This document shows, piece by piece, positions 1 to 64,000 of a stretch of 64,000 bases of DNA. The stretch comes from Isurus oxyrinchus. Its lineage: Eukaryota. Position numbers and translations under genes: made by a program. Positions within the stretch are counted from its first letter, which is position 1; each line of letters begins with the position of its first letter. The notes under the pieces were generated by a model, which made no database searches, had not been told where the DNA came from, and saw only the letters and a program-made list of their open reading frames with translations. Location of the stretch: positions 91,078,001 to 91,142,000 of the forward strand of contig JANJGN010000021.1 of NCBI GenBank assembly GCA_026770705.1, written 5' to 3'.

Positions 1-2252
1 TGTTAGCCTAGCCAGCGATATCTAAACTAAAAACCGAATAACACAAGTGTTGCATGCTAAATTATTAATTGGGAACATTTTGGATCATTTTGTTTTTTTC
101 CGTTTTTATTTGCATTACGCTCGACGAACGGCAATGTTAATAGCCATAAAATGATGAAATAGTGTGATACATATTTCCATTTCAAGTGTTAACAGATATC
201 AGATACTATGAAATCTGGCCTTGGTGTCTAATGTCAGGACACATCTCCACATTGTACTCATCCAAAGTTTGCGTAATTGACCAATTTGGCAAAACCTTAA
301 AAACAATAGTGTCGTCATAATTTCACCATTGGTATTCATGTGATCACATTTTAAGGATCCACTACAAATTATAGCATAAGTTCAAATCTTGCACTGTAAG
401 AGCATTGCATGAAGAGGTACGCTGTGACATTTGAGCCTTCTGTTTCGCAAGGCCAAGGCAACATTTTCTGGGTCAGCTGAAATGATATACTTTCGGGGCC
501 CATGACCACATGTCACTTGAAATGTTTTTGGAATGGTGGATAAACAATAGCTGTCCTCCACTTCCAAGTCCTTCAATAGTTTTCAAAGATGTACTGCTTC
601 CTCAAATTCATATTTTGTAGCCTAACCTACACTGCAAATTTTATTTTACTAAAGGTTCTTTCAGTGGATAATCATATTTCCATTGAAATGCTTTTCCATT
701 TCCAGGGAAATCATTTTTCTTCCAAATTTTAAATTTCACAGAAATATTCCTAGGTTTGGTGTAGGATGCATGGTTAGTGATAAAGGACATTCCCTGTATG
801 GCATTACTTTATTTATCGAAGCATTTTGCCGGAACTGGCATTAGAAACGTCGAACACAATGTGCTAGCATCCACACTCCCGTTATCTCCACTTCACACCA
901 GCAATAAAGGAAATTTAGGAGATACTGGAGGAGATTTTAAATATAACACGGGCGTAAATGTGGCTTTGTTACTCTTCAGCCAGATGTTAAAAACTTAGGA
1001 TATTCAATTTATTTGAAAACAATGATGTCCACGTGCAACTTACAATCCAGAGTAAACAAGCGTTGCAGTTTGGGCAGTCATTTATAAAAACTGCCCGACT
1101 TGCACTGTCAATTCAAATAATATGTGGAGCCGTCAACCAGCGAATTTCAAGATCTGCCTCAATGCAGATGGTAACCGTGCAGATTCATTAACGAGCGCCC
1201 GATCAACACAACAGTTTTGCTCAAAATCTACTTTGCTGCTGTCTATGGCTGATGAATTATAAATGCGTGCCATTCCTAATTTCTTAACCCTGCAATTAAC
1301 CAATAAAGAATCCTGGGATTGGTGTGCATATTTCGGTAAATGCACTCTCGCTGCACAATTTTGAAATTGCTTTGGTGAAAGGATGCTAGCCTCTTTTAAA
1401 ACATCCATCTGTAGATTTTCTTAATGTGGCTGCAACTCTGTAATTCAAAAAAAAAGGGAATGACCCGCCACTTATTCAGGGGCCTAGCTTTAAAGTAGCT
1501 CAGTCTGCATTGTTGTGCCTCGACAAGTGCATAACATTTCTCACTACAGGTGCTGTCCACTCGATAACGGCTAAAAAGAATCAGGCCTTATGGTTGATGA
1601 AGCAGTGCAGACCTGGAGACTTTCTGAATAGCTGAATTGTCTATATTTTTCAATTAGTAACAAGAGATGAGATCCTGCTTCAACGTTTCATCTAAGAAGG
1701 AATCACATTGAATAGCTAAAGCTGAATATAATTTCTAAATAACATCATTAATTTAATTAAAGTGCTAATCTTTTTCCCTCTTTAAGTATATATGCAATCC
1801 AGAATTTTCGATAGGGTCAAAGATTTGAATGGCAGTTACGCGTGAATCGAGCGAATGGGCACAAATGTTAATTTTATGGAGCGGGTGTATTACCTGAAGC
1901 TTATGAATGGAGGCGGGGAAGGTGGGTGTTAAACTCAAAATCTGTTCACCTGTTAACTGGATGAATGCAAATTCCCCATCGCTGTATGGTACAGCACTTT
2001 TCAATATGAAACGACCTAAAGATAAACTTGATTTGTTTTTACCTGTACATTGGGCTTCGGCACACATATCCTAATTGCGTATAATTTGAGAATCAATCTA
2101 CGTTTCCTTTTCGACTAATTGTAAACAATGGTGAAATGCTACATTCCAGCGTAAGAGAACGGAAAAAAAAAACGTCCGCTGAGGTGCGAAATTTTCTTGG
2201 AAATGTTCTTACTGTGACATGTAAGAGTTAAATGATATATATTTTTTTACAG

Positions 2253-2285
2253 AATTGAACAGAATAAAGCGATCCCCAAATGAAG
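2253..2285 (+). CDS. Microexon 1 (33 nt, phase 1-1) of coiled-coil microexon gene: (E)LNRIKRSPNE
   Basis: atttttttacag|AATTGAAC...AATGAAG|gtgaca; open frame; resembles the next exon (R-x-K-R-x-x-(x)-N). Confidence 0.7.
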
Positions 2286-3507
2286 GTGACAGAAGTATGC
2301 TGTGGAATTAAAATAAGAGATCTGTGGAGATGAACGATAATGTTTTCACAGTTCGGCGAGAATCATAGAACCAGACAGGGAAATTACCCATTGGGCAGAT
2401 TGTGATGTGTTGCCTTTTAACGAGCTATACAAATAAGCATACTCCTCTGCCCTTTCTCCATAACTTTACAAACGCTGTGATGTTAAGCTTCGCTATAGGA
2501 GTTAATTGGGAGGTCTGAGAAGATTTTGTATTTTGACGAAGATTTCTCCCAAATCAGTCACGACCGCGGATTTCCTACGAAGATAGTTGCAAATAATTCC
2601 AGACAGGATTTCGAATTTGATGGTTTTGACAAAATCTGTCAATGAACAGTACCAGCTTTCTGATTGTTGTGATCAAATTTCAATTAGAGGATGATGAAAA
2701 GTAAGCGTCCGCAGCACTATTTTCAACTCATTTGTTTAACTTGTCAGATATTCAGACAGGCTCACTTACAGACATGTGCTCCTCCCTCGTATATATTTAT
2801 TTCCTATGGCCAGGCATCCAATTGTCCTACATGCAGGAATAGGACATTCTGAGTATTTAGCTATTCATCCATTCTGTCCTTAGCAAATGTCCGTTCTTTT
2901 ACACGGGCTCCTGTAAAGGCCTATATTGACAGCACTTAAAAGATAATTCATTGGCTCTGATTTTTGACATATCTGTAGGATTGAAGAGCACCCGATACTC
3001 TATCTTGTTAAACACCGCCCAATTTTATTTCCCTGGGGCCTCCAAAGTTCTGACACACAAAGTCAAACTGAAGCCAATGAAGAGCAACATCAGGAATTGG
3101 GTTTCACGAGTGGCCTGTCTGATACCACTGGCTTTACACTATACGCAAGGGTTAACAGTAAACCTGCTTACAGCACATCAAAGAGAACAACCTTTAAAAA
3201 ATGATAGTTTTATCTAAATGACAAAAATCTAGTTATAAATGAACCAAACTTGATCTACAAATCTATAAAACAATAAATGATATAAAATGATCCTAAAACT
3301 CCGCCGAGCTACCACGGCATGTACACCAACTGCAACTCAAGTTGGGAGAGGAGCTGAAATCCTTAAGAAACAGCGCTGACGACCGTTCATGCTATGCTTG
3401 CAAAACTGACGTGGTATATCGGACAAACCCTAACAGCGTTTCTCAGTCAGCACTGCAAGTAGTCAAATACATTAAATTAAGGTATGCTTTTCTCCTTTTC
3501 TTTCTAG

Positions 3508-3543
3508 AAAACGTAAGATTAAAGAGAGCAGCACCAAACAGCG
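3508..3543 (+). CDS. Microexon 2 (36 nt): ENVRLKRAAPNS
   Basis: cttttctccttttctttctag|AAAACG...AACAGCG|gtgagg; strong pyrimidine tract and donor. Confidence 0.8.
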
Positions 3544-3809
3544 GTGAGGAACTGCTTTCCTTTTTATTTGTGTTTGGTGGAAATTTGGCTTGGCGGTCTG
3601 GCACGAATTGAAAGGCTGTATGTAGCATATTGCATACCATCGTGCTTGCTACTTTGGATGACATGCGTGCCCTCTGAATGAGACATATTTGTGATCAAAA
3701 CAAGTGAAACAATCATCCCATAGTGTGGCGTCTAATGAAAACCCCAAAGAGCCATTTCGAGTGCACTGGCCAGTCTGTGATCCTTAAAATGATGTGTTTC
3801 AATATGTTT

Positions 3810-6066
3810 CCTTTACTCATTCACGGGATTTGGGCTTCGCAGGCTGGGCCAGCATTTATTGCCCATCCATAGTTGCCCTTGAGAAGGTGGTGGTCAGCTG
3901 CATTCTCGAATCGCTGCAGCCCATGTGGTGTGGGTGCACCCACATTGCTATTATAAATGGAGTTCCAGGATTTTGACCCAACGACAGTGAAGGAATGGCG
4001 ATCTGTTTCCAAGTTAGGGTGTTGAGTGACTTGGAGGTGAACTTCTAAGTGGTGGTGTTCCCATCTATCTGCTGCCCTTACCCTTCTAGACGGCAGTGGT
4101 CGTGGGTTGGAAAAGTGCTACCCAAGGAGCCTTGGTGAATTCCTGCAGTGCATCTTGTAGATGGTACACACTGCTGCTACTGTGCATCGGTGGTGCGGAG
4201 AGTGAATGTTTGTAGATGTGGTGCCAATCAAGCATGCCGTTTTGTCCTGGACAGTGTCAAACTTCTTGATTGATGTGGCAGCTGCACTCATCTAGGCAAG
4301 TGGAGGGATCCCATCACACTCCTGACTCCTGCCTTGAAGATGATGGACAGATTTTGTGGAGTCAGGAGGTGAGTAACTCATCGCAGAATTCCTAGCCTCT
4401 GATTTGCTCCTTCACCACAATGTTTTTGTATCTAGCCCAGTTCAGTTTCAGGTCAGTTTTAACGCCTAGGATGTTGATACTGGGAGTCTAAATGTTCGTA
4501 ATGTCATTGGGAGTCATGGGCGATGGTTAGATTCTCTCCTGTTGGAGATGGTCATTGGCTGGCACTTGTGTGGCATGAATGTTACTTTCCACTTGTCAGC
4601 CCAAGCCTAGATATTGCCCAGGCCTTGCTTCATTTAGCTATGGGCTACTTCAGCATCTGAGGAGTCGTGAATGGTGACATTGTGCAATCATCAGCGAACA
4701 TCCCCACCTCTGACTTTGTGATCGAAGGAACGTCATTGGTGAAGCAGCTCAGGTGGTTGGGCCTAGGACACCACCTTGAGGAGCTCCTGCAGTGATGGCC
4801 TAGAGCTGAGCCGACTAACCTGCAACAACCACAATCATCTTCCTTTGTGATTTTCATCACTACAACAGGTATGCCTGGTGCTCTTCCTGACATGCCCTCC
4901 TGCACTCGTCATTGAACCAGGGTTGATCACTTGGCTTGATGGTAATGGTAGGGTTCGGGGTAAGCCGGGCCTGGAGGTTACAGATTGTGTCTGTCTACCA
5001 TTCTGTTGCTGCTGCAGGCCCACAGCGCCTCGTGGATGCCCAACCTTGAGCAGCTAGATCTGTTTGAAATCTATCCCATTTAGCATGGTGGTAGGGCCAC
5101 ACAATACGACGGTATCCTTAATGTTAAGGCGGGACTTCGTCCCCACAATGACTGTGTGGTCGTCACTCCAACTGACACTGTCATGGTCAGATGCATCTGT
5201 GGCAGGCAGGTTGGTAAGGATAAGGGCAAGTATGCTTCTCCCTCGTGTCCCTTCCCTTTCCACTCGCTGCAGTCCCAGTCTAGCAGTTATACACTTTAGG
5301 ACTCGGTCAGTTCTGTCAGTAATGGTGCTACCGAGTCACTCTTGATGATGAGCATCGAGGTTCCCCACCCAGAGTACATTCTGTGTCATTGTTACCTTCA
5401 GTTCTTCTTCAGGGTAATGTTCAACATGGAGAAGCACTGATTCACCAGCTGAGGGAGCGCAGTACAAGGTAATCAGGTTTCCTGTTCATATTTGACCTGA
5501 TGCCATGAGACTTCATGGGGTCTGGAGTTGGGCTTTAGGACTCCCAGGAGCACTCCTGCCCGAATGTACACGACTGTGCCGCCACTCTGCTGGGTCTGTC
5601 CTGTCAGTGAGACAGAACATCCCAAGGACGGTGATGTCTGCGACATATGATTCCATGGGGCTGTCTATGTCAGGCTGGTGCTTGACTGGTCTGTGAGAAT
5701 TTTGGCACAAGAGGACTTTGCAGGAATGACAACGCTGAGTTTGCCGTTGTCAATGCCGGGTGGTCCGTCCGGTTTCATTCCTTGTTTGAGTCTTTGTAGC
5801 GGTTTGATACAACTGAGTAGCTTGCTCCGGCATTTCAGAGTGCATTTAGTCGTGGTCAACCACATTTATGTGGGTCTGGAGCCACATTTAGGCCTTACCA
5901 GATAAGGACGACAGATTTCCTTCCCTAAAGGGCACTAGTGAACTGGATGGTTTTCATCATTTGACTTTTAATTCCATCTGCCATTGCACGATTCAAACCC
6001 GGTCCCCAGACCCTGAGTCTTTGGATTACTTGTCCAGCGACAATACCACTAATTCATCGCTTCCCC
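3810..6066 (-). mobile_element. Degenerate non-LTR retrotransposon (CR1/L2-group LINE), internally deleted, with tRNA-like 5' head
   Basis: Minus-strand fragments NDVPSITKSEVGMFADDCT (reverse transcriptase) and TRGRSILALILTNLP...SDDHTVIV (apurinic-type endonuclease); 3' tail shared with 34360, 42520 and 44900. Confidence 0.85.
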
Positions 6067-6189
6067 CCTGTTTGCTTCCATTGTGCTTGTATTCAATCAC
6101 ATTTACCTCCAAACAGCGAGTAAGAATAGGGAAGCTGTCAAATTCCATTCCTGTTGAACAAATGGTTACAGAAATTATCTTAACCTTTT

Positions 6190-7720
6190 AGAACCATAGA
6201 ATCATGAGAAGGCCGCAGCACAGATGTGGAGTCCTTGCTGCCTCTATGCAGCTGGGCTCCACTCTCTTGCCCTTTCCCCATCGTCCTGAAAGGTCTTTTT
6301 TCCTTCTCTTCAGGTTCTTGCCCAATTTCCTTTTCAAAGCCTGGATTTTATCTCTCTCTACCATATCCTCAGCGAGTGTATTCCAAATCAGTGCCTAGCA
6401 TAATCAGATTTTCTCGTGTTGCTGTTGGATTCTCTTTTGCCAGTAACCTTAAATCAGCATCCCCTAGTTCTTAGTCCTACCGCTATTTTCAACAGTTTCT
6501 CTCTATCCACTCTGTCTGCACTCCTCATGCTTATGAAGACTATAATCAAATCTACTCTCGATCTTCTCTGGGAGATCAACGCCAGCGTCTCCATTCGATA
6601 CATATGCCTCAGTCTGGAATAAGACATGTAAAACCTGTCTGCGTGCGCTACATAATATTCATATCCTGTCTACCGTGTGCTGTCCAGAGCTAGATGCAAT
6701 ACTCCGGCTGAGGAAGTTAAGAGAACTTATAATGATTCATCTACATTTATTACTTTTGTGCTCTATTCCTCTGTTTCAATGCCGAGTATGCCATATGATA
6801 TTTTAGCCATTTAGCCACTTTCTCAAACTCTCCTACCAAATTCAAAAGCTGTTCTTCATGCCATTAATAATCGTACCCCTTATTGTCCATTCCATCTCTT
6901 CGGAATAAATGCAGGACTTCAGAATATTCCACGTGAAATTTCATTTGCCACGCGTCCGCCCTTTCCACACACCTATCCATATCCTCCTGAACATGACCAC
7001 GATCCTCCTCAGAGTTCACAATACTTCCAGATTTTGTGTCATCTGAAATTTCTTTCAAATGGTGCTTGCTGCACCAATCTGGTTATTAAGCAATAAATTA
7101 AGAAAAACAAGGATCCTAATATGAACCCCCAAGGAACCCGACTGTATCCTTTCTCTCATTCCGAAAATCAAGCATTCATCACTACTCTCTGTTTCCTGTC
7201 ACTGAGGCAACATGGTATTCATGTTGCTAGTTTCTCTTCTTTCTATGGACTTCAACATTGCAAACATATTTTGTGGCACTTTAACAAAGGCCTTTACGAC
7301 ATCAGCTTCATCCTCGTCAACCATCTCTGCTACTTCATCCGAAAAACGCAATCAAATTAGTTAAACAGGACTTGCCTTTAACAGATCCAGACATTTTTCC
7401 CCTTCTCTTGGTTCATAACTCCAAAATGGATGTTAATTTAGTCGCAGATTATCATTGATAACAGCATTTCCACCACGGAGATTAACTGACTGACTTGGAG
7501 TTGTGTGCTTTATCCATACACGTAATTTTTAACAAATATGTAGCATTTGCAATGCTATACTCCTCTGATCTAAAACTTGTGTGTAAGGAGGATTGCAAGA
7601 TTATGGCCAATGTCTCTTCAATTTCCACCATATTTCCCTCAGCATCCTAGGTTGCATCGCATCTTGCCGTGGTAAATTTTCAACTTTAAATGCAGCCAGT
7701 CTTTCTAATTTCTCGAGGTT
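6190..7720 (-). mobile_element. Degenerate CR1 LINE, 3' part of ORF2
   Basis: ORF fragment DDTKSGSIVNSEEDRGHVQEDMDRCVERADAWQMKFHVEYSEVLH matches the CR1 RT C-terminal region. Confidence 0.85.
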
Positions 7721-8189
7721 ATTAATCAGCATTTTTTATTTCTCATGGGAATTGTGCCAATGATTCCAGATTTCAAAATTAGTTATTTCATTTGCTATGG
7801 CAAGTAAATTTGCTTTTGCACCAAACCGCTTGGCTATTTTAGCCCCCGTAATATCACAGAACTTTTCAAATTTTCGTTTGCCAGTTTATGGCTTCTTTGG
7901 TTTCAAATTGATCCTTCCAACAGTTGTTTTCTTTTAAACCATAAATTACTTGACTTGCAATTATTGAAGCTTTGTCCCACCTTAGATAACTTTCTATCTT
8001 ATTCCGTAATAATTCACGTCAGTATTGTATGTGAAGATGAAATTAGTGGTATGCACCTGCGCCGGCAATTGGCGCCTTAAATCATTCCATAAGGCATGCA
8101 CCACCAAAATGCTCTATCTAAATATTTTAACTTCATGCTCGTGCTTTACACTGTCACCACATTTTTTTTTTGATCATCTAGACCAGAGT

Positions 8190-11100
8190 ACAACCATATC
8201 AGCGGGCAGAGAAAAGAGCGGTGGTAGAAAAACATGGAGAGTGAGAACACAGGGAGACCAGCAGAGAGATAAAAGAGGGAGAAGTGTTTGTTTTCAGAGC
8301 CCATTGATCGTGTTTGGGAGCAAATCTAAGTGTGACATCACAGGTATGTGGGTGATTAGTGAGTAGTCTTCTCTTCTCTCTCTCTAAACTCGAACCTGGG
8401 AAATTAAAAATTTCAGTCGTGTAAGTTTAACAGGAAGTGAATGATCAAGAACAGGTTGATAGGCATTCATTAAACTTAATAGTTTTAACAAGGTGCAAGC
8501 TAGATTGTTCAAGAGAATATAGAAACATTTTTTAAGATCATGGGACGGCAGCTGGGACCTGTTGCTTACAATTCCTGGACACATCACGTGTCCTTCCAGC
8601 TGCTTCAGCTCGACCTCAGGATTTCCAACTTGAGGGGCAGCTAAACTCTTCGTGGAGCATGAGTGTTTCCCAGGCCGTACGTTCCAGATTTTGACCACCC
8701 CACAGGCAGAAAGAGCTAAGGATAGAAGATGAGCTGTCGTCAGGAACAATAGAAAGAGGCGGGAAATTAATGAGCCTTCAAGGCGTGTGTCATTCTTAAT
8801 CTGGTGCACAACATTGCAGAATTCTGGGAATGACGGCAGATTGAATCAGTGCAGTTTAGACCATGACGGATGCGGAAAGCAGAGAACTGGAAAGAGTAGA
8901 AATGCAGCTATTACGGGAAGTTCCAAAGTCAGGAGAACAGACGGTCAGTTATTTATCCATCATCGTAAGTTCCGTGTAGTGTGTTGCCACAATCGTTTCA
9001 GAGTAAAGGAAATCACGGAGAAGGGGCAGAATGTTTTCTAGGCGAAAGGAAGACAGCCATAAACTGTTGTGTACTTCGTGCCAACTGCAAGGCGAGGGCA
9101 GGTATTGAAGTCCTACAGTCAGACTTTCAGGAACCAGAGAAAACGTTTTTAAAAAGTAGTCCCACAAGGTAGTAATTTCTTGCTTACTCCTAGTTCCAAG
9201 AATTAGCTGCGTGGAAATCAAAAGATCGGGAGGATCAATCAATTGCTTGAGACATATTGCAAGAGGCTCTCGAAACATTGGTACAAGCCCTGGGGTAGGA
9301 GGCATCTATTCAAGAGAGATGGCGTTCTCCTTAATGGAACTATGACTAATGCTCCCGCACGAAGGTTTACTGCTGTGTTTGGGGTTGCGTGGGATGGGGT
9401 TTAATTAATAAACACGGGAAGCGGGTCAGCATATAGAAGTAGAAAATGTGAATAAGCATAAAGTGAGAATGTTGGACGTTACTAGAGAAGGAAGTACCTC
9501 CAAATTCGGAGTGATCTAAGGAGGGCTGCGAGGAATAAAAAGGCAGGTTTATAAATGCATTTGAGCAAAGTGTGATGAACGAAGTTAATGAGCTACAAGC
9601 ACCATGATCTATTTCACAGGTAGGTAGGTCCTGAATCCACCCCAGTAAGAGTGGGGATCGAAACCCATGCAGTTGGTACGAACTTAATCTACACTTGTCG
9701 TTCAGCCAACTGTGCTAACCAGTCCCCAAGGAGCCCAAGCTGCTGTGGCAACATATAGTTTTATATGTATGTGGTAGCCTGGAGCCATGGGTAGTGATGG
9801 TAGAGGCCCCAATGTCCTTCCCATCATCAGCGAGGCATCCCTCTTACCTCTTCCAGGTGTTGGAAGGGTTTACAAGTTTAGCCATGTTATTAACGCACCT
9901 TCTTTGGCCATCAAGCACTGGAGTTGACCTTGAAATTGGAGCATCGAGAAATGAAGCCTGGATTACAACTGCGCCACAAGACCTCTGTAGGGGGCATTTA
10001 ATAGTCCTCTAAATAATTAGAGGAGCGAATTTGCAAGCAAATCAGGGAGATATGCAAGAATTATAGAATGATGATTTTTGGGGTCAAATGCAATATGTTC
10101 TGATGGGAAGTGAGGAACATATTAAGAATGGCAAAGAGAGAGCAGGACAATAGAATCACAGCCCACATAAAAGGCAATTGAAAAGTCTATTCTACCGACA
10201 TGCAACTAGTAAGCACGTAATAAGAGGTGGAGTGGGTGGTCCTACAAAGAGAATATTATATGCTTAGAAGCGCAGGGTGAGTCAAGTATACTTAATAAAC
10301 TCTGTGTATTGGTGTTTACTAAAGAAGAGGAATCAGAAGGAAGCAGAAATGGTAAAGGCAAAGGGCGTGGTGAGAACAGAGAAGCAAAAGGTACTGGAAA
10401 TGCCTGTGCCTGAAATGGATAAGTTGCCAGATTCAATGGTTTTTACACGAAGTCGTTAAAGGAAGCGTGGAAGGAGATAACATACGGCTTTCAACCCTTC
10501 CTAGAGGATTGGAAAGTGGAAAAGGTGACACTGTTATAACGAAAGGTTGTGAGCACAGCTGTAGCAACTGTAAGCCAGTTAGTTTAACATCAGACTTGAC
10601 AATAATCAGGGGGAAAATCGACAGGAACTTTCAGAGTTTAAAGTTAATTTAGGATAGCGGGAACTGATGTGTAAAAGACAGATCATTCTTTACCAATCCA
10701 ATTGAATATTTTAGCGACGTAACAGATAAGGCTGATAAAATTATTGTAAATGATGTAGTCTGTATGGATTTTATTAAAGCGTCTGACAAAGTGTTATTGT
10801 AAAAGATTATTTAACAAAATTGTGTCTCATGGAATAGGAGGGTCAGTGTTAAATTGTATAAAGGTATTCAATTAAGGGCAGCAAACAATCGTTGAAGGTA
10901 AATGTATTGGAATACAGAGAAAATTTTCAAAATTTTAAGAATATACCAAACTTGGAAGAGTGGCAAACAGGGATGATGATAGTAATCGACTGCAATAGAA
11001 TATAAATGGACAGCGGAGTGACAGGTGGAGTTTAATATATGTGACTTGATGCATTCCTGCAGAAGAGATAGTGAGAGGCAACATGACTTAATGGCACTGT

Positions 11101-12120
11101 TCAAAATAATACGTGGAGAGAGGGGCCTGAGGTAAAATGTGCATGGATTTTTGAAGGTGGGAATATATTGAGGGAGTGCTAATCAAAGCATATGGGATCG
11201 TTGGCTTCACAAATGCATGCATTCGTGGACCCGTCTAGTGATTGAAGAGGCAACGGAAGCACCAGGGCAGCTATTTCCTGTAGCACCATTTGGAAACTCC
11301 AGTTACGCAGTCCACTCACTACTATCGGCGTTCCAGGCTAAAACCCGACCAATTCCCTGCTAGATTTCTTGGTACAGTCTAGATATTCTACATTTGAGAG
11401 CTTACGGTCAATTAGCAGCTGAGAGCTCTCCAGTGGCAAGTGACCTTTGACCTTTCCCGTTCTGGCCTCAGTTCGGTGAGTGGGGAAGTTGAATGAGTCT
11501 CTACCCATGCTTGCCTGCCTCCTAGCCTGAATAAAGTGAAAAAATTAAATTCTACCCCTTGAGCACAAAAACAGGGAACTAGCAATGAACATTTACAAGG
11601 CTTTGGTTAGCCTCAAACTACAGCATGGCATCCAGTTCGGTTAGTATACTTAAGGAAGGATATAAGATTAACAAGAATGGTTCCAGGAATGCGTGGGTTT
11701 AGCTACAAGATGTGCTTCGGGGCACTGGTGTTGTTCTCCTTAGAAAAAAGCTAATTGAGAGAAGATTTTATAGTGGTGTACAAGGTTATGATGGATTTGG
11801 ACAGGTAAACAAGGAAAGCAATTGTTCCCATTAGCGGATGGCACAAGGGCGAGTGATCATAGATTTAAGAACGTGGACATGAGACAAAAGGAAGATGTGA
11901 GGAAGAAGTTTATTGTTATGCAGCGAGTGATAATGACCGGGAGTTCTCTGCCCGCAACAGTAATGGAAATGGACTCATTCAATGATTTCAAAAGGAAACT
12001 GTATGGGCATTTGAAGGACATCAAAATGCAGGCTGCATAGATAAAGTGAGGGAATGAGGATGAAGAGCCGGCATAGACTCAATGAGCCAAATGTACACCT
12101 TCTGTTACGAAATGAGTAAT
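8190..12120 (+). mobile_element. Long decayed CR1 LINE (5' UTR, ORF1 remnants, ORF2 remnants, 3' end) with nested SINE fragments near 9640-9990
   Basis: NCKPVSLTS motif, an MDF.KA.DKV-like stretch near 10765, and FPLADGTRASDHRFK...VMEMDSFNDFKRKL at the CR1 C-terminus. Confidence 0.8.
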
Positions 12121-12762
12121 TAACTCGCCAACTCTGCTTAAAGTTGAAGAATATTAAAAATCTGTCTATCACTCTCCTTTAATTTAGAAGTTGAAAAATA
12201 TCGAAAACAACTCGGTAAAGTATCAGCTTGACAATCAGTATTTTATTTTTTGGTGACAAGGCTTCTTTCGGGTTACATTGTAAAGATTGAGTTTGTAGGC
12301 TGTAAGCAGAATGCCTTCACAACCTGCAATGTTTCTCACACAGCTGGTGGCCTTCCCAATTATCACTTCCTTTGTAGAAGGCCTGCCACTGTGTGTGCAT
12401 CAGAAAGTTCCTATAATTAGCAGCTGTGCTATTATTCTAGCTGATAGTAATAACATGTGATAATTCAAATCAATAAACACGAAACGTTTTACGTGTGGAC
12501 AGTGAATAATTTGAGACAATTTTAACGTCACTCTATCCTGATCAATGGGAACAATGGAACATTATTATACATCACGTTTATTGTCCTTTCCGCTGCAGTC
12601 CTTGATGCTGAAAATTGCTTATAAACATTGCGGGGTATTCAACATGTCCAGTTTCATAGCATCACACAAAGCTAAAATTACCCATTAACATGCAAGATTA
12701 ACAGAATAATTTGTGATTTCGAGTTATCACATTGCAATCTCCATTTATTTTTCGTTTATCAG

Positions 12763-12786
12763 TGGAGAAGATGAAACAAGTGAAAG
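12763..12786 (+). CDS. Microexon 3 (24 nt): VEKMKQVK
   Basis: tttatttttcgtttatcag|TGGAGAAG...GTGAAAG|gtaaca. Confidence 0.8.
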
Positions 12787-13399
12787 GTAACATACCTTGA
12801 ATATTTACATGTATCACAATATTTACTTGTATCTTGCTGTTTAATGTTAAAGGAATTTGAGTGACTTTGATTTAAAAGGCAAAATGCGAATTCTGGCAAC
12901 TCCTGAAATTAACGACATGATAGAAAATCTTTGGTGCAGAAGCCGAATTGTCTTATAGTTCTGTAGCAGCCATGTCTAACAATACCACCGAATATTTATT
13001 TCCTGAAACTTTGAGTAAACTGAAGCACATTTAAACATCAGTGGAAGCTAACGTTGTCTTAATGTCTTCCGAAGATTGACAGGGAATCTAGGAAATATAT
13101 TTGTCACGTGATAGAGGCACAAAAAACACGCGGATAAGTGAAGGTGCCGATAATACTAACAATAGCGTAACACTTAGGCAGAGATCATGGTGGGGCAACA
13201 GAAAAAACTTGCCAGCATTATGACCCTATTTAAAGAGGATTGTATTTATGGCAAAATTGCGCAGTTCAGTCTGGCAATCATGAAAAGTCCCTGATGTCCG
13301 TCCTAGCTTTAGTGTGAGCAGAGTACTTTTTAACACCATCTGGTATTAAACTTTCAGGGGAAGCCTTTAGGCTCACTTTAGTATAAGGCTGGCTTCTGG

Positions 13400-16300
13400 G
13401 ATAGAATCATAGAATGGCTACAGCTCTGAAGGAGACCATTCGACCCGTCGTAGCTGTGACAGCTCTCTGCAAGAGAAATTCGCCAGTGCCATTCCCAAAG
13501 CTTTCCCCTTATCCCTGCATTGTTTGACTAATCGAGACCATGCTAGCTCACTATAGAGCAATCTAATCACTCTCATTCCGCCACTCTAATCCGGTAATAA
13601 TGTTATTTTCCTCAAGTGCCCATCGAATGTACTCTTGATATCATTCATTATCTTTGTTCCCATCACCCTCCTGGCAACGAATTGCCACTCGCTGCATGAT
13701 AAAAGCTCTCACTTGCACCCCTTGCTCAAAAGGATACCTGGTAGTAGGAGCTTTTCTTTTCCTCCCAAATTCACAACTGTCATAATCATGAAAAACTCTA
13801 TCAAATCACCGTCCATCTATTTTGCTCCAAAGAGCTCCTCTGACGTCTAAAGCTAAAACCCATCATCACTGAAATCGATCTGATAAATCTATTTTGCAAC
13901 CGCTCAAGAACAATCACATCTTTTCTAAAGTGTACTTATCAGAACTAGACAAGATATTCCAGTTGTGGCATAACCAAAATTGTATAAAGGTTGAGCATAA
14001 ATCACCTACTTTTGTATGCAATGTCTCTAATTATGAAGCCTAAGCCCCCGCATACTCTGTTAACCAATCTCTCAATATGTCCTGCCACCTTAAAAAAGCT
14101 GCACATATTAACCCCAGGTACCTCTTCCTCGGTACACTCTTTACAACTGTGCCATTTAACCTTTCTTGCCACTGTATGCATTTACCAAAATGCATCAATT
14201 ACGCTTCTAAGTAATAAATTCCATTTGTCACTTGTATGACAATTCTGATTGCCTTTTTTGTCTTGCTGCAGCCCATGTGTATCATTTTCACTCTCTGCTA
14301 CACCTCCAAGTTTAGTATCATCAGCTAATCATGAACTTTTACACGGTATTCCAATACCCGAGTTACTTATGTAACTCCAAACTTCATCCTCCTTTCATCG
14401 GAAAATCACTGTCCACCATTTTCTCGTCTAAAAAACAAACATTTTCCAGCGTCGATGTTTTCTACCCTTGCACCATTTTTTCAAATCTGACTACGACACT
14501 CCAGCTTAGGTTCGTTAATGAGCCGTTTTATGTCGCACTTTGTTGGAGGCTTTCTCAAAATCCATACAGGAAAAAAGGATTGATATCCCTCATGAAACTT
14601 CTATATTACTTAATCAGAAAAGTCAATTAAATAACAGGCAGGTTCTATCTTTGATAAATTCGTGTTTCTCTCTACAATGCAATCTAACCTCTTCAAGCAC
14701 TGCTTAATCTTTTCCCTGATTATTCTTTTTTTCTAACATCCTAACTACAACTTATTTTCAGCTGACTCGCCTGTAGTTATAAGGAGTATCATTGACATTC
14801 ATTTTTTACGAAAGAGGAGTGTCATACTTGCTACTCTACAGTACTCTGTCCCCTTTCACGTAACTACGGAAGATTGGAATGCCGTGGCAAACCCTTTCGC
14901 TCTCTCCTCCCAACTTCCTGTCGAAGCCTAGCAGACAAGTGATCTGGACCAGGAGGCTTATCCACTTTAAGCATAGCAGATCTTTACAATACATTCTTCC
15001 TATGGATTTTCACCTGATCAATTACTTCTACCAGCCCCTCCCCTACCGATATTTGTTCAGTATCCCCTCCTTTAGTCAACACAGTTACAAAATACTCATT
15101 TGGCATTCAAGTCTTACCCTGATCCACTAAGTACACATGGGCCTCTTTGTCCGAATCACTTGTTACTACCCACTTACCATATACATACTAGTACAAGACT
15201 TTTCGATGCCCTTCAACATTATCTACCATTTTATGCGCATACATTTCTTTACTCCTTTCCTTTTCAGTTCCAGTCTTAAAATATCATATTTATCCCGGCT
15301 CTCGCTTAAGGGATTCTCTTGATAAAGCCATTCCATCATCACTTTCTGGCGCTGACATTGCACCATATTCTCTATCACCCTCGTCATCAAAGGCTGGCTT
15401 TGATTTCTTAACTTTCGCCTTGTTAAAATGTTACTAGCCTGCACTTCAAACATCTCTTTTAAGATAATCCGCTTCACTGTTACAGTTTTCGCTGTGAATC
15501 TTTGGTTCTATTTTCCACTGGCTGCATTTCTTCTCACCCTATTAAACTTAAAAATCTTCCAATTCCCCCTTTAGATTATTCTTTGTTCTTCACCATTGTT
15601 CATCTAAATATTATGATACAAATATCATTCCTGTAAAAGTGTTTTCCTACAGGTACTTGGTGCATTTGACCCAATTTCATTCCACAACAGCCAGAACGAA
15701 CAACGTCTCCTTCATAGTTGGACCGAGAACATACTTGTTAAAGTAGTGCTCCTGAACACATTTCGGATTTTCCCCTCCCTCCCCTTTACTCTAATGTTAT
15801 CATCATTGTCGTTTGGCTAAATAACGATCCCAAGAACCATATAGTTTTCTATGCCATTGCGCATTTCTGTGATTTCTTGGTTTATTTCCAGCTCTGTCTC
15901 TCACTATTTGGAGGCGATAATATAAAGCCTGTAGCATGATCATCCCCTCTATGTTTGCAAAATCTAACGAAATTTATTCTGTGTTTGCCCCCATAATGAC
16001 ACCATCTCTTTCCAGAAAAACAATTCCTGTCCTATTCAGTGCTGCAACATGAACTCCCTTTTTTCATTCACGATATGTTTTATTCTGCAGCCTTTGTATC
16101 CCTGAATGTTATGCGTCAGTTTTAAGTTACATTTTCATTATTGCCATTGCACAATATGCCCACACGATTATCTATGCATCGTATTCGCTACAGTTAAGGC
16201 CGTTACATATATGCATTGCACACCTGCCTTTCTATGCCTGGCATTCTTCTTAATCTCATCTTATGTAATACAGAACTAATTAATTTTCTACGACTATCCA
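13400..16300 (-). mobile_element. Decayed CR1 LINE fragments
   Basis: CR1-type 3' tail read in reverse (atagaatcatagaat..., ccattcgacccgtcg) and scattered ORF2-like remnants. Confidence 0.65.
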
Positions 16301-16844
16301 TCACTCTAAATCTTATGCGACTTAACTCTATTTTCCACTTCCATCTACTGACACCCATCGCCTTTCTCATTTACATTGAACTCTTGTCTGGGTGGCAAGA
16401 AACTCGTGGGACCTGCCTTGGTTATGTCTGCCCTTTAATGTGCTGTTTTTGGTGTGCTCGACCTCAGTTTACCTGTTAGTTCATGTTTAAGGCATGATAA
16501 TTGTTGATCTTAGAGCATATGATGGGCTTTGCTGATATTTGATTTGCTGACTTTTGAATAGCAAAAGCTCTTATGTTTGTTTAAATAACGTGGAACATTG
16601 TGACTTTATTCTCTTGATAACCAACTGGGATTTCAAATTCTGTCTACTTTAAACCAAAAATACTGACTGAATTTTGGTGCCTTGTCTTGAGTCGTAACTT
16701 GTTTAAGGCAGGCACAGCTGTGGTTCATCTCAATACCCTGAGCAACGCATTTTAATTTGAAGAAGTAGGTGCAGTTAAAGGGGGAGACTTTCAATTTGAG
16801 AACAAGTTCATTCATATACAGGAGGATAATGCTGGATGGAGACT

Positions 16845-17417
16845 GGAAGAAGTGGAGAGCATTCAGCCTGGTGTAGCAAGCGATAGAGGTGTGCAGAGAT
16901 TTGACAAGGATGTTGAAGAGGAGATTGTTGGGGCCAGAAAATTGAAAACTGTTAAGTTGGTGGTGCACATCGGAAATACATCAGAAAACCTGGGCAACGG
17001 GAGTAAGAATTGAGCCCCCTGTAAGAAAGAAAAAACAGCGAACAGAACAGGCTGAAACAATAGGTTAAGCAGGGCAGATCAATTTGTGGATCTTTGAAAG
17101 TGGGTGGGAACGAATTATTCTGGCTGGGCTGCTAAGGCATTGGAGACGGTAGAGGGAAGATCTCCAGAGAATATAAGTTCAGTGACTGCCCTGGAGACTA
17201 TAACTTGAAGTGCAGTAGCGGGGAGCAGTTTTGAGATAGCTCTGAGAGTTGGATTTCGGCCCCGTAAGGTTGAGAAAACAACCCTTAGTTTGTTTGCACC
17301 ACCAACTTAACAGTTTTCAATTTTCTGGCCCCAATAATCTCATCTTCAACAGCTTTGTCCAATCTCTGCACACCTCTATCACTCGGTACACCAGGCTGAA
17401 TGCTCTCCATTTCTTCC
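16845..17417. repeat. 123-bp inverted duplication (16845-16967 vs 17295-17417)
   Basis: The same peptide HHQLNSFQFSGPNNL...YTRLNALHFF appears on opposite strands in the ORF track; arms align as reverse complements. Confidence 0.92.
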
Positions 17418-19031
17418 TTGAATGGATGCTTACCAGTCTCCATCTACCATTTGTTGGTCTGAGGAAGAAAATGTTAAAGTTCGACTTCAGAGAAAGCAGT
17501 TCAGCAGGTTCAGGGGGTGACATGTTAGTGGCGCTAAGGAGAGGAGCCAAAATAGTTATCACAGACACGAAGGCAATGGCAGAAGAGCTTAATGTCATGC
17601 CGTGCTCCAAATTCTTTAAGCTAAGGACGTAAGGGGGTGACGCTGATGCCTCTCTTCTAAGAGCAGTCTATTCAGAGTCAGTTGGTGGAAACCAAGAAAA
17701 TGTCATGAATGAATAGCAACGGTTAAATTAGATGAAAGGGATGGTATCAGAGGGAAGGGGGATTCAGAATGTCTTTGACACCCAGGAGTTTCGGAAGCTT
17801 GTGAATTTTCACACTGAAAGAAGAAAACTTGTTTTTTTTTTTGCTTTCTTTAATGATTGGATGAGACGAGCAAGGAAACCAAACTGTGGAGAAGGACATC
17901 TTTGAACAAGAGTAAGTCAAGGTTGCAGAAGAGAGAAGTCGAGATAGTACATGTCGCAGCATTCACTGCGGACCTCAGGGTGCAGCAAGGACAGAGTTTC
18001 CCGGAAATTGGATGTTAAGGCTGGAATTTCACTTGAAATCCATGTTGCATAAGTTGGAGACTGAGACAGTATCTGGGAAAATTGCATTGGCTGCTAAGCC
18101 CGACAAACGGAATTGTTACCACTCTGACATACTCAGTTCCTTGTTTTAGGTATTGTTAAAAAAGACATTCGCATTCCAACTAGGTGAGATTTTCGGCTAA
18201 CTAACATTAACTTGACTGTTAGACAAAAAAGGTACATACCTTCCATCCCAGTTCCACTGAGAGTGTGCAGATTGAAAACTGTGTCCTAAAATGTGATTCA
18301 TTTCGCAATAGATTGCAAATAATTACTTGTATCAACCTATTCCATTAGCCTGAAAACGTTATCCTTTCCGTTTGTGTGTCTGTGTGCATATTGAAGTGAT
18401 ATCCTTCATATTTTACAGTTACTTGATATAAGAAACCGTTGCATTATGAATATGAAGGAAGGTAGCAATTATCTGAAAAAAACCTGTAAACGCAGGTAGA
18501 AATTGCCAAAGAAAATAGCTGCGCTCCTCATTTTCATCCGTTTAACAAATATTTGTCTTAACGCAACTGTTAAGTAAATAAAAATTATCATTATTTGCCG
18601 GGAGTTCATTCTCACATAACACAAACGGTCATGTGACAGAAATTGTTAACTCTATGAAAATTATATTTGAAACTTAATATTCTGGCGTGATTTTATGAAT
18701 GGAATACCAATGGAGTTAATCCAGAAGATATTCGGTCAGAACGTGAGGAATTTAGGAGCCCGGTATGGAACATTAGAGTTCACCAGATTCCTCAGGGTAT
18801 CAATGAGATATACACGAACATATCTCTTATATTTGCAATCTCCACCCACATTCATTACAATTAATTGCCCCAAACATCCATTGTCTATTATTTTTATTGC
18901 TGCTATTATTACTGTTTTTATTATTGATGTAATTTTCATACAGTTGGCCCCACCAACTGCGACTTTTTCCTTTATCTCATTTTTCATAATGCATATATAG
19001 CCAAAGTAGATTATCTTGTTGTTTTTTTCAG

Positions 19032-19058
19032 ACTTACAGGGCAAATTTGAAAAGCTAG
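19032..19058 (+). CDS. Microexon 4 (27 nt): DLQGKFEKL
   Basis: ttgttgtttttttcag|ACTTACAG...AAGCTAG|gtatgg. Confidence 0.85.
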   Translation, partial: TYRANLKS

Positions 19059-19752
19059 GTATGGCTAAATTAAGTATCCTATTTAGAGTTGCTACAACAT
19101 AGCACATCGCTTGAGCACACTGCACTGAACAGGTGTAGGCTTCGATCAAAGATGAATTAGGTTAAAGATATAATGCCTTAAGATACATCGTAGAATTTCA
19201 CATGGGCAAATATTTTCCAAAAAATCACAACTTACGGAAGCTAGTATGAAGCCACGATTTACGAGGTGTATTCCCTTTTTGTCAACTGGCAATAAAGTTT
19301 TGTGCCGAGGGGAGAACGCCCATTATATGAGCCACCCAATTTCGTTGCAAGTGATTGGAATTTAAAAATATTTAGCTACATCGAAGGTTCTCATTGGATG
19401 TTGCACGTTTTGCATGGTATATCAGTAAATTTGTAGGGATGCTTCTCGATCTGAATAAACTAGCATGTGCTCTCCAAATAGCTAATTATAATGAGTTCCT
19501 TGCTGCTGTAAAATTTCTAGATGAAAAAGCCACGCAATACATGCGGTAAAAGATCCTTAATCTCTTCTTGGAGTAAGAATTTGCCTTGTCACCACCAGTG
19601 CCACTCAATTTAAATACGAACATAGGCCCTCAATTCTAAATACTGACACACATCCAAAACATTTTCTTGATTGCTTATAATAAATAGTGCATCCCAAGTG
19701 CATTACCTATATTTCTATTTAATGACCATTGTTTTTATTTTTTATTTTGCAG

Positions 19753-19779
19753 AAGCGCAATTAAACGACAAAGAAAGAG
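19753..19779 (+). CDS. Microexon 5 (27 nt): EAQLNDKER
   Basis: tttttattttgcag|AAGCGC...GAAAGAG|gtaaaa. Confidence 0.85.
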
Positions 19780-20039
19780 GTAAAATGCAGAATAATTATG
19801 TTTTCATTATTTGTTGCCATTAATTTTCACCTGTCCTTGCATTGCATTTATTCATTTAATAAGCCTGCATGATTCACTGGCACTTTCAATGCAGTTTTAT
19901 ACGATATCCAGGATAGAAATCTAAAGAAGAAACATCAATTATTGAACCCAAATTCCATCCACAACAAAGATTAATTTTAGCTACTGGTCTGTAATTGACT
20001 ATAATGGAAAACAAAGTTGCCAGTTAAGTATAACAGTCT

Positions 20040-20250
20040 TCATTCCGTTATCACTCCATATGCCTGTTCTTTCACTGTCGCTGGGTCAAAATCCTGGAAC
20101 TTGTTCCTAACAACACTGTAGATGTGCTTAAACTAGATGGATTGCAACGGCTCAAAACGGCAGCTGATCACCATTATCTCAAGGGCAAATAGACAGGGCA
20201 ACAAATGCTTCCCTTGCCAGCGACGCAGACATCACATGAAAGAATGGAAA
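20040..20250 (+). mobile_element. 3' fragment of the LINE family seen at 3810 and 34360
   Basis: ttcactgtcgctgggtcaaaatcctggaac...caccattatctcaagggcaa...caacaaatgct. Confidence 0.75.
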
Positions 20251-20437
20251 AGGCTTCTAATTTCCATATTATATTCCGACTTGAACTGTGAAAATTGTTT
20301 TTCTACTCTTGACCAATCATAAAATATTGAAGTGCAAATTGAATCTTTTGTTATACCAAAGCCGTTTCAACTTCAACCGTTAACAAAAAGTGAGCACGTT
20401 ATTGAAAAATTTAAATAAAACGAATTTCTATTTTCAG

Positions 20438-20461
20438 AACTGATCGAATCTCATGAAGCAG
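20438..20461 (+). CDS. Microexon 6 (24 nt): ELIESHEA
   Basis: atttctattttcag|AACTGA...GAAGCAG|gtaaca. Confidence 0.85.
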
Positions 20462-21489
20462 GTAACATTTGGAGCTTATATATGTGTCCGTTTTACGGTT
20501 CTGGAACAGCTGAAGTAATTGGACTAGGCGTTGCAGCTTAACTTCTGATTTTCTTGGAGGGGATGGTGTTACCTCATAATCCATGGGTTTAACGAAAAAT
20601 AACTATTTAGCGTTAGAAGCAGTTTTTTTTTAAAACAGCGCATGACAAGAAGGGCAACGCGTGTTGGGGCTCCAGGGTCCTCCTGCTCTGATTCTCAAAA
20701 GATTAATATCGATCATTCGAATACAATTCCCGAGGGTTGAGAAATGTCCCGGCAAATCGAAGAACTCTGAGGTCAGAATGGCAACCAGAGTGATTAATTG
20801 CAATTAACGAAGAAGCTTTCGTCGGAAGCATTGGCGCTTGAATGGCACGTGCTTTATCCAATTGTAGATGTCAAGTGGATTTGCGTGTTTTGAGACTTAT
20901 AGAGCCAGGAGTCGGACCTTGATTCGAGAGGTCAGCTGAGTTCATTCATTTCAACAGTTCAATAGTATAAGATTCTCTGTCGCTCTTTCTGGTAGAGGAG
21001 AATTCAAGAGTTATCCACTCCAGGCGGCTAATCAATCCATAATTCCCTGATGAACAATGATGAAATGTGTTCTTCGTGCCCGGTTTTTCTTGTTTCCTCC
21101 TCCTGCAAAAAGATAATGTATTTGTCTATCACGCCATTGCAATTATATTAAGTACCCTAGTGGAAGTAAGCACTTCCAAGAAACAAAGGAATAGAATTTT
21201 TAAGGGAAAACATGTAATAGTCCCAACGAAATGTAATGGTTGGAATGATAGCGTGCATGGCAATTTGAAGTAAACGAAAAGGAAAAGTCGCCCCGAAAGA
21301 ATTAGGCCGTAACACCCAACTGTAGTCGGAAAGTGGTATCTTGCAGGAATTAGTCGAAATAAATACATACTAAGCTACCCTTGAAAATTAGGCTGACATT
21401 TCAGTTCGCCAGAGCTGCTTGGGCCTGCATCGAAAGACTCCTCGCAAGCCCAGCGAAGTGCAGCACAGGAAAATCAATGAGGCCACGCC

Positions 21490-22260
21490 CCCTTTTTACA
21501 GCATGAGCTTCAGCTCGTTCATCACTCTTGGCTTTCTTAGCCTTCACCCGTGCTTATTGTTCCTCCTCATCTTCTGAGCCAAGGTTCTTTCTTACTGATG
21601 TCCTTCCGTTATGTTTTACTATCAGGGCTACCGCTCCTCCTTTTCCATCCTGTCTACCTTTTCGGAATGTTGCGGATGCTAAAATATTTACCCACCTAGG
21701 TGACTTTGTTACCGTTTCCCTGTAATGGTAAATAAATTTAATCAACTTCTTTATTTTATGTCGCTAGTTCATCTATTCTATTGCGAATGAATGCTTAGCT
21801 CATTCACATAAAGAGCCTTTTAGTTTAATTTTTAAAGCTATTATTTCCATGGACTTATGAGCTAATGCACTATACCTTTGCTCCCTTCCTGTATTTGCTT
21901 TACATTACCCAGATGCATTTGCCTCACAGGCCATTGCAATATCCCGATTTTTCTCTTTAGATTTCTAGATCTCACTTCGCTTGAGCTTTCCCTCGCGGCC
22001 TTTTAGTTTAAATCCCTATTCTCGACTCTATTTCGACGATTTTCCACGTTACTAATCCCAACGCAGTTTGAGCGGAGCCGATTACATTGGGCCAGCTCCC
22101 GCTTTCCTGAAAACTGATGCCTGTATGCCATGAATGACACCTCCTTCTTCGCACATCAAACTTTAAGCCACGTGATCAATTTCCTAATCCGATGCACCCA
22201 GTGCCAGTTGGCGCGTGGTTTAGGTTACAATCCAGAGATATTATCTCTGAGAATCAACGC
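21490..22260 (-). mobile_element. CR1 ORF1/endonuclease remnant
   Basis: ORF fragment FRKGRQDGKGGAVALIVK matches the CR1 endonuclease RRDR..GKGGGVAL motif. Confidence 0.75.
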
Positions 22261-22340
22261 TTTATTAATGCCAAGTCTGATTTGCTAAAATATAAACTTA
22301 ACGCATAGTATTTCCTGCAACGTTGTATTTCGTGTTACAG

Positions 22341-22367
22341 AATTCATCCTTCAAGCAAGCCAGAAAA
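22341..22367 (+). CDS. Microexon 7 (27 nt): EFILQASQK
   Basis: ttgtatttcgtgttacag|AATTCA...CAGAAAA|gtaaga; its inclusion preserves the heptad register. Confidence 0.75.
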
Positions 22368-22678
22368 GTAAGATCGTATTAATGTAATCGAAAAAACAGC
22401 AGCAGTGTTTGGACCTTCCGCTATACCAACAACTGTTTACGATCAGCTGGAGTTCACTTGTACTCTCAGCCATGTATTTCCGTCGAAGGCCGGCGGCAAA
22501 AGCAGATGGGGCCTGATTGGCCGACCACTGCCCAATTACATTTTGCTCTGAATTCAACTAGACATGTATTTAAATAATTTCCTAGTCGACTAAATTCAGT
22601 CCATGATGTCAGGTATAAATGTTGCCCTTATGTCTACTTTTGTCCTATGATCTCCCTATGTCCCTCAATCAACACCTA

Positions 22679-22805
22679 GGTCGGAATGTTATGGCCCCGT
22701 CGCGGTGGGGGCCCAGCCGTAAAATGCGGCGAGCAGTTCAAAACTCTATTGACTTTGGTGGGGACAGAAGGGCGCGCCGGCGGGAGGGGAGTAAAATTCC
22801 GCACC
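22679..22805. mobile_element. Short MITE-like element
   Basis: Imperfect terminal inverted repeats ggtcggaatgttatggcccc / ggggagtaaaattccgcacc, flanked by TA on both sides; CpG-rich relative to its flanks. Confidence 0.55.
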
Positions 22806-23825
22806 TAGTCTGAGTAGGTGGATTATCGCGCGCTTCAGTTTGCATTGTTCTTCTTTACTTCTGGTAAATGTTCAAAGCACACAACTGTACTTGGTTTGAC
22901 ATTAATTGAGAAACCTTATAGGTTAGCGTAAAGTAATTTTAAATTGAATTCTGCTATACCTGACATTTTTTTACAAATGAAAATCGAGAAACCCGAAGTA
23001 CTCAGCAGGTCTGGAAACTTCTGTGGGGCGGGAAACAGCTTCAGGTCCATAATGCGTCTTCAGAACGACGGATACCGTCATCTATATTTCACCAACCCAA
23101 GTTAAACGTCTACTCTCATTAGCATAGATATGCTCGTGCCATACGCCATAATCAATACCTAATGGATTTCCGAACTTGTGATTGCTAGAATGAGCATAAA
23201 AGGGTTGTGGCCTTGATAAGGGGCAGCGCAGCTATGCATACGAAACCATGCTCTGGGCTAGTGGTAATTTTATTTTAAATAAAATGTAGGATAAGTGGGG
23301 ATTCAGAACTTTGCTGAGAATGGACAATTTGTTAGGGTGCGATTCTATTCTGTTACCTTCGCATCCAGCTCACCTTCCGTATTCAATCGTCCTCGTGGAA
23401 AAATGGAAAAGTAATTGACTCTGTTCCAAGACTACATGTCAGTTTTCTACCCCAAGCTCCATAAAAAATGTACGAAGCTGGTGGAACGGCAGTGCTGGCA
23501 AAATAATTGAAAGGGGAATTGACGGCCAAATGTCAACAGCTGCCGAAGTCAGCCCTTTGACAATTAAGTTTCATGGTGCATATCAGGAAGACCAGAAATT
23601 AGAACGTTCTCCAGTGGCAGCTCAAACCACGATACTACACAGATTACCGGTTATATGGCCGACTGAATAGTCAGGTCAATTGGAGAGAATAGAGAAATGG
23701 CGTGGAAGGAGCTGCAAGTTCCGTGGCACAAGTATTGTACAAGACAAACTTCGGCATAGGTAAATCAACTTCAGTGGGGTGCAAATGTTCACTAGCGCAT
23801 TGGTCGTCCCATCTACACGCTACCC

Positions 23826-23892
23826 CTCTCCTCCCAACCACACCATTACCACCCCACCCCCCCCCCCCACCCCCACCACCCACCCACCCCAA
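23826..23892. repeat. C-rich low-complexity tract (G-rich on minus strand)
   Basis: Seen directly; a similar tract lies at 38740-38826. Confidence 0.85.
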
Positions 23893-25269
23893 ACCCAGCA
23901 CCGTGCCGCCCGATTTCCATTTCCTTGATATCCAATTGATAGAAAAATTGGGTGGTGTGTTCAGTTAACCTCAAATAGAGCATAGTTAATGTAGCACCAA
24001 CGCTGAAGTTGAATTCATCCCCGTGTTCTTGAAGCATGCATTGAGTGTGAGGCCAAAGACAGATCGATCGAAGTGAGAATACAAAGGGAGTTAAGGTGAT
24101 GAGTCAATAACGAGTAGGGGCTCTACTTACAGACAGGCGAATCTGCATTCGCTATCACGAGGATAGAAACCACCAGATGAGGAGCGAAAATACCATAACT
24201 CATCAGATGATCAAAATGTCAACTGTCTCTCAAAAGGACGGTGCTGCGCATGTTCATTCGCCACCCTGCAACTTGCAGTTACCCTTACAATGATACCTTG
24301 CGTTCTAAAAAAAGGAAGCCTAATACAACTCTCCCATGTAATTATAAGAAACAAAACATAATATTCTGGAAAACCCAGCCGGTCTGGCCGCTTCTGTCGA
24401 GAGAGAAACAGAGTTAACGTCTCCAGTCTGTATGACTCTTCTTCATATAATTTCCAGGTCAAAAAGCAATCCTTTTCGAGAAGGCAACCCCTCCGAGCCC
24501 GTAGTGGCTTTCCAGTACATCATTAGCATATCTACAAATTCTCAGCCTGACGTCCAGATAAAAACTCATAACACCAACTTCGCTACTTTTGAAATTGTCA
24601 TTTGATGAAGATGTCTGTAACGCTTCCGGCTCGACGCTTTAACCTCAAAATACTGTTAGTACTCTGACGAATTGCGTAATGTTTCAGAGCTTCACATACA
24701 AAGCTTCAAAATAATGCTTCATGTAGTTTGAAAATTTACTTCCGCATCGTTATGATCTAAGTGTCCCCTCACCTTCAAATCGATCTCAGTCTTACACCTG
24801 GTCCCCAGGTATTCCATGTTTCTCCTATTCCCCATACATTGCATTTTCCCTAAGGTATCAATAGCTTAATTCTCAACTTATCTGTTCTCTTAGCAGATGT
24901 TAACTAACTGTCCATTTTCATGGGTGTTATTTTTAATTTATTCATCTCCAGAATCTTCAATATTTTATATTTTATCACCAAGACCAGTTATTAATGTCGA
25001 CTTTATGTTCCGAATCCGTGTTACATTTAAGTGGCATTGCAGTGGGTAAACCATTCAAACACGTTTATAGCAACATTACAGTTGATATATATTTTGCTAA
25101 CATGCTTACATAGAACTTATTTCAAAGAAGTAGCCATAGAACTTATTTCAGAGAGGTAGCTCCAGCGTGTATTTTCTTTACGTCAAGAGAGTTTTGATTG
25201 TAATTTCTACAAAGAAGATTGATGCTATTCTTCCTGATTGTAGTCAGTGTTATGTTTAATTTATTTCAG

Positions 25270-25296
25270 AGCTCCAGAAAACCATTAGAGACACAG
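25270..25296 (+). CDS. Microexon 8 (27 nt): KLQKTIRDT
   Basis: tttaatttatttcag|AGCTCC...GACACAG|gtatgt. Confidence 0.85.
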
Positions 25297-26978
25297 GTAT
25301 GTAAAAGGACAAATATTTGATGTCTATGTCTTGAAACTGTTTCCCGCAAAATTGCATCAATTTCATTTCACGGGCCAATTACAGCCCATAAAATAAAGCA
25401 AAAGGTAATATAGAGCGTTTGTATGTACTGTCCTTCAGCTTACCATTGTGATTTCCTGTTGAGTCAATCCTTCTATTTCATTTTGTTGTTTTTCAATTAC
25501 ATTGATTCTTTTTGTTCCTCATTTTGATATTTCATAGGCACAGGTTTTAATGTGATTATGGCTTTACTTCACTGATCATAATTCCGTTTTAGAAACCCAC
25601 TGCTTTCTAAATTGTTTTTCCTCACCAGCTATGGAACAAATTAGCTAATGCATACATTTGAACTGGTCTTATTAAACAGTATCTGCGATGTGCAGGCAGC
25701 TCATTGTATGTGGAGTGAGTTACTTTTCCTCTCTTCTATGTGTTATCATTTTACACAAAGGCACACTTACTCCTGTGATGTTCTTGATGCACCTAGTCAG
25801 TCGAGTTCATTGCCCCTTTAGCATTTCTTACTGTTCGGCACTGCATGGGCTGTAATGTGATTTCTGTGAGTTGATTTCTTAACGCGTCTGATGGCAGGTG
25901 TGTGAGATCTGTCGTTTGATATTGGAAACATGAATTATTCCAAAGTAGTTTCATTTTAATTTATCCCGGACATTGTCCATTTTGTCACACCGCTACTTCT
26001 ATACAGGCGTAACATCAGTTGCTTTCTACAACTTCTATGATCCTCCACTGACTGCTTGACATGTTATTTTTCAAGCTCATCATCCAAGGTTGCCTGCTTT
26101 CTCCGTTGATACCTCTTCTATACTGAATTGAAGACGATGAGTCAAGAGAGCAGAGATCCTGTAATCTGCAGGAGAAATAGAAAAATCACATATGAACGTA
26201 CATGACTGTTTTTGGCACTTAATCTCAGTGCGATATGTTCCTCTTATCACAAGGGAAACCCAATAAATTATCTAACGCAAGCAACCTCGTTCTCAAATAT
26301 TTGTTCTATGTTGACATTCTAGTTTGTACTTGGGAACTAAAATTAAGTTTTCCTAAATAAAAAGATAAAACGTGTGCAATGTTGAAAGTTCACGAAATCG
26401 AGAGACAAATAGAGGCGCGGTGTTACAAATAAAATACTTCCTATTAACATTTGTCGACAGGTAACGTTTACCATGTTAAGATCAGCACATGACTGAAGAA
26501 CCACTGCCTCGGAGTTTTGTGTTGCTTTGTTTATTTTTTTCATCTGAAGGCAGAATGGAATTCAGAAATAAATGTTATTATAATCAATCCAAACTTCCAT
26601 TGGATGGTAGTTATGATGCTATCTATGGAATGTAAAGAAATTAATGCACCTACTCCGGAAAAAATATACAAGATACAATGACGGAATTTCTTTACCAGTT
26701 AACACCATGGCATTTTGCGACATATAATGTGCAGGAATTTCCAGAACTATAGGTCTCTAGCAGGGGTTGTCACATAACGACGCACTTGTCAAAAACCTGG
26801 AGCACACTTAATCGAAAATGTCTTCCATTATCATTAAGACAAGAGAAATTGCAAGTCATGCAGAGGCAATAAAAAAATCAGACGGCCCTGAAAAAAAATC
26901 CACGAAGGACAGAATGCAAAGGTTGTAACTTTAGGAATGATTATACTTAATGATTATACTTGTCGGATTTTATTTCAG

Positions 26979-27005
26979 GTGTAGATTTGCAATCGAAAGA
27001 AAATG
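26979..27005 (+). CDS. Microexon 9 (27 nt): GVDLQSKEN
   Basis: gattttatttcag|GTGTAG...GAAAATG|gtagga; same L-x-x-K-E-x pattern as exons 5 and 11. Confidence 0.8.
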
Positions 27006-27096
27006 GTAGGAACCTTTCCCGATTTTGGCATAGTAATAACTGTGAATTTATCAACGCTGACTTTACTACAGGGCAAATCTGACAGCAAATTCTGGA

Positions 27097-27197
27097 ATAA
27101 AAACAGGAAGTAGTGTAAATACTAAGCAGTTCTGGCAGCATCTGCGGCGAGAGAAACAGTGTTAACGTTTCGAACCCAATATGACTCTTCTTCAGCA
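27097..27197 (-). mobile_element. Penelope-like terminal-repeat fragment with hammerhead-like core
   Basis: Minus strand CTGAAGA-A-gagtc-atattg-ggttc-GAAAcgttaac; related copies near 23000, 24350, 27850 and 58990. Confidence 0.7.
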
Positions 27198-27544
27198 AAT
27201 TCGGCAGTCCTCACCTGAGTAATTAAGTGCAATATCCAGAAGTTGTAGTCACCCATAGCCTGCTCATCCAGAGGGCAATCTGCTGCAAGCTTTCTGATCG
27301 ACTTGTCATTGAAGTCGCAGTAAATGTGTGAACATGGAGTACGTAACAATTGTGTTCACAAGCTTGTGTATTTAGGAATAATTGAGCATTCAATTACGTA
27401 TTGCATGAGACAGATGCTGAACAATGGCTCTCTGGCTCTGAAAAAAGGATGATTTTATAATTGTGGAGCCTCATTACCTCACATTAAAGTTAATGTTGTT
27501 CATTTAAAAGAGAGATATTTTCTTGTGTTTGCTTTTGTTTGTAG

Positions 27545-30500
27545 AATGATGGAGAAAGAAGGAAGGATTTAGATTTCAGGAACATTGAGACTTGCTCTGG
27601 GGAGATGGCACCGATTCCGCCAGAGGGGTTGCACCTAAATAGAGCAGAGATTGATTTATTTGTGGGGCGATTTGCTAGCACTATTGGGGAGGATTTCAAC
27701 TAACCTGGCTGGGGTGTGAGAAGCAGGAGTTAATATCAGAGAGCAATACCAAGGTACACAGAATGTGGGGATAGACAGATACCGCTGAAGAAGCAGATAG
27801 TAAGGGATGGAGTGAGAATAAGGAGTAAAGCAATAAAATCTAAATTATAAAAGCAAACCACCGTTGGTGCTGGAAATCGGAAGCAAAAGCAAAAATTTCT
27901 GGAAAAAACAGCATCTGCGGAGAGAAAGATAGAGTTAACATTTCGAGTCCTTCTGACTCTTCTTCAGAACAAATGGTAAGTAGAAATGTGGTGAAATAAA
28001 TACTGTTTAAAGGGGGTGAAACTGGATGGAAGGCCAGTGATTGGTGGAGGTAAAAGATAGATTGCAAAATATGTCATCAGAAAAAGGACGAGGGGGTGTT
28101 GATGGTGGTGATACTGGCTAAAGGAGGTGCAAATTAAGAGTAGAAATCAGGATGAGCAAGTGACAGATGGCCCGAGTGGGGGGTGGGGTGAGGGAGGCGA
28201 TGGTTTGGAGAAAAGATCGAAATAGGCTAAAAGGTGGGGATAAAACAATGAACGGAATTTTTTTTAAATAATAGAAATAGGTGGGAAAAATAAATATTTA
28301 TTTTTTTAATTGTAAAAGGTAATCAAAAAGGGGTGAGGATGGAGGAGAAAGTTCAAAATCTAATTTATGAACACTGTGCTTGTTTGTGAATGCACAATGT
28401 GTAGTAACTTTCCCGTTACAGAGATAGATTGCCTTTTAGAAATATCATTTCGTAGCTATAACAAAGACCTGAATCAAAGAAGATCAGCACTGTGTAGTGA
28501 ATTTCCTGGATACAATGTGTTCAGGAAATGTAAGAAAAGAAGGGGTAGCGGCTTTGATTAATGAGAATATTTCAGTGATAGAAGCAGGGGATACCCCAGA
28601 AAAGTTAAGCACTAAAGTTAAGAATCTATTTGGCTAGAGCTGAGGAAAGAAAAACCTGTAATTAAATTGCTCATTGTAAACTACACGCCACCACGGAGTC
28701 AGAAAGGGATGTCGAAATTTGCAAGGAGATTACAGAGTAGTCGTAATGGCGGGCTTTATGTGTATGAATATAGACTGGGATAGTAGTAGTGTAAAGAGTA
28801 GAGAGGAGCGAGCGTTCCTAGAATGCATTCAGGAAAATTTGCTGCAGTAGTATATATTTCCAATCAAAAGAGGAAAGCAGCGCTCCAAGAGCTAGTTCGT
28901 GGGCATTAAGGGAGCTAAGTGGATCAATGATCAGTCAGAGAGTATTTAGGGGTTAGTGATCATTGTATCCTATGGTTTAGGTTGGCCATGAAAAAATACA
29001 AAGGACAATTGAGAGTAAGAATAATTAACTAGGGAAAGCCAACTTCAGTTGGTCAAGAATAGATCCAGACCAGATATATTGGAATCAACGGTCGGCAGGT
29101 AAAGCTGTAATTGAACAATGGGCTGCTGTGTGAAAGAGACAGTCCTGGCAGTCAAGATTTATTCCCACGAAGGGGAGAGGTAGGGCAAAAATATCCAGAG
29201 CACACAGAGTGACGAAATAGAGATTAGGTTGAAGACAAATATGCCTGATTATGACAGATGTCAGATGGATAATACAGCTGGGATCTAGGCTGAATATTGA
29301 AGGTTCGGGGAAAAGCGAAAGAGCAGGGAAAGAAAAATAAAAGGGAGTGGTGTTGATAGGTGACTTGCACCTAACGCAAAAAGGAATCCAAAATTCTTCT
29401 GTAGGCATATAAATACTAAAACGGCAGTAAAAAGAACAGTGGGCAGATTGGAGAAACCTGAGGTATTAAAATAATACTACGCATGTGTCTTTACCAAGCA
29501 AGAGGATTCTATGCATATCATGGTGACATAGGAGGTAATTTAGAGACTTGAAGGGTTAAAATTGATAAGGAAAAGTTATTGAGTAGGCTCGCTGTGCTTA
29601 AAATCGATAATACACTGATCTTGGATGAGTTGCATCCAAAGATACTGAGAAAAATGAGAGTGGAAATGGCAGAGCAACTGGCCATAATGTTACAGACTCC
29701 CTTAGACTCAGGGTAGTGCCAGGGGACTGGAGAGTTGCAAATATCATGCCCTTTTTCAAAAAATCTGTGTAAAGGTAAACTTGGCAACTAAAGGCCCGTC
29801 AGTTTAACTTCATTGGTGGGGAATCTCCCGGGAACAATAATTTGCGACAAACTTAATACTTGCTTGTGGGGAATGAGGGTTAATTCAGGAAAGCCAGCAC
29901 TAACGTGGTGAAGTTTTTTAATAAGGTACCAGAGAGATTTGATGAGGGTAATGTTGCTAATATATTGTACACAGACTTCCAAAAAGCATTTGATACAATG
30001 CCGCACAACAGAATTGTAAGCAAAGTTGCAGCCCATGGATTAAAAGGGACAGGAGCAACATGGATGCGAACATTTTTAAGAGTGGGTGTATAACCTGGCT
30101 GGAAATATGCCCGTCATTGAAAGTGGTCAGACAAATTGACTGTGCAGTTGGCAAAGAGTACATCATCCTAGGTTTTATTAACAAGGGCATAGACTGAAAA
30201 AGCAAGCGAGTTATGTTAAACTAGAATAAAACATTAACTTGGCCTCAACTATAGTATTGCGACCAGATCTTGCAATTTTTGGAATGAGGAACTTGAGTTG
30301 CGTAGACTGATTGTTGGATTTGGAATTGTTTTTCTTGGAGAAGAGAAGGCTGAGAGGAGATTTGAGGGTGATATTCAAAATCATGTGCAGTCCGAGCAGA
30401 GTACTTACAATCCCACTGGTGAAAGAATCGAGAACCAGAGAGCACAGATTTGATATAACAGGAAAAATAATAATGCAAACATGAGCAGCAACCTTTTCGC

Positions 30501-30705
30501 CCAGTGAGTAGTTGGAAACTAACATTCACTGCCTGAGAGCTTGGTGGAGACAGTTGAATCGCAGCAATTGGGTAATGATCTGAAAAGGAATAATTTGCAA
30601 AGTTACATGGCTAAAAGGGGGCAGTGGCGCTGGGGAAATTGTTTCTTTGGTGAGACTCTGTAGACACAATGGGCTGAAAGGCCTTCTCATATGATTCTGT
30701 GATTC
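27545..30705 (+). mobile_element. Decayed CR1 LINE, interrupted by a Penelope-like fragment
   Basis: ORF1 esterase remnant near 27560-27700; PGYNVFRK endonuclease; LYTDFQKAFDTMPHNRIVSKVAAHGLKG reverse transcriptase; attctgtgattc tail. Confidence 0.85.
27840..28365 (-). mobile_element. Penelope-like terminal repeat/3' end inserted in a CR1
   Basis: Homologous to the 3' end of the GIY-YIG element at 58985-59350; contains gttCTGAAGAAgagtcagaaggactcGAAAtgttaac on the minus strand. Confidence 0.7.
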
Positions 30706-31474
30706 AATTTTCTCTCTGCCCCTTTATTGTATCCGCTTTTTCTAATCTATATTTTGTTTCCTCCATATTAACGAATTCTTTTTTTATATTTCCTGCTTTC
30801 CATTTTATGATCCTTTATGAGTGAGTGGGAATTTGTCAATTCGGTTCTCTGAAGAGCCTTGCAGTGTTTTACTTTGTCCAGATGTCACAAATTTCGTCGA
30901 AATGACGCTGTGCTGAAGCCAATTCTCCATGAAAGGATGTTTCCATTCCAAAGCCTGTCAAAACTCCACCCACTCACCCATCCACTTATCAATTCGCTAA
31001 CCCACTGCAGCACCTGAGGTCTTCAGAAATTTACCCGAAGGCGGCAGCTACTGCCGTGGAAAAGGGCCGTGCACTGCATTCTTCCGTCTTTTCTTGTGTT
31101 GGACGATCTTCCCTGCGGACATCTATGATGACCCATCAATGTTTCAGTCAGGATGGAAAGTCCCCGCTGAAAAATCCCAAAAGATTATCAGGTTATAGAA
31201 ATCTTTGCGGGCAGCGTCAATGCAGGCTGCATTAAAGTTAATCGGGATACCTGGGCCGATGTTAACAAACATCATAGCATGCGCCTTTGAAAAGCATCAA
31301 CTTGGACAATTTGCCGTTCTTCATTCAAAACGTATGGATACAATTCAACCAGTCGACCTCACAAAAATCTTAACTTCAGAAAACCGAGTGAATGACAAGA
31401 CTTGGAACAGAGTTTTGCATGCGATAACAGCTCACTACGCTTGCCCACTCAAACAATTTTGATGTCCGTTCCAG

Positions 31475-31510
31475 AACTCAAGGCTTTGAGCAGCATTCTA
31501 CAAAAAACAG
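31475..31510 (+). CDS. Microexon 10 (36 nt): ELKALSSILQKT
   Basis: ttttgatgtccgttccag|AACTCA...AAAACAG|gtgact. Confidence 0.78.
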
Positions 31511-31943
31511 GTGACTGCAAAATATTAAGTTCAGTGTATCGTTAGTGAAAATTTGCCGGGGGTAAACAGTCGGCGGTAAATTAGCAGCAAAATTGTATGC
31601 TTTAACAATTAGTATAAGCGCGATGTTTCTGAAAAGAAACGGGGTTTAAAAAATCAACTTCAACCCGGTTGCAAAATAGGTGCCCTTCATTTACGTTCCA
31701 AGAGTTTTGAAAGGAAAAATGGTCTGAATGTACGATCTACCACTGCCCGATTTACACCACAGTAGAACTTGAATTTTACCGCAAGAGCAGTAAGACTTGC
31801 GAAAAGCAGTTAAGATAAAGATTTGGGGTATTACAATCATCCATTATAGATATCAGCATAACTGTTGATTTTTTGCACTGTTTGAAACGATTCAAAACTT
31901 TGTTTCTACTAACGTTAACGTATACCAGGAAATAAACGTTTTA

Positions 31944-33134
31944 AAATTCAACTTAAACCCGGTACATCGAGCACAGAATGACGGATTGCTATGCGAGCCC
32001 AGATATACCTGAGCTTCGGGTTTCATTTAACTGCCGCCTGAGACTGCAGGCGCGAAGCCAACCAATGCTCGGTAGGGGGGAGAAATCGATCAGCTACCAA
32101 ATAGGGTATCGGGGGAATATCATCATGACTGGGTCAGCAAGGTGCTGGCAGTGGGATCGAGCTGACTGGACATAAGGAAATGATGGGGTTTTTTTATCCA
32201 AACAATCTGTTGGTATTACAGAACTGGAATATTGTTAAAAAGAGAAACATACTGCCAAATATTTTCGTCTTGCACTCACCAGGACAAACGCAAGATAGCA
32301 AAAAAAAAAACAATCGCAAAAAATTAAACTACATGGGAAAAGGCCGCTGATTGGTTGCCAAATCGACTCCACATGGCCGATACGTTGCCATGGAGAAAGC
32401 AACAGTGAACTATCGGCTCCCCAAGCTTATGCGTAATTTGAAAATGGCGCAAGGCTTGAACATATTTCTTTTGCTTACACAAAACAGGCCCACACCTGTG
32501 AATGTATGTCGCTTCTTGCAGGTGTAAATGAGCCACTTTCCAAGCTACACTGATTATCTTAAACTTGCTCTTAGAGTAGCTATCAGCACACAGAGTAAAG
32601 CTCAGCATGTGCTGCCGAATCGAGGAATTTGTAGTTTGAATTTTGCGAGTGTGAGCTGGTGGAGTATAGTCTGTGCTCTGCCTATTACAAACAACCGAAG
32701 GAGCATGTAGTTTAATTCGATAAATGAATCGTTGTGACATATGCCTACGTGCCTGGCACTGCAATCCGTACAAGACATTTTTGGATTGTTTGGCGAGCAG
32801 AACAACTTTCTGGTCTTTGTGGTCGTATCCTGTCAACGGAAATTCGCACTCGTGTAGCCAATGCATCGTATAAAGGTGAAACGGCTTGCTGAACCTGTTG
32901 CTCCAATTTTTGGCATACTTTGCCTTTCCTGGGAAATTTTAAATAGACCTGGCGCTTTCCAGGTCAGAAATTGACAGTTAGCAAATCAGAGTCGACTAAT
33001 CAGCACCCTTTCTTCTGTGGAATATATTTTCGTCATAGTTTAAAATCTGGCTTTCTTCCATTTGCTCAGATATATCTGGGCTCGCAGAGCAATCCGTCAT
33101 TCCGTGCTCGATGTACCGGGTTTAAGTTGAATTT
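31944..33134. repeat. 71-bp inverted repeat (31944-32014 vs 33064-33134)
   Basis: Arms are reverse complements with 3 mismatches by manual comparison. Confidence 0.95.
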
Positions 33135-33190
33135 GTCCTATTGACAGCAAAACGAAAAGCGTCGACAGCACGTATCTTTTTTTCTACAGT
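32235..33190 (-). mobile_element. Penelope-like element, GIY-YIG C-terminal remnant, with inverted terminal-repeat copies
   Basis: ORF 32324-32866 NVLYGLQCQ...SQRFIYRIKLH...SSIRQHML...FKIISVA...LHLQEATYIHRCGPVLCKQK; matching terminal segments near 32260 (-) and 33135 (+). Confidence 0.8.
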
Positions 33191-33681
33191 ATTCAAGCTT
33201 CTTTATCCATTATCCAGAAAATAAAGATTGACAACGATTGCGCTGTGTCGAGTGGCCCCTTAAGGAAAGTTGATTCTGCCTCTTAAGGTGTGAAAAGCGA
33301 CACGAAATTGTGCCTGAAATTCATATCCTTGATCATGCAACCCGCGGTGTCCCCATTTGAGATTATTTGGGTTATTGGCTGCTAAAGGCCCATATCCTGA
33401 ACTTAGTTTTCGAATCCGACATAGTGCCTCCCACATTTCAAGCCCAAATGATCTGGACAGACTACAACAAACAATTTCGAAGCCATGAGATCAACTTTCC
33501 CTAATTACCCACTTGGCTACAACTGGGACAATATTGATCAGTTATTGCAAGCAAGGCACTTTATCAATTAAATATAGCTTTTTTGCATTACCTGACAGCT
33601 TCAGGTCAAAGCTAGTCTAGTTGATGTGGAGACAGAAAGGTTTCATAGGCTGTCCTGAACAATCCTGCCTATCTTTTTCAG

Positions 33682-33708
33682 AAGCACTTTTGGCTGAAAG
33701 AGAGAAAG
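33682..33708 (+). CDS. Microexon 11 (27 nt): EALLAEREK
   Basis: cctatctttttcag|AAGCAC...AGAGAAAG|gtaaac. Confidence 0.85.
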
Positions 33709-33813
33709 GTAAACGCGTTTAATCGTGTAGATTCTATTTCTTCCACAAAATTTTAATATATGTTGGAGTGACTTTCTATGAAGAATATCCTAATTTTTTT
33801 TAATTAACTTTAG

Positions 33814-33840
33814 AGTTGGATGCGAAGTGTAATCCCGACA
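33814..33840 (+). CDS. Microexon 12 (27 nt): ELDAKCNPD
   Basis: tttttttaattaactttag|AGTTGG...CCCGACA|gtgagt. Confidence 0.8.
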
Positions 33841-34359
33841 GTGAGTATTGCAAACTAATAAAACAGCAGTTAGTATGTACAGCCAAGCATTTAGTTTAGT
33901 CACCAGCGTCACGAGAATCGATAGAACAACATGGAAATGTCTGCTAATGACATTAGGATGTAATGATATCAGGCATTAACTTCTCTGTAATGTTCGTTCT
34001 TTATGGACATTATAGAGAAGTTACTTACAAAATTGATTTCACTCTTGCAGCCATTTTCCAGTCTAAATCCGCATCCAATTTTCCTGCCAGCCTGAATACA
34101 TTAGGCTGGAATGTGAAAATGGACGTAAGCCAACGGGACAAAAATGCCCGAAACTAGTGTAATGTATCAGTACAAAATTACAAATTTCAAGCCGTTGCAT
34201 GTTAAGTAAAAGAGAGATAATTTTAATTGTTGGCCATGATGTAAAACTGACATGATCCAATTCACCAGCCATTATACATTTCATGATTTCCGCTATCAAA
34301 TTTTTCACATCCTGTCAAAATTGAAACTATCCCCAGCAATTTTAACAATATTTTTCTAT

Positions 34360-37300
34360 TATTCATTCACGGGGTGTGGGTTTCATTGGCTGGGTCAACA
34401 TTTATTGCCAATCCCTAGGTGCCTTTGAGAAGGTGGTGTGAGATGCCCTCTTGAACGGCTGCAGTCCAAGTGGTATAGGTACATCCACGGTGCTGTTAGG
34501 GAGGGAGTTCCAGTACTTTGACCCAGCGTCAGTGAAGGACAGGCGATATATTCCCATGTAAGGGTGATGCGTGACTTGGAGGAGGACTTCCAGTTGCTCG
34601 TGTTCCATTTATCTGCCACCCTTGTCCGTCTAGATGGTAATGGTCGTGGGCTGGAAAGTTGCTGTCTAAGGGGCCATGGTGATTGCCTGCAACGCATCTT
34701 CTAGATGTTGCGCAATGCTGCTATTGTGCATCGGTGGTGGGGGGTGTGATGTTTGTGGATGTGGTTCAAATAAAGAGGACTGCTTTGTTTGGGACAATGT
34801 CAAGCTCCTTGAGCTATCCAGGCAAGTGGGGAGTATGCCATGAAACTCCTGGCTTGTGCCTTGTAGATGGTGGGAAGGCTTTGGGTAGTCATGATTCCTA
34901 GCCTCTGAACTGCCCTTGTAGCCACAGTGTTTATATAGCTAGTCCAGTTCAGTTTCTGGTCAATGGTAACTCCCAGAATGTTGATACTGGGGTATTCAGT
35001 GACGGTAATGTCATTTAATGCCAAGGGCCGATGGTTAGATTCTGTCTTGTTGGTGATGGTCATTGCCTGGCATTTGGGTGGCGCAAATGTTGTTTGCTAC
35101 TTGTCAGCTGAAGCCTGGATATTGTGCAGGTCTTGCTGCACTTGGGCATGGACTGCTTCAGTATCTGATGAGTCATGAATGGTGCTGAACATTGTGCAAT
35201 CATCGGCAAACATTCCTACTTCTGGCCTTAGGATGGAAAAAAGGTCATTAATGAAACAGCTGAAGATGTTTGGGCTGAGGACACTACCCTGAGGAATTCC
35301 TTCAGTGATGTCCTGGGGCTGCGATGACTGATCTCCAGCAACCACAACCAAATCTCTTTTTGCTAGGTATGACTCCAACCAGTGAGAATCTTCCTCCGAT
35401 TCCTGTTGACTCCAGCTTTGCCAGGGCTCCTTGAAGCCACAATCTGTCAAATGTTGCCTTGATGTCAAGGGCAGTCACTTTCACTTCACCTCGGGAGTTC
35501 GCTCTTTTGTCCATGTTTGAATCAAGGCTGTAATGACGTCAGGAGCTGAGCGGCCCTGGCGGAAACCATATTGGACATCAGTGAGCAGGTTATTGTTAAT
35601 CAAGTGCCACTTGATAGCATTGTTGTTGACATCTTCCATTGCTTTACTAATGATGGAGAGTAGGCTGATGGGGCAATAATTGGCCAGGTTGGATATGTCC
35701 ATTTTTTTGTGTACAGGACAAACCTGGGCAATTTTCCACAGAGCCAGATAGGTACAAGTGTTGTAGTTTTATTGGAGAAGGGGCGCAGCATGTCCTGGAG
35801 CACAAATCTTCAGCACTATTGCCAGAATATAGCCAGGACCATAGCCTTTGCAGTATCCAGTGTCTTCATCCGTTTCTTGATATCTGGTGGAGTCAATCGA
35901 GTTGGCTGAAGACTGGCAGCTATAATGCTGGGGGGCTCTGGAGGAAGCTGAGATGGATCATCCACTCGGCACTTCTGGCTGAAAATTATACCAAATGCTT
36001 CAGCCTTAGCTTTTTGCACTGATGTGCTGGGCTTTCCCATCATTGAGGATGGGGATATTTGTAAAGCCTCATCCTCCAGTGAGCTGCTTCATTGTCCATC
36101 ACCATTCACGACTGGTTGTGGCAGGGCTGCAGAGCTTAGGTCTAATGCTTTGCTTGTGGGATCTTTTAGATGTTTACTTGCTGCCTATGCAGTTAGGCAC
36201 GTAAGTATCCCTATGTTGTAGTTTCACCAGGTTGATACTCATTTTTATATATGCCTGGTGCTGTTCCTGGCATGCCCTCCTGCACTCCTCACTGAACCAG
36301 GATTGAACCCCTGGTTTGATGGTAATTGTAGACTGGGGGATATGCCGAGCTATGAGGTTACAGATTGTGTCTGAGTACAATTCTGCTGCTGCTAATGGCC
36401 CACAGCGGCTCGTGGATGTCCAACCTTGAGTTGTTGGATCTTTTCGAAATCTATCCAACTTAGCATGACGGTAGTGAACCACACAACTCGATGGGTATCC
36501 TCATTGTGAAGGTGGGACTTCATCTCGACAATGACTGTTACTACCGAACATGTCATAAACAGATGCAACTGCGGCAGACAGGTTGGTGAAGATGAAGTCA
36601 AGTTGGTTACCTCACCACCTGCTTATGAGCCAGTCTCGCAGCTACCTCCTTTTGGACTCGGCCAACAATGGTTCTACAGAGCCACTCTTGGTGATGGACA
36701 TTGAAGCCCCTACCCAGAGTATATTCTGGGCCCTTGCCACCCTCAGTGCTTCCTCCAAGTAGTGTTCAACATGGAGGAGCACTGAATTATCAGCAGAAGT
36801 TTTCCTTATCCATGTTTGACCTGATGCCATGACATGGGATCTGGAGTCAATCTTAAGGACTCCCAGCACAACTCCCTCCTGACTGTGCTACCATTTCTGC
36901 TGGGCATGTCCTATCTACCCAGGACAGCAACCGCTCTGATATTTAGTCCAGCCCAGTGACGATCGAGAATGTAGCAACTCGATAGGTGGACAGGAAGTAG
37001 GAGAGAATGTGGATAGAGTCGTCCTTGTGGCAACTGATTCTCAAACATTCGCTGCTGCTCAAGCATGCCTAATACAATGGGCACATGGATAGGGAACATC
37101 TCTAAGGTATGATTCCGTGAGGATGTCAAAATGTTTTGATTTACCTGTGAGACAGCCCTCTCAATTTTGGAGGAATTTGAAGGGTCGACAGGACTGGATT
37201 TGCCATTGTCATTTCTGGTGCCTTGGTCAAACCGGGTGGTCCCGTACAGGCTTTGAAGTTTTGTAGTGGTGTGATACAACTGAGTAGCTTGTTCGGGCGT

Positions 37301-37510
37301 TTACGTGTCAACCACATTGCTGTGGGTGTTTGGTCGCACCAGTTCCGGTGAACCACATGGGTTTTTTACAACAATGGACATTTATTAGACTTTTAGAATT
37401 CAAATTCCACCATCTACCGTGGCGAGATTCGAACATGGTTCTCCAGAGCATTTCCATGGGTGTCCGGATTGTTAGTCCAGCGGCAAAATCACTACGCCTT
37501 TGGCTCCCCA
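34360..37510 (-). mobile_element. Near full-length degenerate LINE (endonuclease + RT) with tRNA-like 5' head
   Basis: GIPQGSVLSPNIFSCFINDL...GMFADDCT; NYCPISLLSIISKAME; QYGFRQGRSAPD; ALDIKATFDRLW; many frameshifts. Confidence 0.92.
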
Positions 37511-38108
37511 AGGTAACGATGAGTGTTTTCCTGGGTTTATCCTGATGCTATGGAAATTCGTTCAAAGAAAGAGAAACGCGATGCCGGTCTCAGCGGGAAT
37601 TTTTTCCAAACGCGCCAATTAGCAAAGCATTACTAGAAAATTGTTTCTTTCCATATTTCTGAATTAATTTTACACCAGTTTTGAATCAGCACAATAGAAA
37701 TAAACAACCAAATACGGCTCTTCAGCCTGTGGCTGGAACCTTAACGAAGAACTCGAATTCTATCCGGCATAAGGATTCACGGACAGAAGTAAATATATAG
37801 AAAATGTGCGCTTAGTTTAAAGCTACAGTTTAACCAGTGCTATCGTTTGTTCCAACTTTTCTACGGGATATTTGCTTGATGCCTATTTATGCTTGTCTCT
37901 GCAGGCAAATATGCAGGAAATTCATAGAATGCAATGCAGCAACCGCTCTGATATTTCGTCCGATCCAGTGACGATCGAGGACGTAGCAACTCGATATGTG
38001 GACATGAAGTAGCAGAGAATGTGAATAGAGTCGTCCTTGTGGCAACTGATTCTCATACATTCGCTGCTGCTCATGCATGCCTTAAACAATGGGCGCACCA
38101 ATAGGGAA
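36925..38108 (+). repeat. 172-bp direct duplication (36925-37096 vs 37937-38108)
   Basis: Near-identical peptides EQQRM[F/Y]ENQLPQGRLY.HSLLL.VH.SSCY.LDRHW.G.NIRAVA in two minus-strand ORFs; copies are colinear. Confidence 0.93.
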
Positions 38109-38489
38109 ACCTGATACACATTTTCATCTATTTATTCAACGTTCCAGTACCCATTTTCAGTTTGATCTGAAACGTCTATCTCACCAAACATGTTGGTAAA
38201 CTTTTATCATAGCCCTGCGAAGACTTCTGTGCAGTGGAACTAGTGAATCGTATATTGCTACTCAAAAGTCAGCGGCTTGTTTCAAGAATGTCGGGAAACG
38301 ACACGGCCTTAGCTTCCAAGTCCTGGCTTTGATTATGCAGGTCAAAAGAATACCTACAGCTGTCCTCCTAACTTCAACCTCCAACTGTTCATTTGCACCT
38401 TCCACACGAATGTTCTTCTTGCAGCTATTGCTGCCCCTCCACCGTCCGCTCCCTGTTAAATAAAAAAAGACTTTGAAGAAATGCTGAAG

Positions 38490-38715
38490 GAAGAGGGTGA
38501 CAGCATGTCGAAGCTTTTCGCCTTGCAACCATCAAGGCAGAACAGAAAGAATACCAAACCTTAAAGCGACAATTAGCATTGCATAAGAAGTGGGTTCTGG
38601 CTTGTTGGCAAGTGGGCTATGATTGGTAGAAGCCTTGCCATGGAGACCGGACCGGGGAGCAGTTAACACCATTAACGCTAAGTTCTTTTGCTAAAAATGG
38701 AACCAGGCAAGTCGG
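38490..38715 (-). mobile_element. Penelope-like terminal-repeat fragment
   Basis: gacagcatgtcgaagcttttcgccttgca... and gattggtagaagccttgccatggaga match the repeat at 32260-32410. Confidence 0.6.
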
Positions 38716-38953
38716 GTTTGATTTGTCAAGCCGCCCCGGCATCCTCCACCGCCACCCCGCCCCACCCCCCCCCCCCCACCCCCCCACCACAACTCCCCCG
38801 CCGCCCCCCCACCCCCACCCACCCAAAGCACCAAATTTTTGTTTAGTTGAAAAAGACACAAACGCAACAATGAATTTAATTTGCATGCTGCTTTTTCAGT
38901 TGTTTTCGTGGGATATGTGCCAGTCATAACCACTTAATTTATTTATTTTGCAG

Positions 38954-38980
38954 ATGAGAGAATAGTCGAATTGAGAGCGG
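38954..38980 (+). CDS. Microexon 13 (27 nt): NERIVELRA
   Basis: tttatttattttgcag|ATGAGA...AGAGCGG|gtaagt; consensus donor. Confidence 0.88.
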
Positions 38981-39085
38981 GTAAGTATTTCAAGTGTTTC
39001 AAATGGGTTTTATTCAATTACCCTTGATTGCAGATTGTAGATTCCAACTGGGGTGATTAAATAACGTGTTATTTTTGATTCGCAG

Positions 39086-39112
39086 AAATCAGGCAACTGC
39101 GTGCATCCGCAA
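39086..39112 (+). CDS. Microexon 14 (27 nt): EIRQLRASA
   Basis: ttatttttgattcgcag|AAATCA...TCCGCAA|gtcagt. Confidence 0.75.
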
Positions 39113-40149
39113 GTCAGTTTTAAATATTTACGTTGCTGATAGAGTTGGACATTAACGTTATTGGTGTAGAACATTTACTTTCAGTAGAAATGAAAATACA
39201 GTGGTTCTTAGATCTAACAGCCTATGGACAGCAACATGGCTCCAAAGGGCTGTTGCGCGCCATTGCTGCATTTCTGCTCCGCCTGTAATATTTTCGTTGA
39301 GTACAGCATGTGATGCTTATGCCTAATTTTTATTTTTTTCATCCACAACTTTGCAGAAAGCAGGCTCTAGTGCATTCGGTACCCGTTTTTTAAGAACACG
39401 AGTTCTCCATATTCATTGCCAATTGCAAAAAAAAAGATCACATGGGCCGAGCTGCAGCGCGTTTCCGTTCATTTTCCAACTAGCTATAGTAAAATCTCAC
39501 ATAGTCATATGTCTATTAATTTTACTTTAGTGCGTGTATGTTCAGCATGCAACTGTTAAGCTTTCCAGACATAAACCAAATATATAACAATGTCACCCAT
39601 GGCGTACTGTAAATTTGATTCGTATATCCAAATGCACGTGGAAATGCATCACGAATGATAGTGTAAGAGCTAGGGCATTATGCAAACCTGTTAATAGCTA
39701 TGCTGTTTCCACTTTTATAGCATCCAGTTACAGGATAGTCTATTGATCCACACGTTTCATGAAGTACAACCCTTCTATCATCGAAATCTCAGCACTATAG
39801 CGTGAAATCTCCCAAGATTTAAAACTTAACGTGAAATTGAATGGAGGGCGTGGAGGTGGCTCTCCATTTTTACTTTAGAAGTCATAAAAGGGACAGAGAA
39901 ATTATAAAATGTAAATTACTTTGTGGTGGGCTGTGTGACGAGGGTTCCTATAAACGTAAACTGTTCTGCTAATCTCCAGATTTTTCTTCTGTAAGTGCTA
40001 TACATTCCCCACCATCAAGACTACCAACCCAAGCTGACACACGCACATGCACCCACACACACATGCACACACATACACACAGAAACAAACAAATACACTT
40101 TAAAGAAGTTCAAGCCAGGCGGCCCCTCAGCCATTATCGCTACAGTAAT

Positions 40150-41280
40150 TAAGATAAGAATGTAAGGCATAGGTGACAGAGTAAACCATTCGAGCTAGTT
40201 TCACCATTTAATAAAATCATGGTTCATCTGAAAATAGTCTGAACTCCAATTTTGTAGCGACCCCAATAACCTTTCAATCTCTTGTAGATCAAAAATCTCC
40301 CCAACTCACGTTTAAATATATTAAATGACCATACCTGAACGCTTTATGTGGTAGAGCATTTCAAGGATTAACAACATTTTGAGAGGAGAAATTCCGCCTC
40401 ATCTTCATCTTAAATGGGAGGCCTCATGTTCTGAAAATGTGCCCCTTGATTCTAGATTTCCCCGCGTGAGGAATCATCCTCTCAGAATCTCCTTGTCAAA
40501 CCCCTTCAGAATCTTATGTTTCAATAAGATCACGTCACATTTCAATCATCTCAGTTGACGATAGTTCAGAACTACTCAAACTCTCCACATAAGACAACAC
40601 CCCCAACCCAGAAATCAAGGAAGTGAATCTTCTCTGCACTGCTTCGTATGCAAGTATGTTCCTCGGTAAATATGGAGACCAAAATTGTATGCAATGCATT
40701 CGATGTGGTCTCAGCAACACCCTGTACAGTTGTAGCAACACTTTGTTACCTTTATACTCTTCCCTCCTTCCAATAAAAGGCCAACCAAAGGTTGGCCTTC
40801 CTAATTAATTGCTTCGCCGGCTTTGCAATGCCCGAAGCTCGGACTGCAGCCGAGATACTCGAGCAGGTGACACTGCAGATGTGGCTGCTGTGGATCATAC
40901 TGGTGTCCGCCAACTCGCAAGTACCACAGTTGCAATACATCATCTGCCCAGACGCATCCATAGTTTAATTTGTTTAACTAATTGCGGTTTAAATTTGAAA
41001 TATCATTCACCAATTATTTGTAGTAATCACATTTAGATATAAAATCCACCATATCTCGCCGATACTACTTGAAACTACTGTCTCAGTTCAGTGAAATCAA
41101 AACCATGAAACTCAACAACCAATAAGCTGCCTGATCACTTAATTAATTCCTCTGGACCTCAGATCTCAGGCCTCGCTGATTCTCGCGGCCTCCTCTGGGC
41201 TTTTCCTTCACTTTTTGTGACAAATGGAATGCCAGAACAGTAACATAACGCTCACAGTATAAAAAAGGTGATAGGGAATC
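40150..41280 (-). mobile_element. CR1 fragments (ORF2 C-terminus and ORF1 zinc-finger start)
   Basis: LLQLYRVLLRPHRMHCIQFWSPYL...EAVQRRFTSLISGL; YCNCGTCEL....IHSSHICS. Confidence 0.85.
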
Positions 41281-41439
41281 CTCAGTTCTGCATCATTGGC
41301 AATTGTCACTTCCATTGGTCTTGATCAACCAAAGTCAAAATATTATTATTCTCTCTTGGCAAAATATGAGCACATGAATAAACAGTTGTTTCTGTGAGTG
41401 TACAAATAAAGTTCATACATTTATTTTCAGGTAATTTTA

Positions 41440-42600
41440 GCTTCAAACCTTGGAGTTCGGCATTCTGGGTGCAATTTGTGCACATTCCTAATGGTGTTGC
41501 ATTGGGAGTCTTCAACATTGATCCCGGGCCCCATGAAGTCCCATGGAATCAGATCAAACATGTGCAAGGAAAGCTCTTGCTGATTACTCTTGATTACACC
41601 TACGTTGAAAAGTAGGTGTGCCAACGTCTTTCAACATCTTTGTGGGAAATTATGTAAGGTAACATATGATGGATAGTCTACAGCGTGTAGTCATCGAAGT
41701 AAATAGCATAATAAGAGCTCGCCAAGATTGCAACATGTTCAATCTTCATGAAAAAGAAACTATATTTGAGTTTACCAATTTTGAGTGGTTGATTTGTCAG
41801 CATTCAGCAGCAAGAAAAGGAAATACAATATGCTGCTGCTTGTGGTTTCTGTAGATTTTCGGTTTTTAAGCACATTACCTACAACATCCGGGCAGCCAGC
41901 TCAGTTTGAAGGCTCTGAAGAAGCAAAGAGCCAATCTGCCACAACTCTGCGACATTAGCTCCATAAGCTCGATCAATTCTATAAACATCCTGTGGGTTAA
42001 CATTGGCCAGAAACCGAACAACACTAGCCACATAAATGCAATGTTTATGAGAGCTAGGAATTCTACAGCGGTCAGCTCACCTCCCGACTGCCCAAAGCCT
42101 GTCCACCACCTACAAGTTACAAGTCAGAAGTATGAAGGAATACCATCCACTTGCCTGGATGAATGCAGCTCCTACAATACTCCAGAAGCTCAGCACCATC
42201 CAGGACCAAGCCACCCGCTGGATTAACACACATTCCACGAACCTTCACTCCCTTCACTGCTACCGAACAGTGGCTGCAGTGTGTACCATCCACAAGACGC
42301 AGTGCAGCAACTCACCAAGGCTTCTTAGGCAGCAGCTTCCAAACAACAACCACTAAAATCGGAAGGAAAAGGGTAACAGACACATGGGGCCAGCACCAAC
42401 TCCAAGTCACTCACAATATATCGCCGTTCCTTCACTGCCGCTGGCACTCCCTCCCTAACAACTCCATTGGTGTGTGCCTACACCTCATCGACTGCAGCAG
42501 TTCAAGAAGGCACCTACCACCACCTTCTCAAAGTCAATTCGGATGGATAATAATGCTGGCCTAGCCAGCAACGCCCACATTCCAGGAATAAACTTAAAAA
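41440..42600 (+). mobile_element. Fragments of the LINE family seen at 34360
   Basis: IDPGPHEVPWNQIKHVQGKLLLIT (endonuclease) and MKEYHPLAWMNAAPTILQKLSTIQDQATRWI (post-RT), plus the shared 3' tail. Confidence 0.8.
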
Positions 42601-43659
42601 AAACATTGGTACTACAAATGCTTCAGACTCGAATTGGAGATCCACAGACTGATTGAGCATTTGCACGATGCAGAACATTAACACCTTGAGTTCTCACAGA
42701 ACACTCGGACATCTGGGAGCTTCCCGCTTATCTGCACCAATCTGTAAGTTCAACGGAGGCTGACAATGTAGCATCGAGAGGTGCAGCGCTCGGCAGTACT
42801 CAAATAGCAATTTTAAGTTACGGGGCCAGTGGATCATTTACAAAATAGAACCGCCTGTTGCTTTGGATAGTGTCAGAGAAGTTTGGTCACATGCCAGAAT
42901 TAAAAGGCTAGAGGAGGCTTAGGGTGGACGGGAAAGGGTATTGCAGCCTTTACAATGCTTTATGGCATTGTTATGCATTGGTGCCAAGGTACCGCTTCGT
43001 GGGCCAGCCTGGAAAAGCAGGCGAAGTGGACAACAGCACCACATAGATGCAAAAAAATAAGAACAGGGTGTGGCGAGCCGAGGTCGTGTAGCCAGTTAGA
43101 TCTATGGCACCTTTAAGCCTCAGTGCTGGAAAAGCAGGAATGCTTATTCCCAATTCATAAAACACAGGAAGTCCAGGGAACATAGGCGAAATGTTTATAA
43201 AATATCCATGTCTCAACTGTAAGGCAGCAGAAATCCTTTCTGAATTTTAGCTGTTCAAGCAGCGAAAAGAATTATGGTTTACTGATGTGGCAGTGTTGGA
43301 AAAGGAGAAGCAAGATGCCAAGATAAATTCGGAATAGGTAATGAAGGATTTCACAGATTGAACACGCCTGGGCTGTCATAAGAGTAACAAAAGGCTCCTT
43401 ATAAGATTTGGTCCACCTTAGCAGACCAACTAGAGTCAAACACAACTTTCGAATTCACCGCCTCGAAGTCATGTCCTTCAGACAACTGCCAAAGGGATCT
43501 ATAGATCATTTTGTTTGTCCGTATAAAGAAAAAGGTAGAGACCGTGATTTCTCTGACACAGAACTGGCTGACAGAATCACTGACTTGGTGATATCATCAA
43601 CATCCATTCAGGCCTATCAAAAATATCCTCTTGACAAGCTAAAAGGATACACTTGCAGC

Positions 43660-44295
43660 TAGCAGTTAGGAAGGCAAATGGTATGTTGGCCTTCATTAAA
43701 GGACTTGAATACAGGAGCAAATATGTCTTACTACAGCTGCACAGGGCCTTGATGAGGCAACACCTGGAGTATTGTGTGCAGTTTAGTGTCCTTACCTAAG
43801 AAATAGGGGGAGAGCAGTGAAGGTTCACCTGACTGATTCCTGGGATGGCGGGATTGTTGTATGAAAAGAGATTGGGTCGAAACGGCCTGTGTTCACTGAA
43901 GTTTAGAAGAATGAGTGGGATCCCATTGAAACAAATAAAATTCTGGCAGGGCTAGACAGACTGGAAGCAGGGACGATGTTTCATCTGGCTGGTGGCGGAG
44001 GTGCGGTCTAGAACAAGGGGTCACAGTCTCTAGATACAGGGTAGGCCATTTAGGATTGAGATGAGGAGAAAATTCTTCCCTCAGAGGATGATGAACGTGT
44101 TGAAATCTTTACCACAGAAGGCTGTGAAGGCCAAGTCATTGAATATATTTAAGATGAAAAGACACTCCTAGACTTTAAAGGCATCAAGCGTTATGGGTAA
44201 AGAGCCAGATTATGGCATTGCGAGAGAGGATCAACCATGATCATATAGAATTGCGGAGCAGGCTCAAAGGCCGAATTTCAATTTTCCATGTTTCT
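43660..44295 (+). mobile_element. CR1 3' end
   Basis: gttaggaaggcaaatggtatgttggccttcatt...cacctggagtattgtgtgcagttt...agaatgagtggga...ggctcaaaggccgaat. Confidence 0.85.
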
Positions 44296-45059
44296 ACTTT
44301 TGAAGAATTACTGACGGATCGTCCAAATGTGAGACAATCCTTGCAGGATGGTAACACCTACAAGTTTTGTGACCAACTATTGGCTCAGTAGCTATGTCAG
44401 CCAAACCCAGAAAGCCCTGCGCAAGATATGGTCTACTGCATGCATCTCTCAGTTGTTCGGCACATCAAGGCACATGCAAGGTGTGCGGCATCAACAGGCA
44501 TTGGTAAACCAGTGTAAAAAGTCCAATACAGCAGCAGTGAGCAAACTTCATGATGAAACCCAAATAAGAGATAAGCAGATGCAAGCTTCCAGCAAGAGTA
44601 GAGTGTGCCCGGAATCATGAGGAATCTATCCATGAAGCAGCCAGCAGAATTAAAGAAGTGGACGATGGCAATAACTAAAATGAAGGGCATATTGCCTCAT
44701 AAAGTTGGAAAACATGTTATAGGGGCAAAGGTTGACATTTGAGCGTGTGCCAATATCCGCCCTATTAAAACCTAAATAACAGGTGTTAACAGAAATGGAA
44801 GACATCAGCAAAACCAACAACTGCGAAGCACAGTCGTTCAACAGAAGAGGTCCATAACACTGGAGTGCAGATATGGGCGTTACAACGGTCAGAGAGGCAG
44901 CTCGCCAGCACCTTCTCAAGGCCAAATGGGATCGGCAATAAATGCTGGCCCAGCCAGCGAAGCCCACATCCCATGAATAAATAAAGCAACTGAAAACAGC
45001 AAATTTAGCAACCGTACATTCGGTTCTTTCATTAATGTTATTAATATAGATTGTAAATA

Positions 45060-47760
45060 ATTGAGGCCATAATACCGCCCCTATGACATTCCATTAGTTA
45101 CAGCTTGCCAATATGAGAGTTCCCCAGTTTTCCCTATCTTCCTGTTGACTAACCAATCTTCTGTATATGTTCTGTAAATTATCCGCTGTGCACTGGGCTC
45201 TTACTTTGCCACCGTTGAAGAGGCATCTTATCAAATGCCTTCTGGAAATCCAAGAACATCACATCTAGAGGTTCCCTGTTACCCACCTTATTTGCTAATT
45301 CTTCAAAGAATTCTAATAACTTTCCCTTTACCAAAATCATGTCGACTCTGTGTGATTGTATTGTTATTTTCTAAATGTCCTGCTATTATCTCCTTAATAA
45401 AGGATTCTAACATTTTCTCTATGAAGGATATTAGAATAACTGGCCAAGAGTTTCCTGTTTCCTGCCTTCTCTGTTTCTTGACCAGAGGATCACACCTACG
45501 ATTTTCCAATCCGCTGGAACCTTTCCAGAACTTAGGGACATTGGGAGATCACAACCACTACTATCTCTGCAACCATGCTTTTTAATGCAGGATGAAGGTC
45601 CAGACGTCTTGCCAGACTTTCAGTTCTAATAGTTTTCCCACTAGTGTTTCCCTAGAGATCGTGATTGTTTTATATTCCTCTGTAGTTTACCTCCTTATTT
45701 TCAAATATATTTGAGATTTCTTTCCGCGTTCTACGTGAGAACAGTCACAACATGCCTGTTTAATGCTTCAACCATTCCTTTGTTTTCCATTATTCATTCC
45801 AGTCTCATCCTCTAAAGAGCCCAAGTTCATTTTAATTATTGATTTTCATTCTTAAATACTTGCACAGTTCTTACTATCGTTTTTTTATATATACTTGTGG
45901 CTAGCTTTCTCCCATATGCAATTTCCCCTCGTTGTTTTTTTGTCATTCTTTGCTAATCTCTAAAATCTATCCAACCTCCTGATCTACAGAAATCCTCAAA
46001 GCATTGTAAGGTGTTTTTTCTTTCAAATGCAAATTGTTCTTCAACTTCTTTGTCCGTTATGGATGGTGAATCCATTTCCTAAAGTTTTTTTCTCTCACTG
46101 GAATTCGCTGAGTGTTATTAACTATCTCCTTAAACATCTGCCACTGCATCTCTACTGATCTACCCCTCAACCTGATTGTCAAGTTCACTATAGGCAGCTC
46201 TGTATTCATATCGTTGTAATTTCATTTATTGAAGTTAAAAGCACTTGCCTTAGACCACGTTTCACTCTCTCAAACTTAGACTGAAATTTAATAATGTTAT
46301 GATCACTGCTACCTACTGGCTCATTTACTATGAGGTCATTAATTATTCCTGTCCCGTTACACATTACCAGGCTAAGAATATACTGCTCCCTCGCTGGGTA
46401 TAGAACATATTTCTCTAAGAAATTGTACCGGATACACTCTATGAATTCAACTTCGAAGGGACCTTTGCCAATATGGTTCATACAACCTTAATGTAAATTG
46501 AAATTACCCATATTTATTGCAGTATCTCTCTTCCAAGCCCGCGTTATTTCTTCTTATATACTCTGTTGTACAGTGTAACTATTGCTGCCTAGCTATTAAC
46601 TAATTCCAAAAGTGATCGCTTACCTTTGCTATTTCTTATCTCTATCTAAAGCGATTCTACATTTTGAACTTCTGAACTAAGTTAATCTCTTCCTACTGTA
46701 CTAATATTATGTTTAGTTAACACAGCCGCTTCGCCGGTTTCCCACCTTCCCGTCCTTCTAAAATGTCAAGTTTCCTTGATGTTTTACTTCCTGGCCTTGG
46801 ACAATGTAAACACACGTCTTTGAAATTGCGATGAGGTCAGACATATTTGTGTTATCAAGTCATCTGCTTTGTTATGAATGTTGCACACATTCAGCCATAG
46901 CGCATTTCAAACCATATTATTGCCATTCTTACAAGTTCCAGCCTTATCTGCTGGTGCATTCTTAAGTTTGTACGCTCTATCCCTTGAGCCCTACTCTGGT
47001 TAGCGTTACCCATATCACTTCCCTGCCCTATTTCCTTGTCCTTTATCTCTCATTTGCCACATCTTCCCGCACACGCTACCTCGCCGCCTCCCCATTATTT
47101 ACTTTAAAACCCTCTCTACCGTAATAGTTTTAGGAGTCGCCAAAACATTCACCCTGCCGATCCCAAAGGCACAGCTCCTATTTCTGCAATACTGGCGTCA
47201 GTGACCCATAAATCGAAATCCATTTCTCCCACACCAATTTTGAGCCACGCATTCAACTTTCCACGCTTATTTACCTTCACCAACTCGCTCGTGTCTCCGG
47301 CAGTAATCCAGCCACTTTTTGCCCTTGTGGTTTGTTTCATAATTTCGCGCCTTGCTGCTCATAATCACTAAGTAGAACTTTCTTCCTGGTTCCTTCTATG
47401 TCGTTTGTACCCAGGTGGACCATGACAACCAGGTCCCCTCCCTCCCACTGCAAGTGCCTCCCAATCTCTGAGCAGATGCCCCGAACCCTTGCAAGGGGCA
47501 GGCAACATAACCTTTTAAACCCACTCTCTCAGCTTCAGAGAACTGTGCTCATGCCCCGACTACAGTGTCATACCACTTTAGTACTACACACCTATTTACT
47601 CACCCCACTTGAAAGGTTCCTTGTACAATGGCCAGATGCTCAATCCCTCACACTGCAGTCCCTTCTTGCGCCTATAAATGCTGCAAGAGCCTCTAATATT
47701 TTGGACAACTTCAACAGCTGATGTCTCTTCAGTTCTACGTTCTCGATCCCCATACCTGTC
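45060..47760 (-). mobile_element. Decayed CR1 LINE (ORF1-ORF2 remnants)
   Basis: PLVKKQRRQETGNSWPVILISFIEKMLESFIKEIIAGHLE; EFIECIRYNFLEKYVLYPAREQYILSLVMCN...VGSSDHNIIKF. Confidence 0.85.
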
Positions 47761-50700
47761 TCACTCTTGTCCCTGATCAAGGGGCAATACCACACTAAGC
47801 GCAACACTTCCTTCTCAGGAAGATCTGATGTTAGGCAGACAGGTGCAAATGACTCCACCCAGTCACTATCAACCCGCACTTCTAAAGATATTGGATAAAT
47901 TTCAGGAAAGACAGGGCATTATGAACGATGTTCACACAATGAGTATTTCGGGTCTGGAATGGGCTGCCTGGAAGTGTGGTGGAGGCAGGTTCAATCGAGG
48001 CATTCAAGAGGGCATTGGATGATTATCTGAATAGAATAAATGTGCAAGGGTACGGGGAAAAGGCAGTGCAATGGCACTAGGTCATAATGCTCATTTGGGG
48101 AGCCGGTGCAGACACAAAGGGCTGAATTGCCTCCCACTGTGCCGTTAAATTCTGTGATTATGTGGTGTTCATGACTTCTGTGCAGGCAAATAACTACCAA
48201 ACTTAATGGTTGGACAGAAAGTTGGTACTTTCCATCACACTGACGAAATGTGGAATCCAACCTAGGTAGCTAAAATATGTTTTGAGCCAAGATAAAATGA
48301 GGTTCTCCACAACAAATGTGATGCCGTTGAGTCGAATCAATGTCAAATCAGGGAAGCTCCTAGCCATGAAACAACAAGAAATCTCATTGCAAGCAGAGCA
48401 ATGTCAAAGAAAAGATCTAAGCATAACACTCCTACAGTTCGTTATTGTAACAATCAGCAGTCCCAAACTAAATAGACTAGACAAGCTGAGGCGTGTCAGC
48501 AGACAGCCAGTACGTTTTATAGACTCATAAGCTCACAAACATAGAAAGTTGTACATGCTTAAGGTAGAAACGTCTGTTGTTTTCTAAGTAGTTGGTGGTT
48601 GTTTATTGATACGGGGTAATTTTAGCCAGAAAAAAAATGTAGTTTGCACCTTTAAGTAGGTGTGTTATGATATCTGCACATCACTAGATAGGAAATGACG
48701 CAAGCCACCTCATGATAAGTAGTCTTCAGTATGTAGTCCGTGTTATCAAGATCTCCCCAAGATTGTACTTCTTCCTCCTGCGTTCGCTGCTTGAAGGCAG
48801 GTCTATGAATACTGACGACAAAGGCTCCAACTTTCTTTGAATCACATGGCTGACAAGGAATCTTCCCTATTGTTGCCATTTGCCATTCACATATTTTGGA
48901 AGGTTTACAGGTGATACCTCAACGTGAATGCACCTTTTTTGGCCATCAAGCCCTGGAGTGCGACTTAAGCCTGAAGGTTCAGGTACAAGTACAGCACTGA
49001 GATCTGCCTGACAATTTGGAAAATTTCCTGGGACTGCTCTGTTCGCAGAAAGCAGGGCATGTCCAGTCCGGTCAATTATCGTTTCAAGAGTTACTCTCGA
49101 TCATGATCAAACTGATGTCATGTGTCTTCGACACCAATAATCTGCTCACTGATACTGAGTTTAGGTTCCACCATGGCCACTCGGCTCCGGACCTCATCAC
49201 AACCTGGGTCAAAATATGAAAAAGGAGCTGGACTCAAGAGATGAAGCAATAGTGGCTGCCCTTAATATCAAGGCGCTATTTGATCAAGAGTGGCATCAAT
49301 GGTCATTGGCAAAACAGAAGTTAATGGGATTCAGTGAGAAAGTTCACTGTTTAGTCATATCTAGCAGAAAGGGAAATTGTTCTGGTTGTTTGAGGAGAAT
49401 CATCTTCATTCCAGAACATCGCCATAGGAATTCCACATAACAAGTCATCTTCAGATGCTACAACAATGCCCTCTCTTCCTAACAATACTGTCTGCTCCAG
49501 GTGGACTGCAGGGGTCCAAGAACGTGGGCCACTACCACCTTCTCAAACAAAAAGTCCATACCCAAGTCTCAACAAGTTATGTTAACCTATATTAAGGGTG
49601 AAAAGTGGTTGGTATTAAATACAACACACATTTCGGGCCCTATCCATTGCTGTTGCTGTCAGGGAAATCTGGTAAATGGCATAATAAACATTTCATTTAC
49701 TATTATTCGTTATTTGTACAGCAATAAGGAATAAAATGATGCCAGCTGCTTCGCACTCTCTCATTCTTTTGGAAAATATAATACACTGCAGTCTGCATAT
49801 GAAGTCTATACTCATGTCCCTTAGTTGTTTTGAGCACAAGTATCCTGAAACCTGTGCATTTTACATTCTAATTGAAGGACATTCATTCTGCCCGCTAGGT
49901 TAATGTGGCTGGGTCTGCGTAATTTCCTCCCAGTGTCCCACACTCAGTGTTGCTCTGTGTTTCTTCCGTGTCTTTTATGAGTTGGTTGGCTCCAATTCTT
50001 GCCTAAATAAGGAATCATAATGCTCTCTGTGAGGCAGGTTTACGAATGGGAGCTACCTCCATATTCTTCACCAACTTTCCATTATATGCTAAAGATAAAA
50101 ATGTCATTGCTTTTAGGATGGTTTCTGATTCAGCAATGATTAGGCATGATTGCGAAAGTGATGGACCATAAATAAGATCCCTTACAACTATGAGAATGTC
50201 CGAACCTTCTAAATGCTCTCTGTACCTTTTAACCACCAATCACGTACCAACTCGGTTTGCCAACTCAGACGTAGCACGGTTTCTGCCTCATTCCTGATTA
50301 AAATAACAATTGATACAATCCATGACACTTCTTTTTTGCTATCTGTCTGTGCCTGTTTCCTTCCCTTGGAAAAATAAAAGAAAAACGCTGATTATAAATT
50401 CGGAAGCAGATTTTACAAAGCCCTGCAGCTATTTCAGTATGAATGCTGTCAATCACAGACCATGAGGAAAGCTCTGGAATTTTCACTCAAGCACGAACAT
50501 ACTTGGCCAGAGAGTTAAGGGACAATGCAATGGGGAAGAGAGGCATGAGGTGCAAGACTGGGTAAAATGATGAATATGTATTATAGCTGCTTTCCTCGCT
50601 TCACTGAACTGAGCGTCGGTGATATCTACCTTTATTATTGCTTCAAGGTTCACTTGGGCAACTTCTCCTGCCGCATGATATGACCATCATTAGAGACTGT

Positions 50701-51431
50701 AGCTATTAAGAACAGAATAAGAATAAGAATAGAAGATAATGCTGATAATACAACTATAAGAAGTCTTTAAAATTAGGAAAGTTCCTTTCGAGTGGGCATG
50801 AAGAAACTGTTACAGCGATGGGTAAGTTTGATCAAGGGAACATAAACTAAGGTTTCAAATAATTAACATAGTAAGAATGTGTTGACGTGGAGAATGGTGA
50901 CAATGTAAAACTTGCTGACACATGCTGTCGCTGAAGCAGGTGCATGTGATAGCTTTAAGGGAGAGGGCAGTTGAGTTTCAGATGAAGGATAACAAAGTAG
51001 AACAATAGGGTCTAGTATGGTGGCTGACAATAGAGCGGGAAGAGACTGATTTGGTTGCAAACATTACGTGTGACCTATTTCTCTGTGGTATATTCCGTAT
51101 AACTGAGCGATTGTTTTGCTGTATTCACAATGTTCACAAACATTTCAATAGTTTTCATCAATATTTCTTCTTTTAAGAAAACAGGTTTTATAAACAATGC
51201 AGCTATTAGAAATATTCACGTTTAAATTGGTAGCAGTACGACAGAAAATAACATTGCTTCATATCCATGATAAGTTAAGGTAAATTCGAAACTTATTTCG
51301 GCTAGTCTTATTTATTTTGATTTTGAAATAAAGAATTTCTACACCAAGCAGTCAAATTTTCTTCATGAAAATTGTCATTAAAATAGAGTATTAATTATCA
51401 CTCACAGTTGATTCCACATTGATTTCTGCAG

Positions 51432-51455
51432 GAGGCTTTGTTGCAAAGGAGCAAG
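51432..51455 (+). CDS. Microexon 15 (24 nt): RGFVAKEQ
   Basis: cattgatttctgcag|GAGGCT...GAGCAAG|gtaaat. Confidence 0.8.
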
Positions 51456-52453
51456 GTAAATATATCACAATATATGTATGCAACCCTGTGTCAAATGTTA
51501 TTATTTCCATCTGTGGGTTTGTCAATGACACTGCCTGGACAATCAATAAACAAATGTTCGTCTATATACTCATGAAGGCGCAGAATTCAGACGCTTGCTC
51601 CACAGTGTCATCTAGAGGACTGATACCGCAGCTTCAGCATGGCAGCTGGTGTAGGTAAATTAGATGTAAAAATATTGATGTAGCAATTTTCAATGATAAA
51701 AGGTAGATGCCTCAATTTCACAAAATCTGAGGCCATAAAAATTCAGAACGGGAATCGAAATTTTGCATCAATGTAAAGTTTGGGCGATATAATTGTTTCG
51801 CTTGATATAGTTAGTGACAGACATAGTGGCCACTCCGACAATTTTCTTATCGACCATACTTTTGTTTTGCAACAAAAAGGGTTGATATGTTTAAACATCT
51901 TTTATGAATCATTTATATTATCATTGCCCTCGCCAACGCAAAGGTAGTGATCCTGAAAGTAACTGGAGCTTCGCATCGGAGCACAGAGATCCATATCTCT
52001 GCAACTTATTTGCCACATTTGCCTGTTGAAGTAGCTTGAATAGATGCCTCGTCATTACTTATCTCTCGTTTGACTGAGCCCCAAATAATTGATTTGAAAA
52101 GCTGGTTTTGTTCTTTGTTTCCACGGGAAATTACTAACTGGATATAACACTGTTCCTATCAGGGGCAAGAATAAATATCCCATGAATATATTTGGATGAT
52201 TTTCCTCAAAAAATGTGCATATTATTATACCCACTAAAGTAAAGGAATATAGTTTTCTTTACCAAATGGCTATATATTGCCGCGATTATATTGCCAGTAT
52301 TCGTTGCTAGACTGACGAGTTATGCTGTCCTGCTCGTTTTTTCTGTGAAAATATCCGATCACTAATTTGTAAAACGGAAAAGTGCTGCTTTTTAACTGCT
52401 ACATGGCAATTTTAACCCTGCTGTGGATAATTCATCTAGTGTTTCTCTTCCAG

Positions 52454-52489
52454 AATTAAACGAAACGACCAAATCTCTCAACGACTGCC
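52454..52489 (+). CDS. Microexon 16 (36 nt): ELNETTKSLNDC
   Basis: gtgtttctcttccag|AATTAA...GACTGCC|gtaagc. Confidence 0.83.
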
Positions 52490-52899
52490 GTAAGCACTAA
52501 AGCAAGCTACGTTCAGAATAACGAGGAACAGAAAATTTTGCTGGTTGACATCGAGTACTATACCATATAATTATTTATAAACCTTTCCTCAATACTTCGA
52601 TAAAAGTGTAATTTACATCGAACATGGTTTGATTTTCGGTTCAATTGACGTCTGGGTTAAGTAGGCCTCAGATTCACCATCGTCTGCGTTGGGTATCATC
52701 CAAAGTTACCTTTAGCCAAGGATTTTATAGATGACTCATGTGATGAAGTGACCTGGGAAGGTCCTCACAGGGAATTTCATACCCATGGGCCGAAGTACAT
52801 TTCTCCGCTGCTTTTGGATTTTATGGTGACCTGTAACTTTACCATCGTTTTCCTGTCCCACAGCCGATTCTGGACACATCCTGGATTATAATTCTGATC

Positions 52900-55800
52900 T
52901 AGCTCCTTCTATCAATACGCGTTGCAACGTTCAACCCTTAAAATCGCATCACGACTTCCGTAGTCCGCCACATCCGCCTCTGAACTTGGACAACAGTTCA
53001 CTGATGTTGACTCCACGCTACCTATATCACCTTTATCCCAGCATGGGAATTCTGTAGTTCACTCTAAAATCCTTCCTCATATCCATTTTCTATTGGACGT
53101 TCGTTCACTACCATGATATATTGCCACCTAACTAGATTGTTTGAGAATTCCCGATGTCAATTCATGTTCACATTCTGGCTGTCACTCTGGACCCGTGTCC
53201 GTCACTTTCATTTCCAATTTATTTTCTTTTTATTTCTCTCTTTAATCTCCTGGACACCCCACTCCTGTCTTCCCGCCTCCTTCAATCTCCCCTATTTCAT
53301 GCACTCTGTCCTCCGAAACCTCTACCCGAACTCTTCAATGCTTCCCGTTCTTCCTACTCTGTTGTCGTCCCATGCTTGACTCTGTGCTTCTATTGCAATT
53401 ATCATAGGGACACGCAGTTAGATTTGCCGCTGCCTTCTCATGGGCAACAACTACTACTGTTCCGCCCTATTATGTTACCGAGCTTTCCACCCAGTAAGCC
53501 CGCAGGGGGATAAAGCTGCCAATCTCTCCCCCATAGAACTGGCTGCTCCTAGTGCTGACTCTGTGGACACTGCAAACTGAACAAGTATTGTTACCGCCCT
53601 CAGATTTTCTCCCAGATTAACAATTCACTCGTGCCATTCATGAGGTTATTGTGGATGATTGCATTGTTATCATGATCTTAATGGAAACCGGGTTTAGGGG
53701 TGATTATAACTTTCCCCTAAACGACGCCTCCCAGTCTGTCTATGGCTTCCAGCAATTCCTCCCAGTTTGCCCTGGAAACAGTGTGGTTATCAGCACCAAA
53801 TTACTTCTTGGCCCGTCCCCAGCAACTTCTCTGCATCTGAGCGCTTCAAGTTATTCCAGACCTCTCACCTCTCGTTTTATTTCCACATCTTTTACCCCCA
53901 ACCCAAGGGACGCACCAGTATTTCCATAAAATAAGTCAATTGTTTTATTCACTCAGCCTCTGCACAGAGAAATTTCTCAGCTTCGGTGTTTTCAAAGCCA
54001 ATTTCAATCCACCTTGTTGTCTCTCTCCTATTAGTTCATTGACATCCAATCATCCCTTAATCCCTCCCTGCAAGTAAACTCCCCAACACATATTCATGTC
54101 ACTCCTATGCCTTGTCTTTTCACGTGGGCGAGACCACACCCATGATGATAATCAGAGTTGAAGCCATCGCACTAATCCTTTCCTTGTATCACTCGAAAAC
54201 CACTTTTTGTTCTCCATTCCAACACAACGTCTTCTGTGCTTCACAAGGCACTTGAAACTCTCTCCAAATTTGCTTACAGTTTACAGCTGCACTGTCAAAG
54301 TTTCATACTGTGGGCAACGGATTAGCCATTGATCAGCAAGTCTGACTGAGCCAAATAAAGCACCATCGGGCACTTCTGCCGTCTGCCAAAACAGTTCACT
54401 TTTCCAGGATCACCGTGCAAGTCAAAAATAATCTCAGCTTCCATTCCCACTAAAAATGTCTTCTGAAACCCTTCACGCCTAATTACCCTCCCTTCACCTC
54501 CAACAGCAAGTGCTAAGAGTCTCTGGACAACTTTGTCACTTTTGAGACCACCTGGTCAGCTGCTGCACCAGCTGCCCCCTTTTGTCGAACTCACGAGGCC
54601 TAACGTTCTCCAACCACGACCCCTCTTTCCCCCAGCATTGAATTCTGTCTCTGGTTTCTCCCCAGTCCCCCTCAAACCTTCTCTGAGGTCATCCTCTCCA
54701 TGAGACCCCCCTCATGCTCCATAATCCCACTAAACTTCGGAGCAACCAAAATTTCCTCGTGGTCCCTATGACCACCAATATTGTTGAAGGTTCTCTGTTC
54801 TCAGGAGTTACCCCTCTCCTTGAAATCTGCCGTTACCATGCATCTCTACTAAATAAAACACTTAACCCCACCATCCTTGTAAACTATTGCCTCATCTTCC
54901 ATCTTCCCTTCCCCTGTGAAAGCTCTGGAAATCGTTGTTGCCCGTTGAAATCTGCTCCTCTTCTCTGGAACTCCATATTTGAATTCGTCCAATCCAATTA
55001 GGTTCCCGCTTGTGCCACAGTGCCAAAACTCTTCTCACAATCACACTCGCAAATCATATCCTGTCTGACTGTGAAAAGTGAATCTGTTCCTTCTAGTCCT
55101 TCTCGACCTTCCTGCAATCTTGGACTCGGTTACTCAGACTCTAGCAACACCCTCCCACCCCCCGTCACCCTCCCCCCCACCCCCAAAACCCTCTATGCCA
55201 TAGCTCAGCCGAGTGGTACTGCTCTCGCCAGGCCCTGTACTTACCTGTCTAATCGTGACCAGAGGCTTATCTTCCAGCTCATTACCAAGATATCTGGTGA
55301 CTCCAAATATTTATCCCTGCCCACCTCTTATTGTTCATTTACAGCCAGCCCCTCTGTTACATCATCTGAAAACGCAATGGCAGTTTTGTACGTGATGCTG
55401 ACGACACCTATCTCTACATCACCACCATCCCTTTCAATCCATCTTCTACCTTTAAATTGTGAAACCGTTTGTTTAACATCCAGTACTGGGAAGGCAGATT
55501 TGATAACTAAATATTAGGAAGACCCAAAGCCTTCTATTCGGCCCCTGCCACAATATGCAGACTCTAGCTACCAACTCCATCCCACTCTCTTGCAACAGTC
55601 TGAGGCAGAACCAATCTGCTCACAGCCTTGGTGCCATGTATGACCCCGGGATGAGCTTCCAGAGTCACTCAGGCTGCCTACTTTCACCTCCACAACATAG
55701 ATGACTCCGCATTGCATCAGTTCATATGCTGCTGAATCGCTTATGCATGTCTTTAGTCTTGAATTTTCCAATGTACTCCTGTCCAGTCCCCCACGTTTTA

Positions 55801-56240
55801 CTGTCCAGAAACTGGGATTCGTCCAGAACCCTGTTGCCCACATCCTAATTCACACCAAGTTCTCTTCACCTTTCAATCTCAACATCGTTGATTTACATTG
55901 GCCCTCAGTCAAGCAACGCCTCAATTTTACAAATCTCATCTATCCCGACAACCCTCTAACATACCTGTATGGATGTTAAGTATGGTCACTTGAGCATTTC
56001 CGATTTTCATCGCTCCATCATTAATAGCAGCGTCGTCAAATGTCAAACCCTAAGCTCTGCAATGTTCTGTCGAAACATCTTCGCCTCTCTGCCCGTCTTT
56101 CTTCCCTGAAGAAGATTTTGTCAATTTGTCTGATTTATTTTTCTGTAATTTCGTGTCAATTTTTGTTTGATAACGTTGTAGTGCAGCGCCTTCAGACATC
56201 ATGCTACCTTAAAGGCCCTATATAAATCTTAGTTGTTGCT
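52900..56240 (+). mobile_element. Decayed L2-type LINE
   Basis: gatgctgacgacacc (YADD-like site); SLEFSNVLLSSPP...LGFVQNPVAHIL...DLHWPSVKQRLNF; tail taaaggccctatataaatcttagttgttgct. Confidence 0.8.
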
Positions 56241-56357
56241 GTATGTCTGAAAGCTTTTGTACTTTCTATTTACAAAGCACTGATCGTACACTGATGCTAT
56301 TAACTTACTTGGAAAATGTTTTCTAATATTGCGAGTGCCTTCTTCTTTCTTTGCCAG

Positions 56358-56393
56358 ACCCTCACACTAGAAACTTGAAGAGGAAAAAATATG
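56358..56393 (+). CDS. Possible microexon 17 (36 nt): HPHTRNLKRKKY; alternatively a terminal exon reading on to GFSLKIKL-stop
   Basis: Strong acceptor ccttcttctttctttgccag and open phase-1 frame, but the donor (ATG|gtttta) is weak. Confidence 0.4.
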
Positions 56394-57137
56394 GTTTTAG
56401 CTTAAAAATTAAACTGTAGCTGCCAATAATTGTGCAATGATTACATTCGTTGTGTATTTTTTTGTTAGGGTCTGACTTAGCCAAAATAGGACGTAAGTGT
56501 CTCTACTTTCTTTTTCCTCTTTATTAATAAAATGTGAAAGCGTGCTTATCACTGGCAGCTGTCTGAGTAGCATTCATAGGGCATTTTTTCTTAACGATTT
56601 GTCACACAAGCATCCGAAACTGCCATTATCCAAACAAAACCAGATGGATTTAGGGTTGCATGGTACACTGCAGTATTGAAATCGGGACACAATATACCTA
56701 TCCAGTTAGAATTCCACCTCCTGGTTACTGTCCAGAATTTTTCTTTCAGCATCGCTCATATGCCTCGTTCCGGGCTAGATGATAGTTAGACACGGTTCTG
56801 CCATTTACATTCTAAAACCTTATATATAAAATCCTTGTGTTACCGCTGGAGTACCATAACAATTTGTAGCCATTTACTACAAGGCTGGTAAAATTGTGAA
56901 TGCAATAAAATCTCACCTTGCTATAGAATTCCACAGAGCGCCTTACAATGTCGATGCATGCTAAACTGAGGGCTAGGGATAGTTGGCGAGGACAGTGGAA
57001 TGTGTCAGTGAAAGTTTCCGAAGTTAAGGACCACAGTTTCCTTGGACACAGGAATTAGGCAGAGCTGTCTAGATAAAAACGGCATGTGCTACTTAAGAAA
57101 AAATGGCTTGCGCTTATCATAAATAATTGCATTTCAG

Positions 57138-57154
57138 AAGAAGTAGTGCCGTGA
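57138..57154 (+). CDS. Possible terminal coding exon (E/Q)EVVP-stop followed by 3' UTR
   Basis: aattgcatttcag|AAGAAGTAGTGCCGTGA; AATAAA at 57390-57395; a competing acceptor ends at 57190. Confidence 0.3.
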
Positions 57155-58555
57155 GCCTATCCATGGTTTGAGTTTCGATTTCTGTGACAGAGAGGAAGAG
57201 TGATAAGAGATGGTGGAATTACTACACCTGCCTTCAGCTGAGATACAATTTCAGAAATATAATGGGGAATTGCAATCCAGGAGAAAAGAACTAAATGCCA
57301 TCGAAAATGATGATTGCTTTCGAAGAGACCAGTATCATCGAAACAGATGGATACTTTGCATCCAGTGATTATTGAAGTATGCCAAGGATAATAAAGCAAT
57401 GTTTCTCAGTTCACATGCTGCAGAGGGAATTGTGATAATTCATATATCGACATCAAAAATAGGAGCCCAGAAAATCTTGTGGTACCTTATTTTGGACTAA
57501 TACACAATATGTTGATCAAATCCCTGACTTAGCTATATGAACCAGGTGTCAAACAGTTTCAGATAAATAAGTTGATCTGCGCAAACGAAAAATATCACAG
57601 ACCACCCCTGATGCAGCCCAGACTAAATTCGAAACCACAGAAATGTCAATATTATGCTTCATACAAAGTGTATTATTGTGCATTGTTATCAATCAAGTGA
57701 TGAAAGAAAGAAAAAACTTAATTTCAAAGTAGGATAAAACTGTGTGGTTTTATCTAAGGGATCATTTACAGTTTGTCAAGAGTAAATGCATTCATTAAAG
57801 TCAATTGTATTTAACAAAGTTATTATTTAATGATATGCAATTGTATTTTGATACTATTTCGCATCATTTTTCATTGGCGAATGTTGTGTTCTCTATTCTG
57901 AAACGCATATTTTTGTACATTATTTATATTATTTCATAACTGGCCAATGACGTTTCACATCTGTGGTACCCTGCAAAGTGAATTCGCATCTTGGGCTATC
58001 CAGGGGAATGGACGGCTAATGTTAGGTCATCGACAAGGGAATCAACATTAGTCGAGAGGACCATGTATGGCTACGCAGAGATCCTGCCGCTCTCATATCA
58101 TGTGTCCTGTAAGTGATTCCCGCCCCAATTCCAATGTTGACTCGTAACTGTCCTCAATGTTGTCCTGTCAAGCTATTCACTTGCATTGAAGTTTGGCTGC
58201 TCAGTTAAGAATGGACAATAAGTGTCGGTTTTCCAGGTGATGCGACATCTTGAGAATGACTGCTTATTAAATAAATTCGCTGTATCTACTAGTAGGCAGA
58301 TTTTTAATTTCCATTTTTGAGATCCTGCTGTCTGTATATTTAGCTATCTGTGTGTATATCTATCCATCTACGTACCCTCCTTTTTATTTACCTTAAATGA
58401 TGGCAGCAGCAACAGGCGAGACAAACACGCATAATGCAGCACATGTCACAAAATACATTAGCAATGTGTTGTATCTGTGCTTGCAATTCCTATAAACATT
58501 TTTTGTTCTAATTTTATACAGCTAATCATTTCAGAATGTGCTTGTGCACCCTTAT

Positions 58556-58616
58556 ATGACCAAAGCAATAATAATGCTTACGATGCTCACTATCACTACA
58601 GGTGCACGACAAGCTC
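58556..58616 (+). CDS. Candidate signal-peptide (leader) exon MTKAIIMLTMLTITTGARQA, phase-1 donor
   Basis: ATG at 58556; basic residue, then hydrophobic core, then small residues; CTC|gtgagt donor at 58617; acceptors end upstream at 58521 and 58534. Confidence 0.4.
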
Positions 58617-58767
58617 GTGAGTATGCAACAGGGTTGTGGTAGGTAGTGACTGGCAATGTTAGCTTGGAACTAAGTCATTTATTTCGTGAGATGCGTGGTT
58701 GCTAAATATTTTATTAGGTCAGTTTTATCTCTACTGCTCAGTCATGATGGTGTACTGGTGTTGACCA

Positions 58768-58798
58768 GTCTCTCTCTCTCTTTCTCTCCCTATCTCTG

Positions 58799-58837
<39 letters not shown>

Positions 58838-58895
58838 GCTCGCTTTCTCTTTCTCGCTCTCTATCTCTCTGTGGCTGTCTCCATCCCCTCGCTCT
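58768..58895. repeat. (CT)n microsatellite
   Basis: Seen directly. Confidence 0.95.
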
Positions 58896-58984
58896 CCATT
58901 ATTCACAGTCTAATCCTTAGCCTGCCTCATTTCTTGTCTCATTTATTGTACAGGTATGTCTTCGTATCTATTCGCTACCTATCT

Positions 58985-60420
58985 AAAATGCAAACAGAAA
59001 GTGCTGGGAAAACTCAGTAATTCTGGCAGTATCTGTGGAGAGGAAAACATAGTTAACGTGTCCAATCAATTGATTCTTCTTCTGAGCTGGAAGGAGGTAG
59101 AAGCATGATGGTTTTAATGGTGTTGGAAGTTGTCAGGGGGGTGGAAATCTGGGATGGTGTAAAGGCCGAGGGAGATTAAATAATAAAAAAGCAAATGTTT
59201 GCAGTAAAGAAACAAAGCATTGGTCCAGAGAAAGCATTAATTCCAGCCTTAATGATCAGCTCTGCCTGAAAGCAAAACACATAAAAACAAGGAACAGACA
59301 GGCACTTGCAAAACAAAGAATCAAAATGGGATTCAGAGTTCATGGTCTGAAGTTGTTAAATTCATTGTTGAGTCCACAGGCTGCAAAGCACCTAAGCGGA
59401 AGATGGGGTGCTGTTCCTCCAGCTTGCATTGAGTTTCATTGGAATGGTGCAGCAGGCCGTGGACAGAAGTTTGAGTGCAAAAGCAAGGTGCCGAATTTAA
59501 ATGGCAACTAATGGAAGTTTTGCATCATGCTTGTGGGCTGAGCGGAGGCATTCCATGAAGCGGTCACCCAGTTTGTGTTTGGTCTCCTCCGTGTAGAGGG
59601 GACCGGATTGTGAGCTGTGTATGCAATGCAATAAAAAGGTTGATGTACAGATACATTGTTGTTTCAGTTGGAAGATATGCTTGGTGCCTTGGAAGGCGGG
59701 AAGAAAGGACGTAACAGCGCAGGTGCTACACATCCTGCAATTACATGGGAAGGTGTAGTGGGGAGCGGAGGAGGTGTTGGGGTGATAGGGAAGTAGGCCA
59801 AGGTATTGCGGACGGAATGGGCTCTTGGAAAATGGTGCAGGATGAAACTTTAAATGTGGAAGTTGGTGGAGTGGAAAATTAAGGCAAGGGGAACCTGCCA
59901 TCATTCTGGGAGGGGGAAGAAGGTATGAGAGCAAGGTTTCCAGAAATGGGTCAGAGTCGGTTAAGGGCCCTGTCAAAAACAGTGCAAAGGAACCCTCGGT
60001 TCGTGGAATAAGGAAGACATGTCAGAAGTGCCAGTGTGGAAGATATGCCAGAATAGATGTGGCGGAAACAAAGAAACTGGGAAAATGGAATGGAGTCCTT
60101 ACAGGACAAGTGTGGGGAAGTGTAGTTGAGGTAACTGTGGGAGTCGGTGGGAGAATAACGAATATTAGCAGACAGGCTATCCCCAGATGTGAAGAAAGAG
60201 AAGTCGAGCAAGGGACGGGAAGAGTCAGAGATGGACCATGTCAATGTGAAAAAGTGTTGTAGGGTAGAAATATGAAGCATATTTGGTTTATTTTTCCAGT
60301 TCTGAGCAGAAGTGGGACCGATATAGTCATCTATGTACCAGAAAAATCATTGGGGTAGGGAGCTGATTAGGACTGGAACAAGGAATGTTCCACATACACC
60401 ACAAAAAGACGAGCGTAACT
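58985..60420 (-). mobile_element. Penelope-like element (RT thumb + GIY-YIG endonuclease remnant)
   Basis: TWSISDSSRPLLDF...YSPTDSHSYLNYTSPH...KDSIPFSQFL; TFPCNCRMCSTC...QGTKHIFQLKQQCICTS...LYTEETKHKLGDRFMECLRS. Confidence 0.9.
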
Positions 60421-60427
60421 AGGGCTG

Positions 60428-60545
60428 TTTATCTACTTATCTACCTACCTACCTGCCTACTTGTCTATCTATCCATCTACCTACCTACCTTTCTATCTAC
60501 TATCTATCTGTCTGTCTATCTACCCACCCATCCATCCACCTGCAT
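60428..60545. repeat. (CTAT/CTAC)n tetranucleotide microsatellite
   Basis: Seen directly. Confidence 0.9.
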
Positions 60546-61959
60546 ACATACCTTCTTAGCTGCCCATTTATTCCTGTCCTTTCGCATATGCATGAATGCT
60601 TACAGTGCTGGGAAAGGCGAAGGTTCTCAATTGAGTAGAATTATGAGAAAAGCACATGCTGTTAAATTAAGAATTCTACATCAATGCATAGATAATTTTA
60701 GTCATTCTCATTTGGTAATAATGAAATTTATGTTTGATATTCATGTTGATGTGCATTTTGCAATAATATTAGTATTCATGATAATTCGCCTACCTACGCC
60801 TATTTAAATTAAACTACCTAGTGATTTACATTCCACCCACATGCTTATTTCGTATAACACACATTTTGCGTTGTTAACGTTGTCAACCATTAGCCATTGA
60901 AATCAATAGATGACTCATCACTGTTGAGCCGACAGCGCGTGGTGTGCTGACTTGTTCCAGAAGTCATAACATCCGTTTAACAAAGCATTCCAGGAAGAAA
61001 GGTACTTTCCCATGTTCCGGAGCTGTAGTACTTGCTTCTATCAGCAAGTTAAAATCAACAGACCTAGCAGTCCAAAATGCAAAGGGTGCAACTTCTGTAC
61101 TCATTCTTACTTTCTTCAGCCTAAGCACACCTAAATGCAAATCGCTCATCGGACTAATACACTGCAACAGCATAGAAAATAGACTAACGCATTGTAAAAT
61201 TCTTGAAGTATAACGTAATTACATCGTCAGTTTCTTTTAAATCAATGGCGAAGCAGTAAATACCAGATAGCCCCTTCCCAGGATCGGAGAACAATAGTTA
61301 ATCAACTTCCCCGATGAACCTGGAACTCCTCCCGATCTGTTAAAGCAAATGAATCTGATAAATGTTTTATTACGCCTATCCCAGATTAAGTCCCTAGGAA
61401 ATGGGCTAGTTTGATATATTTGACTTGTGTCTTTCAACTTGAAGCGTGATCATCAGAATTACATCTGAATATCTAACTATTGCAAAATTCAAACAGGACA
61501 GTTACATTTCTCTATAATTTAATTGCAGAGTAGATACTACGCACTGCAAATTGCAACAATCAATTCACATTAGCTGATTCGAATTGTTTACGAGAAAAAC
61601 AGTTTTAATCCAATCGATGCAAATTAGGTCATATGAAATTCAGGGTCAGGCAGGCAATTTACATGAAATTACTGACAGCATGGAAACGTTTATATTTCAC
61701 CCCTAGACTTTGCGTCATTCTGCAATGTTAATGGACAGTTATTGCTAGAACAGTTTCACAAGCGAACATCAGTGGGATTAATGAGATTACGTTAAAGAAC
61801 GTTATATCATCTCCTAACTTTGAAATTTAACCATGTTCCTAAAGAATACGGTCGATATAAATCGCGCACCTAAAAGTTCTTTACCAGAATAAAGTGTCAC
61901 CGTTTAGCAGAACATGCAGCTAACTATAATGAACTACTCTAAAAAAAAATTATTTATAT

Positions 61960-62395
61960 AACAAGTTTCAAGATGCCCGAGAGCGTTATGCAAGCAACAA
62001 AATAACTTTGGAATGAAGTCAATCTTGTGAGCGTTGGAAGCATAGCAACCAATTCATGCAAAGCAAGGTCCAATAAACAGCAATGAGTTAACAGCTAGGT
62101 AATGTGTTTTAGCCTGATTTGTTAAGGGATAAATATTAACCAGGACACATTATAAAAATGTGCCAGCTCTTCTTCTAAAGAGTAACATAGGAGCTTTCAT
62201 TCACCGGAAAGGGCAGGCGAGGCCTTATTTTAATGGTTCATCTGAAAGACAGCACCACCAACAGTGCTGCATTCCTTCAGTGATGCACTGTACTGGCAGC
62301 CTAAATTGTAGATTCATGCAGGTAGAGTAGAAAATTAACCAAATATTTCTGACTCAGATGTGTGAGTGCTATCAAATGAGCCATGGCTGAAAGCA
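61960..62395 (-). mobile_element. tRNA-derived SINE with Deu-domain-like core
   Basis: ggttcatctgaaagacagcaccaccaacagtgctgcattccttcagtgatgcactg resembles the DeuSINE core; tRNA-like head at about 62345-62390 on the minus strand. Confidence 0.65.
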
Positions 62396-64000
62396 TGACG
62401 AACATGCAATGAAAAGAACCAATAAGAATTTGAAAACCAATAAACCAATAAGCAATATGTCCGCCAGTGCATACATAGCCTGTTTCAGCATCTTCCACTT
62501 TTAAGTCGCCCCAACCATTAGGTTATTTGCTGAATTTTCTGCCCTATCTAGTTCGCTTTCAAGAGGTTGGCATCAGCTCCCCTTTGATAAAGCCCTATGA
62601 CACAAACCCGGTTTGCAAAAACAAAAGGGTTATGCTGCAGTCACAAACCTCACATTTCAAGTCACAAATTGATGCTGATTTATTTCGTTCAGACTCTTGA
62701 TAACAAAAAACATTTCGAGATGTATGTACTAATAGCTCCATTTCAACATTAATTTCAATGAAACTACGCCTGCTTCCTCAAAATTAATTTACAAAGAGAG
62801 TTCAAAACATCAGAAATACGGATAATCTCTAGATTACATTTCCAACTAATTAATATTATTTGTAAGGGTGGTACAGTTGCTAATACTATTACCAATTTCC
62901 TTTATGAACATAACCCCTACAAGGATGCAATAACTTGTAAGAATTACATATCCACCGTTGAATCTAAATCAGATTATGCAGGCGCTGTGCATACTTGATT
63001 AACTGCAATGCTTCTCATTAGCACTGAATGCAAGCTTTGAGATGACGAGCAAAGAAAACGCTAATATATCTTATTCTCGCCAATATTCCAAACTCTCTTA
63101 GCGTGTATATTGCACCATTCCTCTGATCAGAGAGAATTCTCAGGAAATCAGCCTTACATTTTTTTATCAGGAAATCGCTGAGTAAATTAACATAATTCTC
63201 TATGATAATTTGCTGAAACCCCTTCTTGAGTCACTGGAGCTTCAAGCAGATGTTGTAGAGGGTGTGCCTTCCAATTTTCCTAACTCGATTCGCACATCTC
63301 AAGCATGTGACCCGCACAAAATCAAGATGGCCCCTTCACCTGCATTTACCTATCGGCACTCAATCCCTGCCCTGCATTACATACATTTTGGCTTAGATTT
63401 TGCAATTGCGATGATGTGAAACTGTAAGCTTTCGATTCCATTAATCAATGAAGCTGCAGCTACGGCGGTGTCCCCTCATGTGCAGCTCAGTCCGTAAATC
63501 CAGAGAATGTTGTCATTGCCGTGTCAGGTTGTGTAGGTATGATGTTCGGATGTGGTTAAAAAAACAGTATTCTCCTTTAAAAGTGGACACCGTCGGCCTT
63601 AAAATGGCTGCCAAAAGGCATCTGACTTAATAACTGTGATACAGCCAAGATACTGGAAGCTTTTGAGTTGATTAAAAGCAGACATGAAAAGACATTAAAA
63701 GTGCAATGAGTGCCCCGCAAGTGTAAATAAGATCGACTGACATATTGGCTTTCCTTCCAACAGAATAACATTAACTGATAAGGACTTCACGATGTGAAAA
63801 ACCTTGGCACTTGTTTTTCTTGTTTTTTTTCAATTCCTCTCTCTTCCCTGTAAACCCGATTCCACCTATGAAACTCGGCTGTTAAAGCAAGCACTGGCCA
63901 TTCGGCAGTGGAAGCCAACACAGCAGCGGAGACAACCCTGAAACCTCAAAACCTTCACGTTAGACAACGCAAAATCTGGACTTCAAACACGTATCAGGCC

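Follow-up and report, generated by a model that had tools for sequence, protein, structure and literature searches.

A row of symmetrical micro-exons in Isurus oxyrinchus lies within a 428.6-kb gene model for a coiled-coil rod ending in a B30.2 domain

A gene whose coding parts are too short to appear among open reading frames raises the question of whether it is a gene at all and, if so, to which family it belongs. A first-pass annotation of the stretch of I. oxyrinchus DNA analysed here (64,000 nt, hereafter the window) had proposed such a hidden gene, built of 16 symmetrical phase-1 micro-exons coding a coiled coil, and had suggested either a BG/butyrophilin-like tail or an unrelated secreted or type II protein.

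All 16 segments were found at the positions and lengths claimed, and each (16/16) is bordered by AG and GT on the + strand in phase 1. Joined in the frame offset by 2 nt, their 456 nt contain no stop, while the other two frames contain 14 and 8. Under a fixed filter (24, 27, 33 or 36 nt, splice scores, stop-free), the + strand of the window yielded 24 candidates, 22 of them coiled-coil-rich, and the − strand none of either kind; 60 shuffles gave 6.3±2.5 candidates (max 14) and 1.3±1.2 coiled-coil-rich ones (max 5), and two stretches of 64 kb taken from beyond the gene yielded 5 and 6 candidates with one coiled-coil-rich each. The segments had been described as unique sequence, and within the 624-kb region searched a second copy within ±20 nt was absent for all 22 candidates tested. 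Fifteen of the 16 segments match RefSeq proteins of two catsharks with exact split-codon junctions, and the sixteenth, exon 12763, is matched by the skate model only. The orthologue matches and the chance test together establish that the hidden gene is real. The earlier list lacked exons 12188 (27 nt), 56469 (24 nt) and, probably, 58602 (15 nt). Candidates 44306 (45 nt), 47819 (24 nt) and 49663 (9 nt) were excluded, being without orthologue support; those at 4090, 4921, 5206 and 34634 appeared retroelement-like by eye, and an alternative donor would bring exon 2253 to 42 nt, but the catshark model does without it. Rfam and ARAGORN returned no matches over the window. Its exons are as follows (window positions).

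2253..2285, + strand, 33 nt: linker, R-x-K-R then S-P; S. torazame match, score 41
3508..3543, + strand, 36 nt: linker bearing the second R-x-K-R motif; S. torazame match
12188..12214, + strand, 27 nt: opens the duplicated 13-exon block; not in S. torazame model; added by hand
12763..12786, + strand, 24 nt: not in S. torazame model; skate model match
19032..19058, + strand, 27-nt coiled-coil exon: orthologue match
19753..19779, + strand, 27-nt coiled-coil exon: orthologue match
20438..20461, + strand, 24-nt coiled-coil exon: its counterpart is where catshark XP_038671249.1 begins
22341..22367, + strand, 27-nt coiled-coil exon: orthologue match
25270..25296, + strand, 27-nt coiled-coil exon: orthologue match
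26979..27005, + strand, 27-nt coiled-coil exon: orthologue match
31475..31510, + strand, 36-nt coiled-coil exon: orthologue match
33682..33708, + strand, 27-nt coiled-coil exon: orthologue match
33814..33840, + strand, 27 nt: 105-nt intron before; Cys kept in catsharks and Narcine
38954..38980, + strand, 27-nt coiled-coil exon: orthologue match
39086..39112, + strand, 27 nt: 105-nt intron before; closes the duplicated block
51432..51455, + strand, 24 nt: catshark counterpart one codon longer
52454..52489, + strand, 36-nt coiled-coil exon: orthologue match, score 44
56469..56492, + strand, 24 nt: exact junction, score 12 (cut-off 15); added by hand
58602..58616, + strand, probable 15-nt exon: fills a catshark gap before the next downstream exon; added by hand, weakest in the window

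The 13-exon block from 12188 to 39086 is duplicated upstream of the window, where the partners of exons 12188 and 12763 are identical at 15 of 27 and 17 of 24 nt, respectively; the ladder thus grew by block duplication. The same two exons are missing together from the S. torazame model.

The window (1..64000, + strand) lies entirely within one gene spanning 428.6 kb, of which the 16 listed exons make up about one eighth; in window coordinates, the ladder extends from about −150 kb to +266 kb. Our model comprises 128 exons and 1,399 aa with no internal stop (a product of ~1,400 aa, of which the window supplies residues ~465–639). A 132-nt first exon is followed by ~126 micro-exons, mostly of 27, 36 and 24 nt (21 nt in 3 of 126), and a terminal B30.2/SPRY exon that ends the gene 218 kb beyond the last exon of the earlier list.

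C21:90,920,219-90,920,350, + strand: first coding exon, 132 nt, phase 1-1, YINI motif
149.9 kb to 3.0 kb before the window, + strand: upstream micro-exons
window position 65,952 to 266,259, + strand: downstream micro-exons
C21:91,348,264-91,348,784, + strand: terminal B30.2 exon with stop, SPRY E 3e-11

Of the 126 micro-exons, 16 were placed manually. Before counting, chain rows 66827 and 231772 were removed as lying beyond the homologous ends, as were rows 238216 and 166597 and the 21-nt form of −4987, which were weak or overlapping. For a catshark stretch of ~45 residues and several shorter ones, no matching exon was found here. That the chain is spliced as modelled is suggested by RefSeq models from other species; no spliced read or contig of I. 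oxyrinchus was seen. Three runs presumed to be RNA contain 0.13-0.32 of the terminal-exon words, and against the first-exon region four sequencing runs covered repeats only, a blank that is evidence neither way.

Catshark XP_038671249.1 is colinear with 76 candidate exons (425/611 residues identical), its rows lying from 22341 to 266233 bar one stray row. S. torazame XP_072329363.1 follows 63 exons (352/536 identical, 51 exact junctions) with a chain score of 1644, as against 305-342 in three shuffles, and has 22 extra, non-hydrophobic residues. The skate and Narcine models add 28-40 exact junctions each, with Narcine represented by eight isoforms of 531-597 aa. These predicted proteins show the exon chain to be conserved across sharks and rays. 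The pieces of the orthologous gene are XP_038671248.1, XP_038671249.1, XP_072329362.1, XP_072329363.1, XP_069775413.1, XP_069775420.1 and XP_055520637.1. Unlike the gene modelled here, none is of full length: the models are both split and truncated, and their names (CENP-E-like, golgin-like, EEA1-like, trichohyalin-like) reflect composition; one fragment carries the name 'zinc-binding protein A33-like'. Two bacterial-looking repeat proteins among six representative matches were discarded as compositional, and the N-terminal half, searched in the ESM Atlas, matched generic coiled coils only.

The RefSeq annotation of the catsharks and Narcine would divide this locus into two or three adjacent genes, placing the window in a coiled-coil gene that lacks B30.2. 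We found no full-length model in the databases, and the locus is represented by two separate accessions in each catshark and in Narcine. However, we consider such a division very improbable: the break points vary by species, and the ends of the split models run off the ladder into matchless sequence. Furthermore, XP_038671249.1 continues without a break from window exon 22341 into the B30.2 domain while XP_072329363.1 spans the first exon to window exon 56469, and the orthologue models, overlapping across the window, together tile one open frame.

The ~126 micro-exons encode a rod of ~1,180 residues, a segmented coiled coil with a heptad contrast of 0.408 versus 0.278 when shuffled (maximum 0.335 of 200), for which AlphaFold2 predicts long helices interrupted by linkers. 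The B30.2 domain is modelled with a pLDDT of 84 and a TM of ~0.7 to both TRIM7 and BTN3A1; its best fold matches are to TRIM7, and its best sequence match among solved structures is BTN3A1 (E 8e-23). R-x-K/R-R motifs occur just twice in the protein, in the adjacent linker exons 2253 and 3508 of the window; S. torazame keeps both and skate one, and Narcine has basic pairs. Together with the many conserved cysteines of the rod, these motifs could speak for secretion, with furin cleaving at the two linkers a proprotein whose coiled coil, of fibrinogen or angiopoietin type, carries a B30.2 recognition head. We regard this as improbable. Neither our model nor seven database proteins has a signal peptide (maximum 19-mer hydropathy 0.42-1.35), the basic motifs number 2 against 0.96 expected and the N-glycosylation sequons 5 against 4.6, and the basic pair also agrees with the consensus for kinase sites and with that for a bipartite nuclear localisation signal. 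Outside B30.2 the maximum Kyte-Doolittle 19-mer of the gene model is 0.72; with no hydrophobic segment, the suggestion of a secreted or type II protein finds no support.

The protein begins with a short, acidic tail bearing a tyrosine motif; 26 of 39 residues of the first exon are identical to the start of catshark XP_038671248.1, and three database models begin at MAA. A C-type lectin/CD72 reading of the tyrosine motif was abandoned, as no lectin exon was found and an SPRY exon was found instead. It might be asked whether the whole belongs to a type I membrane receptor of the butyrophilin/BG kind, as its giant cytoplasmic tail, with leader, Ig and transmembrane exons farther upstream or too divergent to be detected. 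The tyrosine motif would suit such a tail, the gene sits on the MHC chromosome, and the architecture of a ladder plus B30.2 is that of the shark butyrophilin discussed below. The symmetrical (phase 1-1) 132-nt exon has its frame open before the ATG and an acceptor upstream in coding phase, as have the first exons of two paralogues, and a coding exon farther upstream could therefore exist. Against this, the 82 kb upstream of the gene hold no Ig motif or Pfam match (0 of 99 upstream open frames matched Pfam), and of seven hydrophobic open frames before phase-1 donors there, none was judged by eye to be a transmembrane exon preceded by an acceptor. There is also a broken paralogous first exon, 62 kb upstream, and the database models start at MAA. 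No butyrophilin-type C2 exon lies within 4 Mb of the gene or at C21 89-91.4 Mb, such exons being confined on this chromosome to 95.6-113.9 Mb (110/110 candidates scored); a V-set search of the genome, with 150 of 3,319 candidates scored, has no bearing on IgV. As none of those exons was found in the 82 kb or the C2 scan, the tail of an Ig-plus-transmembrane receptor is unsupported, and we think it quite unlikely.

The BG/butyrophilin-tail-like option itself fared better. The shark butyrophilin at C21:107.6 Mb consists of IgC, transmembrane, twelve 27-nt phase-1 exons and B30.2, so that its architecture, in which phase-1 heptad micro-exons lead to a B30.2 exon at the end, agrees with that of the gene, as do its exon size of 27 nt and its location on the MHC chromosome (class I exons at 93.6-100.3 Mb of C21). 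The first-pass annotation had hesitated over this option for want of 21-nt exons and of B30.2; the scarcity of 21-nt exons is explained by the 27-nt tail exons of a butyrophilin in the same genome, and a B30.2 exon exists, outside the window. The gene differs in having ~126 micro-exons instead of 12, added 36- and 24-nt types, no IgV, IgC or transmembrane exon and no signal peptide found (82 kb upstream), and a B30.2 domain that falls in a separate clade and does not keep the phosphoantigen-pocket positions W350/H351/Y352 (numbered by eye). Compared exon by exon, the two ladders are not significantly similar, as great a similarity arising in 25 of 300 shuffles, and their 27-nt exons have different profiles of hydrophobic positions, while the last micro-exon of one paralogue resembles that of butyrophilin (W-K-K/R-I).

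As described in PMC5938342 and PMC8813856, chicken BG carries a signal sequence along with IgV and transmembrane exons, counts 27-37 exons of 21 nt and lacks B30.2; its tail also occurs as a soluble 'zipper protein'. On that description it shares with our gene the long micro-exon coiled-coil tail, split codons, variable exon number and MHC linkage, whereas the gene has B30.2, about four times more exons and no ectodomain. With schistosome MEG genes, whose products are secreted and hypervariable, exon symmetry is the sole feature in common, and the gene model has no signal peptide.

The B30.2 domain belongs to a clade of seven members in this genome, the gene included; four of the other six were checked and have the same micro-exon ladders. 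Five of the seven are on C34. For the paralogue at C34:6.40 Mb the N-terminus was not reached within 160 kb, and among 534 candidates there was no relative of greater length for the C34 paralogue's B30.2. In a FastTree phylogeny of 28 sequences and 170 columns, built without tetrapod butyrophilins, the family forms its own clade (support 0.999) that does not fall inside the shark butyrophilins, with the backbone unresolved. The sequence closest to the family in the tree is a teleost TRIM (0.898, a pairing of long branches), C21 bears more than 100 B30.2 matches, many not adjoining C2 exons, and TRIM7 is the best fold. An origin from a TRIM-B30.2 protein (TRIM7/21/39, 'A33-like'), which likewise joins a coiled coil to B30.2, could thus be argued: RING and B-box would have been lost and a short exon before B30.2 amplified, leaving a ligase-less cargo adaptor or decoy. 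We hold this origin to be unlikely. RING and B-box were not found in the gene or the DNA examined, nor are the 96- and ~231-nt coiled-coil exons present, and the rod is much longer. A control RING-bearing TRIM in the same genome has exons of 96/234/116 nt and no ladder, whereas butyrophilin has one (a second TRIM-like locus gave no readable exon structure within 10 kb), and the BTN3A1 match and the butyrophilin-like last micro-exon also point away from TRIM.

The explanation that we favour is that the gene encodes a cytosolic, ectodomain-less rod of the butyrophilin-tail type with a B30.2 head, its function being read from its parts; the protein would probably be tripartite, with an acidic N-tail carrying the tyrosine motif, the coiled-coil rod and the C-terminal B30.2. 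The conserved MAA methionine would be the start, and the protein would be cytosolic. Its origin may lie in a butyrophilin-type tail (27-nt ladder plus B30.2) whose ectodomain was lost or never there. A parallel coiled-coil dimer with paired B30.2 heads is envisaged, in which the rod could reach ~175 nm (1,181 residues at ~0.15 nm each) and its length would be tuned by frame-neutral exon skipping; variation in length is seen in the eight Narcine isoforms and in the S. torazame model without the 12188 and 12763 pair. By analogy, it may act as a tether or scaffold, B30.2 binding a protein or RNA ligand while the rod and tyrosine tail bind signalling or cytoskeletal partners. This proposal is modelled on the soluble 'zipper protein' of the chicken BG tail and on the mammalian enterophilins. 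The latter are cytosolic, much shorter proteins of enterocytes, made up of a leucine zipper plus B30.2; in architecture they resemble the predicted product of the gene, a soluble coiled coil with B30.2 that lacks Ig, transmembrane and RING parts. In a table of PMC13749957, an enterophilin is linked to an effect on SNX1/EGFR.

The literature searched, mainly outside subscription journals, does not describe a gene of this type. We may be dealing, though this is tentative, with an undescribed family of sharks and rays, counting at least seven genes in this genome (some on the MHC chromosome, others on a small one), that uses butyrophilin tails as free-standing giant rulers: rods of 100-175 nm, in which combinatorial skipping among more than 100 frame-neutral micro-exons would fix length and segments, could keep a B30.2 sensor, itself fast-evolving, at a defined spacing from the end that signals through tyrosine, and might be cut or regulated at the conserved basic linker of the window. 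In any case, the gene is extreme (~128 exons, of which 98% measure ≤42 nt, in 430 kb that are 1% coding) and is kept in sharks and rays, yet is split and misnamed in the annotations found. It offers a test case of micro-exon splicing at very large scale, and with a full exon map in hand RT-PCR, long-read and localisation tests are now feasible. The heptad-exon tail of butyrophilin and BG is present in cartilaginous fish, where its unit is 27 nt, and is apparently able to stand alone, which bears on the roles of BG/butyrophilin tails and of 'orphan' B30.2 domains, a question raised in PMC8813856.

A splice-site scan of the window recovered, at the lengths proposed in the first-pass annotation, all 16 of its phase-1 micro-exons, and the 2-nt-offset frame in which it had joined them held: their 456 nt contain no stop in that frame, and 14 and 8 in the other two. 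Under a fixed filter the + strand of the window yields 24 micro-exon candidates, 22 of them rich in coiled-coil residues, and the − strand none; 60 shuffles give 6.3±2.5 candidates (1.3±1.2 coiled-coil-rich), and two stretches of 64 kb taken from beyond the gene yield 5 and 6, with one coiled-coil-rich in each. The exons had also been said to lie in unique sequence, and indeed 0 of the 22 window candidates overlap sequence repeated within the 624-kb region. Beyond the original 16, further exons start at 12188 and 56469 and, on weaker support, at 58602. Three other symmetrical phase-1 candidates in unique sequence (+ strand, 44306-44350, 47819-47842 and 49663-49671) are without orthologue support, and are either species-specific alternative exons or chance.

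Within the introns, two similar stretches less than 1 kb apart with alike translations form a local duplication at 16636-17667, and a LINE reverse-transcriptase remnant lies at 35100-35474 on the − strand (RVT_1, E 1.4e-11), with others recognized by eye at about 3800-5900 (−) and 53000-56000 (+). The open frames at 32327-32938 (−) and 59500-60021 (−), which we take to resemble Penelope-type element remnants, have no Pfam match.

Like exons were found in the flanking DNA from −149,893 to +266,259, where coordinates outside 1-64,000 are G000:C21 positions (the contig of the window, C21:91,078,001-91,142,000) minus 91,078,000. The first and last exons are as follows.

Terminal exons of the gene model
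−157,781 to −157,650, upstream of the window: first exon, 132 nt, phase 1-1, carrying an ATG and an acidic segment with YINI
270,264-270,784, downstream of the window: terminal exon, 521 nt, carrying the SPRY domain

A micro-exon was considered supported when it matched a shark orthologue at a score ≥15 with an exact junction; 110 qualify (111 before one weak row was left out), and 16 more were placed manually. Including the first and last exons, the model encodes 1,399 aa without a stop across 428,565 bases, residues ~465-639 falling within the window. Micro-exon lengths in nt are 73×27, 28×36, 15×24, 3×21, 3×18, 2×15, 1×33 and 1×42, the median intron is 2.3 kb, and 125 splice borders are AG/GT and one AG/GC. 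Pairs of 27- and 36-nt exons, which together encode 21 residues or three heptads, are common, and the heptad contrast of the rod exceeds that of 200/200 shuffles. AlphaFold2 predicts, at low confidence, long helices interrupted by linkers for the catshark protein. Three database models start at MAA and a fourth has 22 additional polar residues; the 5' end of our model is provisional, because in each of the three copies of the first exon the acceptor that precedes the ATG stands in coding phase.

A search with the terminal exon returned a catshark RefSeq protein of 945 aa that shares 65% identity across the domain and in which no RING or B-box was found. Save one stray first row, this protein is colinear on 76 candidate exons from 22341 to 266233, with 425/611 residues identical and, for the most part, a single split-codon residue separating neighbouring exons. 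The S. torazame protein aligns on 63 exons that begin at −149,893 and run on across the window (352/536 identical, 51 exact junctions), its chain scoring 1644 vs 305-342 for three shuffles with 18-23 exact junctions each, and skate and electric-ray models have 28-40 exact junctions on the gene. The conservation by which the proposed exons could be judged is present in catsharks, skate and electric ray, as exact split-codon junctions. RefSeq models of this kind are usually based on RNA alignments. The break points in the gene differ between the species' annotations, which name the pieces by composition, as though they were separate adjacent genes, a reading we regard as highly improbable; since the pieces overlap across the window, they tile one reading frame.

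Thirteen window exons (12188-39086) share their length order with an upstream block at −90,834 to −54,302. The two blocks are identical at 191/354 nt vs 129 for random pairings (0/5,000 reach it), and their last three introns are similar in size. This match shows that the gene grew by block duplication and that exons 12188 and 12763 are real, though the S. torazame model lacks both.

In the terminal exon Pfam finds SPRY at E 3e-11 and no PRY; it matches the BTN3A1 B30.2 at E 8e-23, and its predicted structure is a full B30.2 sandwich (pLDDT 84; TM ~0.7 to TRIM7 and BTN3A1). The W350/H351/Y352 pocket of BTN3A1, as given in the available text of PMC7348870, is not kept, and phosphoantigen sensing is therefore unlikely. 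An intact-looking shark butyrophilin at C21:107,596,532-107,619,800 comprises IgC, a transmembrane exon, twelve 27-nt phase-1 tail exons and B30.2; a RING-bearing TRIM in this genome has 96/234/116-nt exons and no ladder. Judged on these exon structures, the architecture of our gene is butyrophilin-like, and a TRIM origin, for all the resemblance of the B30.2 to TRIM7, is unlikely. The proposal of a BG/butyrophilin-like tail accordingly stands as regards architecture, with the phase-1 ladder and B30.2. On the other side stand the tree, in which the family is not nested among butyrophilins, and the exon-level similarity between the two ladders, which is not significant. The 107.6-Mb butyrophilin itself has a BG-like extended tail with B30.2 kept, and in a second, at 109.09 Mb, candidate micro-exons are few. 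Mammalian butyrophilins combine few heptads with B30.2, and BG proteins many heptads without it, as far as described in the available parts of PMC5938342 and PMC8813856; in contrast, many heptads and a B30.2 occur together in this gene, and no ectodomain was found. On defining features that were tested it falls outside butyrophilins, BG and TRIM, yet it is built like a butyrophilin/BG tail.

C21 carries an MHC class I exon cluster from 93.6 Mb and >100 B30.2 matches. Score sets seven B30.2 exons apart, two of them on C21 and five on a second contig, C34; together with the orthologues from catshark and bamboo shark they make up a single clade (support 0.999). Of six paralogues, four were examined upstream, and all four have the same micro-exon ladders. 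One, at C34:6,237,000-6,396,300, has a ladder of >160 kb of alternating 27/36-nt exons whose start lies beyond the region covered; it shows recent internal duplications, and cysteine closes many of its 36-nt exons. From C21:90,416,484 onward, another paralogous start has an intact 132-nt exon with YINI followed by 27/36-nt exons; no B30.2 exon of its own was found among the B30.2 matches, and it may be a B30.2-less family member. A defective copy of the first exon, interrupted by an in-frame stop (C21:90,857,911-90,858,057, 220 kb before the window), resembles the start of catshark XP_038673008.1. Separately, at C21:66,132,994-66,134,184 (−), alpha-1 and alpha-2 of MHC class I are both matched within a single 845-aa open frame, where other loci have split exons; this may be a class I-like gene that lacks introns or was retroposed.

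Outside the B30.2, no 19-residue stretch exceeds a hydropathy of 0.72. The 82 kb upstream contain no Ig motif, nor any persuasive candidate for a leader or transmembrane exon; Pfam matched 0/99 open frames (93 of them in the 90 kb that precede this gene's first micro-exon, the other 6 upstream of a paralogue), and butyrophilin-type C2 exons on C21 are confined to 95.6-113.9 Mb (all 110 candidates scored). The suggested upstream inspection for signal, IgV, IgC and transmembrane exons, run over 82-90 kb, did not bear out the tail of an Ig-plus-transmembrane receptor; a receptor with an unseen ectodomain, for which the butyrophilin-like ladder might speak, is quite improbable. A processed, secreted form is about equally doubtful: it stays a candidate because window exons 2253 and 3508 hold the protein's sole two R-x-K-R motifs, which are conserved, but these show no enrichment relative to chance.

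We consider it fairly probable that the product is instead a cytosolic parallel coiled-coil dimer of up to ~175 nm, its B30.2 heads paired and its acidic tail containing a tyrosine motif, YINI, that matches the Grb2 SH2 consensus pY-x-N. Such a protein would serve as a tether or scaffold, its rod length tuned through exon skipping; Narcine has eight isoforms of 531-597 aa. Precedents are enterophilin-1, which is reported to bind SNX1 (PMC13749957, in part), and a soluble BG-tail zipper protein that displaces tropomyosin (PMC5938342).

The gene is real, and its type is, as far as we found in the literature, not described; a survey listing butyrophilins in cartilaginous fish has no form like it in the text available (PMC12841164). 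For chordate clusters of 1,277, 1,579 and 1,802 aa, the ESM Atlas lists SPRY/PRY (scores 0.93, 0.91 and 0.76) but no RING family, and on this basis other vertebrates may share the architecture.

What the first reader, a model, noticed from the sequence alone, without database searches (positions are those of the whole stretch)
12763..52489. Non-heptad exon sizes that nevertheless sum to a continuous heptad register
Exons encode 8, 9, 11 or 12 aa, yet in the assembled peptide every seventh residue from 30 to 149 reads V,F,L,L,E,Q,I,L,L,L,L,L,D,L,L,F,L,L. The five exons starting with EL begin at residues 1, 50, 85, 106 and 141, with spacings 49, 35, 21 and 35, all multiples of 7. This independently supports the exon set as correct and complete across this span. 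It also implies that skipping a single exon keeps the frame but breaks the coil register, so only certain exon blocks (9+12, or 8+9+9+9) would be structurally neutral.
Basis: partly seen in the sequence, partly recalled or inferred. Interest (0 to 1): 0.75.

Follow-up and report, generated by a model that had tools for sequence, protein, structure and literature searches.

The report
Micro-exon gene spelling a leucine zipper
Seventeen or eighteen tiny exons scattered over 56 kb of vertebrate DNA join into one open frame whose leucines stay in step every seventh residue although no exon is seven residues long, which points to a real gene for a coiled-coil rod whose family and splicing pattern remain unproven.

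Summary
Fourteen phase-1 exons (24, 27 or 36 nt) in 12763-52489, plus exons at 2253, 3508 and 56469, join without a stop.

EL spacing restates the leucine column. The register cannot see missing 7n blocks, barely constrains exons 3-8, and one alternative exon set scores higher. Neutral blocks (14 of 105) are no commoner than chance, and skipping a 9-residue exon equals a +5 insertion that helices can absorb.

Best reading: the middle of a larger gene for a leucine-zipper-like rod, probably secreted (two R-x-K-R furin-type sites precede the coil). It resembles chicken BG/butyrophilin heptad tails in design and teleost secreted coiled-coil plus B30.2 proteins in layout, but homology tests were negative or inconclusive and no B30.2, Ig or membrane exon lies in the window. 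Isoform models of one such catfish gene lose 7n (5 of 19) or 7n+3 (14 of 19) rod residues. New variant of a known design; moderate interest.

The parts
2253..2285 (+). exon 1 of the window, 33 nt, 11 aa, residues 1-11; R-x-K-R furin-type motif, Pro; not coiled coil
   Evidence: (leave-one-out score 14.9)
3508..3543 (+). exon 2, 36 nt, 12 aa, residues 12-23; second R-x-K-R motif, Pro; probably a duplicate of exon 1 (inferred)
   Evidence: (score 14.3)
12763..12786 (+). exon 3, 24 nt, 8 aa, residues 24-31; start of coil
   Evidence: register support weak
19032..19058 (+). exon 4, 27 nt, 9 aa, residues 32-40
19753..19779 (+). exon 5, 27 nt, 9 aa, residues 41-49
20438..20461 (+). exon 6, 24 nt, 8 aa, residues 50-57
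   Evidence: missed by the strict generic scan, found; leave-one-out 14.1
22341..22367 (+). exon 7, 27 nt, 9 aa, residues 58-66; both its column positions are polar
25270..25296 (+). exon 8, 27 nt, 9 aa, residues 67-75
26979..27005 (+). exon 9, 27 nt, 9 aa, residues 76-84
   Evidence: 6.2; leave-one-out only 0.2; needed for register
31475..31510 (+). exon 10, 36 nt, 12 aa, residues 85-96
33682..33708 (+). exon 11, 27 nt, 9 aa, residues 97-105; followed by a 105-nt intron
33814..33840 (+). exon 12, 27 nt, 9 aa, residues 106-114; one Cys and the only Pro of the coil
   Evidence: weak generic score 2.5; leave-one-out 4.7; selected by register
38954..38980 (+). exon 13, 27 nt, 9 aa, residues 115-123; followed by a 105-nt intron
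39086..39112 (+). exon 14, 27 nt, 9 aa, residues 124-132
51432..51455 (+). exon 15, 24 nt, 8 aa, residues 133-140
52454..52489 (+). exon 16, 36 nt, 12 aa, residues 141-152; N-glycosylation sequon at 143, Cys at 152
58602..58616 (+). doubtful exon 18, 15 nt, 5 aa; poor acceptor, other donors 31-41 nt downstream
   Evidence: generic score 3.5, gene-specific score -4.0, pre-B30.2 motif test inconclusive

Best explanation
The window holds the middle of a larger vertebrate gene (5' and probably 3' ends outside it) built of symmetric phase-1 micro-exons. SHOWN: they join into an open frame of two short basic, Pro-containing exons followed by about 130 residues with a leucine every seventh position. 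INFERRED: (a) the register is kept by selection on the protein, with the rod grown by copying exon blocks whose sum is 7n (9+12, 8+9+9+9, a possible 56-residue six-exon unit), so single exons need not be 7n; (b) the chain forms a parallel leucine-zipper-like oligomer with a thin, one-column core and a soft spot at exons 6-7; (c) it works outside the cell: it is cut by furin-type convertases at the two R-x-K-R sites and acts as a stalk that oligomerises and spaces a C-terminal binding head, most likely B30.2/PRY-SPRY, as in the teleost si:ch211-14a17.10-type secreted rods. My odds: real coding exons 0.95; coiled coil in this register 0.9; secretory pathway 0.6; B30.2 head 0.4.
For: Strand asymmetry 14 vs 0; 15 of 17 exons score 7.3 or more under leave-one-out gene-specific splice models; open frame and register statistics. 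Block copying: 4 exon starts recur at +35 and 4 at +56 residues; identity at +56 is 16 of 73 (986 of 20,000 column-preserving shuffles); the junction motif L-x-x-[KR]-E-x-E-L occurs 3 times (0 of 500 column shuffles, motif chosen after the fact). Two of the three column misses (58, 114) sit on junction codons, which are hydrophobic in 2 of 30 cases against 32 of 107 inside exons, so splice signals explain much of the imperfection. Secretory hints: two R-x-K-R motifs (2,247 of 100,000 shuffles give two; the two exons may be one duplicated event), one sequon, two Cys. Layout analogue: a teleost family of long rods ending in B30.2; 29 of 78 entries start with a signal-like hydrophobic stretch and 13 of 78 have R-x-[KR]-R in the first 120 residues (many entries are isoforms of one gene or look 5'-truncated); among 284 B30.2 proteins the junction motif occurs twice or more in 34, all but one from this family.
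Against: No homology shown: best BLASTP E 0.047 among 379 B30.2 proteins; against column-preserving shuffles the family scores z -0.9 to 2.2 while unrelated controls reach 3.1; family HMM 11.2 bits, 98 of 400 shuffles as high, reversed peptide 11.0; exons 1, 2 and 1+2 match no better than shuffles (164, 138, 139 of 200). No cartilaginous-fish rod of this family was among the 120 rows shown in either search. No PRY-SPRY sequence in the window and no clear signal-peptide or membrane exon. The window's second column (0.28) is weaker than in five family rods (median 0.39-0.50). The two 105-nt introns are no more alike than shuffles (495 of 1,000), so block duplication has no DNA-level proof. Basic motifs could be a nuclear or juxtamembrane signal.
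Confidence: 0.5

Rival explanations
1. Cytoplasmic coiled-coil tail of a butyrophilin/BG-type type I membrane protein; the basic exons are juxtamembrane or linker segments, and the rod dimerises the receptor.
For: BG tails are built of split-codon (phase-1) 21-nt exons with a few of 18 or 24 nt; mammalian butyrophilins have a few heptads before B30.2 (PMC5938342 passages; PMC4046983 passages). Recalled, from no call: human ERMAP has a 33-nt basic exon and a 27-nt exon before B30.2, loosely like exons 1-2 and 18.
Against: 0 of 18 exons is 21 nt. BG heptads have two hydrophobic positions; here one. The seven shark, ray and bony-fish butyrophilin-like proteins displayed and those have short tails. 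The pre-B30.2 profile ranks the exon-18 reading 123rd of 5,193 and no GT lies at +27. A sequon and paired furin-type sites fit the lumen better.
Confidence: 0.2
2. Extracellular stalk of a type II membrane protein (C-type lectin of the CD23/CD209 kind, class A scavenger receptor, TNF/ectodysplasin-like or membrane collagen), shed by furin at the two basic sites and trimerising through the leucine zipper.
For: Order basic sites, coil, unknown head fits furin-shed type II proteins (recalled). Sequon and Cys. The top BLASTP hit (P0116, Amia calva; hydrophobic segment, coil, B30.2; E 0.04-0.09, z 2.6) shows type II-like layouts exist even with a B30.2 head.
Against: No lectin, collagen or TNF motif found in six frames; Pfam finds nothing in 17 exon-bearing stretches (low power at 27-38 aa). 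8-12-residue stalk exons are not what I recall for these families (CD23 uses 21-residue exons; recalled).
Confidence: 0.2
3. One reading: exon sizes were arranged as a splicing code in which only 7n blocks are skipped to tune rod length.
For: No exon ends in T, so no skip creates a stop. In the catfish analogue every rod deletion relative to isoform X1 is 21 residues or more, and 21-residue steps dominate.
Against: 7n blocks 14 of 105, chance 15. In the analogue 14 of 19 isoforms lose 7n+3 residues and 5 of 19 lose 7n; Ictalurus isoforms lose 20 and 45. Those are RefSeq models over near-identical repeats and the gene is not shown to be homologous. No isoform of the window gene has been seen.
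Confidence: 0.15
4. Chance assembly of cryptic splice sites, or a decayed gene.
For: Exons 6, 12 and 14 were chosen partly by fit; exon 9 has a leave-one-out score of 0.2 and exon 18 of -4.0.
Against: 14 vs 0 strand asymmetry, 0 stops in 165 codons, selection-corrected 7 of 3,742.
Confidence: 0.05

Closest known systems
Chicken BG genes (butyrophilin family), cytoplasmic heptad tail (PMC5938342, PMC4046983)
   Same: Coiled coil encoded by many split-codon micro-exons; true heptads straddle exon borders; junction codons avoid the core.
   Different: BG exons are almost all 21 nt, so any exon can be added or dropped in register; here none is 21 nt and register is kept only by sums. One hydrophobic column rather than two; introns up to 12 kb; furin-type sites; Ig and membrane exons not seen.
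Teleost si:ch211-14a17.10-type coiled-coil + B30.2 proteins (e.g. XP_053086105.1 Pangasianodon, XP_017313118.2 Ictalurus, KAK3511214.1 Hemibagrus)
   Same: Long leucine-rich rod with 21-residue units containing L-x-x-[KR]-E-x-E-L; signal-like N-terminus and, in cyprinids, an early R-x-R-R site; many length isoforms.
   Different: No sequence homology beyond generic coiled coil was shown; their exon structure was not available to me; their second heptad column is stronger; B30.2 head not in the window.
Furin-shed type II stalk proteins (CD23/FCER2, class A scavenger receptors, ectodysplasin, collagens XIII/XXIII/XXV); recalled, not fetched
   Same: Basic cleavage sites followed by an oligomerising coil.
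   Different: No head domain or membrane helix found in the window; exon sizes differ from what I recall.

Membership tests
Heptad coiled coil (leucine-zipper type) | 3.5-residue hydrophobic periodicity over several heptads | tested here: met
   Peak at 3.50-3.51; 15 of 18 in one column; 2 of 100,000 permutations
Heptad coiled coil (leucine-zipper type) | Both a and d positions mostly hydrophobic | tested here: not met
   Second column 5 of 19, third 4 of 19
Heptad coiled coil (leucine-zipper type) | Oligomer predicted or observed | not testable with these tools
   The structure tools take contiguous window sequence or stored proteins, not a spliced product
BG / butyrophilin | Tail built of phase-1 micro-exons | tested here: met
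   All 18 exons phase 1-1; BG split codons in PMC5938342
BG / butyrophilin | Exons mostly 21 nt (BG) | tested here: not met
   0 of 18
BG / butyrophilin | IgV (and IgC) plus membrane helix upstream | not testable with these tools
   None recognised in 1-2252; upstream DNA not held
BG / butyrophilin | Conserved pre-B30.2 exon | tested here: inconclusive
   Rank 123 of 5,193, no GT at +27
Teleost secreted coiled-coil + B30.2 family (si:ch211-14a17.10 type) | C-terminal PRY-SPRY domain | not testable with these tools
   Absent from the window; downstream DNA not held
Teleost secreted coiled-coil + B30.2 family (si:ch211-14a17.10 type) | Rod homologous beyond generic heptads | tested here: inconclusive
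   z -0.9 to 2.2 vs controls up to 3.1; HMM 98 of 400; repeat-unit HMM 21 of 500; low power across this distance
Teleost secreted coiled-coil + B30.2 family (si:ch211-14a17.10 type) | Signal peptide, no membrane anchor | not testable with these tools
   5' end outside the window
TRIM (RING, B-box, coiled coil, B30.2) | RING/B-box exons and large coiled-coil exons | tested here: not met
   No hit of 379 session proteins, mostly TRIMs, at tblastn E 1e-3; coil is in micro-exons
Type II lectin / scavenger / TNF / collagen stalk | Membrane helix upstream and family head domain downstream | not testable with these tools
   Recalled head motifs not found in six frames; both ends probably outside the window

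The most novel reading that the evidence does not exclude
This is a cartilaginous-fish member of an unstudied, ancient family of secreted, furin-processed leucine-zipper rods carrying a B30.2 head (normally a cytosolic domain) outside the cell. The rod is written in 8-, 9- and 12-residue exons that keep heptad register only in sums, so splicing sets both length (7n blocks) and supercoil breaks (stutter, stammer or beta-layer-type shifts) of an extracellular recognition molecule.
Probability: 0.15. Interest if true: 0.7.

Novelty: new variant of a known kind. Interest (0 to 1): 0.42.

Why it matters
Genes made of 24-36-nt exons across long introns escape annotation and short-read indexing, and heptad register is a cheap check on their order. 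The case also shows the check's limits: it cannot prove completeness. If cDNA confirms the model, the gene is a natural test of how exon boundaries and coiled-coil phase co-evolve (compensating 8/9/12 lengths, splice-constrained junction codons in the core), and of whether isoforms respect 7n. If it belongs with the teleost secreted B30.2 rods, it extends a family for which my one search on the zebrafish name found 4 papers, the two I read in passage naming it only in lists.

Tried and rejected
Expression: no RNA holder listed; three runs guessed to be RNA (X5, X8, X9) were laid on 19200-39199 and the listed pieces and joints fall in repeats, none joins the exons (tables were cut, and 24-36-nt exons are shorter than or close to the 31-letter words) - no evidence either way. 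X1 contigs cover exons 5-14 at depth about 20 with roughly 2.5-4% other letters; differences inside exons were mostly hidden (502 rows not shown; none of the 25 listed for 19200-20100 lies in exon 5, which is uninformative).
No whole genome is held, so neither end of the gene could be read. Single exons are too short for the large protein search; exon-plus-flank stretches found nothing in PDB (2 of 2) or Pfam (0 of 17). Rfam: 0 matches. B30.2 start pattern: 0 in viral contigs, 3 two-mismatch matches in the window against 7.5 expected.
Extra exon candidates: 44306-44350 (45 nt, would shift register by one, acceptor is a LINE tail) and 56358-56393 (strong acceptor, weak donor, removes L156 from the column) were left out; 47819-47842 and LINE-embedded candidates likewise. 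One search used two wrong exon coordinates and is superseded. Other periodicities (3.6, 3.67, 3.75, 4.5, 9) have power 0.1-0.3 against 2.0 at 3.5. Recalled ERMAP resemblance: not supported; ERMAP itself was not retrieved. Matches of exons 16+17 (0 of 200) and 4-6 (2 of 200) to the teleost family used plain shuffles that destroy heptads, so I do not count them. Atlas search of the catfish B30.2 region gave taxa only as Chordata. The organism was not identified: cartilaginous fish is my recall of the LINE tails plus earlier AI notes, untested. Place and sequence look-ups in earlier findings were empty.
Papers: PMC5938342 and PMC4046983 passages; PMC4786415 digest section and passages; PMC13466322 passages (not used); 10.1101/2020.09.29.317222 and PMC9995408 one passage each; all others search listings only. 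No supplement was opened; BG supplements hold exon-level detail that may bear on the comparison, and bioRxiv supplements are closed. Searches returned 0 papers; others returned none that by title describes this architecture; the library lacks most subscription journals.


Full report
1. The window. It is 41% GC vertebrate-type DNA with decayed LINEs (RVT_1 at 35097-35471 on the minus strand, E 1.4e-11; repeat pairs) and no long genuine ORF. No genome is held. I take it for a cartilaginous fish from recall of the LINE tails; that was not tested.

2. The exons. A generic splice-site scan blind to heptads gave 63 candidates of 12-60 nt on each strand. Open phase-1 exons of 24/27/33/36 nt scoring 6 or more number 14 on + and 0 on -. 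That scan listed 16 of the 18 exons used; 20438-20461 and 33814-33840 came from reading the sequence and a relaxed scan. Under leave-one-out gene-specific models 15 of 17 score 7.3 or more, exon 12 scores 4.7, exon 9 scores 0.2, and exon 18 scores -4.0. Joined, the 18 exons give 165 codons and no stop.

3. The register. Exon-order permutation: 2 of 100,000; residue shuffle: 0 of 100,000; spectral peak 3.50-3.51. Exon 17 extends the column to 16 of 19. The core is thin: the second column is 5 of 19, and exon 7 places two polar residues in the main one. Two of the three misses are junction codons, which are rarely hydrophobic (2 of 30 vs 32 of 107).

4. EL spacing follows from the column, since E is the split codon after a G-ending exon and L is a column residue; the two other exons with Leu second are off-column. 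Per-junction tests show firm support after exons 10-15, moderate after 6 and 9, weak after 5, 7, 8 and none after 3, 4, 16. Missing 7n blocks cannot be seen, and introns of 9.2, 6.2 and 12.3 kb leave room. Neutral blocks are 14 of 105, as chance predicts. By Hartmann et al. (PMC4786415, passages) insertions of 3 or 4 are common discontinuities, 1 or 5 are spread over two heptads, and 2 or 6 broke the helices into beta-layers in a trimer. Skipping a 9-residue exon (9 of the 14 exons in the span) equals +5, 9+8 equals +4, and 8 or 12 equal +6 or +2. So single skips are graded, not uniformly destructive. None creates a stop, as no exon ends in T.

5. How the register arose (inferred). Exons 5-10 and 11-16 each total 56 residues; 4 exon starts recur at +56 and 4 at +35; identity at +56 is borderline (986 of 20,000). 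A 9-residue exon ending in K/R-E-x followed by an EL exon recurs, and L-x-x-[KR]-E-x-E-L occurs three times. This fits growth by copying 7n blocks, then drift with compensating one-codon changes. The DNA keeps no trace: the two 105-nt introns are not alike.

6. Identity. Exons 1 and 2 each carry R-x-K-R; the coil has a sequon and two Cys. No B30.2, Ig, membrane or lectin exon was recognised in the window. Earlier AI notes on other genomes describe shark genes of 27/36-nt or 21-nt exons ending in B30.2; I used them as a lead only. I fetched B30.2 exons from metagenome contigs, searched cluster representatives and found a catfish rod-plus-B30.2 protein, then its family in catfishes, a characin, cyprinids and loaches. 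Of 78 family entries 29 begin with a signal-like stretch and 13 have an early R-x-[KR]-R. The layout fits, but homology was not shown, and no cartilaginous-fish rod of this type appeared in the 120 rows shown per search. Butyrophilin-like proteins of sharks and rays that did appear have short tails.

7. The splicing prediction in the analogue. Relative to isoform X1 of the Pangasianodon gene, 5 of 19 RefSeq isoforms lose 21 or 42 rod residues and 14 of 19 lose 24, 45, 66, 87 or 108; Ictalurus isoforms lose 20 and 45 in the rod (X16 was not held as its own entry). Steps of 21 dominate, but 7n+3 is the majority, so 'only 7n' fails there. These are gene models over near-identical repeats in a gene of unproven relation.

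8. Comparison. BG tails use 21-nt split-codon exons with two hydrophobic positions (PMC5938342 passages; PMC4046983 passages). The window gene works like such a micro-exon rod but fails the 21-nt test. It cannot be filed as BG, butyrophilin, TRIM or the teleost family on present evidence.

9. Verdict. A real feature and good evidence for a hidden micro-exon gene; the completeness and splicing claims are not established. New variant of a known design; interest 0.42.

Noticed in passing
P0180 / XP_053086105.1 and relatives: Teleost family of long coiled-coil rods ending in a divergent B30.2 domain, many with a signal-like N-terminus and, in cyprinids, an R-x-R-R site; named myosin-, golgin- or EEA1-like by annotation; about 20 length isoforms in one catfish gene. 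A secreted B30.2 protein would be unusual; 4 papers in the library hold the zebrafish name.
   Followed up: partly
window 44306-44350 (+): 45-nt frame-keeping candidate that also starts with EL and has the same donor hexamer as exons 3 and 6; its acceptor is a LINE tail and it would shift the register by one.
   Followed up: partly
window 56358-56393 (+): Strongest unused acceptor (9.7) opening a 36-nt basic frame with a weak donor, 75 nt before exon 17; could be an alternative or terminal exon.
   Followed up: partly
window 58602-58642 (+): Open reading past the 15-nt donor resembles the segment before B30.2 domains (top 2.4% of 5,193 acceptor-led 9-mers) and ends in a stop after 13 codons; no donor at +27.
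   Followed up: yes
window 33709-33813 and 38981-39085: Two introns of exactly 105 nt between consecutive exon pairs, no more alike than shuffles.
   Followed up: yes
window 16845-16967 / 17295-17417 and 31944-32014 / 33064-33134: Inverted repeats, 123 nt at 93% and 71 nt at 96%, 327 and 1,049 nt apart; the second pair looks like the ends of a non-autonomous DNA element.
   Followed up: no
window 36925-37096 / 37937-38108: 172-nt direct repeat, 90% identical, 1,012 nt apart, next to a LINE copy.
   Followed up: no
window about 3800-5900, 34350-37300 (-) and 41500-42560 (+): Decayed copies of one LINE family (RVT_1 hit at 35097-35471); present at very high depth in all four runs laid on the 34350-37300 copy.
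   Followed up: partly
P0116 (MBN3300211.1, Amia calva): Protein with a hydrophobic segment near residue 85-100, a repetitive coil with sequons and a B30.2 domain: a type II membrane-like B30.2 layout.
   Followed up: no
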